Of a DNA stretch of 64,000 nucleotides, positions 1 through 64,000 are shown in pieces. The DNA is from Candidatus Poribacteria bacterium (GTDB taxonomy: Bacteria > Poribacteria > WGA-4E > PCPOR2b), in NCBI GenBank assembly GCA_965208325.1, contig OZ242326.1:192001-256000 (forward strand), written 5' to 3'. The notes beneath the pieces are model-generated. The model did no database searches, had not been told where the DNA came from, and worked only from the letters and a program-made list of their open reading frames with translations. The stretch's first letter is position 1; the number at the start of each line of letters is the position of its first letter. The translations under genes and the position numbers were made by a program.

Positions 1-366
1 CAGCAGATTTTCATGGAGGGAGAGGCCGTTTGTCGGGTTGATAAAGCGGCGGCAGTGATCGATCCAGACTGGATAATTAATCATTCTCCGAAATACTGAA
101 CCTCCCTCAATGATATTCTGGAAGTTGCATCCATCTGCGCCGCTGTAAGTGTGAGTTTCCACATGACCGATCCAGTTGCCGGAATCTTCGTCGGTTCTGC
201 GGCATTTGCCATCAACAAAATTCCAATGGTCGTCAACCCACAGGTTCATCTCCTCAAGGTCTTGTTTCTGTACCGCCTTTTTCACGACGATGTATCCGTT
301 CAAATCAAAAAGATAATCAATTAGATATTCATCCGTTTGGTCGGCGTCAACCCAATCACGTGACAT
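1..366 (-). CDS. Phytanoyl-CoA dioxygenase (PhyH)-like Fe/2OG enzyme, N-terminal part, runs off the window edge
   Basis: Manual translation of the minus strand gives MSRDWVDADQTDEYLIDYLFDLNGYIVVKKAV..., open to position 1. YLFDLNGY matches the N-terminus of the PhyH ORF at 13650. AAGGAG lies upstream. Not in the ORF track. Confidence 0.8.
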   Translation of the reverse strand, partial: MSRDWVDADQTDEYLIDYLFDLNGYIVVKKAVQKQDLEEMNLWVDDHWNFVDGKCRRTDEDSGNWIGHVETHTYSGADGCNFQNIIEGGSVFRRMINYPVWIDHCRRFINPTNGLSLHENLL

Positions 367-583
367 AACGGGTCTCCTTCTGTTCCCGATTTCTTGAGCG
401 GTGCTGTATCAAAACTGCGGTCTTCATATACCGGTCAACCATCTACAGCGCAAATCCCTTCGACCCAACCGGTTAAATCCCCAGCCTTCTGTTTGACGTT
501 GCATCTAACGTAACCGGTTTAGTGTTTTGCCCGCACGCTCGGGCTTTGGGACAGACTTGCAATTGTTATGTATTTATTGTATT

Positions 584-612
584 ATCCTAGCAAAATTCCA
601 ATATTGAGTCAA
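584..612 (-). promoter_or_regulatory. Sigma70-type promoter for the PhyH-like gene
   Basis: TTGACT-17 bp-TAGGAT with an extended -10 TG on the minus strand. Confidence 0.5.
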
Positions 613-808
613 CTGAAATTCAATCCCGATTACGTTGATTTAAGATATGTCCCTAGCGAAACTATGTTTGACGATATCGCGCGATTCAGAACGCCATCGG
701 ATTCCAGCCTAGCGTTTTCTGCACCCTCTAAACTCATAAAACCGTATCATACGTCGAAAAATGGTGAGTAACTTTGACATCTAACCGCATCACGCACCGT
801 CTCTAATC

Positions 809-3800
809 TTGACGATGGTGTCTAGTCAATCGTTTGACGACGCCAACGTAAGAGCAGCACAAATGAGCATGCCAACTACCTCTCGATTTCACCCTCTAGT
901 TGCAAAATGGTTTACCCGCAAAATTGGTGAACCCACCGACGTACAAGCACAGGCTTGGCCGAAGATAGCTGAAGGCAATCACGTTTTGATTACTGCGCCG
1001 ACAGGGAGTGGAAAGACCTTGACGGCGTTTTTATGGTCAATTAATCAATTGGTGACGGGAACATTGCCCACTGGACACACAAGCGTCCTCTATATTTCGC
1101 CGCTCAAGGCACTCAACAATGACATTCGGCGTAACCTGCTTGAACCGCTTCGTGGTTTGAGACAGGTCTTTGAAGCGTCGGGACAACCATTCCCCAACAT
1201 CCGCGTATTGACCCGCAGCGGGGACACGCCTCAGTCGGATCGGCGCCGTATGCAGCGCCACCCGCCCGAGATTCTTATAACTACCCCTGAAAGTCTGAAT
1301 CTGTTGCTCAGTTCGAATAGCGGCCGGTCCATTCTAACGAAGATTGCCACCGTAATTCTTGACGAGATTCACGCTGTCGTCGGTACGAAGCGGGGGACAC
1401 ATCTGATTACGGCTGTAGACCGGCTAGTGCGTCTTTCCGGTGAATTTCAACGAATCGCGCTGTCTGCTACTATCCGGCCCATGGATACCGTCGCCGAGTT
1501 TGTAGGCGGATATACAACTGATGGAAACGTGCATGACCCGCAGTATTCAGCGAGGATTGTTTCGACGGTGTGCTCAATTGCCAACAAACAATACGATGTA
1601 CAGGTACGGTTTCCACAAGAAGCAGCGGAAGACCCGAATCGCGAGTCGTTTTGGGACCCGCTCATTGATGCTTTTAAAGAAATTATCGTCCGGAACCGCT
1701 CAACCCTACTTTTCGCCAACAGCAGGAGGCTATGCGAGCGGTTGACGTTGAAGATTAACACCGACGAAGAGCAACCTATCGCTTACGCACACCACGGCTC
1801 GCTGTCTCGCGAAATCCGGGAAACGGTTGAGGCAAAACTCAAAGCGGGTGAATTGAAAGCCATTATCGCAACAAGTTCGCTGGAGATGGGCATAGACATC
1901 GGTGCGCTGGATGAAGTGGTGCTTATCCAATCCCCATTCTCAATATCCTCGGCGATTCAGCGAATCGGCCGCGCAGGCCATCAGGTTGGGGAGGTGAGTC
2001 GCGCCACGGTGTTCCCGACTCATTCGCGCGACTTTCTTGATGCCGCTGTCCTATCCGAAGCCATTAACAGTCACGCAATTGAAGCCGTTAAACCTGTCAA
2101 ATGTCCCCTTGATGTGTTATCACAGATTGTCATTTCAATGGCGGCAATGGAGACTTGGGACATTGATGAGCTGTATATGCAACTGAGAACGAGTTACCCA
2201 TACCGATTCCTCGGCCGCGAACAGTTTGACCAAGTGCTGAATATGTTGGCAGGGCGGTACGCCGATAGCCGCATCCGCGAACTCAAACCGCGTGTGTCAA
2301 TTGACCGGCTTGATAATACAGTTTCGTCCAGAAAGGGAGCCATACAAGCGGTTTACGCATACGGCGGGACGATTCCTGACCGCGGGTATTTTCATATGCG
2401 CCACCATGAGACTAACGCCCGGATCGGCGAACTTGACGAAGAGTTTGTCTGGGAAAACGGAGAGGGAAGCGTATTCACACTAGGTACACAATCGTGGAGA
2501 GTTGAGCGCGTAAGCCACAGCGACGTATTTGTCCTGCCAAATAAGTCTCACCAGAAGGAAACGCCATTTTGGCGGGCAGAAGACCATGGGCGCGACTTCC
2601 ACTATTCGGAACGCGTCGGTCTTTTCCTCGAAACCGCTAATGATCGGCTGGAAGACCCTGGCTTTGCTGAAAACCTGCAACGCGAAAATTGCATGGACGA
2701 AACAGCGGCAATACAACTGATTGACTTTCTCAAAAGGCAAAAGGGTGCAACGGGATGCGGCCTGCCGCATCGGCATCATGTCTTGGTCGAAAACGTCCCA
2801 ACCGGTTACGATGGAGGCCCGGGAAATCAAGTCGTGATTCACACCTTCTGGGGTGCTAAAGTTAATCGGCCGTTTGGTCTGGCGCTTTCGTCCGCATGGG
2901 CAACCAGATTCGGTTATCAACTAGAAATTCATGCCACTGACGATTGTATTGTCTTAATGCTGCCGGAAGATTTGCCCGCGGAAGAACTGATGTCGATGGT
3001 AACAAGTGCCGCTCTTCAACCACTCCTTCGAAAACAGCTCGAAGGATCAGGTTATTTTAGCGCTAGGTTTCGGGAGTGCGCCGGGAGGTCATTGCTGTTA
3101 ACGTCCGGCAAGATGAACCAACGGATGCCCCTGTGGTTAAGCCGCTTACGCTCTCAAAAATTAATGACAGCCGTGATGAAATACGAGGATTTCCCCATAC
3201 TGCTTGAGACGTGGCGCACCTGCTTACAAGACGAGTTTGATTTGGAAAGCCTACAGCAGGTGCTCACAGAGCTTGAATCAGGTTCTATTTCTTGGACAGC
3301 AGTCAATACCCGCTACGCCAGCCCGATGGCGCAAAATGCTTCTTGGCGCCAGATAAACGAGTATATGTATATGGTCGATTATGCAAAATCGAAACACACT
3401 TCAATGCTTCGGAATGATCTCCTTCGCGATGTCGTGTTTATGCCGGGATTACGTCCCACGGTCACGCAAGCGCTAGTTCAAGAGTTTGAACACAAACGCC
3501 AGCGGTTGAGTCCGGGTTACTCGCCGCAGTCTGCACGTGACCTGGTTGATTGGGTAAAGGAACGGCTCATCATTCCTGAGCCGGAGTGGGAATCGCTCCT
3601 AAACGCCATTCATCACGACCACCAGCTCGAATTAGGCGAACTTTTCCGCGCCTTAAACGATAAACTTGTTCGCGTAACACTCCCTCGAACCTCCAAAGGG
3701 TCAATCGTTGCCATCGAAACGATGCCCCGTATCTGCAGTTTGTACAGCGATAAAGAGGTTATTGATGTTGAGCCATTCATCCAATCAACAGTTAGTACCC

Positions 3801-5422
3801 AAGAACAGATGTGCTCAAATGTCAACGGCGGTGCACAGGCCGGCGAGTTAGACATGCAAGCCCTTACATCGGTGCTGGAGGAGTGGTTGCAGTTCTATGG
3901 CCCTAAAACTGCCGAATTCATTCAAGATACGCTTGGTATCGAAAGCGGACAATTGCAGTTGTTGGTCGAAGACCTCGTCGATTCGCAAAGCATTGTCATC
4001 GGGAAACTCGTAGCAGATGACAACCATCAATCCGTCTGCGACAGTGAAAACTTCGAAATTCTTCTGCGCCTGACGCGGCGAGACGCGATTCCGGCATTTG
4101 AACCGCTTGAATTTGAATGGTTACCAGTCTTTCTTGCCGAAAACCAACGGCTCGCAACGCCCGAAAACGACGTAAACGACGTAGGCGGACTGTTCGATTG
4201 CATCGAACAATTGGCTTGTTTTTCGGCACAAGCGGGACTCTGGGAGTCGGAAATCCTCCCTGCGAGGCTCTACCCATATTCCACATCGTGGCTCGACACT
4301 ATCATGATGGAAGGCGGCCTCCGGTGGGTCGGCATGGAAAACCGGCGTGTGGCTTTCTGCTTTGATTCGGATCGAGACCTCATGCAAGAAAAAAGCAGCA
4401 ACGGCGGCAATGAGTTACCGGACGCTAAAAGTGAGAACAGGGAAGAAACGGACGCGCCGATGCCGCGTATGAATAAGCGCCCCGCAGAAGAAATTTACAA
4501 TCTGTTTCCTGACGAAACCGGGCGTTACGATTTTGCATCCATGTTACGAACGTCCTCGCTCAGCGCGAGCCAATTGACGGAGCAGATATGGAATTTCGTC
4601 TGGGCGGGCATGGTAACGAACGACACATTCATGTCACTGCGAAGAGGCGTGCAGAGTAAGTTCAAACATCCGGAAGTTGGGGTGTCCAGAGAACACAATA
4701 GGCATCGTCGTTTAAGCCGCCGCACCGAATTTGGCAGATGGAAAAATTCAAGTTCTTACATCGGTAATTGGTACCGGCTGCCGTCACTAAATCTTTCCGA
4801 CGACCCCATTGAGGCGGAAGAGCTAAAGAAAGATCGCGCGAGGTTGTTGCTAAACCGGTACGGAATAGTCTTTCGGGAGTTGCTCCAGAGAGAACTAGCT
4901 ACGTTCCGTTGGTCGGATATCTTTCGATCTTTGCGTATCATGGAGCTGTCCGGCGAGGTTTTGGCCGGTTGTTTCTTCCATGGAATCCCTGGTCCGCAGT
5001 TTATCTCACATCAGGCGTTCCGGCGGTTAAGCCGGCATCTCCCGATAGATAAAATTTTCTGGATAAATGCAGCTGATCCGGCGTCCTTGTGCGGCCTTCA
5101 ACTCGATGCCGTCAAAGGGAAAATGCCGAAGCGAGTTCCTAGCACTCATTTGGTCTTTCGTGGACGCAAAATTGTAATGATTTCAGAGCGCAATGGCAAA
5201 GCGCTTAAGTTTAATGTGCCGCACGACGACCGGCAGATACAGTTGTATCTCGGAGTCCTGCACCATCTGATCAGGCGCGAATTTCAACCAATTCCCCGAA
5301 TCACAATCGAGACTATCAACGGCGAGGACGCGGCGCGGAGTCCATACGCCGATATGTTGCGGACCGCTTTTGAGGTGACAATCGATTACAAGCATCTAAT
5401 TCTCTATCGCAAATCGGTTTGA
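809..5422 (+). CDS. lhr: Lhr-family DEAD/DEAH-box helicase, long form; likely start ATG 863
   Basis: APTGSGKT, ISPLKAL, DEIH, LSAT, HHGSLS, TSSLEMGIDIG, QRIGRAGH, GGTIPDRG and GELDEEFV motifs, plus the long C-terminal region typical of large Lhr. Confidence 0.93.
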   Translation: MTMVSSQSFDDANVRAAQMSMPTTSRFHPLVAKWFTRKIGEPTDVQAQAWPKIAEGNHVLITAPTGSGKTLTAFLWSINQLVTGTLPTGHTSVLYISPLKALNNDIRRNLLEPLRGLRQVFEASGQPFPNIRVLTRSGDTPQSDRRRMQRHPPEILITTPESLNLLLSSNSGRSILTKIATVILDEIHAVVGTKRGTHLITAVDRLVRLSGEFQRIALSATIRPMDTVAEFVGGYTTDGNVHDPQYSARIVSTVCSIANKQYDVQVRFPQEAAEDPNRESFWDPLIDAFKEIIVRNRSTLLFANSRRLCERLTLKINTDEEQPIAYAHHGSLSREIRETVEAKLKAGELKAIIATSSLEMGIDIGALDEVVLIQSPFSISSAIQRIGRAGHQVGEVSRATVFPTHSRDFLDAAVLSEAINSHAIEAVKPVKCPLDVLSQIVISMAAMETWDIDELYMQLRTSYPYRFLGREQFDQVLNMLAGRYADSRIRELKPRVSIDRLDNTVSSRKGAIQAVYAYGGTIPDRGYFHMRHHETNARIGELDEEFVWENGEGSVFTLGTQSWRVERVSHSDVFVLPNKSHQKETPFWRAEDHGRDFHYSERVGLFLETANDRLEDPGFAENLQRENCMDETAAIQLIDFLKRQKGATGCGLPHRHHVLVENVPTGYDGGPGNQVVIHTFWGAKVNRPFGLALSSAWATRFGYQLEIHATDDCIVLMLPEDLPAEELMSMVTSAALQPLLRKQLEGSGYFSARFRECAGRSLLLTSGKMNQRMPLWLSRLRSQKLMTAVMKYEDFPILLETWRTCLQDEFDLESLQQVLTELESGSISWTAVNTRYASPMAQNASWRQINEYMYMVDYAKSKHTSMLRNDLLRDVVFMPGLRPTVTQALVQEFEHKRQRLSPGYSPQSARDLVDWVKERLIIPEPEWESLLNAIHHDHQLELGELFRALNDKLVRVTLPRTSKGSIVAIETMPRICSLYSDKEVIDVEPFIQSTVSTQEQMCSNVNGGAQAGELDMQALTSVLEEWLQFYGPKTAEFIQDTLGIESGQLQLLVEDLVDSQSIVIGKLVADDNHQSVCDSENFEILLRLTRRDAIPAFEPLEFEWLPVFLAENQRLATPENDVNDVGGLFDCIEQLACFSAQAGLWESEILPARLYPYSTSWLDTIMMEGGLRWVGMENRRVAFCFDSDRDLMQEKSSNGGNELPDAKSENREETDAPMPRMNKRPAEEIYNLFPDETGRYDFASMLRTSSLSASQLTEQIWNFVWAGMVTNDTFMSLRRGVQSKFKHPEVGVSREHNRHRRLSRRTEFGRWKNSSSYIGNWYRLPSLNLSDDPIEAEELKKDRARLLLNRYGIVFRELLQRELATFRWSDIFRSLRIMELSGEVLAGCFFHGIPGPQFISHQAFRRLSRHLPIDKIFWINAADPASLCGLQLDAVKGKMPKRVPSTHLVFRGRKIVMISERNGKALKFNVPHDDRQIQLYLGVLHHLIRREFQPIPRITIETINGEDAARSPYADMLRTAFEVTIDYKHLILYRKSV

Positions 5423-5593
5423 ATACAAATTAACAATTGCGCCGCTATGAGAGTATGAAAAAGGCATTCTCAATGTCATTTCAGATTCGACTGCGCTGTC
5501 AGCACTACCATTGAGTACAAAACCTACCGTATTCCACAGCAAATCGTGGGTTGCGAGAAACCCGTTGTGTCCTCGGAAAGCCTTCCTATGTAC

Positions 5594-6490
5594 ATGAAAA
5601 AATTAATGATTGTGATTGCGATTGTGTTGATCGTTATGGTAAACGGTGTTGTGTCTGCTCAGGATGCTGGCGGGAAATTGGTCTTTGCCATCCGCAATCC
5701 ATTCTTGCATCGAGATGGGTTCCGGGCAGACACGGGCACGCTGGAGAAAGGCAGAAGTACGACGAAATGGCGGGAGTTCTACGAGTATAATATCTGCACC
5801 ATGCATCCAGCCGGAACCGATTTTCGCTAACTCACAGACGACGGGGTTTCGCGCCGGCCGCGATGGTCTCCGGACAGACAGCGAATCGCTTACATCTCTG
5901 GAGTTGATGGCGGTGAATCGCTGCATGTGATGGCGGGCGACGGCACTGAGAATAAACGGCTCGCCAAGGAACAACATCGCATTCACGATATCTGGTGGTC
6001 ACCGTCAAGTGATGCCATTCTAGTTGCGCTGGAAATTGAGCAAGCAAGGAACCAATTGGAAAACTGGATCGTGGCGATCGGTGGAAAATCAACAAAGCGC
6101 TGGCGAACCAGCCGATGGGCAAAGGGATGGCGGCACTGGGATGTAAACGGCGCGAAAGTCAATGAACCGAGAAACAGATTGATGGAAGCGCTGCCGGAAG
6201 GGACGAAATGGCCGGTGTGGTCGCCGGATGGAAAGCAGATTCTTTTTTACACAGCGGGAAAAATCTGCGTTGCCGCGGTAGAGAACGGCAGTTTCACAAA
6301 ATATCGGAATCTTAGCCCTTACAGCGGGTGGGACGCTGCATGGAGTCCGGATGGTAGTCGTATTGCATTCGTTGGGCGCGATTCAGCCGGGCGCGACACT
6401 AGCGAAATCTTCCTATTAGATGTTGAGACGGGAAATATGCGTCAGATTACTCCAAGCACCCACGGTTATTTGGATTTGCATTGGCGGTAA
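5594..6490 (+). pseudogene. Secreted TolB-like (PD40 repeat) beta-propeller protein with an in-frame TAA at 5828-5830
   Basis: ORFs 5546-5830 and 5927-6490 share a frame. Read-through gives ...TDFR*LTDDGVSRRPRWSPDRQRIAY... Signal peptide MKKLMIVIAIV and several WSPD repeats. Confidence 0.8.
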
Positions 6491-6590
6491 AAGTACGAAA
6501 AATTACCGATGCTTTTCCGATTCCCTTCCGAATTTCATGCAAGCTTCATTGACTTGCAGCCACAGGCGCGGTACATAGACTTAAAATCAG

Positions 6591-8450
6591 CTAATTGTCA
6601 TCGTCGCGCTCACTGAGTAACTCACCTCGCGCGAGGCGTTCGGCATTCTCCGTTGACCAAAGGATGTTCTTCATCAACTTCTGTGCAGTAATGTACCGGG
6701 TTGCCGCCAAAATGTGTATTCGCTTCTCCTCCGGATCGCCTGACAGGTCGAAGTGTCTCAAGGCGGCTTCAAGCACCTGGAACATGTGGAGCTCTGCATC
6801 TTCACGAAGCAAGATGTGGCAGAGCGCCTGCCTAAGATTTTTGATGTCGTGTCCGTCCTCAAGGTATTGATTTACTAAAATCTCCGCTTCATAAACCTTC
6901 TGGAAATCCGCCATTTCTTGAAGGCGGTCCAACATCTGTTTGGAGGAATCATAGGTTTCGTCAAGTCGCTGTCCGGGTTTTGGTACGCGTGCGGCGGGCA
7001 TATTGAGCCAACGGAGATAGGTTAGGAACACTACACCGTGAAAGATTCCACGTAATAGCTCCGCGCTCGGTGCGTAATGGAACGCGCAATAAAGGGCATG
7101 GGCGTACGAGTAGATGTTTGCCACATCGTGCCAATCTCCTTCATTTTTTAGGTGAAACTGCACAATGCGAATTGCAGCCGCATAAGTCATCGCACGGCAG
7201 ACGTCGTCCGGTCTGACGCCTGCACGGAGTTTCTCTTCCACCGCCGCAACAATCGGTCTGAAATCCTCACCGAGTAGGACCTGCGAAAATGCGGATACAT
7301 CAAGCGATGCCTCGTTTGCGGCATTTTCTTCCCAAATATCGTGAATTCGAGAAAAGACCGAATCCAGCACGGAAATAGAATCAGCCCAGCGCGACGTTTC
7401 CTCATGCCGAGTTCGGGTAACCAAATCGACGATTATCGGACGTAAGATTTCATGTGCCCCTTCCCACTCGACGTAATCCAATGCCTCAAACATCTTATTG
7501 GCGAAATCGAGTGCGTGGCCGTCGCCGGTGAAGTAGAAGTCGGTCGCCGCAGTAAAGACGAAATCAGCGATGACTGACTTTGCGTATCCGCGGTCGTTGA
7601 GCGTCAATAAAATACGTTCCGCCGCGCCGCGGTGCCGTTTTTCCACAAAATAGCGGAACCACCGTTTGAGTGTTGTAAGGTCATGCTCTTCGGCTGTGCG
7701 CGGAAAAGGTGCGCGGTATGGGCGTGAACTCCCTGTTGTTCTACGGCTAACCTGAGCCAGGCCATGCACCAGAAACAAATTGTGGTCTTTGGGGTCAACT
7801 TCGTTCCACAGGTTGCCCGCAAGTGCGAGGATTGTAACACCGGACGACCAACCTTCGCTGCTTTTGTGCGCCCCGTAGTAAAGTCCTTGTTGAATTATTT
7901 CCTGCGGTGATGCTCCTGCGCCTTGTATAGCGGTAACCGCTTTCGCAATGAAAAAGGAACTCTGGTCTTTGAGCCCTCGCTCCAGCGCACGCTTGCCACG
8001 TTCAATAGCGCGGCGTTGGGCTGCTTCCTTCTCCCCGTGGGCAACGCCAACGTAGAGATAACCGTCATCACGCGACTCGACCGGGAATGCCTTTAAATCA
8101 TCCCCGAACGCTTGAAAACAGCCGCCCGATTTGAGGTCGAATTCCCAGTGATGCCAATGGCAGATCAACACACCATCGCGGAGGCTGCCCTTGGACATCG
8201 GATAACCCATGTGCGGACAGCGATTATCAACCGCGTAAAATTTACCCTCAAATTTGAAGATGGCGAGGTGAGTGCCGTTGACATGAAACGGTTTGCCTTC
8301 AAGCTCTGCAAAGTCATCAGCACGGCACAGTTGGTGGTAGACGAGATCGGCTCCCGCCGCATATTCAACAGGCGGGCTCTCGACGTGGACTGAACCAGCT
8401 GCCTGCTCTTGCGGAATAGATGTTGTAACGCTCACGTTGAGTACCTCCAT
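6591..8450 (-). CDS. Rieske [2Fe-2S] domain protein with a large C-terminal domain of unknown function
   Basis: NRCPHMG...ICHWHHWEFD Rieske motif (NirD/ferredoxin-like) followed by about 480 aa of His-containing, helical-looking sequence. Confidence 0.85.
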   Translation of the reverse strand: MEVLNVSVTTSIPQEQAAGSVHVESPPVEYAAGADLVYHQLCRADDFAELEGKPFHVNGTHLAIFKFEGKFYAVDNRCPHMGYPMSKGSLRDGVLICHWHHWEFDLKSGGCFQAFGDDLKAFPVESRDDGYLYVGVAHGEKEAAQRRAIERGKRALERGLKDQSSFFIAKAVTAIQGAGASPQEIIQQGLYYGAHKSSEGWSSGVTILALAGNLWNEVDPKDHNLFLVHGLAQVSRRTTGSSRPYRAPFPRTAEEHDLTTLKRWFRYFVEKRHRGAAERILLTLNDRGYAKSVIADFVFTAATDFYFTGDGHALDFANKMFEALDYVEWEGAHEILRPIIVDLVTRTRHEETSRWADSISVLDSVFSRIHDIWEENAANEASLDVSAFSQVLLGEDFRPIVAAVEEKLRAGVRPDDVCRAMTYAAAIRIVQFHLKNEGDWHDVANIYSYAHALYCAFHYAPSAELLRGIFHGVVFLTYLRWLNMPAARVPKPGQRLDETYDSSKQMLDRLQEMADFQKVYEAEILVNQYLEDGHDIKNLRQALCHILLREDAELHMFQVLEAALRHFDLSGDPEEKRIHILAATRYITAQKLMKNILWSTENAERLARGELLSERDDDN

Positions 8451-8953
8451 GCTTTGTAACGTGATTCAAAATTGAACGTCTTGTATCATCGGTTGCAATG
8501 TCCCACATTTGCCTTGATTGCGAACTGTTTCGATACATCGCCGGCCCCCGTTTCACTACAAATGGGTACCAACCGATTTACCCATCCCGATATCGTCCCT
8601 CTAGCGCCAAATCCGCGGCAATTTATCCCAACATCTTGGAGATCGGGGCTTGTGGCACATGGTCGTTTTGTCTAAAGATGAGCAAGTGTCGTTATTGGAT
8701 TTCAACTTAGCTCCAGGGCAAACATCAACGATAATTGTAAATTAACCCCAGCCAAATGTCCAGCTTTTTGCGGACAGCGATTGGAATAAAATGCAGGCGC
8801 CTAATTGGTCGATTTTTGGGATGACAAACGAAGGACGTTCTGATAAAATCTGCCAATGCAACGCATACAAGTATTCGCAAGAAAAACGGGCAAAATATGC
8901 GCTGGACGCCAACGATTGACTCCACAATCTTAGGGCTTGTTGAGAGGTCGTAG

Positions 8954-9202
8954 ATGAATCAGAAGATTTTTCGACTCGTCGATCTTGAACATGACCAAGA
9001 GATTGGAATAATCACTGAAAATCAGGTTCAATTTTTGATTGAGAATCTTGAGGAGGGAGGTATTGAAGATCAAGACTATTACATTAATGAAGAAACATAC
9101 GACTTTCTTGCCGAGAACGGATGCGAAGTAGAATTGCTCGAAATGCTCGCCGAAGCCCTCGAGCGCCGAGATGAAATCGACATTCGATACGAAATGATTT
9201 AA
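8954..9202 (+). CDS. Small, very acidic hypothetical protein
   Basis: GAGG upstream; 82 aa with about 24 D/E and 5 K/R. Confidence 0.8.
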   Translation: MNQKIFRLVDLEHDQEIGIITENQVQFLIENLEEGGIEDQDYYINEETYDFLAENGCEVELLEMLAEALERRDEIDIRYEMI

Positions 9203-9513
9203 TTAGCACTTATACACTTCAGATTGAAGTTGCCAGACTCATAAGGTGTCGAAGGGCATTGTCAACGCTTTACCCGACGTAGGCGGACATCTTGCCCCGC
9301 ATTCTTGATGAAGCATCGAATTACGGCGCTTCATCCTTCCACTGTGTAAGTCCTGATAATGAGAATTACGCAAATCATTAGGTCCGAATCAGTATGTTGG
9401 ATACAACTGTTTGTCTTGACGCATAATTTGAAGTCCCTTGCTGACTGCATTTCACACTCCGCTCAATTGGCAAGGATTAAGGCGTAGAAACGTCAAAACA
9501 GTGGAAATTTCTC

Positions 9514-9542
9514 TTGCGTTTTTAGCATAATGATGTTAAAAT
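9514..9542 (+). promoter_or_regulatory. Sigma70 promoter of tRNA-Ala
   Basis: TTGCGT-17 bp-TAAAAT with TG extension, 16 nt before the tRNA. Confidence 0.65.
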
Positions 9543-9558
9543 CTATGCTTGTTCAAGT

Positions 9559-9634
<76 letters not shown>

Positions 9635-9699
9635 TTTTTTTGCCCGCCCCATGCGTTGCACATTTTCGCCAATGGCATTTTTTTGCGTTTTCCCGGCCG

Positions 9700-10176
9700 C
9701 TATTGTTTGGCGCCGTCTGTTTTCTTGTCTTTAGGCGAGGTTGTCCCTAAGCGTCGGGGTGTTAATCCGTTTTCTAACACCCCCAAGATTGTCAAGTGCA
9801 ATTGCGCACGATACGGCAATTCTTCGATGAGTTTATCTTCCGTTGATTTTATCTTCGACTCTTCGTCTAAACGACTCTGACGTAGTTTTTTCAACGTCTC
9901 CCCAATTTCATCTTCCGATACGACTAAATCCTTGGCAAGTCGATTTAGTAGGCGTAGATTTTCGACAGCCTTAATGCGTTTTTGGCGTTTGAGTTCCCAA
10001 AGCGCTTTTATCTTCTTCGTTTGGTCAGTTGACACCCCGAGCTCTGCCAACGTTACCCCTCTGCTTTCGTTCGTTTCCTCTGCCATTAGTGCCCACGCCC
10101 ACATGCCAACCAGTACGGTAAAGGCAGTGATTGATATGAGCAAACTCACGAAGAAGGGTGTATGGTCTCTTCGCAT
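9700..10176 (-). CDS. Exported helical protein, Spy/CpxP-like
   Basis: N-terminal hydrophobic segment; LAELGVSTDQ and charged helices; GGAGG RBS. Confidence 0.6.
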   Translation of the reverse strand: MRRDHTPFFVSLLISITAFTVLVGMWAWALMAEETNESRGVTLAELGVSTDQTKKIKALWELKRQKRIKAVENLRLLNRLAKDLVVSEDEIGETLKKLRQSRLDEESKIKSTEDKLIEELPYRAQLHLTILGVLENGLTPRRLGTTSPKDKKTDGAKQ

Positions 10177-10446
10177 ATTTCACCTCCAGTCGGTCGTCAA
10201 AACCGAGAAATCCCTTTCACCCTGATGTGCGCCAACGTTGATTAAGCGTGTTTTCAACCTGCCCCCTTAAGCGCTGCAGCAATGCGCTGGCAACTCATGC
10301 GGTGTAAGTAGCATACCACAGTTGTCCTGAACAGTCAAGCGGCGAGAAATGTAGTGCCGGATAAACATTGCATCGCACAAGTCGATATGAGATAATGTTA
10401 ACCTGCGGAAGGTTCAATTGTATCCCGAGTCAATAAGGAGACAGAC

Positions 10447-10725
10447 GTGTTGGAGAAGATTCGCGAATTAATCATTTTACTTCAAACTGGAATTGAGGAC
10501 TACGAAGGACAGTTAAAGACACTACAGGAAGAACGGTTGAAATTTATTCGCCTATCCCAATCAAACGGATTTGGCACGGATGAAAACTCCTCAAACGAAT
10601 CTTGGCTGCTCCATCTAAAACAGCTTGAGGATTCACTGGAACTCCGCGTTAATGCACTCAAACAGGCAATCAAAGAAACCGCAGATGATATTACGTCAAC
10701 GGAAAAATCAAATACGGATTCCTGA
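10447..10725 (+). CDS. Hypothetical coiled-coil protein
   Basis: AAGGAG RBS, GTG start, heptad-rich sequence, upstream TTGCAT-17-GATAAT. Confidence 0.7.
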   Translation: MLEKIRELIILLQTGIEDYEGQLKTLQEERLKFIRLSQSNGFGTDENSSNESWLLHLKQLEDSLELRVNALKQAIKETADDITSTEKSNTDS

Positions 10726-10811
10726 CAGGTGTGCCGTGAGCAAAGGATTATCGCGGCTAATGATGCATGAAAGCATTCTAACACATTTCTACTGCGGCAC
10801 CGTAAAACCGA

Positions 10812-11501
10812 ATGGTGGATTTTAGCATGAACGCCGAACCACGTTATAACGACACATATTACAAATTCACCCAGGTCGAATCACGGATAATAAATCTGAG
10901 AGCGGGCACTGAAATTAATCTGAAAGATGTTGCCCCTCCGCTCGATTGGAATCAGGTCTTTGGTAATGGTAATCCCGTCGAAATTGAAATTGGGTGCGGC
11001 AAGGGGCGTTTTCTGGGAAAATCCGCAAAGCAGCATCCTGACATAAATTATGTTGGCGTAGAGAGAGCTCCAAAATATGTTCAGCGTACAAAGGAACACC
11101 TCCTGAAACAGAACGTTACGAGGACGCTTCTTGTGTGGAGCGACGCGTCCTATTTTGTGAATCGCTATGTTGCGCGGGAATCGGTCAAGACCTATCATGT
11201 CTACTTTCCCGATCCCTGGCCGAAAAAACGTCAGCACAAACGCCGGATCTTTAACAACGAACTTTTCATCAAAGGTTTAATTCGGACCCTCGATTCAACA
11301 GTAGGGTGCATACAACTCGCTACCGATATTCAGGAGTGTTATTCTGAAATTTGTTTAAGATTAAATCAGTTCCCGTCTCTAGTGTCTGTACCATTTGAAG
11401 CAGTAAGAGCCGATCGCATTCGAACATGTTTTGAGATAAAGTACCTTGCCGAAGGGCGGAATATCTATCGGGCAGCGTACCGCAGGCGGCACCTAAATTA
11501 A
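10812..11501 (+). CDS. trmB: tRNA (guanine-N7)-methyltransferase
   Basis: EIEIGCGKG, FPDPWPKKRQHKRR, LATD and TCFEIKY motifs. Confidence 0.93.
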   Translation: MVDFSMNAEPRYNDTYYKFTQVESRIINLRAGTEINLKDVAPPLDWNQVFGNGNPVEIEIGCGKGRFLGKSAKQHPDINYVGVERAPKYVQRTKEHLLKQNVTRTLLVWSDASYFVNRYVARESVKTYHVYFPDPWPKKRQHKRRIFNNELFIKGLIRTLDSTVGCIQLATDIQECYSEICLRLNQFPSLVSVPFEAVRADRIRTCFEIKYLAEGRNIYRAAYRRRHLN

Positions 11502-11590
11502 AAGTTTGCAGGTTTTCCGCACGCGGAACAGCAACATTCGGAATACCGCACTGCAAGCGATTATTGCCAAGAGTACCAAGAAAGTCGAAC

Positions 11591-12715
11591 ATGAGCAACT
11601 GGACGCTATGGCGAGGACAGTTTCCCGTAACGCAAAAGTATATCTACTTCAACCACGCCGGAGTGTCACCTTTATCCCTGCGCGTGCGAAAGGCGATGCA
11701 CGATTTCTTGGACGACGCTTCCGATAACGGCGCGGTCAATGTGGCTAACTGGACCGCGGCAGCAGAATCCTGCCGACGTTCAGCCGCTCAGCTAATCAAT
11801 GCCGATACAAGCGAAATTGCGTTCATGAAGAACACGACGCAAGGGCTCATCATCGCTGCAAACGGGATAGATTGGCGGCAAGGCGATAATGTCGTGACCA
11901 CGTCCGTAGAATTTCCCGCTAATGTTTATCCTTGGTGGAACTTGAAGGAGCGTTACGGCGTAGAGATGCGCATGGTGCAGGAAAAGCACGGGCAGATTTT
12001 TATTGAGGACATTGAGGCAGCAATTGACGCCCGCACCCGCGCCGTAACAATTAGTCATGTTGAGTTTGCATCGGGGTTTCGGAACGACATCGCAGCAATT
12101 GGTGAAATTTGCCGGAGGAAAGACATCTGGTTTGTCGTGGATGCGATTCAAAGCCTTGGCGTGATTGATTTAGACGTGAGGGTTTGCAATATCGACATTC
12201 TGTCCGCTGACGGGCACAAATGGTTGCTCGCTCCCGAAGGTGCGGCGATTTTCTATTGCGCCAAGGAGAAATTGGATAGATTAATTAATACCAATGTCGG
12301 ATGGGCAAGCGTGGTAAACCCTAGGGATTTCCTAAATTACGATTTCACGCAGAAACCGGATGCCACTCGGTTTGAAGAGGGATCTTACAATACCGTTGGA
12401 TTATATGGACTGTATGCAGCCATTGAACTTCTGTTGGAGGTTGGCATCGCAAGCATTGAAGCGCGTGTATTGAATCTGACGCAACGGCTAATCGACGGAC
12501 TCCAATCTAAGGCGTATAGAGTCATTACGCCAGGACTTGAATCCAAACGATCCGGAATCGTCGCGTTTGAAAGCGGCGCATATTCAACAACTGAACTTTG
12601 TAACCGCCTTCAGCGTGAAAACGTGATTGTTGCTGAACGCGGCGGCGTGCGAGTGTCCCCGCATTTCTATAACTCCGAAGCGGAAATTGACCGTGTGCTG
12701 GAGTTGTTACCGTGA
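11591..12715 (+). CDS. Class V PLP-dependent aminotransferase (cysteine desulfurase/selenocysteine lyase-like)
   Basis: YFNHAGVSP, VDAIQSLG, ADGHKWLLAPEG and RVSPHFYN. Confidence 0.9.
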   Translation: MSNWTLWRGQFPVTQKYIYFNHAGVSPLSLRVRKAMHDFLDDASDNGAVNVANWTAAAESCRRSAAQLINADTSEIAFMKNTTQGLIIAANGIDWRQGDNVVTTSVEFPANVYPWWNLKERYGVEMRMVQEKHGQIFIEDIEAAIDARTRAVTISHVEFASGFRNDIAAIGEICRRKDIWFVVDAIQSLGVIDLDVRVCNIDILSADGHKWLLAPEGAAIFYCAKEKLDRLINTNVGWASVVNPRDFLNYDFTQKPDATRFEEGSYNTVGLYGLYAAIELLLEVGIASIEARVLNLTQRLIDGLQSKAYRVITPGLESKRSGIVAFESGAYSTTELCNRLQRENVIVAERGGVRVSPHFYNSEAEIDRVLELLP

Positions 12716-12765
12716 GAGATTTGCTCGAACCAGAATCCTGCGCGTTGTGAATAAGGGAAGGGGGC

Positions 12766-12800
12766 AGAAACCAAGTTTTTATCTTGGAAACTCGGTTTCT
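12766..12800. repeat. Palindromic AAACCnAGTTTT...AAACTCGGTTTC repeat; other copies at about 15774-15805 and 26595-26627
   Basis: Three similar intergenic imperfect palindromes. Confidence 0.8.
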
Positions 12801-12875
12801 TTACAAGCGCCCTGGCTATCGCCGTCTCTCTAACTCCAAAATTAAAAACCACTTAAACGATAAAGGAATTTTTAA

Positions 12876-13313
12876 ATGATTAAAACAAAGATATTTGCCG
12901 TGTTACTAATCGCTTGGATTTCAGTTTCGTTTTTGGGATGCGGTGATAGTGATGACGGTCCAGTCAATCCGGTTGAGCCAGACGTTGAACTTGAGCTGAT
13001 GTACGACGATCCAGCACAGGCTGGCAGGCCCGTTCCTTCATTCTCGAACGATATTCTGCCTATCCTCACTCAACGGTGTGCATTGTCCGGTTGCCACGTT
13101 GCCGGCGGACCGCACGGCGTCGATCTCAGGACGTATGAGTCCGTCCAAAAGGGAGGAGAACACGGCGCAATCGTCGTTGCGGGCAATGCGGCCGAAAGCG
13201 AGATGGTCGAAGAAATAGTAGAGGGCAATATGCCGCTGGGCGGGCCGCGGCTGAAAACCGCTCAAATTCAACTCATTATTGACTGGGTCAACTCGGGCGC
13301 AAATAACGATTGA
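12876..13313 (+). CDS. Lipoprotein with a Planctomycete-type c-type cytochrome domain
   Basis: Lipobox FLGC; SFSNDILPIL, CALSGCH heme motif, GNMP distal Met, IIDWVNSGA. Confidence 0.8.
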   Translation: MIKTKIFAVLLIAWISVSFLGCGDSDDGPVNPVEPDVELELMYDDPAQAGRPVPSFSNDILPILTQRCALSGCHVAGGPHGVDLRTYESVQKGGEHGAIVVAGNAAESEMVEEIVEGNMPLGGPRLKTAQIQLIIDWVNSGANND

Positions 13314-13457
13314 ATCCGAAACGCTTCCGAGTACGTTGTTACGAGTGCGTACTCATTCCGCTCCTTAGCAAGCTAACTATTGCCCGCAAGTCTCTGGAGT
13401 TAGACGCCGTCTATGTTTGGGCTAAGAACGATTGTTCCTTTCGGTATGTTGTAAACT

Positions 13458-13508
13458 GTGGGAGGGACATCCCTGTCCCGATAATCAGGGCTAGGAAGCC
13501 TTTCCCAC
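13458..13508. repeat. Inverted pair of REP-like hairpins (REPIN-like)
   Basis: GTGGGAGGGACATCCCTGTCCCGAT followed by ATCAGGGCTAGGAAGCCTTTCCCAC; related copy at 62201. Confidence 0.6.
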
Positions 13509-13649
13509 ATGTGTTTTAAAACATTGTTACGTCAAGAATGAGGGGCGGCAAAACTCATTCCCCTCCTTACCAAGGAGGGGCAAGGGGAGGTTAACCGAAA
13601 TACCACCCTTTGTCTATTCGCCAAATTATCAAAAAGAGAACTTTAACCC

Positions 13650-14450
13650 ATGAACGACGCCGAAAAATATCTCTTTGACCTAAACGGTTATCTCGTCGTC
13701 GAGGGCGTGCTCCCACCCGACGAAGTCGCCCGCGCCAACGAAGCCATCGACCGTCATTGGCATCGGAATAAAATTCGTTCCCGCGAGGAGACATTAGACG
13801 GCGGCTCAACGTCGCTCCGGGGTGAGCAGGGACGCGGCGAACTGGGCAATATGCTTGATTGGGAAGAGCCGTGGTGCAACCCTTTCCGAGAAATGTTGGC
13901 GCATCCACGGATTGTCCCTTATCTTCATCAACTCCTCGGCAAAGGTTTTCGGATGGATCATCCGATGATTCTTTTGTCGATGGAAAAAGGAGCGGAAGGC
14001 TTTCTGTTTCACGGGTCTTCAGGTCCCGGCTTCGATCCAAACCAATATTACATCGTCCGTGACGGCAAGATACATAACGGGCTGACAGTTGTGGCATTTC
14101 AACTCATGGATGTGAATCCGGGTGACGGGGGGTTGATTGTCATCCCCGGTAGCCACAAGAGCAATTTCCCATGCCCCGAAGAGATACGCCGCTACAAAAA
14201 CTATCAAGAACACGTTCGGCAGGTTGTCTGCAAAGCCGGAGATGTGGTTATCTTCACTGAAGCCGTCACGCACGGGACGCTGCCTTGGACTTCGGATCGT
14301 CCGCGCCGGTCGATATTGATGCGGTACACCACCGGAAACATGGCGTATGTTCCCGCCTACCCCATCCCTGAATGGGCAAATGAGCGGGAGCGAACCGTGA
14401 TGGAACCGCCGTACCATACGCGCCTAAACCGCCCAGTGTTGGACGAATAG
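13650..14450 (+). CDS. PhyH-family Fe/2OG enzyme with a non-canonical HxS motif
   Basis: FDLNGYLVV, GGLIVIPGSHK, AGDVVIFTEAVTHGT, RRSILMRY. Confidence 0.88.
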   Translation: MNDAEKYLFDLNGYLVVEGVLPPDEVARANEAIDRHWHRNKIRSREETLDGGSTSLRGEQGRGELGNMLDWEEPWCNPFREMLAHPRIVPYLHQLLGKGFRMDHPMILLSMEKGAEGFLFHGSSGPGFDPNQYYIVRDGKIHNGLTVVAFQLMDVNPGDGGLIVIPGSHKSNFPCPEEIRRYKNYQEHVRQVVCKAGDVVIFTEAVTHGTLPWTSDRPRRSILMRYTTGNMAYVPAYPIPEWANERERTVMEPPYHTRLNRPVLDE

Positions 14451-14667
14451 AACTAACAGATCGACATTTCTCGAAATACTTCTGTCTAACAGTCGGGTGT
14501 ATTGGCATTTTGGGGTTGCCAATTCAAAAAAGCGGCCGTGTAAATTGCCAAAAACCCTAGTTGGGTGAGACGCGCGGCCTATAAGCGTAACCACGAGGAT
14601 TGCCCCTACAAGGATGATGTGGGGGCAGGTCTTGTGCCTGCCTAAAAACTCTGGCCGGTGGTAAAAG

Positions 14668-15540
14668 CTAGTCATCGTCGATGTTCATTGAGAACCGCGC
14701 CCAAACCGGGCGGCGGTCGCTCACCGCTTGTGATGCGGCCAGGTCGTTATTCGCCCAATCCTTTTCATCGAACTTATCAATCCCGCATTCGCCTGTGTAC
14801 TCGGATGTATGCCCGCTCTGGAAAAAGATGTTGTCGAATAGGCTGGTATCTTCGATATGAGATGCTAACGGTAAGTCAAACAGATTCATCATCGAGGGAA
14901 TTGACTCGAGCCGCGCAAAGGCCCGGCTGTCGTCCGGATTGCGGTTGAAGTCTCCGAGAAGAATTACGTCATTTTCGTTTGCGTCCGCATGTTGAACCTG
15001 CCGGTAAACATCTGCAAGGCTTTGTATTTCTCGCTGCCTCTCCTCCACCTTCCCCCAAACCACCCGCACTACAATTACCGTGAAATCGAAACTACCAGCA
15101 CGGAACGTAGCGAAGTACGGATCGCGGATAAAGTCTTCCTCACCGTCCGCACCATCGTCATACAACTGCCCCGGTGCGGAAACTGTAGCGAATTGCGGGT
15201 CATAAAGGAACGCAAACCGCTCCGTCATGTGACGCCCTACCGCGGGGCTGATGAGATACTCGTATCTTCGTCCCATCTCCTCCAACTGTGTTACAGTACG
15301 CTTCAACACCTGTTCATCGCGTAACTCCACCAGCGCCGCAATGTCATAGCCGATAAGCACGTCCGCAATACGTTTCACCTCGGCGGCATCCCGGCTTTTA
15401 TCGCTAAAGACGCGGACGTTCCACGCAGCCACATCAACCGTGTGCTTCTCAACCTGCTTTTCGCAACCCAAACTCAACACTGCCATCGTCGCGCCAAGAA
15501 GAATGATGTGAATCCTGCCCCATTGGAAAAACTTTAACAT
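14668..15540 (-). CDS. DNase I-like endonuclease/exonuclease/phosphatase lipoprotein; both catalytic His replaced
   Basis: Lipobox SLGC; AWNVRVF, ERFAFLYD, FIRDPY, GDFN, FDNIFF, VSDRRPVW. Confidence 0.85.
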   Translation of the reverse strand: MLKFFQWGRIHIILLGATMAVLSLGCEKQVEKHTVDVAAWNVRVFSDKSRDAAEVKRIADVLIGYDIAALVELRDEQVLKRTVTQLEEMGRRYEYLISPAVGRHMTERFAFLYDPQFATVSAPGQLYDDGADGEEDFIRDPYFATFRAGSFDFTVIVVRVVWGKVEERQREIQSLADVYRQVQHADANENDVILLGDFNRNPDDSRAFARLESIPSMMNLFDLPLASHIEDTSLFDNIFFQSGHTSEYTGECGIDKFDEKDWANNDLAASQAVSDRRPVWARFSMNIDDD

Positions 15541-15835
15541 TGCTATAATATTGCCTTAACTATGTGATATAATTGAGAGCGGTTTAGCTTTCGCTCAATA
15601 AGAGTGCGCACCGCCGATTGTATATCTTATACATGGTCAAATAACGAATGTCAAGGACTTATTTCGGGGATATTTTCAGACATCTGAGGTTGAAATCACA
15701 GGTGCGTTTTGCAACTATTGCGGACACGCGCAACGCTTCTCGCATACATGCCGGCGGCGAAGAAATTGACTAAAAACCAAGTTTTTTCTTCAAAACTCGG
15801 TTTCTTAACGCAACGGTTTTAACGGCGAAATTCCT

Positions 15836-15864
15836 TTGAGATTTGATGTGTCTTGTGCTACTAT
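15836..15864 (+). promoter_or_regulatory. Possible sigma70 promoter upstream of acnA
   Basis: TTGAGA-17 bp-TACTAT with TG extension. Confidence 0.4.
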
Positions 15865-15993
15865 AAGACGCCATTCCTGCAAACTCACGCTCGGCAATGG
15901 GGAGGCGGTGTAGAGTGAATCCCTTATCAAAAAGGCGAAGGTGTGTGGTGAAGAAGATGAATCAACCTTTATTCTTAACTCAAATGACCACAA

Positions 15994-16068
15994 AAAGCCC
16001 CAGCGGGGCGATAGGTGTATAGAAAAAAGAGCAAAACCTCCCCTAAAGCCCCAGCGGGGCGACAGGTG
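15994..16068 (+). repeat. Two direct copies of the REP-like unit AAAGCCCCAGCGGGGCGAYAGGTG; related copies near 31334 and 31415
   Basis: 24-nt repeats at 15994-16017 and 16045-16068 with one mismatch and an internal GCCCC/GGGGC hairpin. Confidence 0.8.
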
Positions 16069-16212
16069 GGTTTCATTGAGTTGGTGCTCAACAAACTTAA
16101 TTAATTGTCATTGGTTTCGAGATTCCTAGTTGAATAGAGTCCTGCAATTGAATACCTACCTTTAGAAATTCAACTGCGTAAGTCCTATTTAGCGATCAGA
16201 AGGAGTAACATC

Positions 16213-18924
16213 ATGTCCAAGTCTATGCACAATCTGTGGAATACGCTTTGTTCATTTGAATGCGGTGCGGTGCAACGCCAATACTACTCGATTTCAGTGT
16301 TAGAGGAACAGGGGATTGGTCCAATTTCTCGGTTGCCCGTGAGTCTGCGGATTGTGCTTGAATCGCTGTTGAGAAATTATGATAACCAGCAGATTACAGA
16401 ACAAGATGTCGAAAATCTGGCAAATTGGGACGCGAAAACGCCTAAACCTGTCGAAATCCCCTTTAAACCTGCGCGCGTCATAGCTCAAGATTTCACGGGC
16501 GTACCGCTTCTCGTTGATCTCGCCGCGATGCGATCGGCTGTCGATGAACTCAACAGCAATCCGCAAATTATCGAACCGGTCATTCCGGTCGATCTGGTGA
16601 TAGATCATTCTGTGCAAGTCGATGCTTACCGCTCTGAAAACGCCCTGCAAATCAATACCAGAATCGAATTTGAACGGAACAAAGAGCGGTACGAATTTCT
16701 TAAGTGGGGGCAGGGCGCATTTAACAGTTTCAAGATAGTTCCGCCGTCAATCGGCATCGTGCATCAGGTGAATCTGGAATATCTGGCGAGGCTCGTCGTA
16801 GATAGCCGCCTTAACGGAAGTGGCGTGGCTTACCCGGACACCTTGGTAGGAACTGATTCCCACACAACCATGATCAACGGTTTGGGAATCGTCGGTTGGG
16901 GGGTCGGCGGTATTGAAGCCGAAGCCGCCATGTTAGGTCAGCCGGTATACATCTTAACGCCGGAGGTGGTCGGGGTAAACTTGAGCGGCTCGCTGCATGA
17001 TGGCGTCACGGCGACGGACCTTGTCTTAACGGTCACACAGAGGTTGCGTGAGACCAAAGTTGTCGGAAAGTTCGTCGAATTCTTCGGTGAAGGCGTCGAA
17101 GCCCTCTCTCTGCCGGATCGTGCGACCATCTCAAACATGTGTCCCGAATACGGCGCGACAATCGGCTTTTTCCCCCCTGACGCCGAAACCATGCGTTACC
17201 TCAACCAAACCGGCAGAGAAGAATCACAGGTTGCGCTGGTGGAAGAGTATCTCAAACGGCAGCAGTTGTTCGGTATTCCCAAGACCGGAGATATAGATTA
17301 TTCTTCCGTGTTGACCATCGAACTCGATGCCATTGAACCGAGCATTTCGGGGCCCAAGCGGCCGCAGGATCGCATTGTTATCTCAAAAGTCAAAGACACC
17401 TTCTCCAATCTCTTGAAGCAGCCGATTACGGATGGCGGATACGGACTTTCTGAATCCGACTTTCATCTGCATGGAAGCGTACCTACTCAAGGCGAGCAAA
17501 TAACGCACGGTTCAGTCGTCATTGCCGCCATCACCAGTTGCACCAACACTAGTAATCCTTCCGTGATGATCGGCGCCGGACTACTGGCAAAGAAAGCCGT
17601 CGAGCACGGTCTCCGAGTTCCCGATTATGTCAAAACCAGCCTCGCGCCCGGTTCGCGGGTTGTCACGGAGTATCTAAACCAAACCGGATTGCTCGGTTAT
17701 CTTGAAAAATTGGGGTTCGGGCTCGTGGGATACGGTTGCACCACCTGCATCGGAAACAGCGGCCCTTTAGATGAGACTGTCCAACGCAGAATTGACGAGG
17801 AAAACTTAGTTACCGCCAGCGTTCTCAGCGGCAACCGCAATTTTGAAGCGCGCGTCCACCGAGATGTCAAAGCCAATTTCCTAATGTCCCCGCCGCTTGT
17901 TGTCGCTTACGCGCTGGCTGGCACCATTGATATTGACCTTAATGGCGAACCGTTGGGATATTCTGATGCGGGTGCGCCCGTATACCTCGCCGATGTCTGG
18001 CCCGCGAGTCGTGAGATTGCCGAATTGGTGAGCCAGTCGGTTGATCCAGCCTCGTTTAAACGTCTGTACGCAAAGATTGACGACCAGAGCCCGGAATGGG
18101 ACAAGTTAGAACCGCCCGAAGGCGGAATTTATCGTTGGAGCGAGGCAAGTACATACATTCAGAAGCCGCCGTTTTTTGAAACTTTTAAACTCCAACCCGA
18201 ATCCATTACCGATATTAGGGGCGCGCGCGTCCTCGCCCTGCTTGGCGATTCGGTGACGACCGACCACATCTCTCCGGCTGGCGCAATTGGTGCCGATAGC
18301 CCGGCTGGAAAATACCTGGTGAGTCGGAACATCCCGGTCAAAGACTTCAACACATACGGGTCGCGGCGCGGAAACGACCGCGTGATGACGCGCGGAACGT
18401 TTGCGAACAATCGCGTCAAGAACTTGATGCTGCCCGGCGTCGAAGGCGGTTATACGCTCAAATTTCCCTCTAAAGAAAAGACTTCAATCTATGACGCCGC
18501 GCAATATTATGCCGAGCAGGGCACGTCGCTCGTCGTGTTTGCGGGCGCAGAATACGGTTCCGGAAGTTCTCGGGATTGGGCGGCTAAAGGTGTTGCCCTG
18601 TTAGGTGTCCGGGCTGTCGTCGCCGAGAGTTTTGAGCGGATCCATCGGAGCAACCTGATTGGTATGGGGGTGCTGCCGTTACAGTTTCAGGGCGGCGAGA
18701 GCATTCAGTCTCTGAACCTAGACGGAAGTGAAATCATCAATATCACCGGTATTGAAACCAATCTTGAACCCGGACAGACAGTCAACATGGCATATATTGA
18801 CGAATCTGGCGCGCAGTGCCAGACACAATTGCTAGTTCGAATAGATACCCCGGTCGAAGTCGAATATTACCGGCACGGCGGAATCCTCAACTACGTCTTG
18901 AGAAATCTAATGGCATCAGAATAA
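16213..18924 (+). CDS. acnA: Aconitate hydratase A
   Basis: [68 protein letters not shown]. Confidence 0.98.
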
Positions 18925-18971
18925 ACCGCGGAACGCCAAGCAACAACTAATGAGAATCGAGTTTCGAGGTG

Positions 18972-19404
18972 AGGACTTACGCAATTCGGTTTGAAATAGC
19001 GCAATTCATTTCGTGTCGGCAGGTCGTTCACTTACTAGGGCGTGTTGACATTTATGTAAAACGGCCTGTAATCGTAGGGGCGAGGTTGCCTCGCCCATTG
19101 ACCAACGCGGGCAGGGAACTTCCAACCATACAGATTGAGTCGAATTTGGTCAAACAACCTACAGCAGTCGGAAATCGTATCTGATTGTGAAAAAAGGGTT
19201 GGGGGACCCAACCCCTACGAAGCGTCATGTGTCTGTGCACCGTTCTTGATTGTCCGGTTGCGATGAAATGTCAACAAAACCTAATACACCGCCTGACACG
19301 CTGTTTTGTGTAGAGGCGGGCAAAATAGAGGATTCCTATCGCAGTCGCTATTCGCTCCCTTAATTCCTACTACGAACCATTGGCTGTTCACCCGCGTAAA
19401 TCCT
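18972..19404. mobile_element. Nested MITE/REP module
   Basis: Outer inverted repeat AGGACTTACGC/GCGTAAATCCT. Inner element 19038-19281 has ends GGGCGTGTTGACATTT/AAATGTCAACAAAACC and is flanked by TA. It encloses inverted GTAG-type REPs at 19073-19096 and 19196-19219. Confidence 0.6.
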
Positions 19405-19420
19405 AAAGGAGTAGACTAGA

Positions 19421-19795
19421 ATGCCGTTCTGCCCGGAATGCAACGCTGAATATCTTGAAAGTGTTTCGGTATGTGCGGACTGTCAGGTCGCGCTAGTCCC
19501 TGAGCGCCAATCCGAAGACACCGTTGAATACATCAATTGGGAGGTTGTCCACCAAGTCCCCAATGAAGTAGTTGGAAACATCATCAAGGGCGTGTTGGAG
19601 TCGGCTGGTTTCGATGTCCTGTTGCGGTCGTATGAAGTCGTCGCTCACGGCGGACTCAGCCCAAAACCTCAATGGGGCGATATTCTCGTTCGCGGTGACG
19701 ATGTGGAACGTGCGGAAGCCATTGTCGATTCGTACATTTCCTCCTTATCGGAAGATGACGCCGAGAGTCGCGAATCTGAACTCGAAAACGTGTGA
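19421..19795 (+). CDS. Zinc-ribbon plus DUF2007-like protein
   Basis: CPEC...CADC, IIKGVLESAG, ILVRGDDVERA; AAGGAG RBS. Confidence 0.8.
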   Translation: MPFCPECNAEYLESVSVCADCQVALVPERQSEDTVEYINWEVVHQVPNEVVGNIIKGVLESAGFDVLLRSYEVVAHGGLSPKPQWGDILVRGDDVERAEAIVDSYISSLSEDDAESRESELENV

Positions 19796-19819
19796 ACTTA
19801 ATGCGGAGGAATTGCTTTA

Positions 19820-21190
19820 ATGATTTACTTACGCTTGATTTGCGCCGTATGCCTTCTTATTGGTGTAAATTTTACCGCTTTTGCCGATTATCGAATCGAG
19901 CCGGGGGATACCCTCCAAATTGTTGTCATCGGTCAAGCTGATTACTCTCAGACGGTAAAAGTCAGAGCGGACGGGATGATAAGCTACGTTGACGGCGATC
20001 TGCCGGTTTCCGGCAAGACGCCGGAGGAGGTTCGGCTGCAAATCTTGGAACACCTGCGTCAACAAAAGCAGCTTTTGAGTCCGAATATCATGGTTTCACC
20101 GCTGCCCGCGGAGGACGAAATTTTTGTCGGCGGTGCGGTTAACTTGCCAAACCGTTACCCGCTTCAGTTGCAGGATGAAATTGGGTTGGACCACGCCATC
20201 GCAATGGCGGGTGGCGCTGACGCCAAAGCAGATCTCACCCGCGTCCAAATATATCGCCAAGATGGCACCGTCGAGCAATATGACCGCTCTCTAGGGGCTG
20301 ATTATGAATACATCCTCGTCCGCGGAGGCGATTTGGTGCGCGTACTGGCGCAAGGCGTCGTTGATGTGCAGGGGCAGGTCAACAAACCCGGAAGAATCCT
20401 GATTCAGGATGGCATCCAAATTGGCGACGCACTCGCCCGCGCGGGCGGTCCTGATAATAGGGCGGACCTTTCCAAATTAGTCATTGTCAGACGCGGAAGC
20501 GAGCCAATCGAAGTCAACCGCGCTGAGCCGTTTTGGCGGAGTGCCAAGGAATCCGGCGGTAAGTATCTGCTGGTAGACGGTGACACGCTGTATGTCCCGC
20601 CGCGCGGCGTGGTCGAAGTGCAGGGTCAAGTCAACGTCCCGGGCAGTAGAATAGCGATTCGCGACCGAATTCGGGTAGCCGATGCCATCTCGCGGGCGGG
20701 AGGCGCAGATGATAGAGCCGACCTTTCCGAATTGGTTATCACCAGAACCGATGGCGAAAGGGTCGAAATTAGCATCCCAGATCGATTTTGGGAAGAACCC
20801 AGCGATGGCGAAACGGAGCACTATTTGTATGATGGAGATTCACTGTATGTTCCCAACGCCTATGAGGTCGAAACCATATATGTGCTCGGTTATGTACGTA
20901 ATCCCGGCGCCTACAAGATTCGCGATCCGATTACACCGGCGCAAGCCATCGCTCACGCTGGCGGAGAAGAGGCGGAGGCGAATCTCGGAGATATAGAAAT
21001 CATTCGAAAAGACGGAAGCGTCGAAAAAATCAATCTTAAAGAACACAAGAAACAGATGCAAGAAACCAAGATTTTACTGCATCCAGGCGACTCCATGCGG
21101 GTCAATAAGGGGTTTCAGATTAACTGGGGATTGGTTCTGAATTTCCTCTCGGTCACAACGGTCACAATAGGCCTCATCATCAGCAACTAA
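19820..21190 (+). CDS. Polysaccharide export protein (Wza/KpsD-like) with multiple SLBB domains
   Basis: Signal peptide, YRIEPGDTL...VRADGMISY, repeated V.GQVNxPG...AIxxAGG units, hydrophobic C-terminal helix. Confidence 0.88.
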   Translation: MIYLRLICAVCLLIGVNFTAFADYRIEPGDTLQIVVIGQADYSQTVKVRADGMISYVDGDLPVSGKTPEEVRLQILEHLRQQKQLLSPNIMVSPLPAEDEIFVGGAVNLPNRYPLQLQDEIGLDHAIAMAGGADAKADLTRVQIYRQDGTVEQYDRSLGADYEYILVRGGDLVRVLAQGVVDVQGQVNKPGRILIQDGIQIGDALARAGGPDNRADLSKLVIVRRGSEPIEVNRAEPFWRSAKESGGKYLLVDGDTLYVPPRGVVEVQGQVNVPGSRIAIRDRIRVADAISRAGGADDRADLSELVITRTDGERVEISIPDRFWEEPSDGETEHYLYDGDSLYVPNAYEVETIYVLGYVRNPGAYKIRDPITPAQAIAHAGGEEAEANLGDIEIIRKDGSVEKINLKEHKKQMQETKILLHPGDSMRVNKGFQINWGLVLNFLSVTTVTIGLIISN

Positions 21191-21267
21191 TCTCGCCTTT
21201 CGTACATTCTCTTCGCCCAAGGTTTATTAAAAATTGGACGAAGAAAAGAGTCGCTCACATACTAATC

Positions 21268-23523
21268 ATGGACGACACACCAAATAAGCCACCTCGGTTT
21301 TCAGACAAACAATTCGCATTAACGCTCTCGGCAATTTTCTTGGTTGCCGGTGCAGTCGTCGCATGGAATCATGAGATGTGGCGTGATGAGATGCAAGCTT
21401 GGTTGATTGCGCGGGATGCGTCCTCCGTGTTTGAGCTTTTCAATATTCTAAAGAGATATGAAGGGCATCCTAGCGTATGGCACCTTGGGCTTTATGTGCT
21501 CCAGTTCTTCACCAGCTCGCCAATCATTATGCAACCCTATCATCTACTCATCGCCGCAACGACAATCTTTGTGTTTGCGAGGTATTCACCGTTCACGCGC
21601 TTGCAAAAGACACTCTTCGCGTTCGGTTATTTTCCCTTCTATGAGTATGCCATCATCTGTAGAAATTACGCAATCGGCATATTGCTGCTGTGTCTCTTCT
21701 GCACACTCTTCACCCGCTGGAAGAAAAAATTTCCGCTTGTCGGCTTAATTCTTTTTGTGCTCGCGCACACGAGCGTTCACGCCCTGATTATCGTCATATC
21801 CGTCGCCCTGCTCTTATTCTTGGAATTACTCGTCAACTCGGACCGTCCGAATCGAATGCACATCGGAATCGGCTTTGCATTGATTCTAACTGGAATAATC
21901 ACCGCCATCTACCAGATCGCGCCCGCCGCGGACCAAGGCACGCGCCCCGGATGGACGACAAATTTCGACTGGCATCACCTGCAGAACACCTTAAATTTAA
22001 TTCCAAGGGCTTTTTACGCTATACCCCGCTCTATGCTGCACTTTTGGAATACCAATTTCTTAGATCCAATTCCGTCGTCAGCCCAGGTAAAACTTGCCCT
22101 GTCGCTGCTCACATTGCTTTTCCTCTTTTTACTGTTACTCCGAAAGCCGACGGTGCTCATGATGTATCTATGCGGGACAACCGGGTTGTTAGCGTTCTTT
22201 TATACCAAATATTTCGGTTCGGTGCGGCATCACGGCTTCCTTTTTATGCTGTTTATCGCCGCCGTATGGATATCGCATTATAGCTATGAAGCCAAACGGC
22301 TGCCGAATGCGTTGAAGGCAACCAGTTGGGGGTTGGCGAAGGCGTTCAATATTATATTCGTGTGCATCCTCATCGTTCATTGCGTTGGCGGCGTTACTGC
22401 AGCCAGGCTTGAGTTAATCTATCCCTTCTCCAACGGCAAGGCTGTCGCTGAATTCATCATTGATGAAGAGCTGGATGACATGTTAATCGCAGGCGTCGCT
22501 CCAGACGATCTGACACTGGAAGTTCTCGGATATCTGGAGAAGGACGAGTTTTACTATCCCCGCAGCGGGCGGTTTGGTTCTTTTGGCGTCTGGGACATGG
22601 CATGGCGGAACGGGAGAAGCCTACAAATCGGCGATGTGTTGCGAAGAGTTCAGCAGTTAGCGGAGGAAAGGGGCGAGGATATCTTACTCGTCTCGGCTCG
22701 TCCGCTGCCCGATGACATGCAGCGCAGTATTCCGAAAGTTTCGGCGCCCTTGGAGATTGGCAGAGCTGAAGCAGCCCACTATTTCGTAGGAGGTATAGAT
22801 GAAGTTTTCATGGCACAAAGGGCTCTCTCGCAGGAGGAAATCGACGCCCACTATAACGGGGGTGTAGCCGCCATTGCGGCGGCAAAACCGGAGGTCATTC
22901 TGGCGATGCGATTTGAAGAAGGCGAAGGGTCAGTAACCAAAGACCACTCGCCGCACGGCAATCACGGCGCACTGCATGGAGGCGCGAACTGGAGCAAAGG
23001 CAAGTTTGGCGGCGCACTCACCTTGAATGGAACCGGTTGGGTGGAAATCGGAAACAACCCGCAGCTAGAGTTAAAACACACAGATTTTACGATTGCACTG
23101 TGGGCAAAATTTGCGTCGATTGGCGTACACGGACTAATCGGAAAATCTGAGGGTCCCGGTGAACGGAACAAGTGGTGGCTCATGAACCGTCCTTCGGCGT
23201 CGCCGGGCGGCGAGATTTCGTTTCACCTCAATTGGCCCCACAGGCCGGGAATCTGGATCGGAACACCTCGGCATGCCGAGACTAATCAATGGCATCAGAT
23301 TGTGCTCGTCAAGAGCGGTAACAATTACAACTTCTATGTCGATGGTCAACTGATTGCCGCTATTCCGGACCCCTTGGTGCATTCGCCGCCTCCGGGATAT
23401 AAACTCACGGAAATTAAGCGATTTGGCCCCGCGGTAATCGGCGGAGAGGTGCCGCAATACTGCGTGTACCGATTGTCATTACCTGATAGACAAGAGAATA
23501 AAAAGGTAGGCAACAGTGAATAG
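21268..23523 (+). CDS. Multi-pass membrane protein (GT-C glycosyltransferase-like) with an inserted LamG-like domain
   Basis: HEMWRDEMQAWLIA, YEGHPSVWH and YEYAIICRNYA in a region with about 10 hydrophobic segments; LamG motifs in the C-terminal third. Confidence 0.75.
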   Translation: MDDTPNKPPRFSDKQFALTLSAIFLVAGAVVAWNHEMWRDEMQAWLIARDASSVFELFNILKRYEGHPSVWHLGLYVLQFFTSSPIIMQPYHLLIAATTIFVFARYSPFTRLQKTLFAFGYFPFYEYAIICRNYAIGILLLCLFCTLFTRWKKKFPLVGLILFVLAHTSVHALIIVISVALLLFLELLVNSDRPNRMHIGIGFALILTGIITAIYQIAPAADQGTRPGWTTNFDWHHLQNTLNLIPRAFYAIPRSMLHFWNTNFLDPIPSSAQVKLALSLLTLLFLFLLLLRKPTVLMMYLCGTTGLLAFFYTKYFGSVRHHGFLFMLFIAAVWISHYSYEAKRLPNALKATSWGLAKAFNIIFVCILIVHCVGGVTAARLELIYPFSNGKAVAEFIIDEELDDMLIAGVAPDDLTLEVLGYLEKDEFYYPRSGRFGSFGVWDMAWRNGRSLQIGDVLRRVQQLAEERGEDILLVSARPLPDDMQRSIPKVSAPLEIGRAEAAHYFVGGIDEVFMAQRALSQEEIDAHYNGGVAAIAAAKPEVILAMRFEEGEGSVTKDHSPHGNHGALHGGANWSKGKFGGALTLNGTGWVEIGNNPQLELKHTDFTIALWAKFASIGVHGLIGKSEGPGERNKWWLMNRPSASPGGEISFHLNWPHRPGIWIGTPRHAETNQWHQIVLVKSGNNYNFYVDGQLIAAIPDPLVHSPPPGYKLTEIKRFGPAVIGGEVPQYCVYRLSLPDRQENKKVGNSE

Positions 23524-23696
23524 TTGAATCGGAAGAAGGGCGGCACGGTCGGTGCGGATTCCAATCGCACCGACGGACTGGGTACATAGCGTTCGGTTAG
23601 GAAACCGACTCTACCGCAGCGAATAAATGATTATGGGATTTACAAACGACGACAGGAAATGAGCGAATTGGCGGGGAGAACTTTGGCGGGTGCCGT

Positions 23697-23984
23697 TTAC
23701 TTTCGGAATCGAATCTCGCCGTGAACTTCGACCGAGTCCACGATTGCCATGATGACCGCGTCAACCGGTTTGTCTTGGGTCGTGTTTGTCTGGCGCGCAG
23801 AGCTGCCGGCGGCGGTAAGAACAGTTTCGCCGATGCCGGCGCCAACCGAATCAACAGCTACAGTATAGCGGCTGAGTAAATTGCCGTCAAGATTCGACTC
23901 TTGGACAATCAATAACTTGCTGCCGACTAATTTTTCATCTTTTCGTGTCGCAACCACCGTACCCACGACTTTACCGAGCGTCAT
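23697..23984 (-). CDS. eutN: Bacterial microcompartment vertex protein (EutN/CcmL family)
   Basis: GKVVGTVVATRKDEKL, AVDSVGAGIGE, GSSAR, PVDAVIMAIVD. Confidence 0.95.
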   Translation of the reverse strand: MTLGKVVGTVVATRKDEKLVGSKLLIVQESNLDGNLLSRYTVAVDSVGAGIGETVLTAAGSSARQTNTTQDKPVDAVIMAIVDSVEVHGEIRFRK

Positions 23985-24232
23985 CCGAAAAATTCCTTCA
24001 CTGCTAGTTGCGTCCGTCCACAGATTTTTAAGGCAATACTACTTGAGTATGTTATACTGAATGCGCTTAAAAGTCAAGTCTTATTATCACGTTACTCTTT
24101 GCTAAATAACCCAATTTCCGCTGCGCAAATTACAACCCACTTGCTGCCGAAACCGGGATGCAGTTAACGCTTGAAAACATAGGTTTACGTATAATTTCGC
24201 ACCAAAAACACTTTACGTCAATAGGAGTTCTA

Positions 24233-25222
24233 ATGCAAAAACATACAGGCGTCATTTGTGGAATGTTGATATTTTTGATTGCACTTACAAGCTGGGGCGA
24301 TGGTACAGGTAAATTCAAAGTGGCGTTGCTCACACCGGGATCCATCAGCGACGCCGGTTGGAATGCGCTAGCATACGACGGCCTCAAACTTATTGAAACG
24401 GAGCTTGGCGCAGAAGTGAGTCACGTCGAAAGCAGAACACCTTCTGAATGGGAGGAACACTTCCGATTTTACGCCGAAAAGGGTTTCAATCTCGTCATCG
24501 GACACGGATTTGAGTATCAGGAAGCCGCGAAGGCGGTTTCCCCCGATTTCCCGAACGCCGTATTTGTCACAACTTCGGGCAGTACGGTTATGAAAAATGT
24601 CGCATCAATTGTCTTCGAGCTTGAGGAGGCGACCTATCTCTTGGGTATCATTTCCGGGATGATGACGCAAACTGGCAAAATTGGGCTGGTTGGAGGCATG
24701 AATATCCCGCCCATTAAGAGCACCTTTCTTGCGTTCGAGGAAGGAGCGAAATCCGTGAATCCCAACATTAAAATCTCTCGCTCTTATGTAGGCGATTGGG
24801 AAAATATAAGCAAGGCAAAGGAGTTAGCGCTGTCTCAAATTGCGGAAGGCACCGACTTCATCTTCCATAACGCCGACGCTGCCGGGCAGGGTGTTTTCCA
24901 CGCCGTCGAAGAGAGCCGCAAAGCAGGTAAGGACATCTACGCTTACGGCTCTAACCGCAATCAGAACCACATCGCTCCGGACGCGATTCTTGCAAGCGCT
25001 GTCATTGATACGAAGGTTTTTGTTCACGTCGCAAATCTTGTCAAAACCGGCAAATTCGAACCCAAGGTTATGCGCCTCGGCATGGCTGAAGATGAGATGG
25101 TGAAACTCGTTTACAATCCGGAGCTAAAAGATCGCGTGCCAAAAACCGTTATTGACAAAGTTGAGGAAACCCGGCAATTGATTCTTGCCGGAACATTCAA
25201 AGCGCCTAGGGTGAAGTTTTAG
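24233..25222 (+). CDS. BMP-family ABC transporter substrate-binding protein
   Basis: GSISDAGWNALAYDGL, IGHGFEY, KIGLVGG; AGGAG before ATG 24233. Confidence 0.9.
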   Translation: MQKHTGVICGMLIFLIALTSWGDGTGKFKVALLTPGSISDAGWNALAYDGLKLIETELGAEVSHVESRTPSEWEEHFRFYAEKGFNLVIGHGFEYQEAAKAVSPDFPNAVFVTTSGSTVMKNVASIVFELEEATYLLGIISGMMTQTGKIGLVGGMNIPPIKSTFLAFEEGAKSVNPNIKISRSYVGDWENISKAKELALSQIAEGTDFIFHNADAAGQGVFHAVEESRKAGKDIYAYGSNRNQNHIAPDAILASAVIDTKVFVHVANLVKTGKFEPKVMRLGMAEDEMVKLVYNPELKDRVPKTVIDKVEETRQLILAGTFKAPRVKF

Positions 25223-25295
25223 TTAAGTGTCGCGTCCAAAAATTGGTTTTGCCCCCTTCCATCCGCTCCATTAGTCAATGAAAATCCGTGCGTCA

Positions 25296-26249
25296 TTAGA
25301 ATCCAAGCTGTTTGTCCACGATATTCTTCAAGGGTTCACCGTTCAGGTAACGCTTTAGGTTTTCGCAAAAGAACTCCGCGGCGCGGCGTACGCGGTGCTG
25401 CGACCTACCCGCTACATGCGGGGTAAGAAGTACGCTGTCCATATCCCACAGCGGGCTGTCATTTGGCAACGGCTCCACTTCAGTTACATCCAACCCTGCG
25501 CCGGCAATCTTCCCCGCCTTGAGCGCCTCAATGAGTGCGGGCTCGTCAACAATCTTGCCGCGGGCGACATTGATAAGATAGGCGGTCGGCTTCATCAGCG
25601 CTAAGTTGTCCGCATTGATAAGGTGATAGGTCTCCTCGGTGAGCGGGCAAGCTATCATCACTACATCTGAGCGGCGCATCAACTCTGAGAGCTGGCCAAT
25701 CGGCATCAATTCATCGACAAAATCCGGCTTATCCTGCCGGTATGCATCTACTGCAATGATACGCATGTCAAATCCTATGCCGCGTTTCGCCATATGTATT
25801 CCAAATCCACCCAATCCAATGATACCGAGCGTTAATCCGCCAATCTCAATCAATTGATTTGGCTTACGCCATTCATGTTTGGTGTGGTTGACGGCGGCGC
25901 CCTTCACGTCGCGCGTTAGACCGAGCAATAGCGCGTACGCATGCTCTGCCGCGTGCGATCCATACACGCCCGCCACGCTTGTCAAGACAACCTCACTATT
26001 TTTTAACGCAGGATACAGTTGAGCGTCCATCCCAGCGCTGTGGCTCTGAATCCATTTGAGTCGTGTCAAATAGGAGAAAGTCTCTTCAAGACAGTTTCCG
26101 AAATAAACCTGCGCGTCCCCGCCCGTTTCGATAATCTCTTCTTGTGAACGTGGAAAGACAACAGTATGCTCTTCGCCGGCTGCCTCGCGGATGAGTTGGT
26201 GCAGCCGCTCGTTTAACACGTACACGCTAACATCAACAAGAATCTTCAT
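25296..26249 (-). CDS. D-2-hydroxyacid dehydrogenase
   Basis: GIIGLGGFG, INVARG, AGLDV, TPHVAG. Confidence 0.92.
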   Translation of the reverse strand: MKILVDVSVYVLNERLHQLIREAAGEEHTVVFPRSQEEIIETGGDAQVYFGNCLEETFSYLTRLKWIQSHSAGMDAQLYPALKNSEVVLTSVAGVYGSHAAEHAYALLLGLTRDVKGAAVNHTKHEWRKPNQLIEIGGLTLGIIGLGGFGIHMAKRGIGFDMRIIAVDAYRQDKPDFVDELMPIGQLSELMRRSDVVMIACPLTEETYHLINADNLALMKPTAYLINVARGKIVDEPALIEALKAGKIAGAGLDVTEVEPLPNDSPLWDMDSVLLTPHVAGRSQHRVRRAAEFFCENLKRYLNGEPLKNIVDKQLGF

Positions 26250-26725
26250 TCAGTTTAGTTCCTTTCAAAAATCAAAAACTCCTAAAACCTTGGCAATCAT
26301 AGCCATTGCTGCCGGTGCTAACTTCACGCCCAAATCTGCGATTGAGGGAATTGCGTGGTTGCGTTGCCGACCGCATCTCGTCGCAAACGAACACGATATT
26401 CCAAAAATTGAACTTTATGATAGCCGACCGATTCTATCACAAGCGCACGAATCCGTCAAGTCGTGAAACCACCCGCATTACCTGGCAACGAACCTGTCTA
26501 TTTAAAGGGATTAACGCATTTTTGCAAGGGTCAAGTTCAGTGCAGACTCTCTCGTTCCTTAGCTCCTTCGCCCCGGCGGCGCGGAAGGTAACTTGAAACT
26601 GAGTTTTTTCTTGAAAACTCAGTTTCTTTAACAGTGTCTAAATTGCCGCCGTGACTGATAAAGGATATTTGGATTTCCGCCTGCATCAAAGAGTGTAATT
26701 TCCAAGTGTGTTACTACGGTTTTCA

Positions 26726-26755
26726 TTGCTAATTCACCCGGCATAGAGATATAAT
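26726..26755 (+). promoter_or_regulatory. Sigma70 promoter upstream of the LamG gene
   Basis: TTGCTA-18 bp-TATAAT. Confidence 0.5.
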
Positions 26756-26888
26756 AAGAACCCTTGAGAGTTGAAAAATTTAACCGTTCCTCCTTCTCAC
26801 CTACGATGGAAAACGGTAGGAGTCAAGAAACTCCCTTTTAATTTTACAAAATTGGAATTGCTGTATTAACTCATGGGAGATGACATAA

Positions 26889-27689
26889 ATGAACCCCCCA
26901 ACTAACATTCATGCATTTATCAGCGTTGCTATCCTAATTGGCTTGATTCTCTCGGCACCCGGCTATGCCGCTATCGACCCCGATACCGCGGTGGCGGTCT
27001 GGCTCTTTAACGAGGGCGAGGGGAATGAAGTCAAGGACGAGACAGATAACCCTGCAAACCTGACGGGAGTGTTAAAGGGCAGGGAAATTACGTGGATAAA
27101 AGGTGTGTACGGTAACGCGGTAAACCTCGGAGTAGATGGCGATGTCGTAGCCGTTTCCGCGGCTTTCGGCGACGCAGCCGCTCCCACAGAAGAGATTACA
27201 ATCGTGGCATGGATTCGTTGGAATCCAAAAACCAACACCGACCTCTTTTTCTTCGTACCGCCTGAACCTTGGGATAACCGAATTGCAGTGCATTTCCCGT
27301 GGGGTGCGGACGGTATTGCATGGCAGTTTGGCAGGCCAATGGCAAACCTAAACGCCCCGATGCCAAAAAACTTTGAGGATGATTGGCATCACGTGGCGTT
27401 TACCGGCTCCGGTAAGAATATGGCGATTTGGATTGATGGCAAGATCGTCGCCGACAGGGCCGGCGTGACTCCCTTCGTACGCGGAAACAACCGCGCTTGG
27501 CATATCGGCGGTCGAGCTGGCACCACTTTCGAGGGCGGGGTTGACGAGGTGGCGGTTTTTAATGTGGTCTTGACCCAAGCAGATATCAAAGCAATAAAAG
27601 ATAGGGGACTCAGTCATGCCGTCGGATTAGCCGTCGATCCATCAGGCAAACTCACGACAGCTTGGGGCAACATTAAAACACGCGATTAA
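26889..27689 (+). CDS. Secreted LamG-like jelly-roll protein with a C-terminal WGxIK tail
   Basis: Signal peptide, VWLFNEGEG, WHHVAFT, FEGGVDEVAVFN, tail AVDPSGKLTTAWGNIK. Confidence 0.9.
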   Translation: MNPPTNIHAFISVAILIGLILSAPGYAAIDPDTAVAVWLFNEGEGNEVKDETDNPANLTGVLKGREITWIKGVYGNAVNLGVDGDVVAVSAAFGDAAAPTEEITIVAWIRWNPKTNTDLFFFVPPEPWDNRIAVHFPWGADGIAWQFGRPMANLNAPMPKNFEDDWHHVAFTGSGKNMAIWIDGKIVADRAGVTPFVRGNNRAWHIGGRAGTTFEGGVDEVAVFNVVLTQADIKAIKDRGLSHAVGLAVDPSGKLTTAWGNIKTRD

Positions 27690-27799
27690 CCGTGCGAAAA
27701 TCTTCTATGATGACGGATGGATTCGTGCGAAAACCAGACAGAATAGACATACGCCTAAAACTCATGCCATGTTCGTTCTAGCTGCAGCAACATCATAAT

Positions 27800-28567
27800 A
27801 TGGACGTATTTGACGCAATCGCCCGGCGCAGGAGCTGTCGCAGAGAGTTTCGGAAGGAACCCATCGCTCAATCCGATGTGGATAGGCTCATTGAAGCCGC
27901 GCGGTGGGCGCCATCCCCGTTTAATGTCCAACCGTGGGAGTTGCTCATAATCCGAGAAACGCAGGGCAAAAATGCGATCGCCGACCTTACCGAACGGTGC
28001 ATCATTGAGCAGTTCAAGGATGCGAAGTTTCTTGATGACAACAGCCGCTGGATGCGCTTGACGGAGGAAGAGTGGCATGCACACGGCGACGGAATTCTGC
28101 TCGCAGATCATGTTGACCTGCCGCCAATCTTACTGGAAGATCCAAAAAAACTCGCGCCGCTCCTCAAGAATGCAAAACACTTGAGCGTCTTGGGGCATCT
28201 GGGCGCAGGGCGAAAACCTGCGGAAACAATCTCCAACCTCATTCGAAACTCCCCCCTGTTAATGCTGGTATTGATGGATTGCCGAAAACGTCCGCCGGGG
28301 GACGGCGGGCGGCGCTGGATGTCGCTGAGCATGGGAGCCATGATTCAAAACCTACTGTTAGCCGCGGCAGCGCTTGAAATTGGCACACAGTTCATCAGCG
28401 CACCCCTGGAACGTCACGGGGATTGCGAACAGATTCGCCAGATTTTCAACATTCCTTCCAACTACGAAGTCGTCAGCCTATTGCGGCTGGGATATGCGGA
28501 GTCAATGCCTGCAAAGTCCGTACGTTTGGGTGCATCCGCATTTGTTAAACATGAAAAATTCAAGTGA
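27800..28567 (+). CDS. Nitroreductase family protein
   Basis: AIARRRSCRREF, APSPFNVQPW, QNLLLAAAALEIG. Confidence 0.9.
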   Translation: MDVFDAIARRRSCRREFRKEPIAQSDVDRLIEAARWAPSPFNVQPWELLIIRETQGKNAIADLTERCIIEQFKDAKFLDDNSRWMRLTEEEWHAHGDGILLADHVDLPPILLEDPKKLAPLLKNAKHLSVLGHLGAGRKPAETISNLIRNSPLLMLVLMDCRKRPPGDGGRRWMSLSMGAMIQNLLLAAAALEIGTQFISAPLERHGDCEQIRQIFNIPSNYEVVSLLRLGYAESMPAKSVRLGASAFVKHEKFK

Positions 28568-28582
28568 AAGGTAGAAACAAGC

Positions 28583-28984
28583 TTGAAAGATTCAATAAAT
28601 CACGCGCAATCAACGCAATCCGCAGAAGCACAGACGTCCGAATCCGCTCAGGGTTTTGAACCGGAAAAACACGAAATCTCGGTTCATGAGCTCAAGCAGA
28701 AACGCGATCGGAATGAGCCGATTGTGTTGCTTGATGTTCGCGAGCAGGACGAGTATGACATTGTCCATTTTGAAGACGCGCTTTTAATCCCCGTGAACGA
28801 GTTGCCCCAGCAGGCGCATCGGCTTGGTAGAGACAGCGAAATCGTCATCCATTGCCATACAGGGATGCGAAGCATGTACGCGGCTGCCTACTTATATCAA
28901 CTCGGTTATCAGAACGTTAAGAGTTTAACCGGTGGGATTGATCAATGGGCGATTGAGATTGATTCGACGCTGAATCGCTACTGA
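28583..28984 (+). CDS. Rhodanese-like sulfurtransferase (MoeB C-terminal type)
   Basis: LDVRE, HCHTGMRS, LTGGIDQW. Confidence 0.9.
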   Translation: MKDSINHAQSTQSAEAQTSESAQGFEPEKHEISVHELKQKRDRNEPIVLLDVREQDEYDIVHFEDALLIPVNELPQQAHRLGRDSEIVIHCHTGMRSMYAAAYLYQLGYQNVKSLTGGIDQWAIEIDSTLNRY

Positions 28985-29033
28985 ACCGCGTGGCGCCCGG
29001 CACGCATCGCCGCATTCGTCAAATGCGTTGAAT

Positions 29034-30263
29034 CTACGCTGCTTGCGCGTCATAACATACCTTCCCGCCGACTACAGTTAGCAGATTACAAGCGGATTCA
29101 TCAAAAATCTGCGTTACGGCCGATTGCCCGCTGTTCGGAAGTTCGATGGCGGTAAAGTCTGCCTGCCACCCTTTTTCTAACTTCCCGACGTGATTCAATC
29201 GAAGCCCGCGTCCGCCGTTAATTGTCGCCATGTCTAGAAGCGTTTCTGGTGGAAGGCATTCCCACGCTTTGCGCAAGAATCTAAGTTCATCAAGCATGCT
29301 TAAGGACCAGTTACTGGCGAGGCTGTCTGTTCCAATAGCCACGTTTACACCGGCTGCAAGCAGCCGCAAAAGCGGGTGATTGGTATGGTAAAAGTAGTGA
29401 TGGCTGCGTGGGCAAAATACAACTGACGCACCGCTGGCCGCAAGCGTCTGAATGTCTTCATCTGTCAGGTAGTTACAATGCGCTAAAAGCGGACGCGTTT
29501 CTAACACGCCAAGTGCCTTCATGTGCTGCACCGGCGTCAGATTCGGCGGCACCCAGTCTGCCATTGGAATCTGTAAAGCCTTGAGCAAGTCAGCGAATGC
29601 ACCCATCCCTGACGCCAAAAACTCAATCTCCAATTCGGTTTCTGACAAATGTGTGCACAACGGTAATTGGCGAGATAACGCGAATTCACAACAGTGTCGG
29701 TAAAGGGAGTCAGCCGTTGAATACGGGGCGTGGGGCGACACACCGTACGTTAGGAGAGCATCCGGCTCTGGCGCAGTTTCGAGATGTGAATTAATCCGCC
29801 GAACTCCAATCTGCGACCGTTCCGGTGAAAATCCCGTCGTTTCGAAAAACACCACTTTGCGGATGGGCGCGTCTTTGAGGGTTTGTACAGATTTTCCAAA
29901 TCCATGAATGTCGCCAACGGTAGTTGTTCCTCCAGCTAAACTCAATTGCACGCCGCTTTGGACTGCACTATCAACCCATGCCTTGTCCGACTGCTGATTG
30001 CGAACAATCTGCAGCAGCCAATCCGTAAGCTGCGGCGTCCGGTCAACAAACGCACCGTGGTTAGTCAACTCAAGATGGGTGTGGCTGTTTACCAATCCCG
30101 GGAGGATGGTTGCCTCGCCCAAATCTCGTATTGGACCTGCCCCCGCGCGTCGAAGTGTTGAATACCGGCCAACATCCACAATCTTCGACCCATGAATCGC
30201 AACCGCGCCGTTGTCGATAATCTGGCGGCTATTGGGAAGGATAAACTTCGCACGGAAAATCAC
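29034..30263 (-). CDS. Metal-dependent amidohydrolase (deaminase/chlorohydrolase-like)
   Basis: PGLVNSHTHLE, SPHAPYS, THLSE, AHCNYL, GTDSLASN. Confidence 0.9.
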   Translation of the reverse strand: MIFRAKFILPNSRQIIDNGAVAIHGSKIVDVGRYSTLRRAGAGPIRDLGEATILPGLVNSHTHLELTNHGAFVDRTPQLTDWLLQIVRNQQSDKAWVDSAVQSGVQLSLAGGTTTVGDIHGFGKSVQTLKDAPIRKVVFFETTGFSPERSQIGVRRINSHLETAPEPDALLTYGVSPHAPYSTADSLYRHCCEFALSRQLPLCTHLSETELEIEFLASGMGAFADLLKALQIPMADWVPPNLTPVQHMKALGVLETRPLLAHCNYLTDEDIQTLAASGASVVFCPRSHHYFYHTNHPLLRLLAAGVNVAIGTDSLASNWSLSMLDELRFLRKAWECLPPETLLDMATINGGRGLRLNHVGKLEKGWQADFTAIELPNSGQSAVTQIFDESACNLLTVVGGKVCYDAQAA

Positions 30264-30288
30264 CCGATGTTCTTCACCTTTGTCTCTG

Positions 30289-31215
30289 CTACGGTTTATA
30301 TAGCTGCTCAGGTTGCCAGCCGGGGGGATACCCTATCGGCCAGTCTGAATAGCCAAACAACTCACGGAGTCCGTCCGGATTTCCACACAGCCAAAAAAAC
30401 ATCTCTGCTGTGTCAAACCAGTCTCTGAATTGCTGGCGCGGCGGCTGAAGGAAGGGGCCGTCAACGCTATATTCCGCAGTGGCAGGGTCAAAGTCCGGTT
30501 CAACCACCCAGTCTCGCTCCGGTTGAACCGTCCGCCAATAACAGTATTTCAGCATATTGCGGATCCCGTGAGCCGTGGATTCGGACCGGCGATGCCAAAT
30601 TGAATAGACGGTGATAAAAATTGTGCCTGCCGATGCGGCGGTGTTGACCGAAGAACGAATGTTCGAATAATGCCCCATGCACCTCGAAAGCGTAAAATAG
30701 AAATGAGATGTCGGTACCAGACCCGTCGGTCCGAGTTCTACAGGCGTGTCCTGCGGATAATAGAATACCTGAAGGTGGTTGAGTGCCGGTCCGTGGCGGG
30801 AACCGCCGTCTCTATGCCAGCCCTGCGCCGGTGCGGGACATTCGATTCGATGGTTAGCCACCCCTTTTGGAAGCATGAAGTTTTTGCCCAACAGCGACCG
30901 CACTGCCCCTGCAGCCTGCGGGTTGAGAAGAACATGTTCAATGAACCAATCTTCGTTAAGCAGTTCGATAGGCTGGCCCGTCGGATTTGCAATCAAATAA
31001 TCGTATGTCCGTCGGTTTATCTCGTCCGGAACGGCGTCCTCTAGCATCAGATACCCCATTTTGCAGAATTCTACGACCTGGTTGTCGGTGAGCGAAGGGG
31101 TAATCTCGCTCAAAACCACGCCATCTTTCACTTGAAGACCGGGTTTGGAAAGTTCTACGGTTTTTGTGTCAGTTCTCACTGGGCTAATTGCCCCTTTAAT
31201 CGGCGGTCTTGCCAT
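30289..31215 (-). CDS. PhyH-family Fe/2OG dioxygenase
   Basis: WHRDG, YYPQDTP, GPTGLVPTSH, SIWHR. Confidence 0.85.
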   Translation of the reverse strand: MARPPIKGAISPVRTDTKTVELSKPGLQVKDGVVLSEITPSLTDNQVVEFCKMGYLMLEDAVPDEINRRTYDYLIANPTGQPIELLNEDWFIEHVLLNPQAAGAVRSLLGKNFMLPKGVANHRIECPAPAQGWHRDGGSRHGPALNHLQVFYYPQDTPVELGPTGLVPTSHFYFTLSRCMGHYSNIRSSVNTAASAGTIFITVYSIWHRRSESTAHGIRNMLKYCYWRTVQPERDWVVEPDFDPATAEYSVDGPFLQPPRQQFRDWFDTAEMFFWLCGNPDGLRELFGYSDWPIGYPPGWQPEQLYKP

Positions 31216-31522
31216 CTGTCCATAGTCCCTTCAGTTTCAGTGTGTTACCAAATTATTGTCGTGTCTCATTATCAGCGATTTCGTTATAACCTGCTTAAAA
31301 ATCCATCTAATTGAACATCATTAGTCTTTTGCCAAAGCCCCGGAGGGGATCTTCGATCATCAAATCGAAGATAGTTTTTTCAGTAAAATAGAAACGTCAA
31401 TTCACGATACATCGAAAGCCCCAGCCGGGCGGCAGACTACTGTTGCAGGAATTCACACACCGCTGCATCCTCTCCGGAGGTTGAATTTAATAAAACGAGA
31501 TGAGTGTGCTGAGTCAATGACG

Positions 31523-31963
31523 TCATCCTTCCCGATTCGAACGCTCCTGCGAATGTGAAGGCGTATGCTGATGGGCGGAAGACACACCTTCCGGGCGTGG
31601 GTCGGGCGCTTCGGCTGGATTTACAATGTAGTCGAAACTCAGCCACAAACTGCGAGAATACCGGAAGAAGAAGATGGGAAAAAGTACACAGAAGACAATC
31701 CAAAGAATAACGTTTACATAATATGCGATAGGTGTCAAATACTCCAACGCAAAAAAACCGGCAAATGCCATGATAATCGTCGCGCCGTAGTTGATATACA
31801 TCGCACCCACAAAATATCCCATCTCGCGCTCAAATTTGAAATAGCAGCAACTACACTCCGAGCACATTTTGAACATACCCGAAAACAAATCGCCTTCACC
31901 ACAAGATGGACATTTAAGGCGCAGCCCCGCGCTCAAAATTCCGCGCACGCTGTGTTTCCGCAT
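31523..31963 (-). CDS. DUF983-like membrane protein
   Basis: CPSCGEGDLF...CSCC, EREMGYFVGAMY, two TM helices, FRYSRSLW. Confidence 0.85.
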   Translation of the reverse strand: MRKHSVRGILSAGLRLKCPSCGEGDLFSGMFKMCSECSCCYFKFEREMGYFVGAMYINYGATIIMAFAGFFALEYLTPIAYYVNVILWIVFCVLFPIFFFRYSRSLWLSFDYIVNPAEAPDPRPEGVSSAHQHTPSHSQERSNREG

Positions 31964-32275
31964 GTATTGTTCCGCCTCCTTGAACTCGCGCCTTCAATAC
32001 GTTATAATTTGCGTTGCGGCTGAATCCTTATTCTAGCACAGCTCGTCAGGGATGTCAATTCAGTCTTGATACCGGGCGGCAATGATTTTTCCTGACTGGT
32101 CTCGATGAATTCCACCCGGACTCTACCCCGAAAAAAACTTAAGCGCCCAGGCACCTCCCGGAAAATCTGTTCGGTATTTACGCGGTTAATGCGGTTCCAT
32201 GATGTACGCATTCCAAAACGAGCGCAAACCTAGTTTACGGCATATTCCAAACATATTTTAGAACGCATTGACTGT

Positions 32276-33433
32276 ATGAATTACCTTCAACCGATTGCAT
32301 TGCGGATTAACACGTACGTCAATAACGTCATCACTGGAAGGCAAAAGGGTCCTATGCCCGTCCTTATCCAATTCGTGCTAATGCCGATGAGTTGGCTTTA
32401 CAGTGTTGTCGTCAGGGTTCGGAACAGACTCTACAGTTCAGGGATGCTCAAAATAAAGCGGTTGCCCTGTCCCGTTATCAGCGTGGGGAACATCGTTGCC
32501 GGCGGCACCGGTAAAACGCCAACCGTAATCTGGATTGCTAAGCATCTACAAGCCAAGGGATACCCTGTAGCGGTGTTGCTGCGGGGATATGGGCGGCAAT
32601 ACCGAACGGCAACGACAGTTGTCTCGGATGGGGTCCAAATGCTCGGTGGCGTTGAGGAATGCGGCGATGAGGCGATGATGATTGCCCGAGCCGTGCCCGG
32701 ATGCATCGTCATCGTCAGCAAAAATCGATACGGTGCAGGGTGCGCTGCCATCCGGATGATGGGCGTCTCGACGGGGGTACTAATCTTGGACGACGGCTTT
32801 CAACATCGCCGCCTGTATCGCGGCCTCGACATCGTCACGGTGGACAGCACACAACCGGTTGGTACCGGTAATTTGCTGCCGGCGGGCACATTGAGAGAGA
32901 CGAACGCTGCGTTGAAACGCGCTGACGTCGTTTTGCTCACGCGAACCGATCAGCAGTTAGCTCCAACTTGTCAATCTACTAGACCCGCTGATCAGAAGAG
33001 CGCCGCGTTGGAAGGCATCGTTGATCCGGACAATATTTACGAAAGCTGCCATTGTCCTACGGCGCTCTACGAATTGAAATCGAGGCAACCCGCCCCGCTG
33101 GATCGGCTGAACGGGAAGCGAATACTCGCCGTGTGCGGCATCGGTGCGCCCGACGCCTTCGCCGAAACCCTTCGCCAACATGGCGCCGCGCAGGTTACTC
33201 TCATCGCATTCCCCGACCACCATCGGTACCGCTCGGACGACTATAGGCATATTAGCGCCCAATTCGGCGAGATCGGCGCTGATATGATAGTGACGACTGA
33301 AAAGGACGCCCAACGAATGGCCGGTTTCGAAGGGTTGGGGTGCTTTGTGTTAGCAGTTACACTGGAGATTACCAAGAACCAAATCGGGTTCAGCCGCCGG
33401 CTGATGCACGCTATTCGCCCGACGCATTCTTAA
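32276..33433 (+). CDS. lpxK: Tetraacyldisaccharide 4'-kinase
   Basis: ISVGNIVAGGTGKTP, RGYG, GDEA, LDDGFQHR, FPDHH, TTEKD. Confidence 0.95.
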   Translation: MNYLQPIALRINTYVNNVITGRQKGPMPVLIQFVLMPMSWLYSVVVRVRNRLYSSGMLKIKRLPCPVISVGNIVAGGTGKTPTVIWIAKHLQAKGYPVAVLLRGYGRQYRTATTVVSDGVQMLGGVEECGDEAMMIARAVPGCIVIVSKNRYGAGCAAIRMMGVSTGVLILDDGFQHRRLYRGLDIVTVDSTQPVGTGNLLPAGTLRETNAALKRADVVLLTRTDQQLAPTCQSTRPADQKSAALEGIVDPDNIYESCHCPTALYELKSRQPAPLDRLNGKRILAVCGIGAPDAFAETLRQHGAAQVTLIAFPDHHRYRSDDYRHISAQFGEIGADMIVTTEKDAQRMAGFEGLGCFVLAVTLEITKNQIGFSRRLMHAIRPTHS

Positions 33434-33536
33434 CACACCTCGCACGTCTCATGTTTAAATTCGACATTTGACACAAATTGTGGTAAACTACGGCACAGGC
33501 GTCAACGGCGAAACGCCCAAAAAGGAGAGGTACGGC

Positions 33537-33854
33537 ATGTACGTTATCATCGCACCAATTCAGATTAAGGATGGACACAGAGATGCCTTCATAGAAGCCA
33601 TGCTGGACGATGCTAAAGGCTCAATGAAAAATGAGCCCGGCTGTCTGAGATTTGATGTGATTCAAGACAGCGGCGACCCGAATCGCATATGGCTCTACGA
33701 GGTTTACGTAGATGAGGCAGCGTTTGAAGCCCATCGTCAAGCCCCCCACTTCATTAAGTGGCGTAATACCGTCGAGGACTGGCGCGATGAAGGCCCCAAG
33801 GGCGCCGGTTTGGGTAGTTACAACATTTGGCCCTCGGACAGCGACTGGAAATAG
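33537..33854 (+). CDS. Antibiotic biosynthesis monooxygenase/LsrG-like protein
   Basis: EPGCLRFDV, LYEVY, FEAHRQAPHF; GGAGAGG before ATG 33537. Confidence 0.88.
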   Translation: MYVIIAPIQIKDGHRDAFIEAMLDDAKGSMKNEPGCLRFDVIQDSGDPNRIWLYEVYVDEAAFEAHRQAPHFIKWRNTVEDWRDEGPKGAGLGSYNIWPSDSDWK

Positions 33855-33954
33855 AACTTGTTAGTAACATCACAATCCAACGCAGCACCACACGGTTGGA
33901 GCGATCTCCGAATCGCGACACACTCCCCAAACGTACTTTCCCTTACCAACAGGA

Positions 33955-33986
33955 ATCAACCGACCGAAAAGGGAGGGCGATAGTTT
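33955..33986 (+). repeat. 27-nt hairpin plus AGTTT; other copies at 62234-62265 and 62338-62369
   Basis: ATCAASYGACCGAWWAGGGARSGCGATAGTTT in three intergenic copies. Confidence 0.8.
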
Positions 33987-34019
33987 GCCTATAGTCTTCA
34001 CTTCTCCGCTCCCGAACGT

Positions 34020-34670
34020 TTAAGCGTCGGTTGACGCAGCCACCCAACGAATTGCTTGACTGACCAGCTTTCGGTAGTTTGGATTTCCGTACGCCATCGC
34101 GTCGTGCCCGTGTTGGATGTATACAATCGGGGAGTTTCCATAACGATGCGTCCAGCCTAGTACCGGCGCGCTGTCCCGATGCTCTGTGCGAAGCAGGACA
34201 TGTACCTTTGCGTCGACGGCATAACCCTTGTAAGTTTCGTCCTGTATCTCAAAATCCGTGATTCCCTCCGTCACAGGGTGATTGGGGTCGGCAATTTTTA
34301 CACTGTATCGGACATCGTGCCTGACCGTATTTTCGCCTGTTGTCCAGACACCGCCGACAATTCGATTGAATTCATCCCATTCCCGGAACGAGATTAGCGC
34401 GTGGTGCAGTGAGACTATGCCAACGCCGTGATTTAACAGATCCACGTATGCCGCACGCTGCGCGGGTGTGATTTCCTGCCACATGTCGTAAAACACAAGC
34501 GCATCATAATCCTTTGCGCCTTCTATACTCAGATGTTGGAACGCATTTGGGAAGGTCTCGGCTTCATAGCTGAGATTTTCAAGGCTGTCGAACATTTCCC
34601 AGAACGGTTCCGGTTGGAAATCGTGTCCGCCGGTAATCACTAACACGTGGCTGTTTTGCTTTGCGGTCAT
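34020..34670 (-). CDS. ThuA-like domain protein
   Basis: ITGGHDF, GVGIVSLHH, HPVTEGITDFEIQDETY, YIQHGHD. Confidence 0.88.
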   Translation of the reverse strand: MTAKQNSHVLVITGGHDFQPEPFWEMFDSLENLSYEAETFPNAFQHLSIEGAKDYDALVFYDMWQEITPAQRAAYVDLLNHGVGIVSLHHALISFREWDEFNRIVGGVWTTGENTVRHDVRYSVKIADPNHPVTEGITDFEIQDETYKGYAVDAKVHVLLRTEHRDSAPVLGWTHRYGNSPIVYIQHGHDAMAYGNPNYRKLVSQAIRWVAASTDA

Positions 34671-34724
34671 TGTTTAGCTCCTGAGTTGATAACAATTGGA
34701 AAAACCGTATAAAGTTCGATCCAC

Positions 34725-35396
34725 TTAAATCTTTTTTCGTTTGCGAATTAAAGCCGGAATGAGCGATATGAGAACAATGAAGACGCCTGCGCCCGCTAGA
34801 TACAGCAACGTCAACGTGATATTTCCTTCGCCGACGTTTACAGCAGCACCGAGTTGGACGAAAGCAACTGTACCGGGCAGCATGCAGATCCACGAAACCA
34901 GAATGTACGTGGAAAACCGGATTTGCGTGAGTCCGTAGGCGTAATTCTGTAAATTGAAGGGAAAGATTGGAACAAGCCGCGTTATCATCAACATACGCCA
35001 GCCCTGTTCCTTAACCCCGTTGTCAATCTTTTGAAAATGAGCGTTGCTCGCAACCCAAGATGCAACCATCTCACGGGCGGTATATCGGGCAATCAGAAAT
35101 GCGCACGACACCCCAATTGCCGATCCGATTGAGGCGTAGACCGTGCCCCAGAGCGGCCCAAACGCGAGCCCGGACAGTGCGGTTACGGGCAAGCCCGGCA
35201 AAAAGAACACAACTGCAGCCACATAAAAGCCGATAAAAGTCAGCGGTCCGATTGCGCCAAAGCTGTCAATCTTTTCCTTAATTTTCGGGATATTTTCTAA
35301 ATTTAGATATTCAGCCGCGCCCGAAAATCTCAAACCCCCGTACACAACACCAATTGCAGCCAAGGCGATAGTCAGTTTGATTAAGTTTTTGTTCAT
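34725..35396 (-). CDS. TVP38/TMEM64 (DedA superfamily) membrane protein
   Basis: FFLPG, GLAFGPLWG, TRLVPIFPFNLQNYAYGLT. Confidence 0.92.
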   Translation of the reverse strand: MNKNLIKLTIALAAIGVVYGGLRFSGAAEYLNLENIPKIKEKIDSFGAIGPLTFIGFYVAAVVFFLPGLPVTALSGLAFGPLWGTVYASIGSAIGVSCAFLIARYTAREMVASWVASNAHFQKIDNGVKEQGWRMLMITRLVPIFPFNLQNYAYGLTQIRFSTYILVSWICMLPGTVAFVQLGAAVNVGEGNITLTLLYLAGAGVFIVLISLIPALIRKRKKI

Positions 35397-35440
35397 CCTG
35401 CTATTCTATTTGAGAACGCCATTCCCAGAATCCAGCCATT

Positions 35441-36238
35441 TCAACGGTTTTCCAAGAACCCTCTGATTTTCGGGACATTGTCCGTCCACATACCGCCAAT
35501 CTCGTTCCGCAGCAACCACGCAACATCACGGCGGGAGTGAACGAATCCGCCTTCAACCATAATGTTCCTCGCTTTGAGTTTCCTGACGTTGCGTTTCAGG
35601 CAACGGCTGAAAAAGTCGCAGAGCGAGAAGTGATTCACCTTGTTCCAACCGATTATGATTCTGTTGGCGCTAATGGATTCCGCCGCCTTTAGGAGATTTG
35701 CCGCGGGATTAATAATGATTGCGCTTGTATGAAGTGTTGGTTCAAGCTGTTTGGCTTGGACGAGGAGGTGTTTCCGAGAATAGAATGTCAAAAGGCCAAC
35801 CAGGTGGACAAGATTAAATCGCCGAATCCGTTCTACAACGATACCGATAAGTTCTTCTGAATCCTCCTTCGGTTCAATGAAACACGGCATTTGGGTTTCC
35901 GCGGCGAACGAGAGTGTCTGGTCGAGATGTGCGACAGGTTCATCGGAATCGAGCACCCGGTGCGTTTGCACGTCGTGCCAAGTAAGTTCATTGAGCGGTG
36001 ATGAACATCCTGTGACTTCCTGAATACTTCCGCGGTTAAAACCGGTATGGATGATAATCGGCTCTTTGTCTTTGGTCAAACGGACATCGCACTCGAAAGC
36101 GTCAGCCCCGTCTTCAAACGCCTGCCTGAAGGCGGCTATTGTGTTCTCAGGCCCCCGTTCCAACCCGCCGCGGTGCGCCAGTATTTGGGGCGTTACAACG
36201 GAATTTCCACTGTTGAGTTCGTGATGGGTGTGGCGCAC
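35441..36238 (-). CDS. Glycerophosphodiester phosphodiesterase family protein
   Basis: AHRGG, PENTIAAF, FECDVRLTKD, TDNV. Confidence 0.85.
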   Translation of the reverse strand: MRHTHHELNSGNSVVTPQILAHRGGLERGPENTIAAFRQAFEDGADAFECDVRLTKDKEPIIIHTGFNRGSIQEVTGCSSPLNELTWHDVQTHRVLDSDEPVAHLDQTLSFAAETQMPCFIEPKEDSEELIGIVVERIRRFNLVHLVGLLTFYSRKHLLVQAKQLEPTLHTSAIIINPAANLLKAAESISANRIIIGWNKVNHFSLCDFFSRCLKRNVRKLKARNIMVEGGFVHSRRDVAWLLRNEIGGMWTDNVPKIRGFLENR

Positions 36239-36280
36239 AGTTATTTTCTTTCGGCGTAAGTTGACGGTTCCCGATTGGTG

Positions 36281-37072
36281 TCACATCGCAATAATCCGCC
36301 GCATCCGTTCCGCAACATCAACCTGATGCGCCCAATCTCCGCCGACTTCGTGGATAACATATCCATCGTAACCGACTGCTCTTAAATTGCGCATCACGGA
36401 CGGCCAATTCGTGTCCCCGTCAAGCAGGTTCACAAATTGATGTTGGTCGCGTTTAAAGTCCTTGAAATGCACGCGCACGATTCGTGCCCCAAGCTCGCGA
36501 ATCCAATGTTCAGGGTACCCGTAAGCCATCATGTTGGCGGTGTCGAGGTAGGAGCGGACCCATTCGCTGTCAATTTCATCAATGAAGTCACACATCTCTC
36601 TGGAGCTAAGCAAAAATTTATTCCATACATTCTCCAAACCGATGACCGCCCCATGTGACTCGGCAATAGGCGCCAAATCACTCAAAATGGACGATAAGTT
36701 TTCCCAAACCCCCAGATATGTGCCTTCGTCGGTCAGTTGTCCCGGGTGCAACAGAATTACGTCGACACCGAGCGCCTCGGCAATTTCAAGGCTCCGGACG
36801 ACCGATTTGATGCCTTTCGCCCGTTGTCCGGAGTTGAGGCTGAGCAGGTTTCCACGATCTTGATAATTGGCGGCGACGCTGCTAATTTCGATTCCCGCTG
36901 CGGCACAACTTTCGCGAACCGCTTTTAGTTCAGATTCGCTCATATTGATGTCCGTATCCCTGTCCTCTTCAAAGCACAGTTCAGCTGCGTCATATCCCGC
37001 CTCTTGGCATAGTGCGAGCGTGTTGGCAAGAGGCATATTTCCAAGGATGATTTGGGTAACACCTATTTTCAT
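36281..37072 (-). CDS. Sugar phosphate isomerase/epimerase (xylose isomerase-like TIM barrel)
   Basis: GLENVWNKFLLS, YLDTAN, VHFKDF, IHE. Confidence 0.88.
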   Translation of the reverse strand: MKIGVTQIILGNMPLANTLALCQEAGYDAAELCFEEDRDTDINMSESELKAVRESCAAAGIEISSVAANYQDRGNLLSLNSGQRAKGIKSVVRSLEIAEALGVDVILLHPGQLTDEGTYLGVWENLSSILSDLAPIAESHGAVIGLENVWNKFLLSSREMCDFIDEIDSEWVRSYLDTANMMAYGYPEHWIRELGARIVRVHFKDFKRDQHQFVNLLDGDTNWPSVMRNLRAVGYDGYVIHEVGGDWAHQVDVAERMRRIIAM

Positions 37073-37312
37073 CTTTTCTCCTAATTAAACGACATTGCGG
37101 CGCTTTATTGCACGTCGCTATGACTGTCGCTGCCGGAATTATATCACAGCCGGTGTCAATGCACAATAAAATCACAGACACGGAACGCTCAACCTTCCGT
37201 ATCTCAAACAACGCCGCGAATAGGGCTTGTCATTTGAAAATACATATGATATCGTTGTGACGAAGAGGATTACGGTTGCGGTAAGCGTCGTTTAAATTTC
37301 CTATGTGATCGG

Positions 37313-37813
37313 GTGGGTTCGGTGGCTAAACAACCGGAAGAGGTAACAGCGCTCAAAAGTGTTCTCGCCAATCGGACCCGAGAGGGCATCCTTTACGAAA
37401 AACTCCCCGGCAAAAAAGATTGGGTTCACTGTTTCGCTTGCGGGCACAACTGCCGAATTCCGCCGGGCAGAGATGGTATCTGCCGCGTTCGGTTTAATAG
37501 AGGCGGCGCGCTATACGTGCCGTGGGGTTACGTGGGCGGGCTGCAAATCGACCCCGTCGAGAAGAAGCCGTTCTTCCACGCTCATCCGTGCGGCGGATAT
37601 TGGATATGATGCTCGGCTACACTAGTGCACGCAGGCAATTTGCCCGGGCGCGTTGGGCGGTATGAGAATACCTATTGTCCGGGCTGTAATGCGTTGCTTA
37701 TTCAGCGGTGGAGATTTAAGGTGCTGATGAATCGGGTGGAAGACGGTGCGTGCCCCAATTGTGAGACCAAGATTCGCGGTGTGTGGAACAAGGCAATGCT
37801 GAATTCCTCATGA
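37313..37813 (+). pseudogene. amrS: AmmeMemoRadiSam radical SAM enzyme remnant with the internal core deleted and a frameshift
   Basis: N-terminus (CFACGHNC...GICRVR...IDPVEKKPFFH) joined to C-terminus (LIRAADIG...GNLPG...ENTYCPGC...CPNC...GVW); no CxxxCxxC core. Confidence 0.85.
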
Positions 37814-37838
37814 GACAAATTCAGTCAGCTCGCGGGCA

Positions 37839-39074
37839 TCAAACATTGCGTAGTCCCTGCTGAATGACCTCCGCTGTCTCTTTAGCCACAATAATCTCCT
37901 CGTTCGCCGGTATAACGAGAATCTTTGCCCGGCTTTCAGGCGTGGAGACCTCACCTTCGCCGGTGTGCGCCTCGTTCTTTTGCGGATCCAAATGAATGCC
38001 TTGCCATTCTAGCCCATCGCAGATTGCCCTGCGGGCACTTGCGCTTTTTTCGCCAATTCCGCCGGTGAACGCAATGATGTCAACCCCGCCGAGTGCGGCA
38101 ATATATGCGCCGATGTACTTTTTGACGCCGTAATAATAGGTCTCCAGCGCCAAGCGGGCGTCATCGTTGCCCGCTTTTGCCGCTGCTTCAATGTCGCGAA
38201 CGTCGCCGCTGACTCCGGAGATTCCAAGCAACCCGGATTCATCGATCAATTGGCGGCGAATCTCCGTTGTGTTCCACCCCTCCTCGTCCATGACATAAAG
38301 CATCGCGAACGGATCAAAATCACCGCTCCTTGTCGCCTGGATGAGTCCGTATTGAGTTGAAACCCCCATTGTTGTGTCAATAGACCTGCCGTCGCGGATG
38401 GCGCATATTGAAGAACTCCCGCCGAGGTGGCAAGAGATGATTCGGGGGGAAGCGGTTTTTCGAGTCGGGTCGTCTCCGTTGAGCGATGCACCAAGAAGCT
38501 GCGGCGCGCGCTCTGCGATGTAGCGGTGCGAGGCACCGTGAAACCCATAGCGGCGGATGTGGTGTTTCTCCACCCATGTACGTGGCACGCCGAATTCGTA
38601 AGCGTAGTCAGGGATGGTCTGGTGAAACCATGTCTCTAAAACGGCGACTAAAGGTGTATTTCGCGCCAATTCTTGAAACGCGCGGATGGACGCGATGTAT
38701 GCGGAATTGTGCAGCGGAACTAGCGGAACGTATGCCTCTAGCGCTTCCATTACCTGTTCCGTAATGAGGGCGGAACGCCGGATACCCTTGGCAAAAACAG
38801 TTTTGAAGCCTACACCCCCCAAGGCACCAAGATTGCCAATCGCACCCGCTTTGGGATGGGCAATCATCTTGATGCTGTGTGCGATGGCAGCGTCATGGTT
38901 CGGTGCCTCAATTGTGCCGCGCAAAACCAGTTTGTTAGGCGCGGTGTGCGTGAACGGCGACGGGGAATTGCCTATCCTTTCTACAACTCCCTTGATAAGC
39001 GTCTCTGACGTTTTAACATCAATAATCTGGTATTTGAACGATGTGCTGCCAACGTTGGCGCAGAGTATCAGCAT
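37839..39074 (-). CDS. ackA: Acetate/propionate kinase
   Basis: NVGSTSFKY, PLHN, RRYGFHGASH, CHLGGSSS, SGLLGISG, FTGGIGE, PANEE. Confidence 0.92.
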   Translation of the reverse strand: MLILCANVGSTSFKYQIIDVKTSETLIKGVVERIGNSPSPFTHTAPNKLVLRGTIEAPNHDAAIAHSIKMIAHPKAGAIGNLGALGGVGFKTVFAKGIRRSALITEQVMEALEAYVPLVPLHNSAYIASIRAFQELARNTPLVAVLETWFHQTIPDYAYEFGVPRTWVEKHHIRRYGFHGASHRYIAERAPQLLGASLNGDDPTRKTASPRIISCHLGGSSSICAIRDGRSIDTTMGVSTQYGLIQATRSGDFDPFAMLYVMDEEGWNTTEIRRQLIDESGLLGISGVSGDVRDIEAAAKAGNDDARLALETYYYGVKKYIGAYIAALGGVDIIAFTGGIGEKSASARRAICDGLEWQGIHLDPQKNEAHTGEGEVSTPESRAKILVIPANEEIIVAKETAEVIQQGLRNV

Positions 39075-39493
39075 AATGCGTCTCGCAAATCTGGATGTTG
39101 CCGCTTCGGCAACAGTTAAATCGTAATTGATTTTTTCGGAGTTGTTTCAATCGGGGAGGCGTCTGTGCGCGTCCGGTAGGGCCCTAAGTTGCGGCATGCG
39201 TGATTTATTTCAGCAGTTAATCGGCCCTGATTGATTCCACGAATCAAAATAATAACGCAGTATACATAGTTTATCAAGCCGAAAATGCTGGCCAATCGTC
39301 TACGCAAAATCGACAGCTTTTTCCATAAAGTCGCGGCAATAGGTATTGCGAATTGTAGATGTGCTAGACCATGTTTACCAATAAAGAAAAAGCAACTTTT
39401 GTAAACCATTCAACATATCGTGTGAACCTGTTTGAAAATTCCTTTTATACAGTCCTAGCGGAGCAAAACGTATATATCACGCCGCCACCCTCC

Positions 39494-39556
39494 GTAGGCG
39501 TGGCATCTTTTCCTGCGTGCGTCACGACGTCCTGTAGGCGGGGCATCTTGCCCCGC
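39494..39556 (+). repeat. Tandem GTAG-type REP-like hairpins; related copy at 9279
   Basis: GTAGGCGTGGCATCTTTTCCTGC and GTAGGCGGGGCATCTTGCCCCGC; compare GTAGGCGGACATCTTGCCCCGC at 9279. Confidence 0.65.
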
Positions 39557-39851
39557 ACCATGCGGGAATATGGTATTTGGTGGGCTCAAACGACCGAATA
39601 GAATCAACTGTGCAAATAGCGAAAGCCATAGTGAATCCCGTGCGATAGAAGTTCCAACGAAAATTAGAAACTCAAAAGCCCAAGAATGGTTTCGTCACCC
39701 ATTATCCAAACAGGCTTTAAACCTTATCAGTAGAATTCAATCATTTTGTGGATTGGTTGAGATTCGATTCGGTTTGTGATAAAATACAGGGCGCAAATAC
39801 GATTAAAGTCGCTTGGCGCCAAAATGCGGTACCAAGTTGGAAAATGCAGGC

Positions 39852-40802
39852 ATGACGGAGCAGCCAGAAAACGACACAATTACCGCTGTCGAAGGAATTA
39901 AAGTTGGTCACGTAACAGACCCAATCGCACGTACGGGTTGCACAGTTATTTTGTGCGAGTCCGGCGCTGTCGCGGGAGTAGATGTTCGCGGTTCTGCGCC
40001 GGGTACTAGGGAAACCGATGCAATCCGCCCGGGGAATTTGATTGAAAACGCTCACGCGGTGTTGCTCACCGGCGGCAGTGCGTTCGGCCTTGATGCGGCG
40101 GGAGGTGTGATGCAGTATCTTGCAGAACGCCGCATAGGATTTCCCGCCGGTCCGGTGCGCGTACCGATAGTTCCGGCCGCAGTGATTTTTGATTTAGGAG
40201 TTGGTGATCCCGCTGCGTATCCGAATCGTGAGATGGGCTATCGCGCTTGTATGAACGCCGCCAGCGATTCGGTAAAGATGGGGCAATTGGGCGCAGGTAC
40301 TGGCGCAACAGTTGGTAAGATTCCAGGGTTTAAGCCATCAAATGGTGGCATTGGTTCTGCGTGCCGGGTACTCAAATCAGGGTTAATTGTCGCCGCAATT
40401 GTCGTTGTCAACGCCTGGGGTAATATCGTCGACCCAACTTCCGGACGGATTGTGGCAGGAGCAAAAAATAAGGATACCGGCGAATTTGTGGATTTGGTCG
40501 AACAATTATGTACTCAGGATAATGAGGTATGCCTTGCGAACCATGCACTAGGAACTAACACAACGGTCGGCGTCGTTGCGACGAACGCCGCACTTAGTGC
40601 CGCAGAAGCGGCAAAGGTCGCACAGATGGCTCACGATGGCTTGGCGAGGGTGATTCGCCCGGTTCACACCATGTTCGACGGTGATACAGTCTTTGTGCTA
40701 TCTCTGGCTACGAAGGAGGCGGCCGTAAACACCGTCGGAATCGTTGCTGTGGAAGTAGTGGTAGAGGCAATTTTGCGGGCAGTAATTCCTGAAAGTGACT
40801 AA
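39852..40802 (+). CDS. P1-family (DmpA/S58) peptidase
   Basis: GVDVRGSAPGTRETD, LTGGSAFGL, GAGTGA, NTTVGVVAT, HTMFDGD. Confidence 0.92.
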   Translation: MTEQPENDTITAVEGIKVGHVTDPIARTGCTVILCESGAVAGVDVRGSAPGTRETDAIRPGNLIENAHAVLLTGGSAFGLDAAGGVMQYLAERRIGFPAGPVRVPIVPAAVIFDLGVGDPAAYPNREMGYRACMNAASDSVKMGQLGAGTGATVGKIPGFKPSNGGIGSACRVLKSGLIVAAIVVVNAWGNIVDPTSGRIVAGAKNKDTGEFVDLVEQLCTQDNEVCLANHALGTNTTVGVVATNAALSAAEAAKVAQMAHDGLARVIRPVHTMFDGDTVFVLSLATKEAAVNTVGIVAVEVVVEAILRAVIPESD

Positions 40803-40957
40803 ACTACGAAATGCTGCTGTAACCTATGATCAGCGTTTCGCGAGAGCGTGTAGAGAGGGATGTTATCCAATGAAATGCAAGCTCACATGGATTCGACCTG
40901 CATCACGATGGAAATCGAAGCATCAAGCATTTGTTGTGTTTTTTTGATTTTATTAAT

Positions 40958-41455
40958 CTATGCTTCCTCAATGCTGATTGGTGAGTAGACTGAAACATCG
41001 GTTTTTAAGTTCCGTTTAGTCCGCAGAAAAGGAAGTTTGGATTTTAGTTGCCGAATTGCACCAGCGATGCCTTGGTAATCTTTTAGAATTTCGATGTGTT
41101 CAGCCTGGTTTTCAACCTGTTTGCTTAATTGCATTATAATCGCATCCGCACGCTTGCTTGATTCCTCGGATGCAGCTTGCATCTGCTCAATCAGAGCATC
41201 AGATTTTTTGATTCCGTCTTCACCTTGAGCGCGAAGTTGATCAAGTTCCGCGTAAAGATACTTGTTCTCTTGGGTCAACTGCTCAATGCGGGCGTCCCTT
41301 ACACAGATTAGGCTCTTTAAAGTAGTGATTTCTTTCTGGCGTGTGAATTCACCGGACGGTTCATTACTTGGAGTTTGCCGTGCAGTGTTTTCGCCTCTCA
41401 TGAACGCCCTCGGAGGTTGAATTGACGTTTCTACGGACGAAATAAATGTCTCCAT
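40958..41455 (-). CDS. Hypothetical coiled-coil protein
   Basis: AAGGAG RBS; long heptad-rich stretch. Confidence 0.7.
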   Translation of the reverse strand: METFISSVETSIQPPRAFMRGENTARQTPSNEPSGEFTRQKEITTLKSLICVRDARIEQLTQENKYLYAELDQLRAQGEDGIKKSDALIEQMQAASEESSKRADAIIMQLSKQVENQAEHIEILKDYQGIAGAIRQLKSKLPFLRTKRNLKTDVSVYSPISIEEA

Positions 41456-41719
41456 TTTATCTGTTCTCCTTTTTCACTCGATCACGGTAGCGTTAAATCA
41501 AACCGATAGCAGTCCAGTACGCTGCGAGATTAAGCGCAGGCTGATATTTCGGTAGGCGATTTCGCTACAACCAAAACGTTATTGCAAATGATAGCGTTTC
41601 ACCTTTTTCAATAAAACATGTTTTTGCTGTTGTCGCAATCAAGTCTACATAACGTACCCCGATAAGGGATTGAGATGGTTTAACTAACCGAAGTTGGAAC
41701 CCTATAGGAGTACAAATCT

Positions 41720-44700
41720 ATGACATCAATTCTCAATCCAAAAGATTTGATTCTTGCGCATGATCTTGTGACGGATGACGTTGAAGATTTCCTCAAGATT
41801 TACGGTCTCCACGATCTTCCCCGCGCCAACCGTAATCTACACAGTCTGACAGGAGTATCGCCGGCGCGTGAAGCGTGTGCTGAGATTATGGAAACTTTAC
41901 TCGAATGCGTAGCAGATTCGGCTAATCCAGATTCTGCTTTGCACAATTTTGCACGGTTTGCCGATGCGGTATCCGATCCACTGCGGCTGTATCAGAATCT
42001 TCGTGACACGCCATTCTTGATTTCCATACTGGCGAAATCCTTTGGATCAAGCACCTATTTTTCAGATATCCTGATCCGCAATCCGGAGTATATTGATTGC
42101 CTCGTTGAGGACGGCAAAGTGGCACCTCGCAAGCCGCGAGAAGTTATGGACAGCGAATTATCTCAATATATGCGGCCGGTCGATTCCGTCGAACAAAAAT
42201 TGGATGCGCTCCGGCGTTACAAACGGAAGGAGAGTTTGCGCATTGGCGTCCGAGATCTCATCGGCGCCGCAGATTTGGAAACAACTACCTTAGAGTTATC
42301 CAATCTGGCGGAAGCTGCGCTTCAGAAGTGCTGTGAAATTGGTGAGCATGAACTCACATCAAGATTTGGAACGCCGCAAGCTGAAGTGCACAACGGCGAG
42401 AAAAATGGGAGCACATTTGCCGTAATAGGAATGGGAAAATTTGGCGGCCGCGAATTAAATTTTAGCTCGGATATTGATGTGATGTTCGTTTATTCGAGAG
42501 ACGGAACGACGAATCAGGGCGTTGAGAACCGCCAATACTTCAATAAACTATCCGAGTTCATCATTAACGGGCTTAGCGAGATTACAGGGGAAGGGTATGT
42601 CTTTCGTGTTGACGCCCGCCTGCGGCCCGAAAGCAGTGCAGGAAGCATAGCGCGCTCCATAGATAGTTACGAAGCGTACTACGAGGGTTGGGGGGAAATT
42701 TGGGAACGCCAAGCGTTAATCAAGGCGCGTCCCGTAGCTGGAGATCTCCAACTCGGTAGACATTTCATTGACACCATTCAGCCGTTCGTATATCAACGAT
42801 ATCTTGATGAGTTTTCGATTGCTGAAATCAAGATGGATATACGGCAGACGAAATCGAGAATTGAGGATCGTATTCGTGAAAAAGGCTCGTTTGTGAATAA
42901 CCACGTTAAACTCGGCATCGGCTGCATTCGCGATATCGAGTTCACGATTCAGTGTATGCAACTCATTTATGGCGGTCCAATTCCTGCCTTGCGGAACTGT
43001 AACTCGCTACAGACGATAGACCTCCTTCATCAACATAAATTTCTGAGCCCCAGGAATCGCGATGTTTTCGCGGACGCGTACCGGTTTTTGCGAATGGTCG
43101 AACATCGCCTCCAGATGGAAGCTGACCAGCAGCGGTATTCCCTTCCTTCGAAGACATCAGAGCTGGTTAAACTCGCTAGGTCCGCGGGGTATAGAGATAC
43201 GAAATCTGTCTTGGCTTTGGAGGCGTTCCATGCCGATTATCGCCAGCACACGCACGCCGTGCGCTTAATCTTCGAAAAAATCTTGGAAATTCCTGTGCCG
43301 GATGGAGGAATAGATTTGGCATCTCTGTTCACCACGACGGATACCGGGGTGGTCCGCGAAATTTTGAATCCTTATGGATTTGCGGATCCTCATGAAGCGC
43401 GAAGGCGATTAAAGACTATGGCGGAAGGATCTGATGGCGTGCGATTTTCGCCCACTGTGCGGCGGTTATTTGTCCAACTCGCGCCCGTCCTGTTACATTT
43501 TCTCGCCGAATCTCCGGATCCGGACATGGCAATCCGATACATTGACGTTTTTACGAGCAAAGTCGGAGCGCGCGCCTCATATTACACCCTGTTTCGTGAC
43601 AATCCTTCGATTATTGAGATGCTGACGAAGATATGCGGCACCAGCCGGTTTTTGGCTGAATTGCTCATTGAGCACCCGGAGTCGTTCGATGTGTTGACCG
43701 TGTCCGCGGTCATGGCACGTCCCAAGACATTAACCGAAAAGCAGCAAGAAACGCTTGAGATGGTCGCTAATACTACGCCCGATCGCATATTTGATAGACT
43801 GCGGCAATATAAAAACAGCGAAATCTTGCGTATCGGAATGCGTAGTATCCTTGCGCAAGCTGAACTTGAATCCGAGGATTGGGACGAGAAGCCTAGCATC
43901 AAAGCCGATTTGTGGACGACAACCGCTGAACTCTCCGATCTCGCCGAGGCAACGCTTAAAGCGATGTATGCTCACGTCAAGGATATTTTCAGTGCGGAAC
44001 ACGGAAGACCCATGGTGGACGATGGGAGTGAAGCCACCCTTACCATCATTGGAATGGGAAAATTCGGCGGCGGCGAATTAAACTTCAGCTCGGATTTGGA
44101 CGTTATGTTAGTTTATTCAGCCGATGGTAAAACTACCAAAGGGGCAACCAATGCTGACTATTTCAGCGATTTTGGCTTGGCGTTAGTAAACCGGTTGAAA
44201 GGAAGCACCGGAGGTGGATCCATCTACGAACTCGATTTACGGTTGCGTCCGTTTGGCAACGGTGGGGCGATTGCCATGCCGTTAGCCGCATACCAAAACT
44301 ACTACAACAAAAATGCCGAAACCTGGGAACGCCAAGCCTTAACCCGCGCCCGCCCGGTCGCAGGCGATATGGAACTGGGCGAACGGTTCATCGCCCAAGC
44401 GCACGCTTTCGCTTATCGCCATCCGTTGACCCCTGATGAAATTACTCAGATTGCGCATACCCGGAAACGAAAAGAGGCGCAAGCTACCCGCCCCGCTGCA
44501 ACACGGCGGCGAAGGAGGAGTCGGACGAAAGATGTGAAAGCCGGCTACGGCGGACTTGTCGATATTGAGTTTGCCGTGCAGATAATCCAGTTAATTCATG
44601 GCACGGATTCGCCGCAGATGAGGGTGCAGCACACGGTGGAAGCCATTAAGCAGTTACATGAAATCAACGCATTGTCAAAAATACAAAAAACTCAACTACT

Positions 44701-44926
44701 TGAAGCTTACGGATTTCTCAGACGCGTGGAAAACAGCCTTAGAATCGTCCATGATCGACCGCTGGATGCGCTGCCCGATAAAGCTGCGGAGTTGGAGAAA
44801 CTCGCCAGACGGCTCGGTTACATCGATCAGAATGGGGAAGAGTCAAACCGGTTTTTAAAAGACTATCACGAATGTACAGAGCGCACACGCAAGCTGTTTC
44901 ATGAACTGCTAGGCTTTCAAAATTGA
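41720..44926 (+). CDS. glnE: Bifunctional glutamine synthetase adenylyltransferase/adenylyl-removing enzyme
   Basis: Two GMGKFGGxELNFSSDxD nucleotidyltransferase motifs, two (V/L)DxRLRP and two WERQAL. Confidence 0.96.
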   Translation: MTSILNPKDLILAHDLVTDDVEDFLKIYGLHDLPRANRNLHSLTGVSPAREACAEIMETLLECVADSANPDSALHNFARFADAVSDPLRLYQNLRDTPFLISILAKSFGSSTYFSDILIRNPEYIDCLVEDGKVAPRKPREVMDSELSQYMRPVDSVEQKLDALRRYKRKESLRIGVRDLIGAADLETTTLELSNLAEAALQKCCEIGEHELTSRFGTPQAEVHNGEKNGSTFAVIGMGKFGGRELNFSSDIDVMFVYSRDGTTNQGVENRQYFNKLSEFIINGLSEITGEGYVFRVDARLRPESSAGSIARSIDSYEAYYEGWGEIWERQALIKARPVAGDLQLGRHFIDTIQPFVYQRYLDEFSIAEIKMDIRQTKSRIEDRIREKGSFVNNHVKLGIGCIRDIEFTIQCMQLIYGGPIPALRNCNSLQTIDLLHQHKFLSPRNRDVFADAYRFLRMVEHRLQMEADQQRYSLPSKTSELVKLARSAGYRDTKSVLALEAFHADYRQHTHAVRLIFEKILEIPVPDGGIDLASLFTTTDTGVVREILNPYGFADPHEARRRLKTMAEGSDGVRFSPTVRRLFVQLAPVLLHFLAESPDPDMAIRYIDVFTSKVGARASYYTLFRDNPSIIEMLTKICGTSRFLAELLIEHPESFDVLTVSAVMARPKTLTEKQQETLEMVANTTPDRIFDRLRQYKNSEILRIGMRSILAQAELESEDWDEKPSIKADLWTTTAELSDLAEATLKAMYAHVKDIFSAEHGRPMVDDGSEATLTIIGMGKFGGGELNFSSDLDVMLVYSADGKTTKGATNADYFSDFGLALVNRLKGSTGGGSIYELDLRLRPFGNGGAIAMPLAAYQNYYNKNAETWERQALTRARPVAGDMELGERFIAQAHAFAYRHPLTPDEITQIAHTRKRKEAQATRPAATRRRRRSRTKDVKAGYGGLVDIEFAVQIIQLIHGTDSPQMRVQHTVEAIKQLHEINALSKIQKTQLLEAYGFLRRVENSLRIVHDRPLDALPDKAAELEKLARRLGYIDQNGEESNRFLKDYHECTERTRKLFHELLGFQN

Positions 44927-45184
44927 AGGATTTTGAAACCAAATCGCAATACCGTGTGCGCCGGAGAAAATTCAGATCCTGAATCGTAGTTTAGTGCCCT
45001 AGGCATGGCGGTATGGCTTGCCTAATTCCTGTGAATTACTAATAATTTTTATAGTATTTTACCGGCATTCGGCGGCAATCTCATCTGTAAAATCCGCACG
45101 GATAACCCCGGAATTAATCGGAAAACCAACCTGCATTTTGTGCTTGTACCTGAGTGTGCATCGGTCTCTGTTGGGAGATAAGAC

Positions 45185-46237
45185 ATGTCTGAAAAATATC
45201 GCCTCGGAATAATTGGCTGCGGTAGTATCGCCAATTTGCACGCCGACAGTTTCCGGAACGTGGACGAGATTGATGTCGTCGCAATCTCTGACCCGGTGGA
45301 CGAAGCGCGCAATGAATTTGGCGAACGCCACAATATCGCGAACCGGTATCATGAAGCCCGAGAAATGCTCGACAAAGAAAATTTGCGTATTGTTATCATT
45401 ACGACTTGGCCCAAGCTGCACGCACCCATGACTGCAGCCGCATGTGCGCGGAAACCGTACGCCGTAATTTGCGAGAAGCCCATGGCAGCGACGCTCGGCG
45501 AATGCGATGAAATGTTGACCGTCGCTTCACGCTACAATGTAAAATTGGCGGTTGGCCACCAGCGGCGGTTCGTTTCAACCTGGACAACGGCTCGCGGGCT
45601 AATCGCCAGCGGAACAATTGGTGAACCGCGGCAGATTGTCTGCAGAGGTGGTCAGGGGTTGCTGAACGACTGCTCTCACCTGATTGATATGATGCGGTAC
45701 GTACTTGGCGATCCCAACGCGTCGTGGGTTATCGGAAACGTCGAACGCAAAACCGAACGGTATGAGCGCGATATACCGATTGAAGATCGAAGCGCAGGGA
45801 TAATTGGATTTGACAATGGCTGCGTCGGTTTATTGCTTCAGGAGATCGCTGGTCCCAACGAGTACGGCGGCTTAATCTACGGGTCAGAGGGAATGATTGA
45901 TCTGACTGAGTCGCGGGTGCGCGTGCTCAACAGCCGGTCCGCGGAGTGGGAGGAGCGTCAGGCGGATGACGGAAATCCATGGGAGGCGCAAATTCGGGAG
46001 TTAATCTCATGGATTGAAGAGGGCACAGAGCATCGCGGCAATGCAAAACACGGACGTGCAGCCATTGAAATCATCATGGCGATTTACGAATCTGCGCGGA
46101 TGCACGAGGTAGTGCAGATGCCCGTCCGAACGCTCTGTTCACCGCTAGAATTGATGATTGAAAGTGGTGAACTACCAGTTGAACGCCCTGGGCGGTACGA
46201 TATACGCGCATTTCTGCTTCGTGGGGAGGAGAGGTAA
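45185..46237 (+). CDS. Gfo/Idh/MocA oxidoreductase
   Basis: GIIGCGSIA, CEKPMA, GHQRRF, DCSHLID. Confidence 0.92.
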   Translation: MSEKYRLGIIGCGSIANLHADSFRNVDEIDVVAISDPVDEARNEFGERHNIANRYHEAREMLDKENLRIVIITTWPKLHAPMTAAACARKPYAVICEKPMAATLGECDEMLTVASRYNVKLAVGHQRRFVSTWTTARGLIASGTIGEPRQIVCRGGQGLLNDCSHLIDMMRYVLGDPNASWVIGNVERKTERYERDIPIEDRSAGIIGFDNGCVGLLLQEIAGPNEYGGLIYGSEGMIDLTESRVRVLNSRSAEWEERQADDGNPWEAQIRELISWIEEGTEHRGNAKHGRAAIEIIMAIYESARMHEVVQMPVRTLCSPLELMIESGELPVERPGRYDIRAFLLRGEER

Positions 46238-46331
46238 TCTTCGTAAGGCAACGGCACCGGTGGTGGCTGATTCCGATTACAGAGATTCATGGTGTATGCG
46301 TGAAAGCCAAACGTTCAAAAAAGGGCGTTGA

Positions 46332-47150
46332 ATGACCATTATTGATGCAATTTTGCTTGGCGTACTGCAAGGGTTGACCGAATTTTTGCCCGTAAGCAGT
46401 TCTGGGCATTTGGTGTTGATGCAGCATTTTCTCGGTATGGAGGAGCCGCAGGTCTTATTTGACGTGATGCTTCACCTGGGGACGCTCGGTGCCGTCGTGG
46501 TTGTGTATCGCCAATCGATTTGGTCGCTGGCACTTACTAGTATTTCTACTTCTGTAGACCGTAATTTCTACCGGCACCCAATTGGCGCAGTCAAAAGCAA
46601 CATGAACCGCAAACTAGTCTGGCTTATCCTGGTCGGCTCGATACCAACTGGATTGATCGCTATTGCATTTAAAGATCAGTTCGAAGCGCTGTTTACAAAA
46701 CCCGGGACTGTAGCCGCCATGCTAATCGTTACCGGCCTGATGCTGCAACTACCGCGTGTGCGTAGAGACAAGGCTAACGCCAATCTTCCGCTGCGGACCT
46801 GGCATACACCGCTCATCGGCATTGCTCAAGGATTCGCCGTTGCGCCGGGTATTTCCAGATCGGGGTCAACAATTTCCGTTTCTTTGATGCTAGGAATCTC
46901 TCCTCAAATTGCAGCGCAGTATTCTTTTCTTCTTGCCATCCCCGCGATACTAGGCGCACTTGTTCTCAAGCTTAAGGACATAGCTAAAGTCACGCCCGCC
47001 GCCGCTATCGTCGGTACGCTGACTGCGTTTGTTGCGGGTTACATCGCTTTGCGCATCTTGCTTGCCATGCTAAATCGGGGAAAGTTTTACGTGTTTTCCT
47101 ACTACTGCTTTGCGCTAGGCGGCGCAGTTCTCATTAAGATGGCGTGGTAA
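46332..47150 (+). CDS. uppP: Undecaprenyl-diphosphatase
   Basis: QGLTEFLPVSSSGH, HLGT, PGISRSGSTI, YSFLLAIPAI. Confidence 0.96.
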   Translation: MTIIDAILLGVLQGLTEFLPVSSSGHLVLMQHFLGMEEPQVLFDVMLHLGTLGAVVVVYRQSIWSLALTSISTSVDRNFYRHPIGAVKSNMNRKLVWLILVGSIPTGLIAIAFKDQFEALFTKPGTVAAMLIVTGLMLQLPRVRRDKANANLPLRTWHTPLIGIAQGFAVAPGISRSGSTISVSLMLGISPQIAAQYSFLLAIPAILGALVLKLKDIAKVTPAAAIVGTLTAFVAGYIALRILLAMLNRGKFYVFSYYCFALGGAVLIKMAW

Positions 47151-47198
47151 GTTGTAGTCGCTGGCGTATCGTGGCGGTGCCTCGAATTTCCGCCATAT

Positions 47199-48287
47199 TT
47201 ACACATTAAACCGAATTGTTAACACCTCTCCATCCTGGACGACGTAATCTCTCCCTTCCAGCCGCAGTAATCCAAGTGCCTTGGCTTTCGCCATATTCCC
47301 GCCGTGCACGAGCTTTTTCCAGTGGATTGTCTCCGCGCAGATGAAACCGCGCGCCATATCGGTGTGGATAGTGGCGGCGGCATCTACTGCCGTATGACCT
47401 TGCCTAAGCGTCCAAGCCCGCATTTCTCTTGAAACGACAGTGAAAAATGTAATCAGTCCTAACAAGCGGTATGATGCCTGAATTACTCGATTCAACGCGG
47501 ATTCTTCTAATCCCATTTCAGCCAGAAAAATCCGTGCATCTTCCGCTTCCAACTGAGCGATTTCCATCTCGAGTTTTGCGGAAATCGTGGTAAACTCAGT
47601 CTGGGTTTTGTCTCCATATTCTGCAAACCTGCCGTGTATCTGTTCTGCTTCATCCAATTGGTTTTCCCCGATATTTAAAATTACCAAAATCGGTTTCTGT
47701 GTCAAAAATCCGTATCCACGAATCATCTGTTTTTTTTCAGGCGTGATGTCAATCTCTCGTAGAGGGAGGCCGCGCTCAAGCGCCGCCTTGCACTGTTCCA
47801 ACACGCCGTGCTCATTTTCAAGGACTGGAGACTTTTTGGCGCGCAGTTCGCGGTTTAACCGCTCCAATCTTTTGTCGATAATGTGTATGTCAGCAAGTGT
47901 TAGCTCTAATTCTAAAGTTTCAATATCTCGCTTCGGATCGACGTTGCCATCGGTGTGGGGTACGGAATCATCTTCAAATACGCGCACAACATGCGCGAGT
48001 GCATCGGCTTGACGAAGATCGGCAATGACCTCCGTTCCCAGTCCACTCCGCTCAATTTCGCCCTTGGAAAGCCACGCAACGTCGACATAATCAATTCGCA
48101 CTGGCGTTATCTGCTTCGGGTTAAAAAGTTCAGCCAGCAAATTCAAGCGCTCGTCGGGCACGGTAACCGCACTGATGTTTGATTGCTTTTTCCCAGTATA
48201 GGTTCCTGTCTCCGCCCCGGATTGTGTCAGTGCATTGAAAATAGATGTCTTTCCAACATAGGGTAGACCTACGATGCCAATTTTCAT
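47199..48287 (-). CDS. ychF: YchF/Obg-family ATPase with a divergent G3 motif
   Basis: MKIGIVGLPYVGKTS, VPDERL, IHTD, EGRDYVVQDGEV, RFNV; start ATG 48287. Confidence 0.92.
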   Translation of the reverse strand: MKIGIVGLPYVGKTSIFNALTQSGAETGTYTGKKQSNISAVTVPDERLNLLAELFNPKQITPVRIDYVDVAWLSKGEIERSGLGTEVIADLRQADALAHVVRVFEDDSVPHTDGNVDPKRDIETLELELTLADIHIIDKRLERLNRELRAKKSPVLENEHGVLEQCKAALERGLPLREIDITPEKKQMIRGYGFLTQKPILVILNIGENQLDEAEQIHGRFAEYGDKTQTEFTTISAKLEMEIAQLEAEDARIFLAEMGLEESALNRVIQASYRLLGLITFFTVVSREMRAWTLRQGHTAVDAAATIHTDMARGFICAETIHWKKLVHGGNMAKAKALGLLRLEGRDYVVQDGEVLTIRFNV

Positions 48288-48527
48288 TGATTTCTCCAGC
48301 CGAAAATGTGCCACTAGCATAACACCTTGAAATAGATTGCGTCAACGGGATTTGTCTGAATAACACATGCGATAATGAACGATGTAAAGGCTGTTCCCGT
48401 CGTTGCTCAAAGCGGAATATTGATCATCCGAATGCGTTGGATCGCGCCGTTTTACGGTCGGCATCCTCCGGTAACAAGCTGTCGGGTTTCAGATTGTAAA
48501 GATTGTGCCGACGCGCCGAAAAAGTCC

Positions 48528-48557
48528 TTGACATCCGATTCTTTCCTTTGTTATCAT
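48528..48557 (+). promoter_or_regulatory. Sigma70 promoter of the tRNA pair
   Basis: TTGACA-18 bp-TATCAT with TG extension. Confidence 0.65.
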
Positions 48558-48574
48558 TCTAGCCTAGTTAATCC

Positions 48575-48647
48575 GCCGAGGTAGCTCAGTTGGTAGAGCA
48601 GTGGACTGAAAATCCATGTGTCGGCAGTTCGATTCTGCCCTTCGGCA
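48575..48647 (+). tRNA. tRNA-Phe(GAA); CCA not encoded
   Basis: Acceptor GCCGAGG/CTTCGGC, anticodon arm GTGGA-CTGAAAA-TCCAT, T arm GGCAG-TTCGATT-CTGCC. Confidence 0.96.
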
Positions 48648-48699
48648 CTTGAAATCTCTACAGCCCCATCATGCATGATGGGGCTGCATTCTATCGTAA

Positions 48700-48772
48700 G
48701 CCGGTGTAGCTCAGTGGTCAGAGCAACTGATTCGTAATCAGTAGGTCGGAGGTTCAAATCCCCTCACCGGCT
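48700..48772 (+). tRNA. tRNA-Thr(CGT); CCA not encoded
   Basis: Acceptor GCCGGTG/CACCGGC, anticodon arm ACTGA-TTCGTAA-TCAGT, T loop TTCAAAT; T stem has an A-C mismatch. Confidence 0.94.
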
Positions 48773-48922
48773 TTCCCAATAACATCCTTCCAAAGCCGCG
48801 TTGAAATCCATTTTCTAATTTATCTCTTCAATCCAACCAAGGCATTCATTTATTCGTATATTTGCCTTTCGGCGCCCCTAAACCTTTTACAACTTGACAC
48901 GTCTACAACGGAAGGATTGTTC

Positions 48923-49495
48923 ATGAAAGCCGACCCGGATCGATTTCTCATTCAGTGCGCACAGAATGGGGACATTGATGCCTTTGGAGAGCTCGTTCAG
49001 AAGTATCAGAAACGAATTTACGAGCTAGCCTATCGCTTTACACACCATCCAGAAGATGCCGCCGATCTTTGCCAAGAAATTTTTCTAAAAGCCTTCAATG
49101 CTTTGGGGAAATTTGAGAACAAATCGACGTTCTACACGTGGATTTATCAGATTGCGAAGAATCGATGCATTGATTATTCGCGGCGGAGATCAGGGCGCTA
49201 CGATGTTTCCTTTGTTGAAGAAATTGCTCCGGACGATTCGCTGTTCCAATCTCATTACTCTGAGGATCAGGCGTCTCGTCGTTTGGAACAGGTTGAACTT
49301 GAAACTGAAATTAGGAAAGCCATTGATCAGTTATCCCCCCGCCAGAAACAGGTCTTTGTCTTGAGGCATTATGAGGGATTAGCCTTGAGGGAGATTGCAG
49401 AAACGCTTGGCCTGCGTGTTGGAAGCGTCAAGGCGCATCTGTTTAACGCAACGCGGAAACTACGGATGTTGCTTACACCTTATTTGGACGAATAA
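48923..49495 (+). CDS. ECF sigma-70 factor
   Basis: AFGELVQKYQ, DLCQEIFLKA, FYTWIYQIAKNRCID, EIAETLG...SVKAHL. Confidence 0.94.
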   Translation: MKADPDRFLIQCAQNGDIDAFGELVQKYQKRIYELAYRFTHHPEDAADLCQEIFLKAFNALGKFENKSTFYTWIYQIAKNRCIDYSRRRSGRYDVSFVEEIAPDDSLFQSHYSEDQASRRLEQVELETEIRKAIDQLSPRQKQVFVLRHYEGLALREIAETLGLRVGSVKAHLFNATRKLRMLLTPYLDE

Positions 49496-49501
49496 TCTAC
49501 C

Positions 49502-50167
49502 ATGAAATGTAAGCCGGCAGAAAAATTGATGCTCGACTATATTGAAGGGACGTTGCAACCAAAAAAGCAAGACCTATTGGAGATTCATCTGGGTACATGC
49601 CCTCATTGTCAAAAAGTTTTAGCCGACTATGAGAAAACTCTTCAACTTGCCGGTAGTTTGCCGGTCAAATTTCCTTCCCCGGACGCCTGGGGAGACTTTT
49701 GGCAAAAACTGAAAAGCAAAATATCGCAGGTCGTGCCTGATGACCAACCGGTGTGGGTCGTTGCGCACAAATGGAAAATCGCCGGCGTAGGTTTTGTTTT
49801 GGTCGCTCTCCTAGGCTTGGCGGGATTATGGAGCTACGGCGTAATCAATAACTCGGCGGCAGATCCAAGCGCATCTTTAGATAAACACATCTTCCAGAAT
49901 TTCATGGGGGGAATTTCTACCGTGCATTTACAAGAGGTCCTAAGTCAAGAACTTCAACGCCTAGACGGGGCGAGCTTGACCTGGAGCGGTGAGAATTTGC
50001 TCATGGAGGAAGCCGGGTCGCCGCAACCATCGGGAACAAACAGTCTAGTAGGTCAACTGTTTGAGGTAATTGACACCGAAGTCGCTCTGGAACATTTCGA
50101 GGATGACGAGTTGACGATTCTCGTCGCGTCAATTGAGAACAAACTCATCCTCGCTTCATCACGCTAA
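49502..50167 (+). CDS. Zinc-finger (HxxxCxxC) transmembrane anti-sigma factor
   Basis: MKC...HLGTCPHC, one TM helix, directly after the ECF sigma. Confidence 0.88.
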   Translation: MKCKPAEKLMLDYIEGTLQPKKQDLLEIHLGTCPHCQKVLADYEKTLQLAGSLPVKFPSPDAWGDFWQKLKSKISQVVPDDQPVWVVAHKWKIAGVGFVLVALLGLAGLWSYGVINNSAADPSASLDKHIFQNFMGGISTVHLQEVLSQELQRLDGASLTWSGENLLMEEAGSPQPSGTNSLVGQLFEVIDTEVALEHFEDDELTILVASIENKLILASSR

Positions 50168-50287
50168 AGGGAGTTTCAAATTAGACGCGAAACACATGAG
50201 GTAAGCCAACCAAGAGCGGCGTCGGCAGCTGGAGAGTTCACCGATCTAATCTGAACGAATAACAATTTATAAAGGAGGAATGCGACT

Positions 50288-50809
50288 ATGAATCGCCGGT
50301 ATGTACTATTCTTTGCGCTGTTGCCGCTAGCGTTAGCGCTTGTGATTGTGATTCCGAGAATTACGGCTGAGGCGCCGCCCGCTCAACCGGCGTCGCAAAA
50401 CGCCACGGCCGAATTGGTCGAACTGCTTAAAATCTGGAAACTCATTGATGCGGTGTCGCCGGAATCTGAGCAATCTGTGCAATTGTTAACGAAATTCAAC
50501 AAGTTAGAAGACCTGAAAGCACAGTATCGGCGAGAACACCGAAGCGCGATAAATCAGCTAAAGCAATTAAAAGCGGCGAAACTTGATTCTGAGGAGAAAA
50601 TTGCTGAACTTCAGACTGCGCTAGATGAGTATCGTCAAGTCGAGGACAACTTCATTGCGGGGAGAAAAAAGATTAAGGATGAAATTAGCAAAATTTTGAC
50701 CGTCGAGCAACAGGCGAAATTCGAGGTTTTCAGTTACAGTTACCGCCAAGATCTAAAGCTAACGCTGCAATCCCTAATTGCTCTGCAAGACCAGCCGCGG
50801 TCGAAGTGA
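50288..50809 (+). CDS. Periplasmic Spy/CpxP-like helical protein
   Basis: Signal peptide; ILTVEQQAKF (LTxxQ-type motif); AGGAGG RBS. Confidence 0.7.
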   Translation: MNRRYVLFFALLPLALALVIVIPRITAEAPPAQPASQNATAELVELLKIWKLIDAVSPESEQSVQLLTKFNKLEDLKAQYRREHRSAINQLKQLKAAKLDSEEKIAELQTALDEYRQVEDNFIAGRKKIKDEISKILTVEQQAKFEVFSYSYRQDLKLTLQSLIALQDQPRSK

Positions 50810-50882
50810 GTGCATCGAAATTTGGTGAGAATTGGACCCGTTAAACTTGAAGTAGTGTCAATTAAGGCTGATCCGTCAATCG

Positions 50883-52664
50883 CTAAAACACATGACCGAT
50901 TCCGTAGGTGATTACGGGCTTGAGCGAGAATTTCCCGGTAATGTCCAGAGGGTAGGCCAAATCCAATCGATATACGCGAGATTCGGTCAATTTGGGAAGG
51001 CTAAACCTTAATCCAAAACCGATGCTCCGCTTTGACGCCCGAAGGTTGAACGCTGCTCCATTCCAGACGTACCCTACATCTGCAAAGATAGCCGATCCAA
51101 GCACAATCAGCGGCTCCACCTTTTTGAAAATTCCGCCTCTAAAGATTGTTCTGCTTTCGAGATTCAGTAGCATTTTTTTCTCTCCGCTAAACGCCCAACT
51201 GCTATAGCCGCGCAGCCCGCTCGTCCCGCCGAGAATCACCTGCCGTCGCCCGCCAAGGTCGAATCCCATCACTGTTGAGATTTGCGCGACAAGCGTCTGA
51301 TACAGCAAATCCTTGCATGTCGTTTTAATTTTCGCCGTGAGAACCGAGTCGCCAAGCTGTTCTGTCAATCGCGTTGCAAATTCAGTATGCGCATTCAGAA
51401 AAAGGAAATCTTGATGCGCATGAGATTGCGCGAGTCTCACACTTAAGTTTGTCTGTGTCCGATCCGAATCGAATAGTCGCGAGGCATGACCAATCGAAAC
51501 ACCGTACCTATATCCGACTTCAAAATCTTCGACGCGTCCCATCTGATTCAGGAAACGGGTGCGAATAAAATCAACATGCCTCCGTCCTAACGTTATCCCT
51601 ACGATTTTTAAATTGCGATTCTCAAAATTGGCATCAGATTGTGCAATTTTCTCAATTAGATTAAAGTCGGATTTCTGAGAGGATGCCCAGAGGGAAACCT
51701 GCGTTTGCTTGTGACGGCTGCCAAAGTAATGCGTGGCTCTGGCGGAATGGATTTGCTGGCTGCGTGTATAGGTGTCAGTTTTTTTGCCGTTCTCATACCA
51801 CCGAATTTCATCAATGGACTCGGATAACGTAAAATCAGCGCTCCATCGGGTTTTCAGGGAGTATTGCGGGCGCCGCAACCGAACCTGCCACGAATCCCCT
51901 TCCCGTTTCTGCGTAAATTGTCCATCAAATTCCCAGTAAGAATCGAACATGCGCGATGCTGTATAACGGCTTCTGATTAAACTGCGCGGCTCTTCCCCTT
52001 CCTCGCGGATGAGCTGGTAACGAATCCGTCCCCTATTCCCGGATCCGAACAAGTTTGAATCCGAAAGCATGATTAACAAGTTGGAACTATCTTTGTTAAA
52101 TGCGGGTAAATCTAACGCGGGTATAAATGACCATAAATCGGCGACTTCAACTTGAATCCGGACAAGCTGCGTTTCCGAATCTCGGCTGGCTACAATCTCG
52201 GCTTTTCCTAGATACGGCTTTCGGCGAAGGATACGCTCACTTTCCAATTCATCCTCCACCGTGTACGTATCGCCGACCTGGAAGAGAAGTTCTCGTTGAA
52301 TCACGTGATCGTTCGATCGAGTGTTCCCCGTCACGGTAATTTTCCCGATTTTACCTTCGTCAATGGGAATACGTAGGTAAACACCATCAGAGAACCGTTT
52401 GATCGCTACCTGTTCTTCATCAATGCGTGCGAATTGAAATCCATTACTCTGATAAAACACCACAATCTGTTCGAGGTCTTGCTTTAGATTTCCCGCGTCG
52501 TAATCCGCCCCGATTTGGCTGTGCATCACATCACTAATCTGATCCTCTGTATACGCCTCATTCCCGACAAGGACAATATTGCGGATGAGATCGGAATTTG
52601 CATGTATGGATTTGGGAAGCACAGCGGTTATGACAATTAGTGCGAGAAGTTCAAATAGCTTCAT
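50883..52664 (-). CDS. Omp85 (BamA/TamA-like) outer-membrane protein with about two POTRA domains
   Basis: POTRA patterns (IVLVGNEAY, ITVTGNTRSNDHVIQREL), DSNLFGSG, LGGTSGLRGY, FADVG, GFGLRF, C-terminal YGIGHVF; likely start ATG 52664. Confidence 0.88.
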   Translation of the reverse strand: MKLFELLALIVITAVLPKSIHANSDLIRNIVLVGNEAYTEDQISDVMHSQIGADYDAGNLKQDLEQIVVFYQSNGFQFARIDEEQVAIKRFSDGVYLRIPIDEGKIGKITVTGNTRSNDHVIQRELLFQVGDTYTVEDELESERILRRKPYLGKAEIVASRDSETQLVRIQVEVADLWSFIPALDLPAFNKDSSNLLIMLSDSNLFGSGNRGRIRYQLIREEGEEPRSLIRSRYTASRMFDSYWEFDGQFTQKREGDSWQVRLRRPQYSLKTRWSADFTLSESIDEIRWYENGKKTDTYTRSQQIHSARATHYFGSRHKQTQVSLWASSQKSDFNLIEKIAQSDANFENRNLKIVGITLGRRHVDFIRTRFLNQMGRVEDFEVGYRYGVSIGHASRLFDSDRTQTNLSVRLAQSHAHQDFLFLNAHTEFATRLTEQLGDSVLTAKIKTTCKDLLYQTLVAQISTVMGFDLGGRRQVILGGTSGLRGYSSWAFSGEKKMLLNLESRTIFRGGIFKKVEPLIVLGSAIFADVGYVWNGAAFNLRASKRSIGFGLRFSLPKLTESRVYRLDLAYPLDITGKFSLKPVITYGIGHVF

Positions 52665-52701
52665 CGGCGAGTTTAATCGTGAATTGACGCACCGCGCAAT
52701 C

Positions 52702-54837
52702 CTAGATTCTACTAGAGGTTTGTCTGGCTTGAACAGTGTCATCGGGGATTGCACGTTTGTGATTGGATAGGATGGTTTCAACCAACATGAGAACAAGGGC
52801 GATTAGCAGCAGTTCACCCCAAATCTCCTTACCGACTCGATAGTCTTTGAGCGTTTGCCTCAACGACTCTTGGGTTACCGAGATGTCTCCCATGGCACCA
52901 ATTCTTTTGGATGCATCGTGAATCGGTATCTGCCGAAGACGCGATTCTGTTGGATCGACGTTGACCGCAAAAAAATCACGTATCCGCCTATTGTTGCCCT
53001 CGATTTCAACCTGATAAATCCCTGGCGTATCCGTACCGCCAAAAATCACCGTTCCATCTTCCGCAATTGGTACCGGCGTGGTTTTCGTTTCACCTGCATG
53101 TCCCACTGAAGCAGTCGCCGCAACCCCTTGCCGGTAACCTGCTGCGAAAGGTTGCCCGACAAGCAGAGATTTGTGCCGGGCCGATTGAACCGCCTTCGCG
53201 TAAAGCACAGTTTGCTGTAACAACGGCAAAAATAGGGGATTGACAAGCAAAGTTGAAGCTTTTCTGTCGGTTGCCGAAACATTAAACAGCAGTGCAGTCC
53301 CTAACGCAATTGGGCGTTCGATAAGAAAAGGTGTCGCATCGCTGAATTGTGCGATCACTTTCCCTTGTTCGCTAGGCTGTAGCGTCAAACCGCTAATAAA
53401 CTGTGGGGCGTATTCGCCGGAAAAGTCGCTTGGTTGATAAACTTCAACAATCGCGTGATCCAAATGGCTTCCAGATACCGTTAGCGGAGTGTCCCACCGG
53501 CGCGGCGGACCAAAACTTGCTGGAAGCCAGTCAGCAAACTCATTGTAGGTCGTTAGGTCGAGATCGGCATTGACAAAAATGATTACACTCTTTCCAGCAC
53601 GCATGAACGATTGGAGCTGCTGCCGCGCAGACGGTGAAAGCGTAGGCAAGTCCGCTAAAATTAGAACATCATAGTCGTCTAGCGGGTAATCGTCAAACGC
53701 CGTAACTGAACAACTTGCGGGCAGAATCGTATAATCCACACCTGGTTTGAGTTGGGCTTCGGGATTCAATGCAAGGGTTAAATATAGTGTCTCATCGCCC
53801 ACGCAAAGCACACGAATTTGACCGTAGGCGCAAAGCGTAAAATAGCGGCGATTATCGGCGGTCAATCGATCCGCCGACAATTCAACATAACCCGTGTGGG
53901 TACTAGGAGATTTAAAACGATGCGTAAAGGCCGCTTTGGTCGACTGATGTAATGCCGATTCAGATTGATCGCTTTGAGTAATCTTCAAGTCGGGAACAAT
54001 GGATTGCCGCTTTTCGCCGTTAACAAATAGCGTTAAAACCGTTTCCGGCAACGACCCGTCAGAATGAACGCCGACTTTAGTGTTCAGTTGAAACGGGCGA
54101 TTTACACCAATTAGTTGGGTAGATTCGCCAAGTTCTTCAATACTAATGTTATCTCCAGCTTCCTCCCCGACGGGAAGTAGAAAAATCCGCGCACCTGATC
54201 GATTGGGCGCGCGAACCCAGTTATCCCAGCCATTCTGATTAAAATCGGAAATGAGGTAAATCTCCTTATTCCGATCGATTGACTTTTCGAGAATATCATG
54301 CGCCATTTCGATGCTGGACGGTACGTACGTCGAGCGAAACGAAACCTGTGCTTCGTCAATGGCGGACATCACCTGTTCAAGATCTTTTGTTAATTGCCGG
54401 AATATTGGGTTGGGAATGTCAGACATCAATATGAGAGCTGCACTGTCGCCGCGTGGGAGCAATTGGACAACTTCGCGCGCCATCGCCCTCGCCGTTTCAA
54501 ACCGTTCTCCCTGAATGCCTTTATACCCCATGCTATAAGAGTTATCCAGTATGATGACGTTGCTTGCGTTCGCTCTGGCGTCCGCGAGGAGAAACGGACT
54601 CTTGAGCAATGGCCGAGCCAGTGCGAGAGCAATAAGAATGATTATCGCCATGCGGAGAAACAGAATCAATAGATGTTTAAGCTGAATACGCCGAACGCTT
54701 TGTCGATGCGCGGCCAACAAAAACATCAAGCTGCTAAAATCCACTGTCTTTGCTTGTCGGCGGCTCCACAAATGGATAATCAGCGGCACGGCAGCAGCAA
54801 GCATTCCAAGCAGAAAAATCGGGTTAAGAAATCCCAC
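52702..54837 (-). CDS. BatA N-terminal domain plus vWA domain membrane protein
   Basis: FLNPIFL...PLIIHL...FSSLMFL...LARP, MIDAS-like ILDNSYSM, ISDF, FAVNVDPTES, C-terminal TM. Confidence 0.88.
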   Translation of the reverse strand: MGFLNPIFLLGMLAAAVPLIIHLWSRRQAKTVDFSSLMFLLAAHRQSVRRIQLKHLLILFLRMAIIILIALALARPLLKSPFLLADARANASNVIILDNSYSMGYKGIQGERFETARAMAREVVQLLPRGDSAALILMSDIPNPIFRQLTKDLEQVMSAIDEAQVSFRSTYVPSSIEMAHDILEKSIDRNKEIYLISDFNQNGWDNWVRAPNRSGARIFLLPVGEEAGDNISIEELGESTQLIGVNRPFQLNTKVGVHSDGSLPETVLTLFVNGEKRQSIVPDLKITQSDQSESALHQSTKAAFTHRFKSPSTHTGYVELSADRLTADNRRYFTLCAYGQIRVLCVGDETLYLTLALNPEAQLKPGVDYTILPASCSVTAFDDYPLDDYDVLILADLPTLSPSARQQLQSFMRAGKSVIIFVNADLDLTTYNEFADWLPASFGPPRRWDTPLTVSGSHLDHAIVEVYQPSDFSGEYAPQFISGLTLQPSEQGKVIAQFSDATPFLIERPIALGTALLFNVSATDRKASTLLVNPLFLPLLQQTVLYAKAVQSARHKSLLVGQPFAAGYRQGVAATASVGHAGETKTTPVPIAEDGTVIFGGTDTPGIYQVEIEGNNRRIRDFFAVNVDPTESRLRQIPIHDASKRIGAMGDISVTQESLRQTLKDYRVGKEIWGELLLIALVLMLVETILSNHKRAIPDDTVQARQTSSRI

Positions 54838-54893
54838 AGTTTCTCTCTTCTCTATGAATTACGGCGATTAAACCAAAATGCGCCTAACCTAAA

Positions 54894-55092
54894 ATTATAG
54901 TTTAAACACTGAACAAAGTTCAAGGCGAAAATAGGGGCCAATTCGCCGACTAAATGGGACCGAAAGACAGTGGCAACAGACGATTGGGGATTCAAAATAG
55001 GCGGCGATCCGCCGCATTCTACCGCTGGCGGTTCAGCGAGAGCTGAATGACTGTATTTTGTTGTTGCGTCTGCACGCCGTTTATGATATATT
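54894..55092. promoter_or_regulatory. Divergent sigma70 promoters between the BatA/Omp85 genes and the TolB-like cluster
   Basis: Minus strand TTGAAC-18-TATAAT (54923-54894); plus strand TTGCGT-17-TATATT with TG (55064-55092). Confidence 0.5.
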
Positions 55093-55272
55093 GTGAATTA
55101 TCTGCGTTTGTGCCGTGTAGCATTGCCGGTTAGAATTTTGAAAAAAGATTCGTCACTGAAGTAAATGAGAGGCAAACGATTTAATTGATTTTATTCACGA
55201 TGCAGGAACTACGTAGTGGTTCGCAAAAAAGGGCAAGACATTAAGGAAGTTGAAATCCGAAAGGAGTTCGCG

Positions 55273-56289
55273 ATGCGGATGAAATACACAACGGCCCTGT
55301 ACATGGTAACGCTCATCTCTGCAGCGTTATTTAACGGAATGATGCTAAGCGAAGTGCTTGCAGAGGCGCCCAAGGATGAACTGATTGCTTTCTCGACAAA
55401 TCCGGTTCAGGAGAGTGGAATCTGGTTGATGGATCCTGATGGTAAGAACCAACGCGCACTTCTAGTAATAGAGGGGAAGCCAGTGCCGCTCGGGTTGGTT
55501 TGGTCACTAGACGGAACCCGAATTGCATTTCACACCGAAATAAATGAAAACATCGATGTTTATGTAGTTGATGCTAATGGTCAAAATCTTTTGCAGCTCA
55601 CCAACCATGAGGCGGAAGATAGCTGGCCCACATGGCATCCGGGCGGTCAGAAACTCGCCTTTTGCACCAACCGCGATGGTAATTATGAAATTTATGCGGT
55701 CACATTGGCTGGACAAGGATTGGTCAACCTCACCAACGACCCCGTTAGGGACAGAGAGCCGGCATGGTCCCCGGATGGCCGAAAGATTGCCTTCGCTTCC
55801 AAGCGAGGCAAGAGCCTAGGAGATATCTGGGTGATGGACAATCATGGCGGCAACCTTCAAAATCTTACAAATGTCCGTGGTCAAGACTTACAACCTAGAT
55901 GGTCGACAGACGGTGAGAAGGTTGGGTGGACCTCGCGTCGTGACGGCTCGGAGGAGATTTGGGCAATGGACGCAGACGGCGCCAACGAGTTGAAAGTCAG
56001 CAGCAAGCAAGACCCAAATCCCGGCGGCAGTTTCGACTGTTCAGAGCCAAGTTGGAAACCCAACGGTAAAGAGATTGCGTCAACCGCGCTAGGCGGGGGT
56101 AGTGCAACTATCCGCATTCACGCTGCGAACGGTAGTCTACAGCGGTTAGACCTTACACGCCAGGGCAGGCAAAACCGTTCTCCCGCGTGGTTTGACCCAG
56201 ACTTCGCTATAGTGGAATTTTCAGTATCTCCAGCCGAGAAACAGGTTTTAACCTGGGGTTGGCTCAAGCGGATGGGGCAGGAAAATTGA
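55273..56289 (+). CDS. Secreted TolB-like PD40 beta-propeller with a WGxLK tail (paralog 1)
   Basis: AAGGAG before ATG 55273, signal peptide, WSPDG-type repeats, tail SVSPAEKQVLTWGWLK. Confidence 0.9.
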   Translation: MRMKYTTALYMVTLISAALFNGMMLSEVLAEAPKDELIAFSTNPVQESGIWLMDPDGKNQRALLVIEGKPVPLGLVWSLDGTRIAFHTEINENIDVYVVDANGQNLLQLTNHEAEDSWPTWHPGGQKLAFCTNRDGNYEIYAVTLAGQGLVNLTNDPVRDREPAWSPDGRKIAFASKRGKSLGDIWVMDNHGGNLQNLTNVRGQDLQPRWSTDGEKVGWTSRRDGSEEIWAMDADGANELKVSSKQDPNPGGSFDCSEPSWKPNGKEIASTALGGGSATIRIHAANGSLQRLDLTRQGRQNRSPAWFDPDFAIVEFSVSPAEKQVLTWGWLKRMGQEN

Positions 56290-56365
56290 AACGCTCCTAT
56301 CCACTCAGTTTTCGGCCTCCTCCTTATCGAAACTCGCTTCATGACGCCAAGCAATGAGGCGGTCT

Positions 56366-57415
56366 ATGCGATTTAAAAACACGTTGTCCATTCACATGAC
56401 AGTGTTCGCTGTTGTTTTTCTTGCCAGCTTTTTCACGATGGTCGTCGCATTTGCGCAAGCACCCGATAGGGCAACTATTGCATTCTCCACCAACGACGAA
56501 GCCCAAGGCGGCATCTGGTTGGTAGACATTGATGTGCGCGGTGGACAGGGAAAAGGCGATGTCCATGTCCAAAATCAGCGCGTTCTTCTGGCAATTGATG
56601 GAAACCCCATTCCATTGGGTTTGGTGTGGTCGCCGGAAGGGCGAAGAATTGCCTTCCATACGCAGATTGATGAAAATATTGATGTTTATGCGGTCGACAG
56701 CGATGGACAAAACCTGCGTCGACTCACCGACCATGAGGCGGAAGATAGTTGGCCGAGTTGGCATCCGGGCGGTGAAAAAATTGCTTTCTGCACAAACCGA
56801 GATGGGAATTTCGAAATCTACGTGATGTCGTCAACTGGGCAGGGGTTATTCAATCTCACCAACGACCCCGCCAAGGATAGGGAACCCGACTGGTCGCGAA
56901 ATGGACGCCTAATTGCATTTGCTTCCAAGCGCGGAAAAAGCTTGGGGGACATATGGGTGATGGATAGCAGCGGTGGAAACCTGAAAAATATAACGAATGT
57001 CCGCGGTGAAGATATGCAGCCTAGGTGGTCGTGGGACGGTCAGAAAATTGCTTGGACATCTCGCCGAAACGGGAACGATGAAATTATGACGATGGACGCC
57101 GCAGACGGCGGCAATCTACTAAAGATTAGCGATCTCAAGGATGCGAGATCGCAGGGGCGACCCAATCGGGAACCGAGCTGGAAACCCGACGGCAGGGCAA
57201 TCGCCGCGCCTGCCCTTGGCGGCGGCAAGTCGTTCATCATGATTCATCCGGCAGATGGGAGTTTGCAATGGCAGGACCTTCCCGCTGTGGGCATTCAAAA
57301 CCGTTCCCCGACATGGTTCGATCCTGAGTATGTTATAGAAGAATTCTCCGTATCCCCCGCCGAGAAACAAGTCTCAACATGGGGTCGGATTAAACAGGCG
57401 GTACAAAACAATTAA
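56366..57415 (+). CDS. Secreted TolB-like PD40 beta-propeller with a WGxIK tail (paralog 2)
   Basis: Signal peptide, PD40 repeats, tail SVSPAEKQVSTWGRIK. Confidence 0.9.
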   Translation: MRFKNTLSIHMTVFAVVFLASFFTMVVAFAQAPDRATIAFSTNDEAQGGIWLVDIDVRGGQGKGDVHVQNQRVLLAIDGNPIPLGLVWSPEGRRIAFHTQIDENIDVYAVDSDGQNLRRLTDHEAEDSWPSWHPGGEKIAFCTNRDGNFEIYVMSSTGQGLFNLTNDPAKDREPDWSRNGRLIAFASKRGKSLGDIWVMDSSGGNLKNITNVRGEDMQPRWSWDGQKIAWTSRRNGNDEIMTMDAADGGNLLKISDLKDARSQGRPNREPSWKPDGRAIAAPALGGGKSFIMIHPADGSLQWQDLPAVGIQNRSPTWFDPEYVIEEFSVSPAEKQVSTWGRIKQAVQNN

Positions 57416-57495
57416 CGTATCTCTCGTCATGAATGTACCTGAAAACCCTGGTCTCCAATCCGCTTAAAGGCTTGGAGCTCGAAAGGAGATGAGCT

Positions 57496-58476
57496 ATGCG
57501 CGTGGTTAAATTTGTCGCTTTCGTGCTCCTTAGCGGCATGTTAGCAAGCGTGGAGTCGGCAGAAGCACCCAAAGAAGAGACGATGGCGTTTTCCACCAAT
57601 CACGTTGGGGAAGCCGGCATCTGGTTAATGGATCCTGACGGGGGTAACCAACGCCCGCTTCTGGTAATAGGAGGCAACCCAATACCGCTGGGTATAGTGT
57701 GGTCTTCTGACGGCAGCAAAATTGCCTTCCATACAGAAATAAATAAAAATATAGACATCTATGTGGTTAATGCCGACGGGCAAAATCTTCGGCAACTCAC
57801 CGACCATGAGGCAGAGGATAGTTGGCCAACCTGGCACCCCGCCGGTCAAAAACTTGCCTTTTGCACCAACCGAGATGGGAATTTTGAAATCTATTCGGTC
57901 ACGTTGATCGGGCAGGCATTGAATAACCTCACCAATGATGCGGTTAAGGACAGGGAACCGGCGTGGTCCCCAGACGGTCGTCAGATTGCTTTCGCTTCGA
58001 AGCGAGGCAAAAGCCTTGGGGATATATGGGTCATGGATAACAGTGGCGGAAACCTGAAAAACCTTACAGACGTTCGCGGGCAGGACACAGAACCTAGATG
58101 GTCATGGGACGGTCAGAAAATAGGGTGGACCTCCCGACGAAATGGAAACGACGAAATCTGGATTATGGACAGTGCTGATGGCGGAAATCTGTTGCAAATT
58201 TCGGACGTCAAGGATAATAGCGACCCGAATCGGGAACCAACCTGGAAACCGGATGGGAAAAAAATCGCTTCGCCGGCGCTGGGAGGTGGCTCCGCGACTA
58301 TTCGCGTACACCCGACAGACGGTAGTCTAAAGTGGAATAACCTCCAACGCGTCGGCACGCAAAATCGTTCCCCAGCTTGGTTTGACCCGGACTTTGTTGA
58401 AGAATTTGCCGTATTCCCCGCCGATAAAAAAGTTTTGACTTGGGGTTGGCTAAAACAGGCCGGAACGGAAAATTGA
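57496..58476 (+). CDS. Secreted TolB-like PD40 beta-propeller with a WGxLK tail (paralog 3)
   Basis: AAGGAG RBS, signal peptide, PD40 repeats, tail AVFPADKKVLTWGWLK. Confidence 0.9.
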   Translation: MRVVKFVAFVLLSGMLASVESAEAPKEETMAFSTNHVGEAGIWLMDPDGGNQRPLLVIGGNPIPLGIVWSSDGSKIAFHTEINKNIDIYVVNADGQNLRQLTDHEAEDSWPTWHPAGQKLAFCTNRDGNFEIYSVTLIGQALNNLTNDAVKDREPAWSPDGRQIAFASKRGKSLGDIWVMDNSGGNLKNLTDVRGQDTEPRWSWDGQKIGWTSRRNGNDEIWIMDSADGGNLLQISDVKDNSDPNREPTWKPDGKKIASPALGGGSATIRVHPTDGSLKWNNLQRVGTQNRSPAWFDPDFVEEFAVFPADKKVLTWGWLKQAGTEN

Positions 58477-58659
58477 GTCGTATTTCGCAGCTAATTTAAT
58501 CAGTCAATGTTTGGTCTGCTGACACCAACGTGCCGCGATGATTCACCATGCGCGCGATCTGTCGTTATGTGGATTGAAAAGCCGTCGGCAGCTTAACGCT
58601 TGTCTTGAACTCGTTTCGAAATCGGTTAATGAGGTTGATTCCACAGAAAGAGGCTGAAC

Positions 58660-59391
58660 GTGCAAATTCTCCATCTTGAAGCGGGGACTCCGTTCAAAAT
58701 GGGAAAGGGGCAAAACTGGCGCGTCGTACATCCAGACATGGGTGCAAAACAATTGACGCTAAATCACGGCGTGCACGCACCAGGGCAAGAATTTACACAA
58801 CATTTCCACGACAATTCTGAGGATATGATTGTAGTTCTTGAAGGCGGAAGCAGCGTGCGCCAGGGAGATGTCTACACACCCGTTTCTGCCCGAGAAGCTA
58901 TTTTTGTTCCGGTAGGCGAGGTTCACGGCACAGTCAACGATACGGGCAAAATGGCGCGCCTCATCAGTTTCCAATCTCCGCCGGACATGGCGCTATACCG
59001 CGGGGAACGTGATCACGCACCCAATCAAATCCCTACACCCAAACACGGCCACCAAAGCGCCGTGCAGGTTGTCGACATGGCGCGGAGCGGGCCAGTTTTT
59101 GGAAAATCGGGCGACTGGCGTTGTGTAATCTCGCCAGAGCGAGGATCGAAACACATCTCGCTTGAGTATATACGGCTGTCTTCGGGTGAAGGATTTGAAC
59201 ACGAACAAGGTGCCGCAGAAGCTATTTATGTGCTGGTTGATGGCAAAGCTGAAGTCAAAGCCGGCCGCCAGACATGGAACTTGGCGGCGAAAGATGTTAT
59301 GTTTCTCAAACCGGAAGAATCTTGCTCGATTTCACCGGTTATAGGCGGTCAGTTGCTTACATTGTTGCATTGTCGGGCTGTCGGTGGGTAG
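58660..59391 (+). CDS. Double cupin domain protein
   Basis: HFHDNSED...GEVHG metal site in the first cupin; the second cupin is degenerate. Confidence 0.85.
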   Translation: MQILHLEAGTPFKMGKGQNWRVVHPDMGAKQLTLNHGVHAPGQEFTQHFHDNSEDMIVVLEGGSSVRQGDVYTPVSAREAIFVPVGEVHGTVNDTGKMARLISFQSPPDMALYRGERDHAPNQIPTPKHGHQSAVQVVDMARSGPVFGKSGDWRCVISPERGSKHISLEYIRLSSGEGFEHEQGAAEAIYVLVDGKAEVKAGRQTWNLAAKDVMFLKPEESCSISPVIGGQLLTLLHCRAVGG

Positions 59392-59512
59392 TATTGCGTA
59401 GAAAAGCCGAAATTTTGTGGCAAAATTTGCTTACGACCGTGATTTGACATTGCGCCTGAACGAAAACGAGTAGCATTCAGTGGTGCTGATAACAAAAAAG
59501 GAGAAATCCAAA

Positions 59513-60277
59513 ATGCTGACAGAAAAACAGGTGGAGGCTTATAAACGGGATGGCCATGTCAAAGTTGAGGGTGTTTTTACTCCGGAGGAGATTGAAGAAC
59601 TCAAGAGCGAGATGATTCGGATTATTGAGGAGTGGGGTGAAGAAACCATCGGATGGCACGGTCCGTGGCGTGACCGCTATTTGCCCGAAGATGAACGCCA
59701 GAACACTAGGGCTGTTCTTCTTCATAGACCCCATTATTATTCATCGGCTTGGGGGCGTGTCCTCTTTCACCAGCGTTTAATTGGCTGCGTTCAAGCATTA
59801 ATCGGTCCCAATGTCCAGTGGCATCACACATGTCTGCATGCGAAACCGCCGGAGTTGGGTACCCCGTTCCCAATGCACCAAGATTACCCCTTTTACCCGC
59901 ATGACGGTCCAGACTTCGTGGATTGCCTAGTTCACCTTGATGACACACCGCTCGAAAGCGGCTGTCTTCGAGTGGTTCCGGGCAGTCATAAGCACGGTCC
60001 GTTGGAACACATCACAGGGTCGCATACCTCACCCCATCTCCCGCCCGAAAAATACCATCCGGACTGGGTAGACTCGGTCGCTGTTCCCGCAAAGTCCGGT
60101 GACGTGATTTTCTTTAGTTACTATACGATTCACTGGTCCGACGTCAATCGGACGCACGAATGGCGAAAGTCGGTGCGATTCGGCTATCACGCGCCCGAGA
60201 TGCGCCCGGTCGGTAGTGATCCGAGCCAACCTTACGAAAATATCATCACCGGCGGCTTTAAGGAACATAAAGCGTGA
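59513..60277 (+). CDS. PhyH-family Fe/2OG dioxygenase
   Basis: HAKPP, MHQDY, GCLRVVPGSHK, TIHWSDVN, RKSV; AAGGAG before ATG 59513. Confidence 0.92.
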   Translation: MLTEKQVEAYKRDGHVKVEGVFTPEEIEELKSEMIRIIEEWGEETIGWHGPWRDRYLPEDERQNTRAVLLHRPHYYSSAWGRVLFHQRLIGCVQALIGPNVQWHHTCLHAKPPELGTPFPMHQDYPFYPHDGPDFVDCLVHLDDTPLESGCLRVVPGSHKHGPLEHITGSHTSPHLPPEKYHPDWVDSVAVPAKSGDVIFFSYYTIHWSDVNRTHEWRKSVRFGYHAPEMRPVGSDPSQPYENIITGGFKEHKA

Positions 60278-60434
60278 GTCGAAACGGCGCAAAGCCGTTT
60301 ATTCGCTGCCCACCACCCGCCGTCAGTCCTTATCAAAGTGACGTTTCCTTTCTGTTTGACGCGCGGCAGCGCTCCCCGTTGATCGTTCGGTCGAATAAAG
60401 TTACCCACGGCGTGGAATACTGAGTCGAAATCCA

Positions 60435-62096
60435 ATGAGACAGAATTTATTACAAGCGCACCGTGACGCGGTGAATCGGAGCCGGCGAGTCATTGTCAAC
60501 TATGACACCAATTTTGGAGCTCCGTCTGTAATTTGTCCGTTGGCTGGCATGGAAATAGATCGCTTGGTGAAGGGCTACTTCAGCATGATCGATGAAGCCG
60601 GCGTTCAGGTAGACAGCATCTGGTGGTGTTGGCTGGACGGCAATTTCGCAAATTATCCGAGCCAGATTCTACCCGTTTGGGAACTGCCCGGATACCAGAA
60701 GTGGTGGGATGCCGGAATTGACCCGGTGCAGATTTTCGCCGAGGAGACCAAGAAGCGCGATAAAGAAGTTTTCTTCTCTTACCGCCTGAATGGGACCGAT
60801 ATGGCGAGTATTGTACCGTTAAGTAAGCCGTTATTGAAAGAAGCTCACCCCGAATGGTTAATCCCTACTTGGGAGGCGTTTCAAAATCCCGGTTACTGGA
60901 ACTTCACCGTGCCACAAGTGCGCGATTACAAGGTGAGCATCCTACGCGAGGTGGCGGAAAACTACGATTACGACGGTATAGAGATAGACTTTTCTAGGGT
61001 ACCTGTGACACTGCCGCCTGGGCACCAATGGGAAAACCGAGAGTGCTTGACCGAATTTATGCGCGCCGTGCGTGCCATGACGCTCGAAATCGAAAAGAAA
61101 CGGGATCACCCGTTTCTGCTGGCTGCTCGAATTCCGGAGAACCTAGAAGGTTGTCATTTTGACGGAATGGATGTCGAAACTTGGGCGAGCGAAGGCTTGC
61201 TGGATATCTTCGTTTTGGGCAATCGCTCATTCGACGTGGATATCTCCGCTTTTCGTCGAATCACGGCAGGAACTGGGATAAAGCTCTATCCGTGCATGGA
61301 CGATCATCACGCGTCGGACGGTTATCTGCACCCACCAATCTCAGTTTTCCGCGGCGTTTTTGCCAACTGGCGGCATCAAGGTGCGGATGGCATTCAGACG
61401 TTTAACTTTAGCAATTGGACCCCGGTTGGTGCTGCACTTCTCGGTTGGGATGCGATTGACCCCGTGTGGGCGGCGCACCTTCAAGTCTACCGAGAGATGA
61501 CAGTTCTGGAGTCGCTCGAATACAAGGACAAAACGTTTGTTGCCGAGCGGCGTGGGGGAGGACATGGTCCCACAGTAGTGCCTAATCCCGAAGATTGGAC
61601 GACACCGAGGTGGATGTATTTTATCACAAATATGTTCGCTCCGTTGCCAGCCGCTTTGGCGAACGACGGAAAAGCTGACACCTTATTAAAACTCTACGTC
61701 TCCGATAAACTCGCTGATGAAGCCGAACACATTGAGCGAGTTACCATTCGCGTTTTGCTGTCCGATCCGGGGGCGGAACACCTCCCGTCCAGTCAGCGCC
61801 TTGAGGTCGTCACAGTTGCAACCAAAGCGCACACCCTCCAAAACATCCCCCCAGCAGTAGGGATTGGCAACCAGATTGAGTTAAGGCTAAACAACACTCT
61901 CCTGCACCCACCGGTAATTGAAAAAGGCTGGTTGGTCTTTTCAGCACAACCAAATCAATTCGCAGTGGGCAACAACCTCCTTGGATTGCGCGTCACCGAC
62001 CGGGCGCCAGATGCCCAAGGCGAAGTCTTGATTGAGAAGTTGGAAGTCCATGTAAACTACCACAAACCCACAAAGGACAGAAAAAACCGAAAATAA
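60435..62096 (+). CDS. Glycoside hydrolase-like TIM-barrel protein (GHL10/DUF187-like)
   Basis: FFSYRLNG, HPEWL, NFTVPQVRDY, YDYDGIEIDFSR, GADGIQTFNF. Confidence 0.7.
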   Translation: MRQNLLQAHRDAVNRSRRVIVNYDTNFGAPSVICPLAGMEIDRLVKGYFSMIDEAGVQVDSIWWCWLDGNFANYPSQILPVWELPGYQKWWDAGIDPVQIFAEETKKRDKEVFFSYRLNGTDMASIVPLSKPLLKEAHPEWLIPTWEAFQNPGYWNFTVPQVRDYKVSILREVAENYDYDGIEIDFSRVPVTLPPGHQWENRECLTEFMRAVRAMTLEIEKKRDHPFLLAARIPENLEGCHFDGMDVETWASEGLLDIFVLGNRSFDVDISAFRRITAGTGIKLYPCMDDHHASDGYLHPPISVFRGVFANWRHQGADGIQTFNFSNWTPVGAALLGWDAIDPVWAAHLQVYREMTVLESLEYKDKTFVAERRGGGHGPTVVPNPEDWTTPRWMYFITNMFAPLPAALANDGKADTLLKLYVSDKLADEAEHIERVTIRVLLSDPGAEHLPSSQRLEVVTVATKAHTLQNIPPAVGIGNQIELRLNNTLLHPPVIEKGWLVFSAQPNQFAVGNNLLGLRVTDRAPDAQGEVLIEKLEVHVNYHKPTKDRKNRK

Positions 62097-62125
62097 CATA
62101 AAGATTTTAGCCATTTACACGATGT

Positions 62126-62494
62126 TTACACACATTTAAATACCCCCCTGATAAGGCTTACTATTACCCATAAATCTAGAAATTCCCCGAGATCCACGCT
62201 GTGGGAGGAAAATCCTTCTCCCAATTGTCGAGAATCAAGCGACCGAATAGGGAGCGCGATAGTTTTAAATGCCTCTACCGCAGTGAAGACACCTTGTCGG
62301 TGCATTACAATTACCATTCCCCGCCTTACTAAGGAGGATCAACTGACCGATTAGGGAAGGCGATAGTTTTAATAATTCTTATCGGTTGGGTTAAGCGCTG
62401 ATTCTAGCACCGACATTAGGATGTAGGTAATAGTAAGCAGGTTAGGGGGGCTAGGGGGGGTGGCATCCCTTTGTAATCGGATTAATATGTGTAA
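62126..62494. mobile_element. Nested inverted-repeat module with REP-like hairpins
   Basis: Three inverted-repeat pairs: TTACACACATTTAA/TTAATATGTGTAA (imperfect), GCTTACTATTACC 62156-62168/62426-62438 (perfect) and TGTCGGTGC 62295-62303/62407-62415 (perfect). Confidence 0.6.
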
Positions 62495-62526
62495 TTTTCG
62501 GTTGCGGCGACTTTAGGAACAAAAAC

Positions 62527-63630
62527 ATGGATCTTACGGATGCGAAACTGCAGTTGGAGGATGAAGGGTATTGCTTACTGGAAAATCAACTCGACCCGCG
62601 CCAAGCTGAACACCTCGACACCCTCGCACGGACCTTAATGGAACCTCGTGACGGGTATATCAGTATGGAGACCTCTCTGAATCACATTCCTGAGTTGGCT
62701 CCACTGTGCATTCATTCCACGCTAGTAGAACTTGCCGAAATGATGCTGGGGAAGGACCTTATACTTGCGAACAATGTGGCGATGAAATGGTGCAAGCCCG
62801 GTGCACCGGAAGGGCCGTTGCATTGGGGCGGACGGTTCAAGGATATTCCCCAACTGACAGAGTTTCAGGTCTTCTGGATGCTCACGGACTTCACCGCCGA
62901 GAACGGCGCTACGCTTGTCGTACCGTTTAGTCATCACACCGGGCGTCCGCCCGCACGCACTGCCTATCCCCAAGAGATTCCACTCGTCGGGACAAAAGGG
63001 TCGGTATTAATCTTTGATGGCAGAATTTGGCATCGCAGCGGCGCCAACACAACGAGCGGCAAACATCGTATGGCTGCCAATATGATGTATCTGCCCGGCA
63101 GCGTCGATCGCGGCGGAGAGTGGCCGCTCGTGGCGCGTGAACGCTATAATGAATTCCCGCCGCAGTTGCAAGCCATGCTCCTGCAATCGGTTGCGTCGTC
63201 GGTCACACCGCCGCCCGCCGCGCACCACCCAAATATTTGGACGATGCTCGATTATCAGGGGGTTAAGCACGCCGCAGGCGGCAAGCTTGCGGTGAACTTA
63301 ACCATTAAATCAGGTTTCGAATTCTCGACCGCAGTACGCTTCCCGCAAGCGTCCGCGTTGGAAGTAAAGCAGACGCAAGATTGCTGGGTGTTTTTAGAGC
63401 GAGCCAGCGCTATTGGCGGTAATTCTAAGGTCGAACTGTACGTAAACGATGTAAAGGTTTCACATTTCACAGTCGCCGTGGGCGAAAATGACGCACAAGT
63501 TCAGACCTTAACGGAGCAAGTGACCTCACGCATAACCGATACAACTGTGCTGTACAACATCACATTCAAGAACGTAGGCGGTCACGACGCGTTTATCCGC
63601 GAACTTAGTATCCGATGGCTGGCGAGCTAG
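62527..63630 (+). CDS. PhyH-fold Fe/2OG enzyme with an HxG motif and an extra C-terminal domain (candidate halogenase)
   Basis: EGYCLL, LHWGG, MLTDFTAENGATLVVPFSH, FDGRIWHRSGAN, HRMA; PPPAA linker then about 130 aa of beta-rich sequence. Confidence 0.85.
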   Translation: MDLTDAKLQLEDEGYCLLENQLDPRQAEHLDTLARTLMEPRDGYISMETSLNHIPELAPLCIHSTLVELAEMMLGKDLILANNVAMKWCKPGAPEGPLHWGGRFKDIPQLTEFQVFWMLTDFTAENGATLVVPFSHHTGRPPARTAYPQEIPLVGTKGSVLIFDGRIWHRSGANTTSGKHRMAANMMYLPGSVDRGGEWPLVARERYNEFPPQLQAMLLQSVASSVTPPPAAHHPNIWTMLDYQGVKHAAGGKLAVNLTIKSGFEFSTAVRFPQASALEVKQTQDCWVFLERASAIGGNSKVELYVNDVKVSHFTVAVGENDAQVQTLTEQVTSRITDTTVLYNITFKNVGGHDAFIRELSIRWLAS

Positions 63631-63742
63631 AGCATTATCAGAACCGCTGAATTATTCCATCGCGGGGTGTAACCTCCATGTCCGGACAATCAGGCCTGAA
63701 CCACCTTTTCCACCGATGTAGCGGAGCGGTCCTCTGCCGTAA

Positions 63743-64000
63743 TTACCAAAGACGGGCGCCTTTTATGAGATTGAACGCCCAATTTATGACCCCCTCATCC
63801 GCATGGATGACAAATTCTTGACCTCGACCGGCTGATTGGAAGTACCCTTCTTTCCAAGAATTCTCTGAATGGTGTGAAATTCGCACGTGCTGGAAGATTT
63901 TCGAATCGAGATCCCAGCGACTTCGGTTGGTTTCTCCCTCTTTGGTTAACATCAAACGTTCATCAAACTGGAATGTCCCGCCTCCAGGGGTGTTCGGCAA
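63743..64000 (-). CDS. C-terminal part of a probable Nmad3 (nucleotide modification associated domain 3) protein; 5' end lies outside the window
   Basis: PGGGTFQF...LMLT...RSRWDL...ISHH...W...FQSAGRGQEFV resembles the Nmad3 C-terminus as I recall it. Confidence 0.6.
   Translation of the reverse strand: MPNTPGGGTFQFDERLMLTKEGETNRSRWDLDSKIFQHVRISHHSENSWKEGYFQSAGRGQEFVIHADEGVINWAFNLIKGARLW

Follow-up and report, generated by a model that had tools for sequence, protein, structure and literature searches.

We analysed a 64,000-nucleotide stretch of a Poribacteria genome (the window), in which one LamG protein and three PD40/TolB-like beta-propeller proteins end in a similar short peptide, hereafter the TWG tail. 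All four tails claimed in the earlier note were confirmed in the ORF translations, and the features are as follows.

26889..27689, + strand: LamG (Laminin_G_3) exported protein of 266 aa, tailed (ORF; Pfam PF13385, 67 bits over residues 92-234)
26889..26969, + strand: predicted signal peptide of the LamG protein, residues 1-27, ending ...PGYA before AIDP (hydrophobic N-terminus, by eye and by heuristic)
27630..27677, + strand: TWG tail motif of the LamG protein, AVDPSGKLTTAWGNIK (tail profile, 22.6 bits)
55216..56289, + strand: PD40/TolB-like beta-propeller protein 1, tailed (PD40, 98 bits)
56221..56268, + strand: TWG tail motif of propeller 1, SVSPAEKQVLTWGWLK, then RMGQEN (tail profile, 33.8 bits)
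56354..57415, + strand: PD40/TolB-like beta-propeller protein 2, tailed (PD40, 109.6 bits)
57347..57394, + strand: TWG tail motif of propeller 2, SVSPAEKQVSTWGRIK, then QAVQNN (tail profile, 28.8 bits)
57496..58476, + strand: PD40/TolB-like beta-propeller protein 3, tailed (PD40, 118.3 bits)
58408..58455, + strand: TWG tail motif of propeller 3, AVFPADKKVLTWGWLK, then QAGTEN (tail profile, 28.6 bits)

In translation, the LamG ORF (26889-27689) ends in ...AVDPSGKLTTAWGNIKTRD, its tail motif being followed by TRD (27678-27686) and the stop codon, and the PD40 ORFs end in ...SVSPAEKQVLTWGWLKRMGQEN (55216-56289), ...SVSPAEKQVSTWGRIKQAVQNN (56354-57415) and ...AVFPADKKVLTWGWLKQAGTEN (57496-58476). 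These four window tails share the pattern [AS]-V-x-P-x-x-K-x-x-x-x-W-G-x-[IL]-K, with 3-6 residues left to the stop. Residues 5-21 of the LamG signal region form a helix in the AF2 model. The predicted signal peptides of propeller proteins 2 and 3 occupy positions 56354-56455 and 57496-57561, and that of propeller protein 1, which is probably translated from the ATG at 55273, ends at about 55362; propeller protein 1 scores 162 bits with TIGR02800, below the 343-bit cut-off of that model. Another PD40-like gene in the window (5546-6490) is split over two frames and its end is untailed, in agreement with the earlier description of a TolB-like pseudogene without the tail.

Using the loose regular expression [TS]WG.[ILVM]K on all stop-to-stop ORFs of 50 aa or more (40,827), we found 59 matches, 52 of which lie within 15 aa of the stop in ORFs longer than 100 aa. 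A profile made from the tails and run against the genome with all filters off (E<=10) returned 143 matches, of which 130 are no more than 16 aa from the end of the ORF; the 13 internal matches (<=10.1 bits) lie in junk ORFs of 51-149 aa or are weak second matches in proteins already tailed at their end, and this profile search thus found no credible internal copy in the genome. In total, 126 ORFs of the 4.7-Mb genome carry the tail 1-14 residues before the stop according to the profile, a recurrence that far exceeds chance. The consensus is V-x-P-x-G-K-L-x-T-T-W-[GA]-x-[ILV]-K followed by 1-14 unconserved residues, with a conserved stretch of 15-18 residues in a tail of 18-20. The W is invariant, and among the 111 aligned tails the final K is present in 109 and the other conserved lysine in 101. 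The residues after K (mode 3) are polar and Arg-rich (among 493 in all, R occurs 78 and K 26 times), and no hydrophobic run or helix occurs there in the 111 tails; hence, of the earlier statement that there is neither a transmembrane helix nor a basic tail, the former part holds, but the latter does not.

A signal-peptide-like N-terminus was predicted by a hydrophobic-segment heuristic for 112 of the 123 carriers versus 615 of 2113 control ORFs (29%), which bears out the claim that tailed proteins carry signal peptides; by the same prediction these 112 ORFs possess the N-terminal Sec signal expected of T9SS cargo in the wide sense. The 126 carriers cluster into 74 LamG, 35 PD40 and 17 other proteins. 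Pfam families of 20 representatives include 3keto-disac_hyd (DUF1080-like), Cohesin and DUF3108_like, while eight of the 20 have no family, and other genomes add Kelch and RhaB_D2-like passengers. The tail is therefore carried by at least eight unrelated passenger types, well over the two independent folds that the earlier note had counted among the four window proteins. Untailed relatives of the same folds exist as well (11 of 86 LamG-like and 33 of 68 propeller-like ORFs).

The tail is present in all 61 sampled Poribacteria genomes, with 5,761 profile matches overall and 14-146 in each, and spans 8 families and 14 genera of Poribacteria; the profile search found it in none of 40 genomes of another phylum. 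Outside this genome the stop comes 1-12 codons after K in 81 of 82 instances, and in newly retrieved database proteins the motif is at most 16 aa from the end in 116 of 116 cases, so that, together with the 130 terminal and no credible internal matches here, the description of the motif as strictly C-terminal is upheld. The profile scan of this and related genomes that had been proposed has thus yielded many terminal matches on diverse passengers, mostly with predicted signal peptides in this genome, and these properties support a portable C-terminal tag. We found no Pfam or NCBIfam model that covers the tail, which speaks against its being an already defined sorting domain, the refutation envisaged earlier, and we found no description of it in the literature. 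The tail is likely to be an undescribed address or anchoring label.

In the AF2 model of the LamG protein the domain has a pLDDT above 85 and is confident up to about residue 244, whereas the tail, at 48-53, has no strand and lies outside the fold. In view of this and of the untailed relatives, we rejected the tail as an integral element of the LamG fold, which would have spoken against a tag. In the model of a protein with both the motif and a T9SS C-terminal domain (CTD), the motif (residues 29-43, pLDDT <50) lies outside the CTD sandwich (>90). The tail is accordingly predicted to be unstructured on its own.

Among the closest known signals is the T9SS type A CTD (TIGR04183/PF18962, also FlgD_ig PF13860), which is handled by the PorV shuttle and the PorU sortase. 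Like the tail, it occurs on signal-peptide proteins, is portable across folds and is found in genomes with PorU-, PorV- and SprA-like genes, and the two adjoin each other in fused proteins. However, it consists of 70-90 residues in an Ig-like sandwich with motifs B, D and E, whereas the tail has 18-20 residues plus 1-14 and none of these; it is indeed much shorter than a T9SS CTD, as the earlier note had put it. We rejected an identity of the two, as the four whole proteins have no C-terminal match to TIGR04183 or PF18962, and as a tail that is predicted to be unstructured has no Ig-like beta-sandwich with its motifs B (Y..G), D (GxY) and E (a terminal basic residue of the last strand). With TIGR04183 the four proteins gave a single internal row of 14.7 bits, below the cut-off of 23 bits, which was passed by 5 of 5 tested genuine Poribacteria CTDs (31-35 bits; positive control), and at E<=10 their last 45 aa matched neither an NCBIfam family nor any Pfam family of relevance. 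The LPXTG/sortase, PEP-CTERM/exosortase and GlyGly-CTERM/rhombosortase signals resemble the tail in that a short near-C-terminal motif occurs on many unrelated secreted proteins per genome, with cleavage and attachment presumed. In those systems a transmembrane helix and a basic cluster follow the motif. We rejected such a tripartite signal of the LPXTG or PEP-CTERM type, since only 1-14 polar, Arg-rich residues without a hydrophobic segment follow K. Short CTDs of 43-55 aa with three strands, which are still cleaved and glycosylated and whose linker contains a conserved motif at the cleavage site, are described for Prevotella intermedia in the account given in PMC11969387; according to the same account they keep motifs B, D and E and predicted PorV binding, whereas the TWG tail is less than half as long and lacks these.

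The motif is also found next to genuine CTDs. There are 47 ORFs in this genome with a CTD beginning NYPNPFNPETW, 15 of which contain V-x-P...T-T-[LF]-G-x-I-K-R-T-A-L-L-Q-N-Y-P-N-P-F, that is, the tail with L or F for W; the other 32 lack the motif, so it is dispensable for CTD handling in general. Fusions of the W-form to a CTD are found in 36 of the 61 Poribacteria genomes (49 matches, against 0 for a reversed control pattern), and all 12 fused loci inspected carry the whole motif, the CTD being placed 91-99 aa after K. In the fused proteins the motif lies 6-8 residues ahead of the CTD within a flexible linker, and the curated CTD model begins at the Y of YPNPF, 8 residues after K. The tail is thus N-terminal to the start of the model and matches the cargo part that would stay on the mature protein, whereas the CTD is the part removed. 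As described in PMC11969387, PorU sortases cut in the coil linker between passenger and CTD, which for long CTDs means 19-30 aa ahead of motif B; in Poribacteria CTD proteins K is about 31 aa before the IYxxxG motif. As the motif sits in the linker where PorU cuts, the tail ends about where cleaved CTD cargo would end.

We identified two PorU-like ORFs of 2092 and 2116 aa in the genome (282 and 257 bits, below the 420-bit NCBIfam cut-off), which align to Porphyromonas gingivalis PorU (PDB 6za2) and RgpB and keep the GHG and C catalytic positions; across three PorU orthogroups the catalytic His and Cys are unchanged in all 21 sequences, and 60 of the 61 Poribacteria genomes have 2-3 PorU-like paralogues. 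The genome also encodes about nine PorV-like (PorV/PorQ-like) barrels (best 104 bits, below the cut-off of 250), a diverged SprA-like protein (65 bits, below the cut-off of 200) and two secretin systems. GldL, GldM and GldN had no match in the genome, which is weak evidence since the same search matched none of the control genomes either. Of the earlier proposal, the portable tag is supported, recognition, cleavage and anchoring being possible roles, but the pathway is probably not wholly uncharacterised, given the adjoining CTDs and the PorU-, PorV- and SprA-like genes. TWG genes are unlinked to these three kinds of genes here, the nearest being 2.8-71 kb away, like random points. Among relatives, two TWG-tailed genes lie 2-4 kb downstream of the PorU paralogue type of family f3 in 3 of 5 genomes, these three representing only two genera, versus a TWG neighbour in 2 of 14 cases for the other two paralogue types.

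We tentatively propose, as a possibility that falls somewhat short of probable, that the tail, a portable linear C-terminal peptide, is read by the type-IX-like envelope machinery of the genome, most probably by a PorU-like sortase that would cut near the invariant lysine and attach the protein to the surface. In CTD-bearing cargo the motif would be the mature-side flank of the sortase cleavage site, and the CTD-less proteins would have kept this flank together with a very short leaving group, so that both classes might end in ...TWGxIK after processing. K is the last residue in 0 of 111 tails here, 0 of 82 in other genomes and 2 of 155 database proteins, which fits the need for a leaving group. 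For clan CD enzymes such as butelase/legumain-type ligases and GPI transamidase, which cleave behind a single fixed residue, a leaving group of a few residues suffices; PorU is in the gingipain (C25) family, and K with its 1-14 residues could be likened to their substrates by analogy only. The CTD-less proteins may cross the outer membrane through the SprA-like pore with one PorV-like barrel, or through a secretin system. Rather doubtful, in our view, is the further step to a second, CTD-independent branch of type IX-like sorting, in which a foldless tag of about 20 residues would suffice to direct upwards of 100 small lectin-like and propeller proteins in each genome to a dedicated sortase of the PorU family, which would trim a few residues and fix the proteins to the surface. 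We count against PorU cleavage that one fused protein (L212) has Pro, a poor P1' residue, directly after K and that the residues after K are unconserved, and also that we know of no T9SS route that accepts CTD-less cargo. In the studied systems, as presented in PMC11969387, PorU acts on PorV-held CTD cargo.

Moreover, 15-18 conserved residues are long for a protease subsite, so a docking peptide would be equally suited. The tail might be an uncut, non-covalent docking or minimal export peptide that binds a PorV/PorQ-like barrel or the SprA-like pore and carries or holds the protein at the surface, much as PorU and PorZ are retained on PorV and PorQ by their own uncleaved CTDs. We consider this unlikely, even though the genome offers several such barrels, a long conserved stretch that is predicted to be unstructured alone is usual in docking peptides, one LamG TWG gene has a PorV-like gene at a distance of 2.8 kb, and CTDs can shrink to 43-55 aa with predicted PorV binding kept, as reported in PMC11969387. 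On the other hand, the tail lacks motifs B, D and E and falls outside the TIGR04183 model, its coexistence with a full CTD in fused proteins argues against a simple replacement, docking has no obvious need for a position within 14 residues of the C-terminus, and gene linkage is at chance level overall.

It is less probable still that the tail acts in the periplasm, as a handle for a chaperone or a C-terminal processing protease or by tethering one of its two conserved lysines to peptidoglycan in the manner of Braun's lipoprotein, so that the carriers never cross the outer membrane. The predicted Sec-type signal peptides, the lack of a recognised outer-membrane export signal on the carriers, the two conserved lysines and the typically periplasmic location of TolB-like propellers would all suit this explanation; however, the motif precedes CTDs of proteins expected to exit the periplasm, K is almost never terminal, unlike in Lpp, and LamG, cohesin and Kelch passengers typically belong to binders that are secreted or sit on the surface. 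The homology of the motif to the pre-CTD linker, and the predominance of two expanded paralogous families (LamG and PD40) among the carriers, might also point to a relic linker from deleted ancestral CTDs that multiplied with these families and has no sorting role. We regard this as very improbable, since neither K254 nor W259 varies among 36 LamG homologues with passengers of about 30% identity, which we count as evidence of selection on the tail, since the tail is retained throughout the families and genera sampled and on so many unrelated passengers, and since truncation, in this and the other genomes, always falls 1-14 residues past K and never leaves a partial CTD.

Were the tag to act in docking or as a sortase signal, type IX-like sorting would extend outside Bacteroidota, and a sorting signal could be as small as about 20 residues, short enough to be grafted onto reporters; it would also provide a simple annotation rule for the predicted surface proteome of an uncultured phylum. 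Should the CTD-independent branch be true, the tail would be the shortest known Gram-negative sorting signal and the first T9SS-family signal whose conserved element remains on the mature protein. A single-cell study of 2014, as far as its account of these domains goes, found T9SS-type domains on Poribacteria proteins and no accompanying secretion genes (PMC3909097), a question that the tag and the PorU-, PorV- and SprA-like genes make testable. Most of the tagged proteins are small lectin-like or propeller proteins, of the kind through which a sponge symbiont would make contact with its host or food.

The four window proteins that the earlier note had described as sharing a C-terminal peptide, a LamG protein and three PD40/TolB-like propellers, are present with the ends attributed to them, and all four close with [AS]-V-x-P-x-x-K-x-x-x-x-W-G-x-[IL]-K, with another 3 or 6 residues before the stop codon. 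We call this peptide, V-x-P-x-G-K-L-x-T-T-W-[GA]-x-[ILV]-K in its genome-wide form, the TWG tail.

26889-27689: LamG protein with tail, 266 aa (Laminin_G_3, PF13385, 67 bits)
55216-56289: PD40 beta-propeller with tail (PD40 match)
56354-57415: PD40 beta-propeller with tail (PD40 match)
57496-58476: PD40 beta-propeller with tail (PD40 match)

Since their scores against the TolB model TIGR02800 (146-162 bits) are far under the 343-bit cut-off, the three propellers are TolB-like rather than TolB. The related gene near 5594, noted as lacking the tail, indeed has none; this PD40/TolB-like gene (5546-6490) is probably a pseudogene, with a first frame at 5546-5830 that includes a signal peptide and a second at 5927-6490, and it ends in ...YLDLHWR. 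On the opposite strand (52702-54837, -), immediately upstream of the tailed propellers, a gene encodes a membrane protein of 711 aa whose N-terminus has a double-transmembrane segment (MGFLNPIFLLGMLAAAVPLIIHLW...).

The window's genome is a single 4.71-Mb contig of 49% G+C. A loose regular expression of the motif matched 59 times in its 40,827 stop-to-stop ORFs, 52 of these matches being within 15 aa of the stop in ORFs longer than 100 aa. Using a profile built from the tails, iterated once and applied with the HMMER filters off at E<=10, we found 143 matches, 130 of them no further than 16 aa from the end of the ORF; the check for internal copies returned the other 13, all of them weak (<=10.1 bits) and either located in junk ORFs (51-149 aa) or weak second matches in already-tailed proteins. 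The tail seen on the window proteins is thereby greatly extended, to 126 ORFs of 90 aa or more, with a median length of 284 aa versus 827 aa for the 47 ORFs that bear the type A C-terminal domain (CTD) of type IX secretion. Among 111 aligned tails the W is invariant, and V at -10 (109/111), P at -8 (88/111), K at -5 (101/111) and the final K (109/111) are nearly so or strongly preferred. The stretch after this K comprises 1-14 residues (mode 3) and is unconserved and Arg-rich; tails ending exactly at K number 0 of 111 in this genome, 0 of 82 at loci in other genomes and 2 of 155 among database proteins.

A signal-peptide heuristic was positive for 112 of the 123 tailed ORFs (200 aa or longer), compared with 615 of 2113 control ORFs, and most of the 11 that failed it have a hydrophobic N-terminus by eye. 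After removal of the tail, the passengers fell into 74 LamG-like and 35 PD40 sequences, one group of 4, two pairs and 9 singletons. A Pfam scan of 20 representatives returned PD40 (6), 3keto-disac_hyd (3, one under the cut-off), Cohesin (1), DUF3108_like (1) and Laminin_G_3 (1), and no family for the remaining 8; other genomes add a Kelch protein (P0080) and one with a duplicated RhaB_D2-like domain (P0066). The earlier note's new sorting signal is thus upheld as to its form, namely a C-terminal position, export-type N-termini and varied passengers; its function is a proposal that we draw from sequence. We also considered an encapsulin or microcompartment targeting peptide and a streptide-like Lys-Trp crosslink, and ruled out both because the carriers are large folded proteins with signal peptides.

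Both major passenger folds occur in the genome without the tail: 11 of the 86 LamG-like ORFs lack it (75 have it), and the 68 propeller-like ORFs divide into 35 with the tail, 14 with a CTD and 19 with neither, indicating that the tail is dispensable for these folds. When 36 LamG homologues with about 30% identity to the window protein are aligned, just seven columns are invariant, and two of these are K254 and W259 in the tail. An AlphaFold2 model of the window LamG protein, computed from this alignment (mean pLDDT 84.5), is confident for the jelly-roll up to about residue 244 and shows no strand in the tail blocks, whose pLDDT values are 48 and 53. Hence, the model places the tail outside the LamG fold rather than as an integral strand of it, and suggests that the tail behaves as a linear motif.

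To examine the distribution of the tail, we scanned the GTDB species collection for the peptide P-x-G-K-[LIVM]-x-T-T-W-[GA]-x-[LIVM]-K, written as a degenerate DNA pattern, which matched at least 126 stretches; nearly all of the 80 loci inspected are labelled Poribacteria. These loci hold 82 distinct tail instances, with the stop 1-12 codons past K in 81 of them, the sole exception being locus L122, where the protein runs on into a CTD. A 20-column tail profile (A2; E<=0.001 per genome) matched in all 61 sampled Poribacteria genomes, which represent 8 families and 14 genera, with 14 to at least 146 matches per genome and at least 5,761 in total, and in none of 40 further genomes from the phylum to which a metagenome-assembled genome (MAG) labelled Deltaproteobacteria belongs. 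The perfect motif in that MAG (L117/L220), on a contig of 3.8 kb, lies in an ORF of just 28 aa that represents either the remains of a gene or a piece of Poribacteria DNA assigned to the wrong bin. When a protein database was searched with a 40-residue tail alignment, 116 of the 120 matches listed were new, all 116 had the motif no more than 16 aa from their end, and the organism names among the listed matches were all Poribacteria where given. A search for longer relatives of the LamG protein gave five matches, all unrelated multi-domain proteins that were uninformative on fused forms, and an ESM Atlas search with the tail was uninformative (scores 0.81-0.84 to clusters of 38-43 aa).

As for already defined sorting domains, no Pfam or NCBIfam model matches the tail in the whole window proteins or in their last 45 aa. 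Full-text literature searches returned no description of the motif strings, and the literature found on Poribacteria with type IX secretion, C-terminal sorting domains or LamG describes no short tail. The relevant passages of Kamke et al. 2014 (PMC3909097) describe WD40 proteins of Poribacteria with TIGR04183 domains, state that Por structural genes were not found, and, supplementary tables aside, leave a short tail unmentioned.

The CTD of the 47 ORFs is a terminal domain of about 89 aa beginning NYPNPFNPETW, and all five tested passed TIGR04183, with matches to FlgD_ig and PF18962 as well. In 15 of the 47, the motif V-x-P-x-x-x-x-x-T-T-[LF]-G-x-I-K-R-T-A-L-L-Q stands ahead of the domain at a fixed distance, a version of the tail in which L or F replaces W; the other 32 have no such motif. 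The split in this genome is thus W in 111/111 terminal tails and L or F in 15/15 pre-CTD look-alikes, while the W form precedes CTDs in other families. Our scan found fusions of the W form with a CTD in 36 of the 61 Poribacteria genomes, including deep families (49 matches; none with a reversed control pattern), and not in the window's own family. All 12 fused loci inspected read A-V-E-P-x-G-K-x-x-x-T-W-G-x-I-K, then 6-8 residues and NYPNPF, and the stop comes 91-99 aa after K. In the curated CTD models the first position is the Y of YPNPF, 8 residues past K. When the C-terminal 134 aa of L122 were modelled with AlphaFold2, the motif (residues 29-43) had pLDDT <50 and the CTD sandwich >90.

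According to the passages of Ye et al. 2025 (PMC11969387) on cleavage, the sortase PorU cuts in the coil between passenger and CTD, the site lies 19-30 aa ahead of motif B in long CTDs, and the shortest known CTDs (43-55 aa) retain motifs B, D and E. The TWG motif occupies the same kind of passenger-CTD coil, with its K about 31 aa ahead of the IYxxxG motif. We infer that the tail is the mature-side flank of a sortase cleavage site, and that the CTD-less proteins would end about where CTD cargo would be cut.

Candidate homologues of the sortase are encoded outside the window on the same contig (C1 of genome G000):

4021554-4027898, + strand: PorU-like ORF, 2092 aa, under curated cut-off
3715227-3721619, - strand: PorU-like ORF, 2116 aa, under curated cut-off

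The catalytic regions of both, with 33% mutual identity, can be aligned with P. gingivalis PorU (PDB 6za2) and RgpB and retain the G-H-G and C residues; the loop alignment with RgpB is too uncertain for a reading of the S1 pocket. At about 2100 aa the pair is nearly double the P. gingivalis PorU chain (6za2, 1156 residues), with some 1000 extra residues, and each finishes in its own CTD-like segment. The genome also encodes a SprA-like ORF of 2188 aa and about nine PorV/PorQ-like barrels, all scoring under curated cut-offs, as well as two secretins; GldL, GldM and GldN had no match in it, in searches that matched no control genome either. Two or three PorU-like paralogues, forming three orthogroups, are present in 60 of the 61 Poribacteria genomes, and the catalytic His and Cys are invariant in 21/21 sequences across these orthogroups. 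The third type is absent from the window's genome; in family f3 (L195, L201, L204, L198, L205) it is 1650-1750 aa long and sits in a conserved block in the order HisH-like gene, sensor kinase, NtrC-type response regulator, lipoprotein of about 200 aa and third-type PorU-like gene. Two TWG genes lie 2-4 kb downstream of it in three of the five genomes, these three belonging to two genera, versus a TWG neighbour in 2 of 14 cases for the other two types. In the window's genome we found no linkage of TWG genes to machinery genes, the distances being no smaller than for random points.

Judged from these sequences, our favoured reading takes the tail as a portable sorting or attachment signal of a type-IX-like system, and the uncharacterised pathway proposed in the earlier note most likely gives way to a variant of type IX sorting. 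Most probably the tail serves as the recognition flank for a PorU-family sortase, which would cut near the invariant K, the new C-terminus then being joined to a surface glycan. This is argued for by the place of the motif relative to the CTD, by a near-absolute K followed by a short, variable and almost never absent extension, and by the multiple conserved sortase paralogues; the CTD proteins that lack the motif and the unlinked TWG genes of the window's genome argue against it, and we know of no route that passes CTD-less cargo through SprA.

The conserved stretch is, moreover, long enough for a docking peptide, which counts against sortase recognition and suits a rival explanation, in which the tail would dock non-covalently on one of the PorV/PorQ-like barrels. 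A complex prediction for the type B PorU-like catalytic region (21-row alignment) with the last 35 LamG residues, run without controls, scored 0.01 against a mark of 0.32, which favours neither outcome. The tail might alternatively have a periplasmic role, or be a functionless relic, with which its conservation is poorly compatible.

The TWG-tailed genes of the window's genome form 56 clusters, the largest with 8 genes; 28 clusters have two or more members, and among them are the following tandem arrays:

3061156-3070765: tandem array of TWG genes
3196094-3205548: tandem array of TWG genes
3217475-3224028: tandem array of TWG genes
4371647-4386231: tandem array of TWG genes

Such clusters suggest that these small genes, lectin-like and propeller, have repeatedly been duplicated locally.
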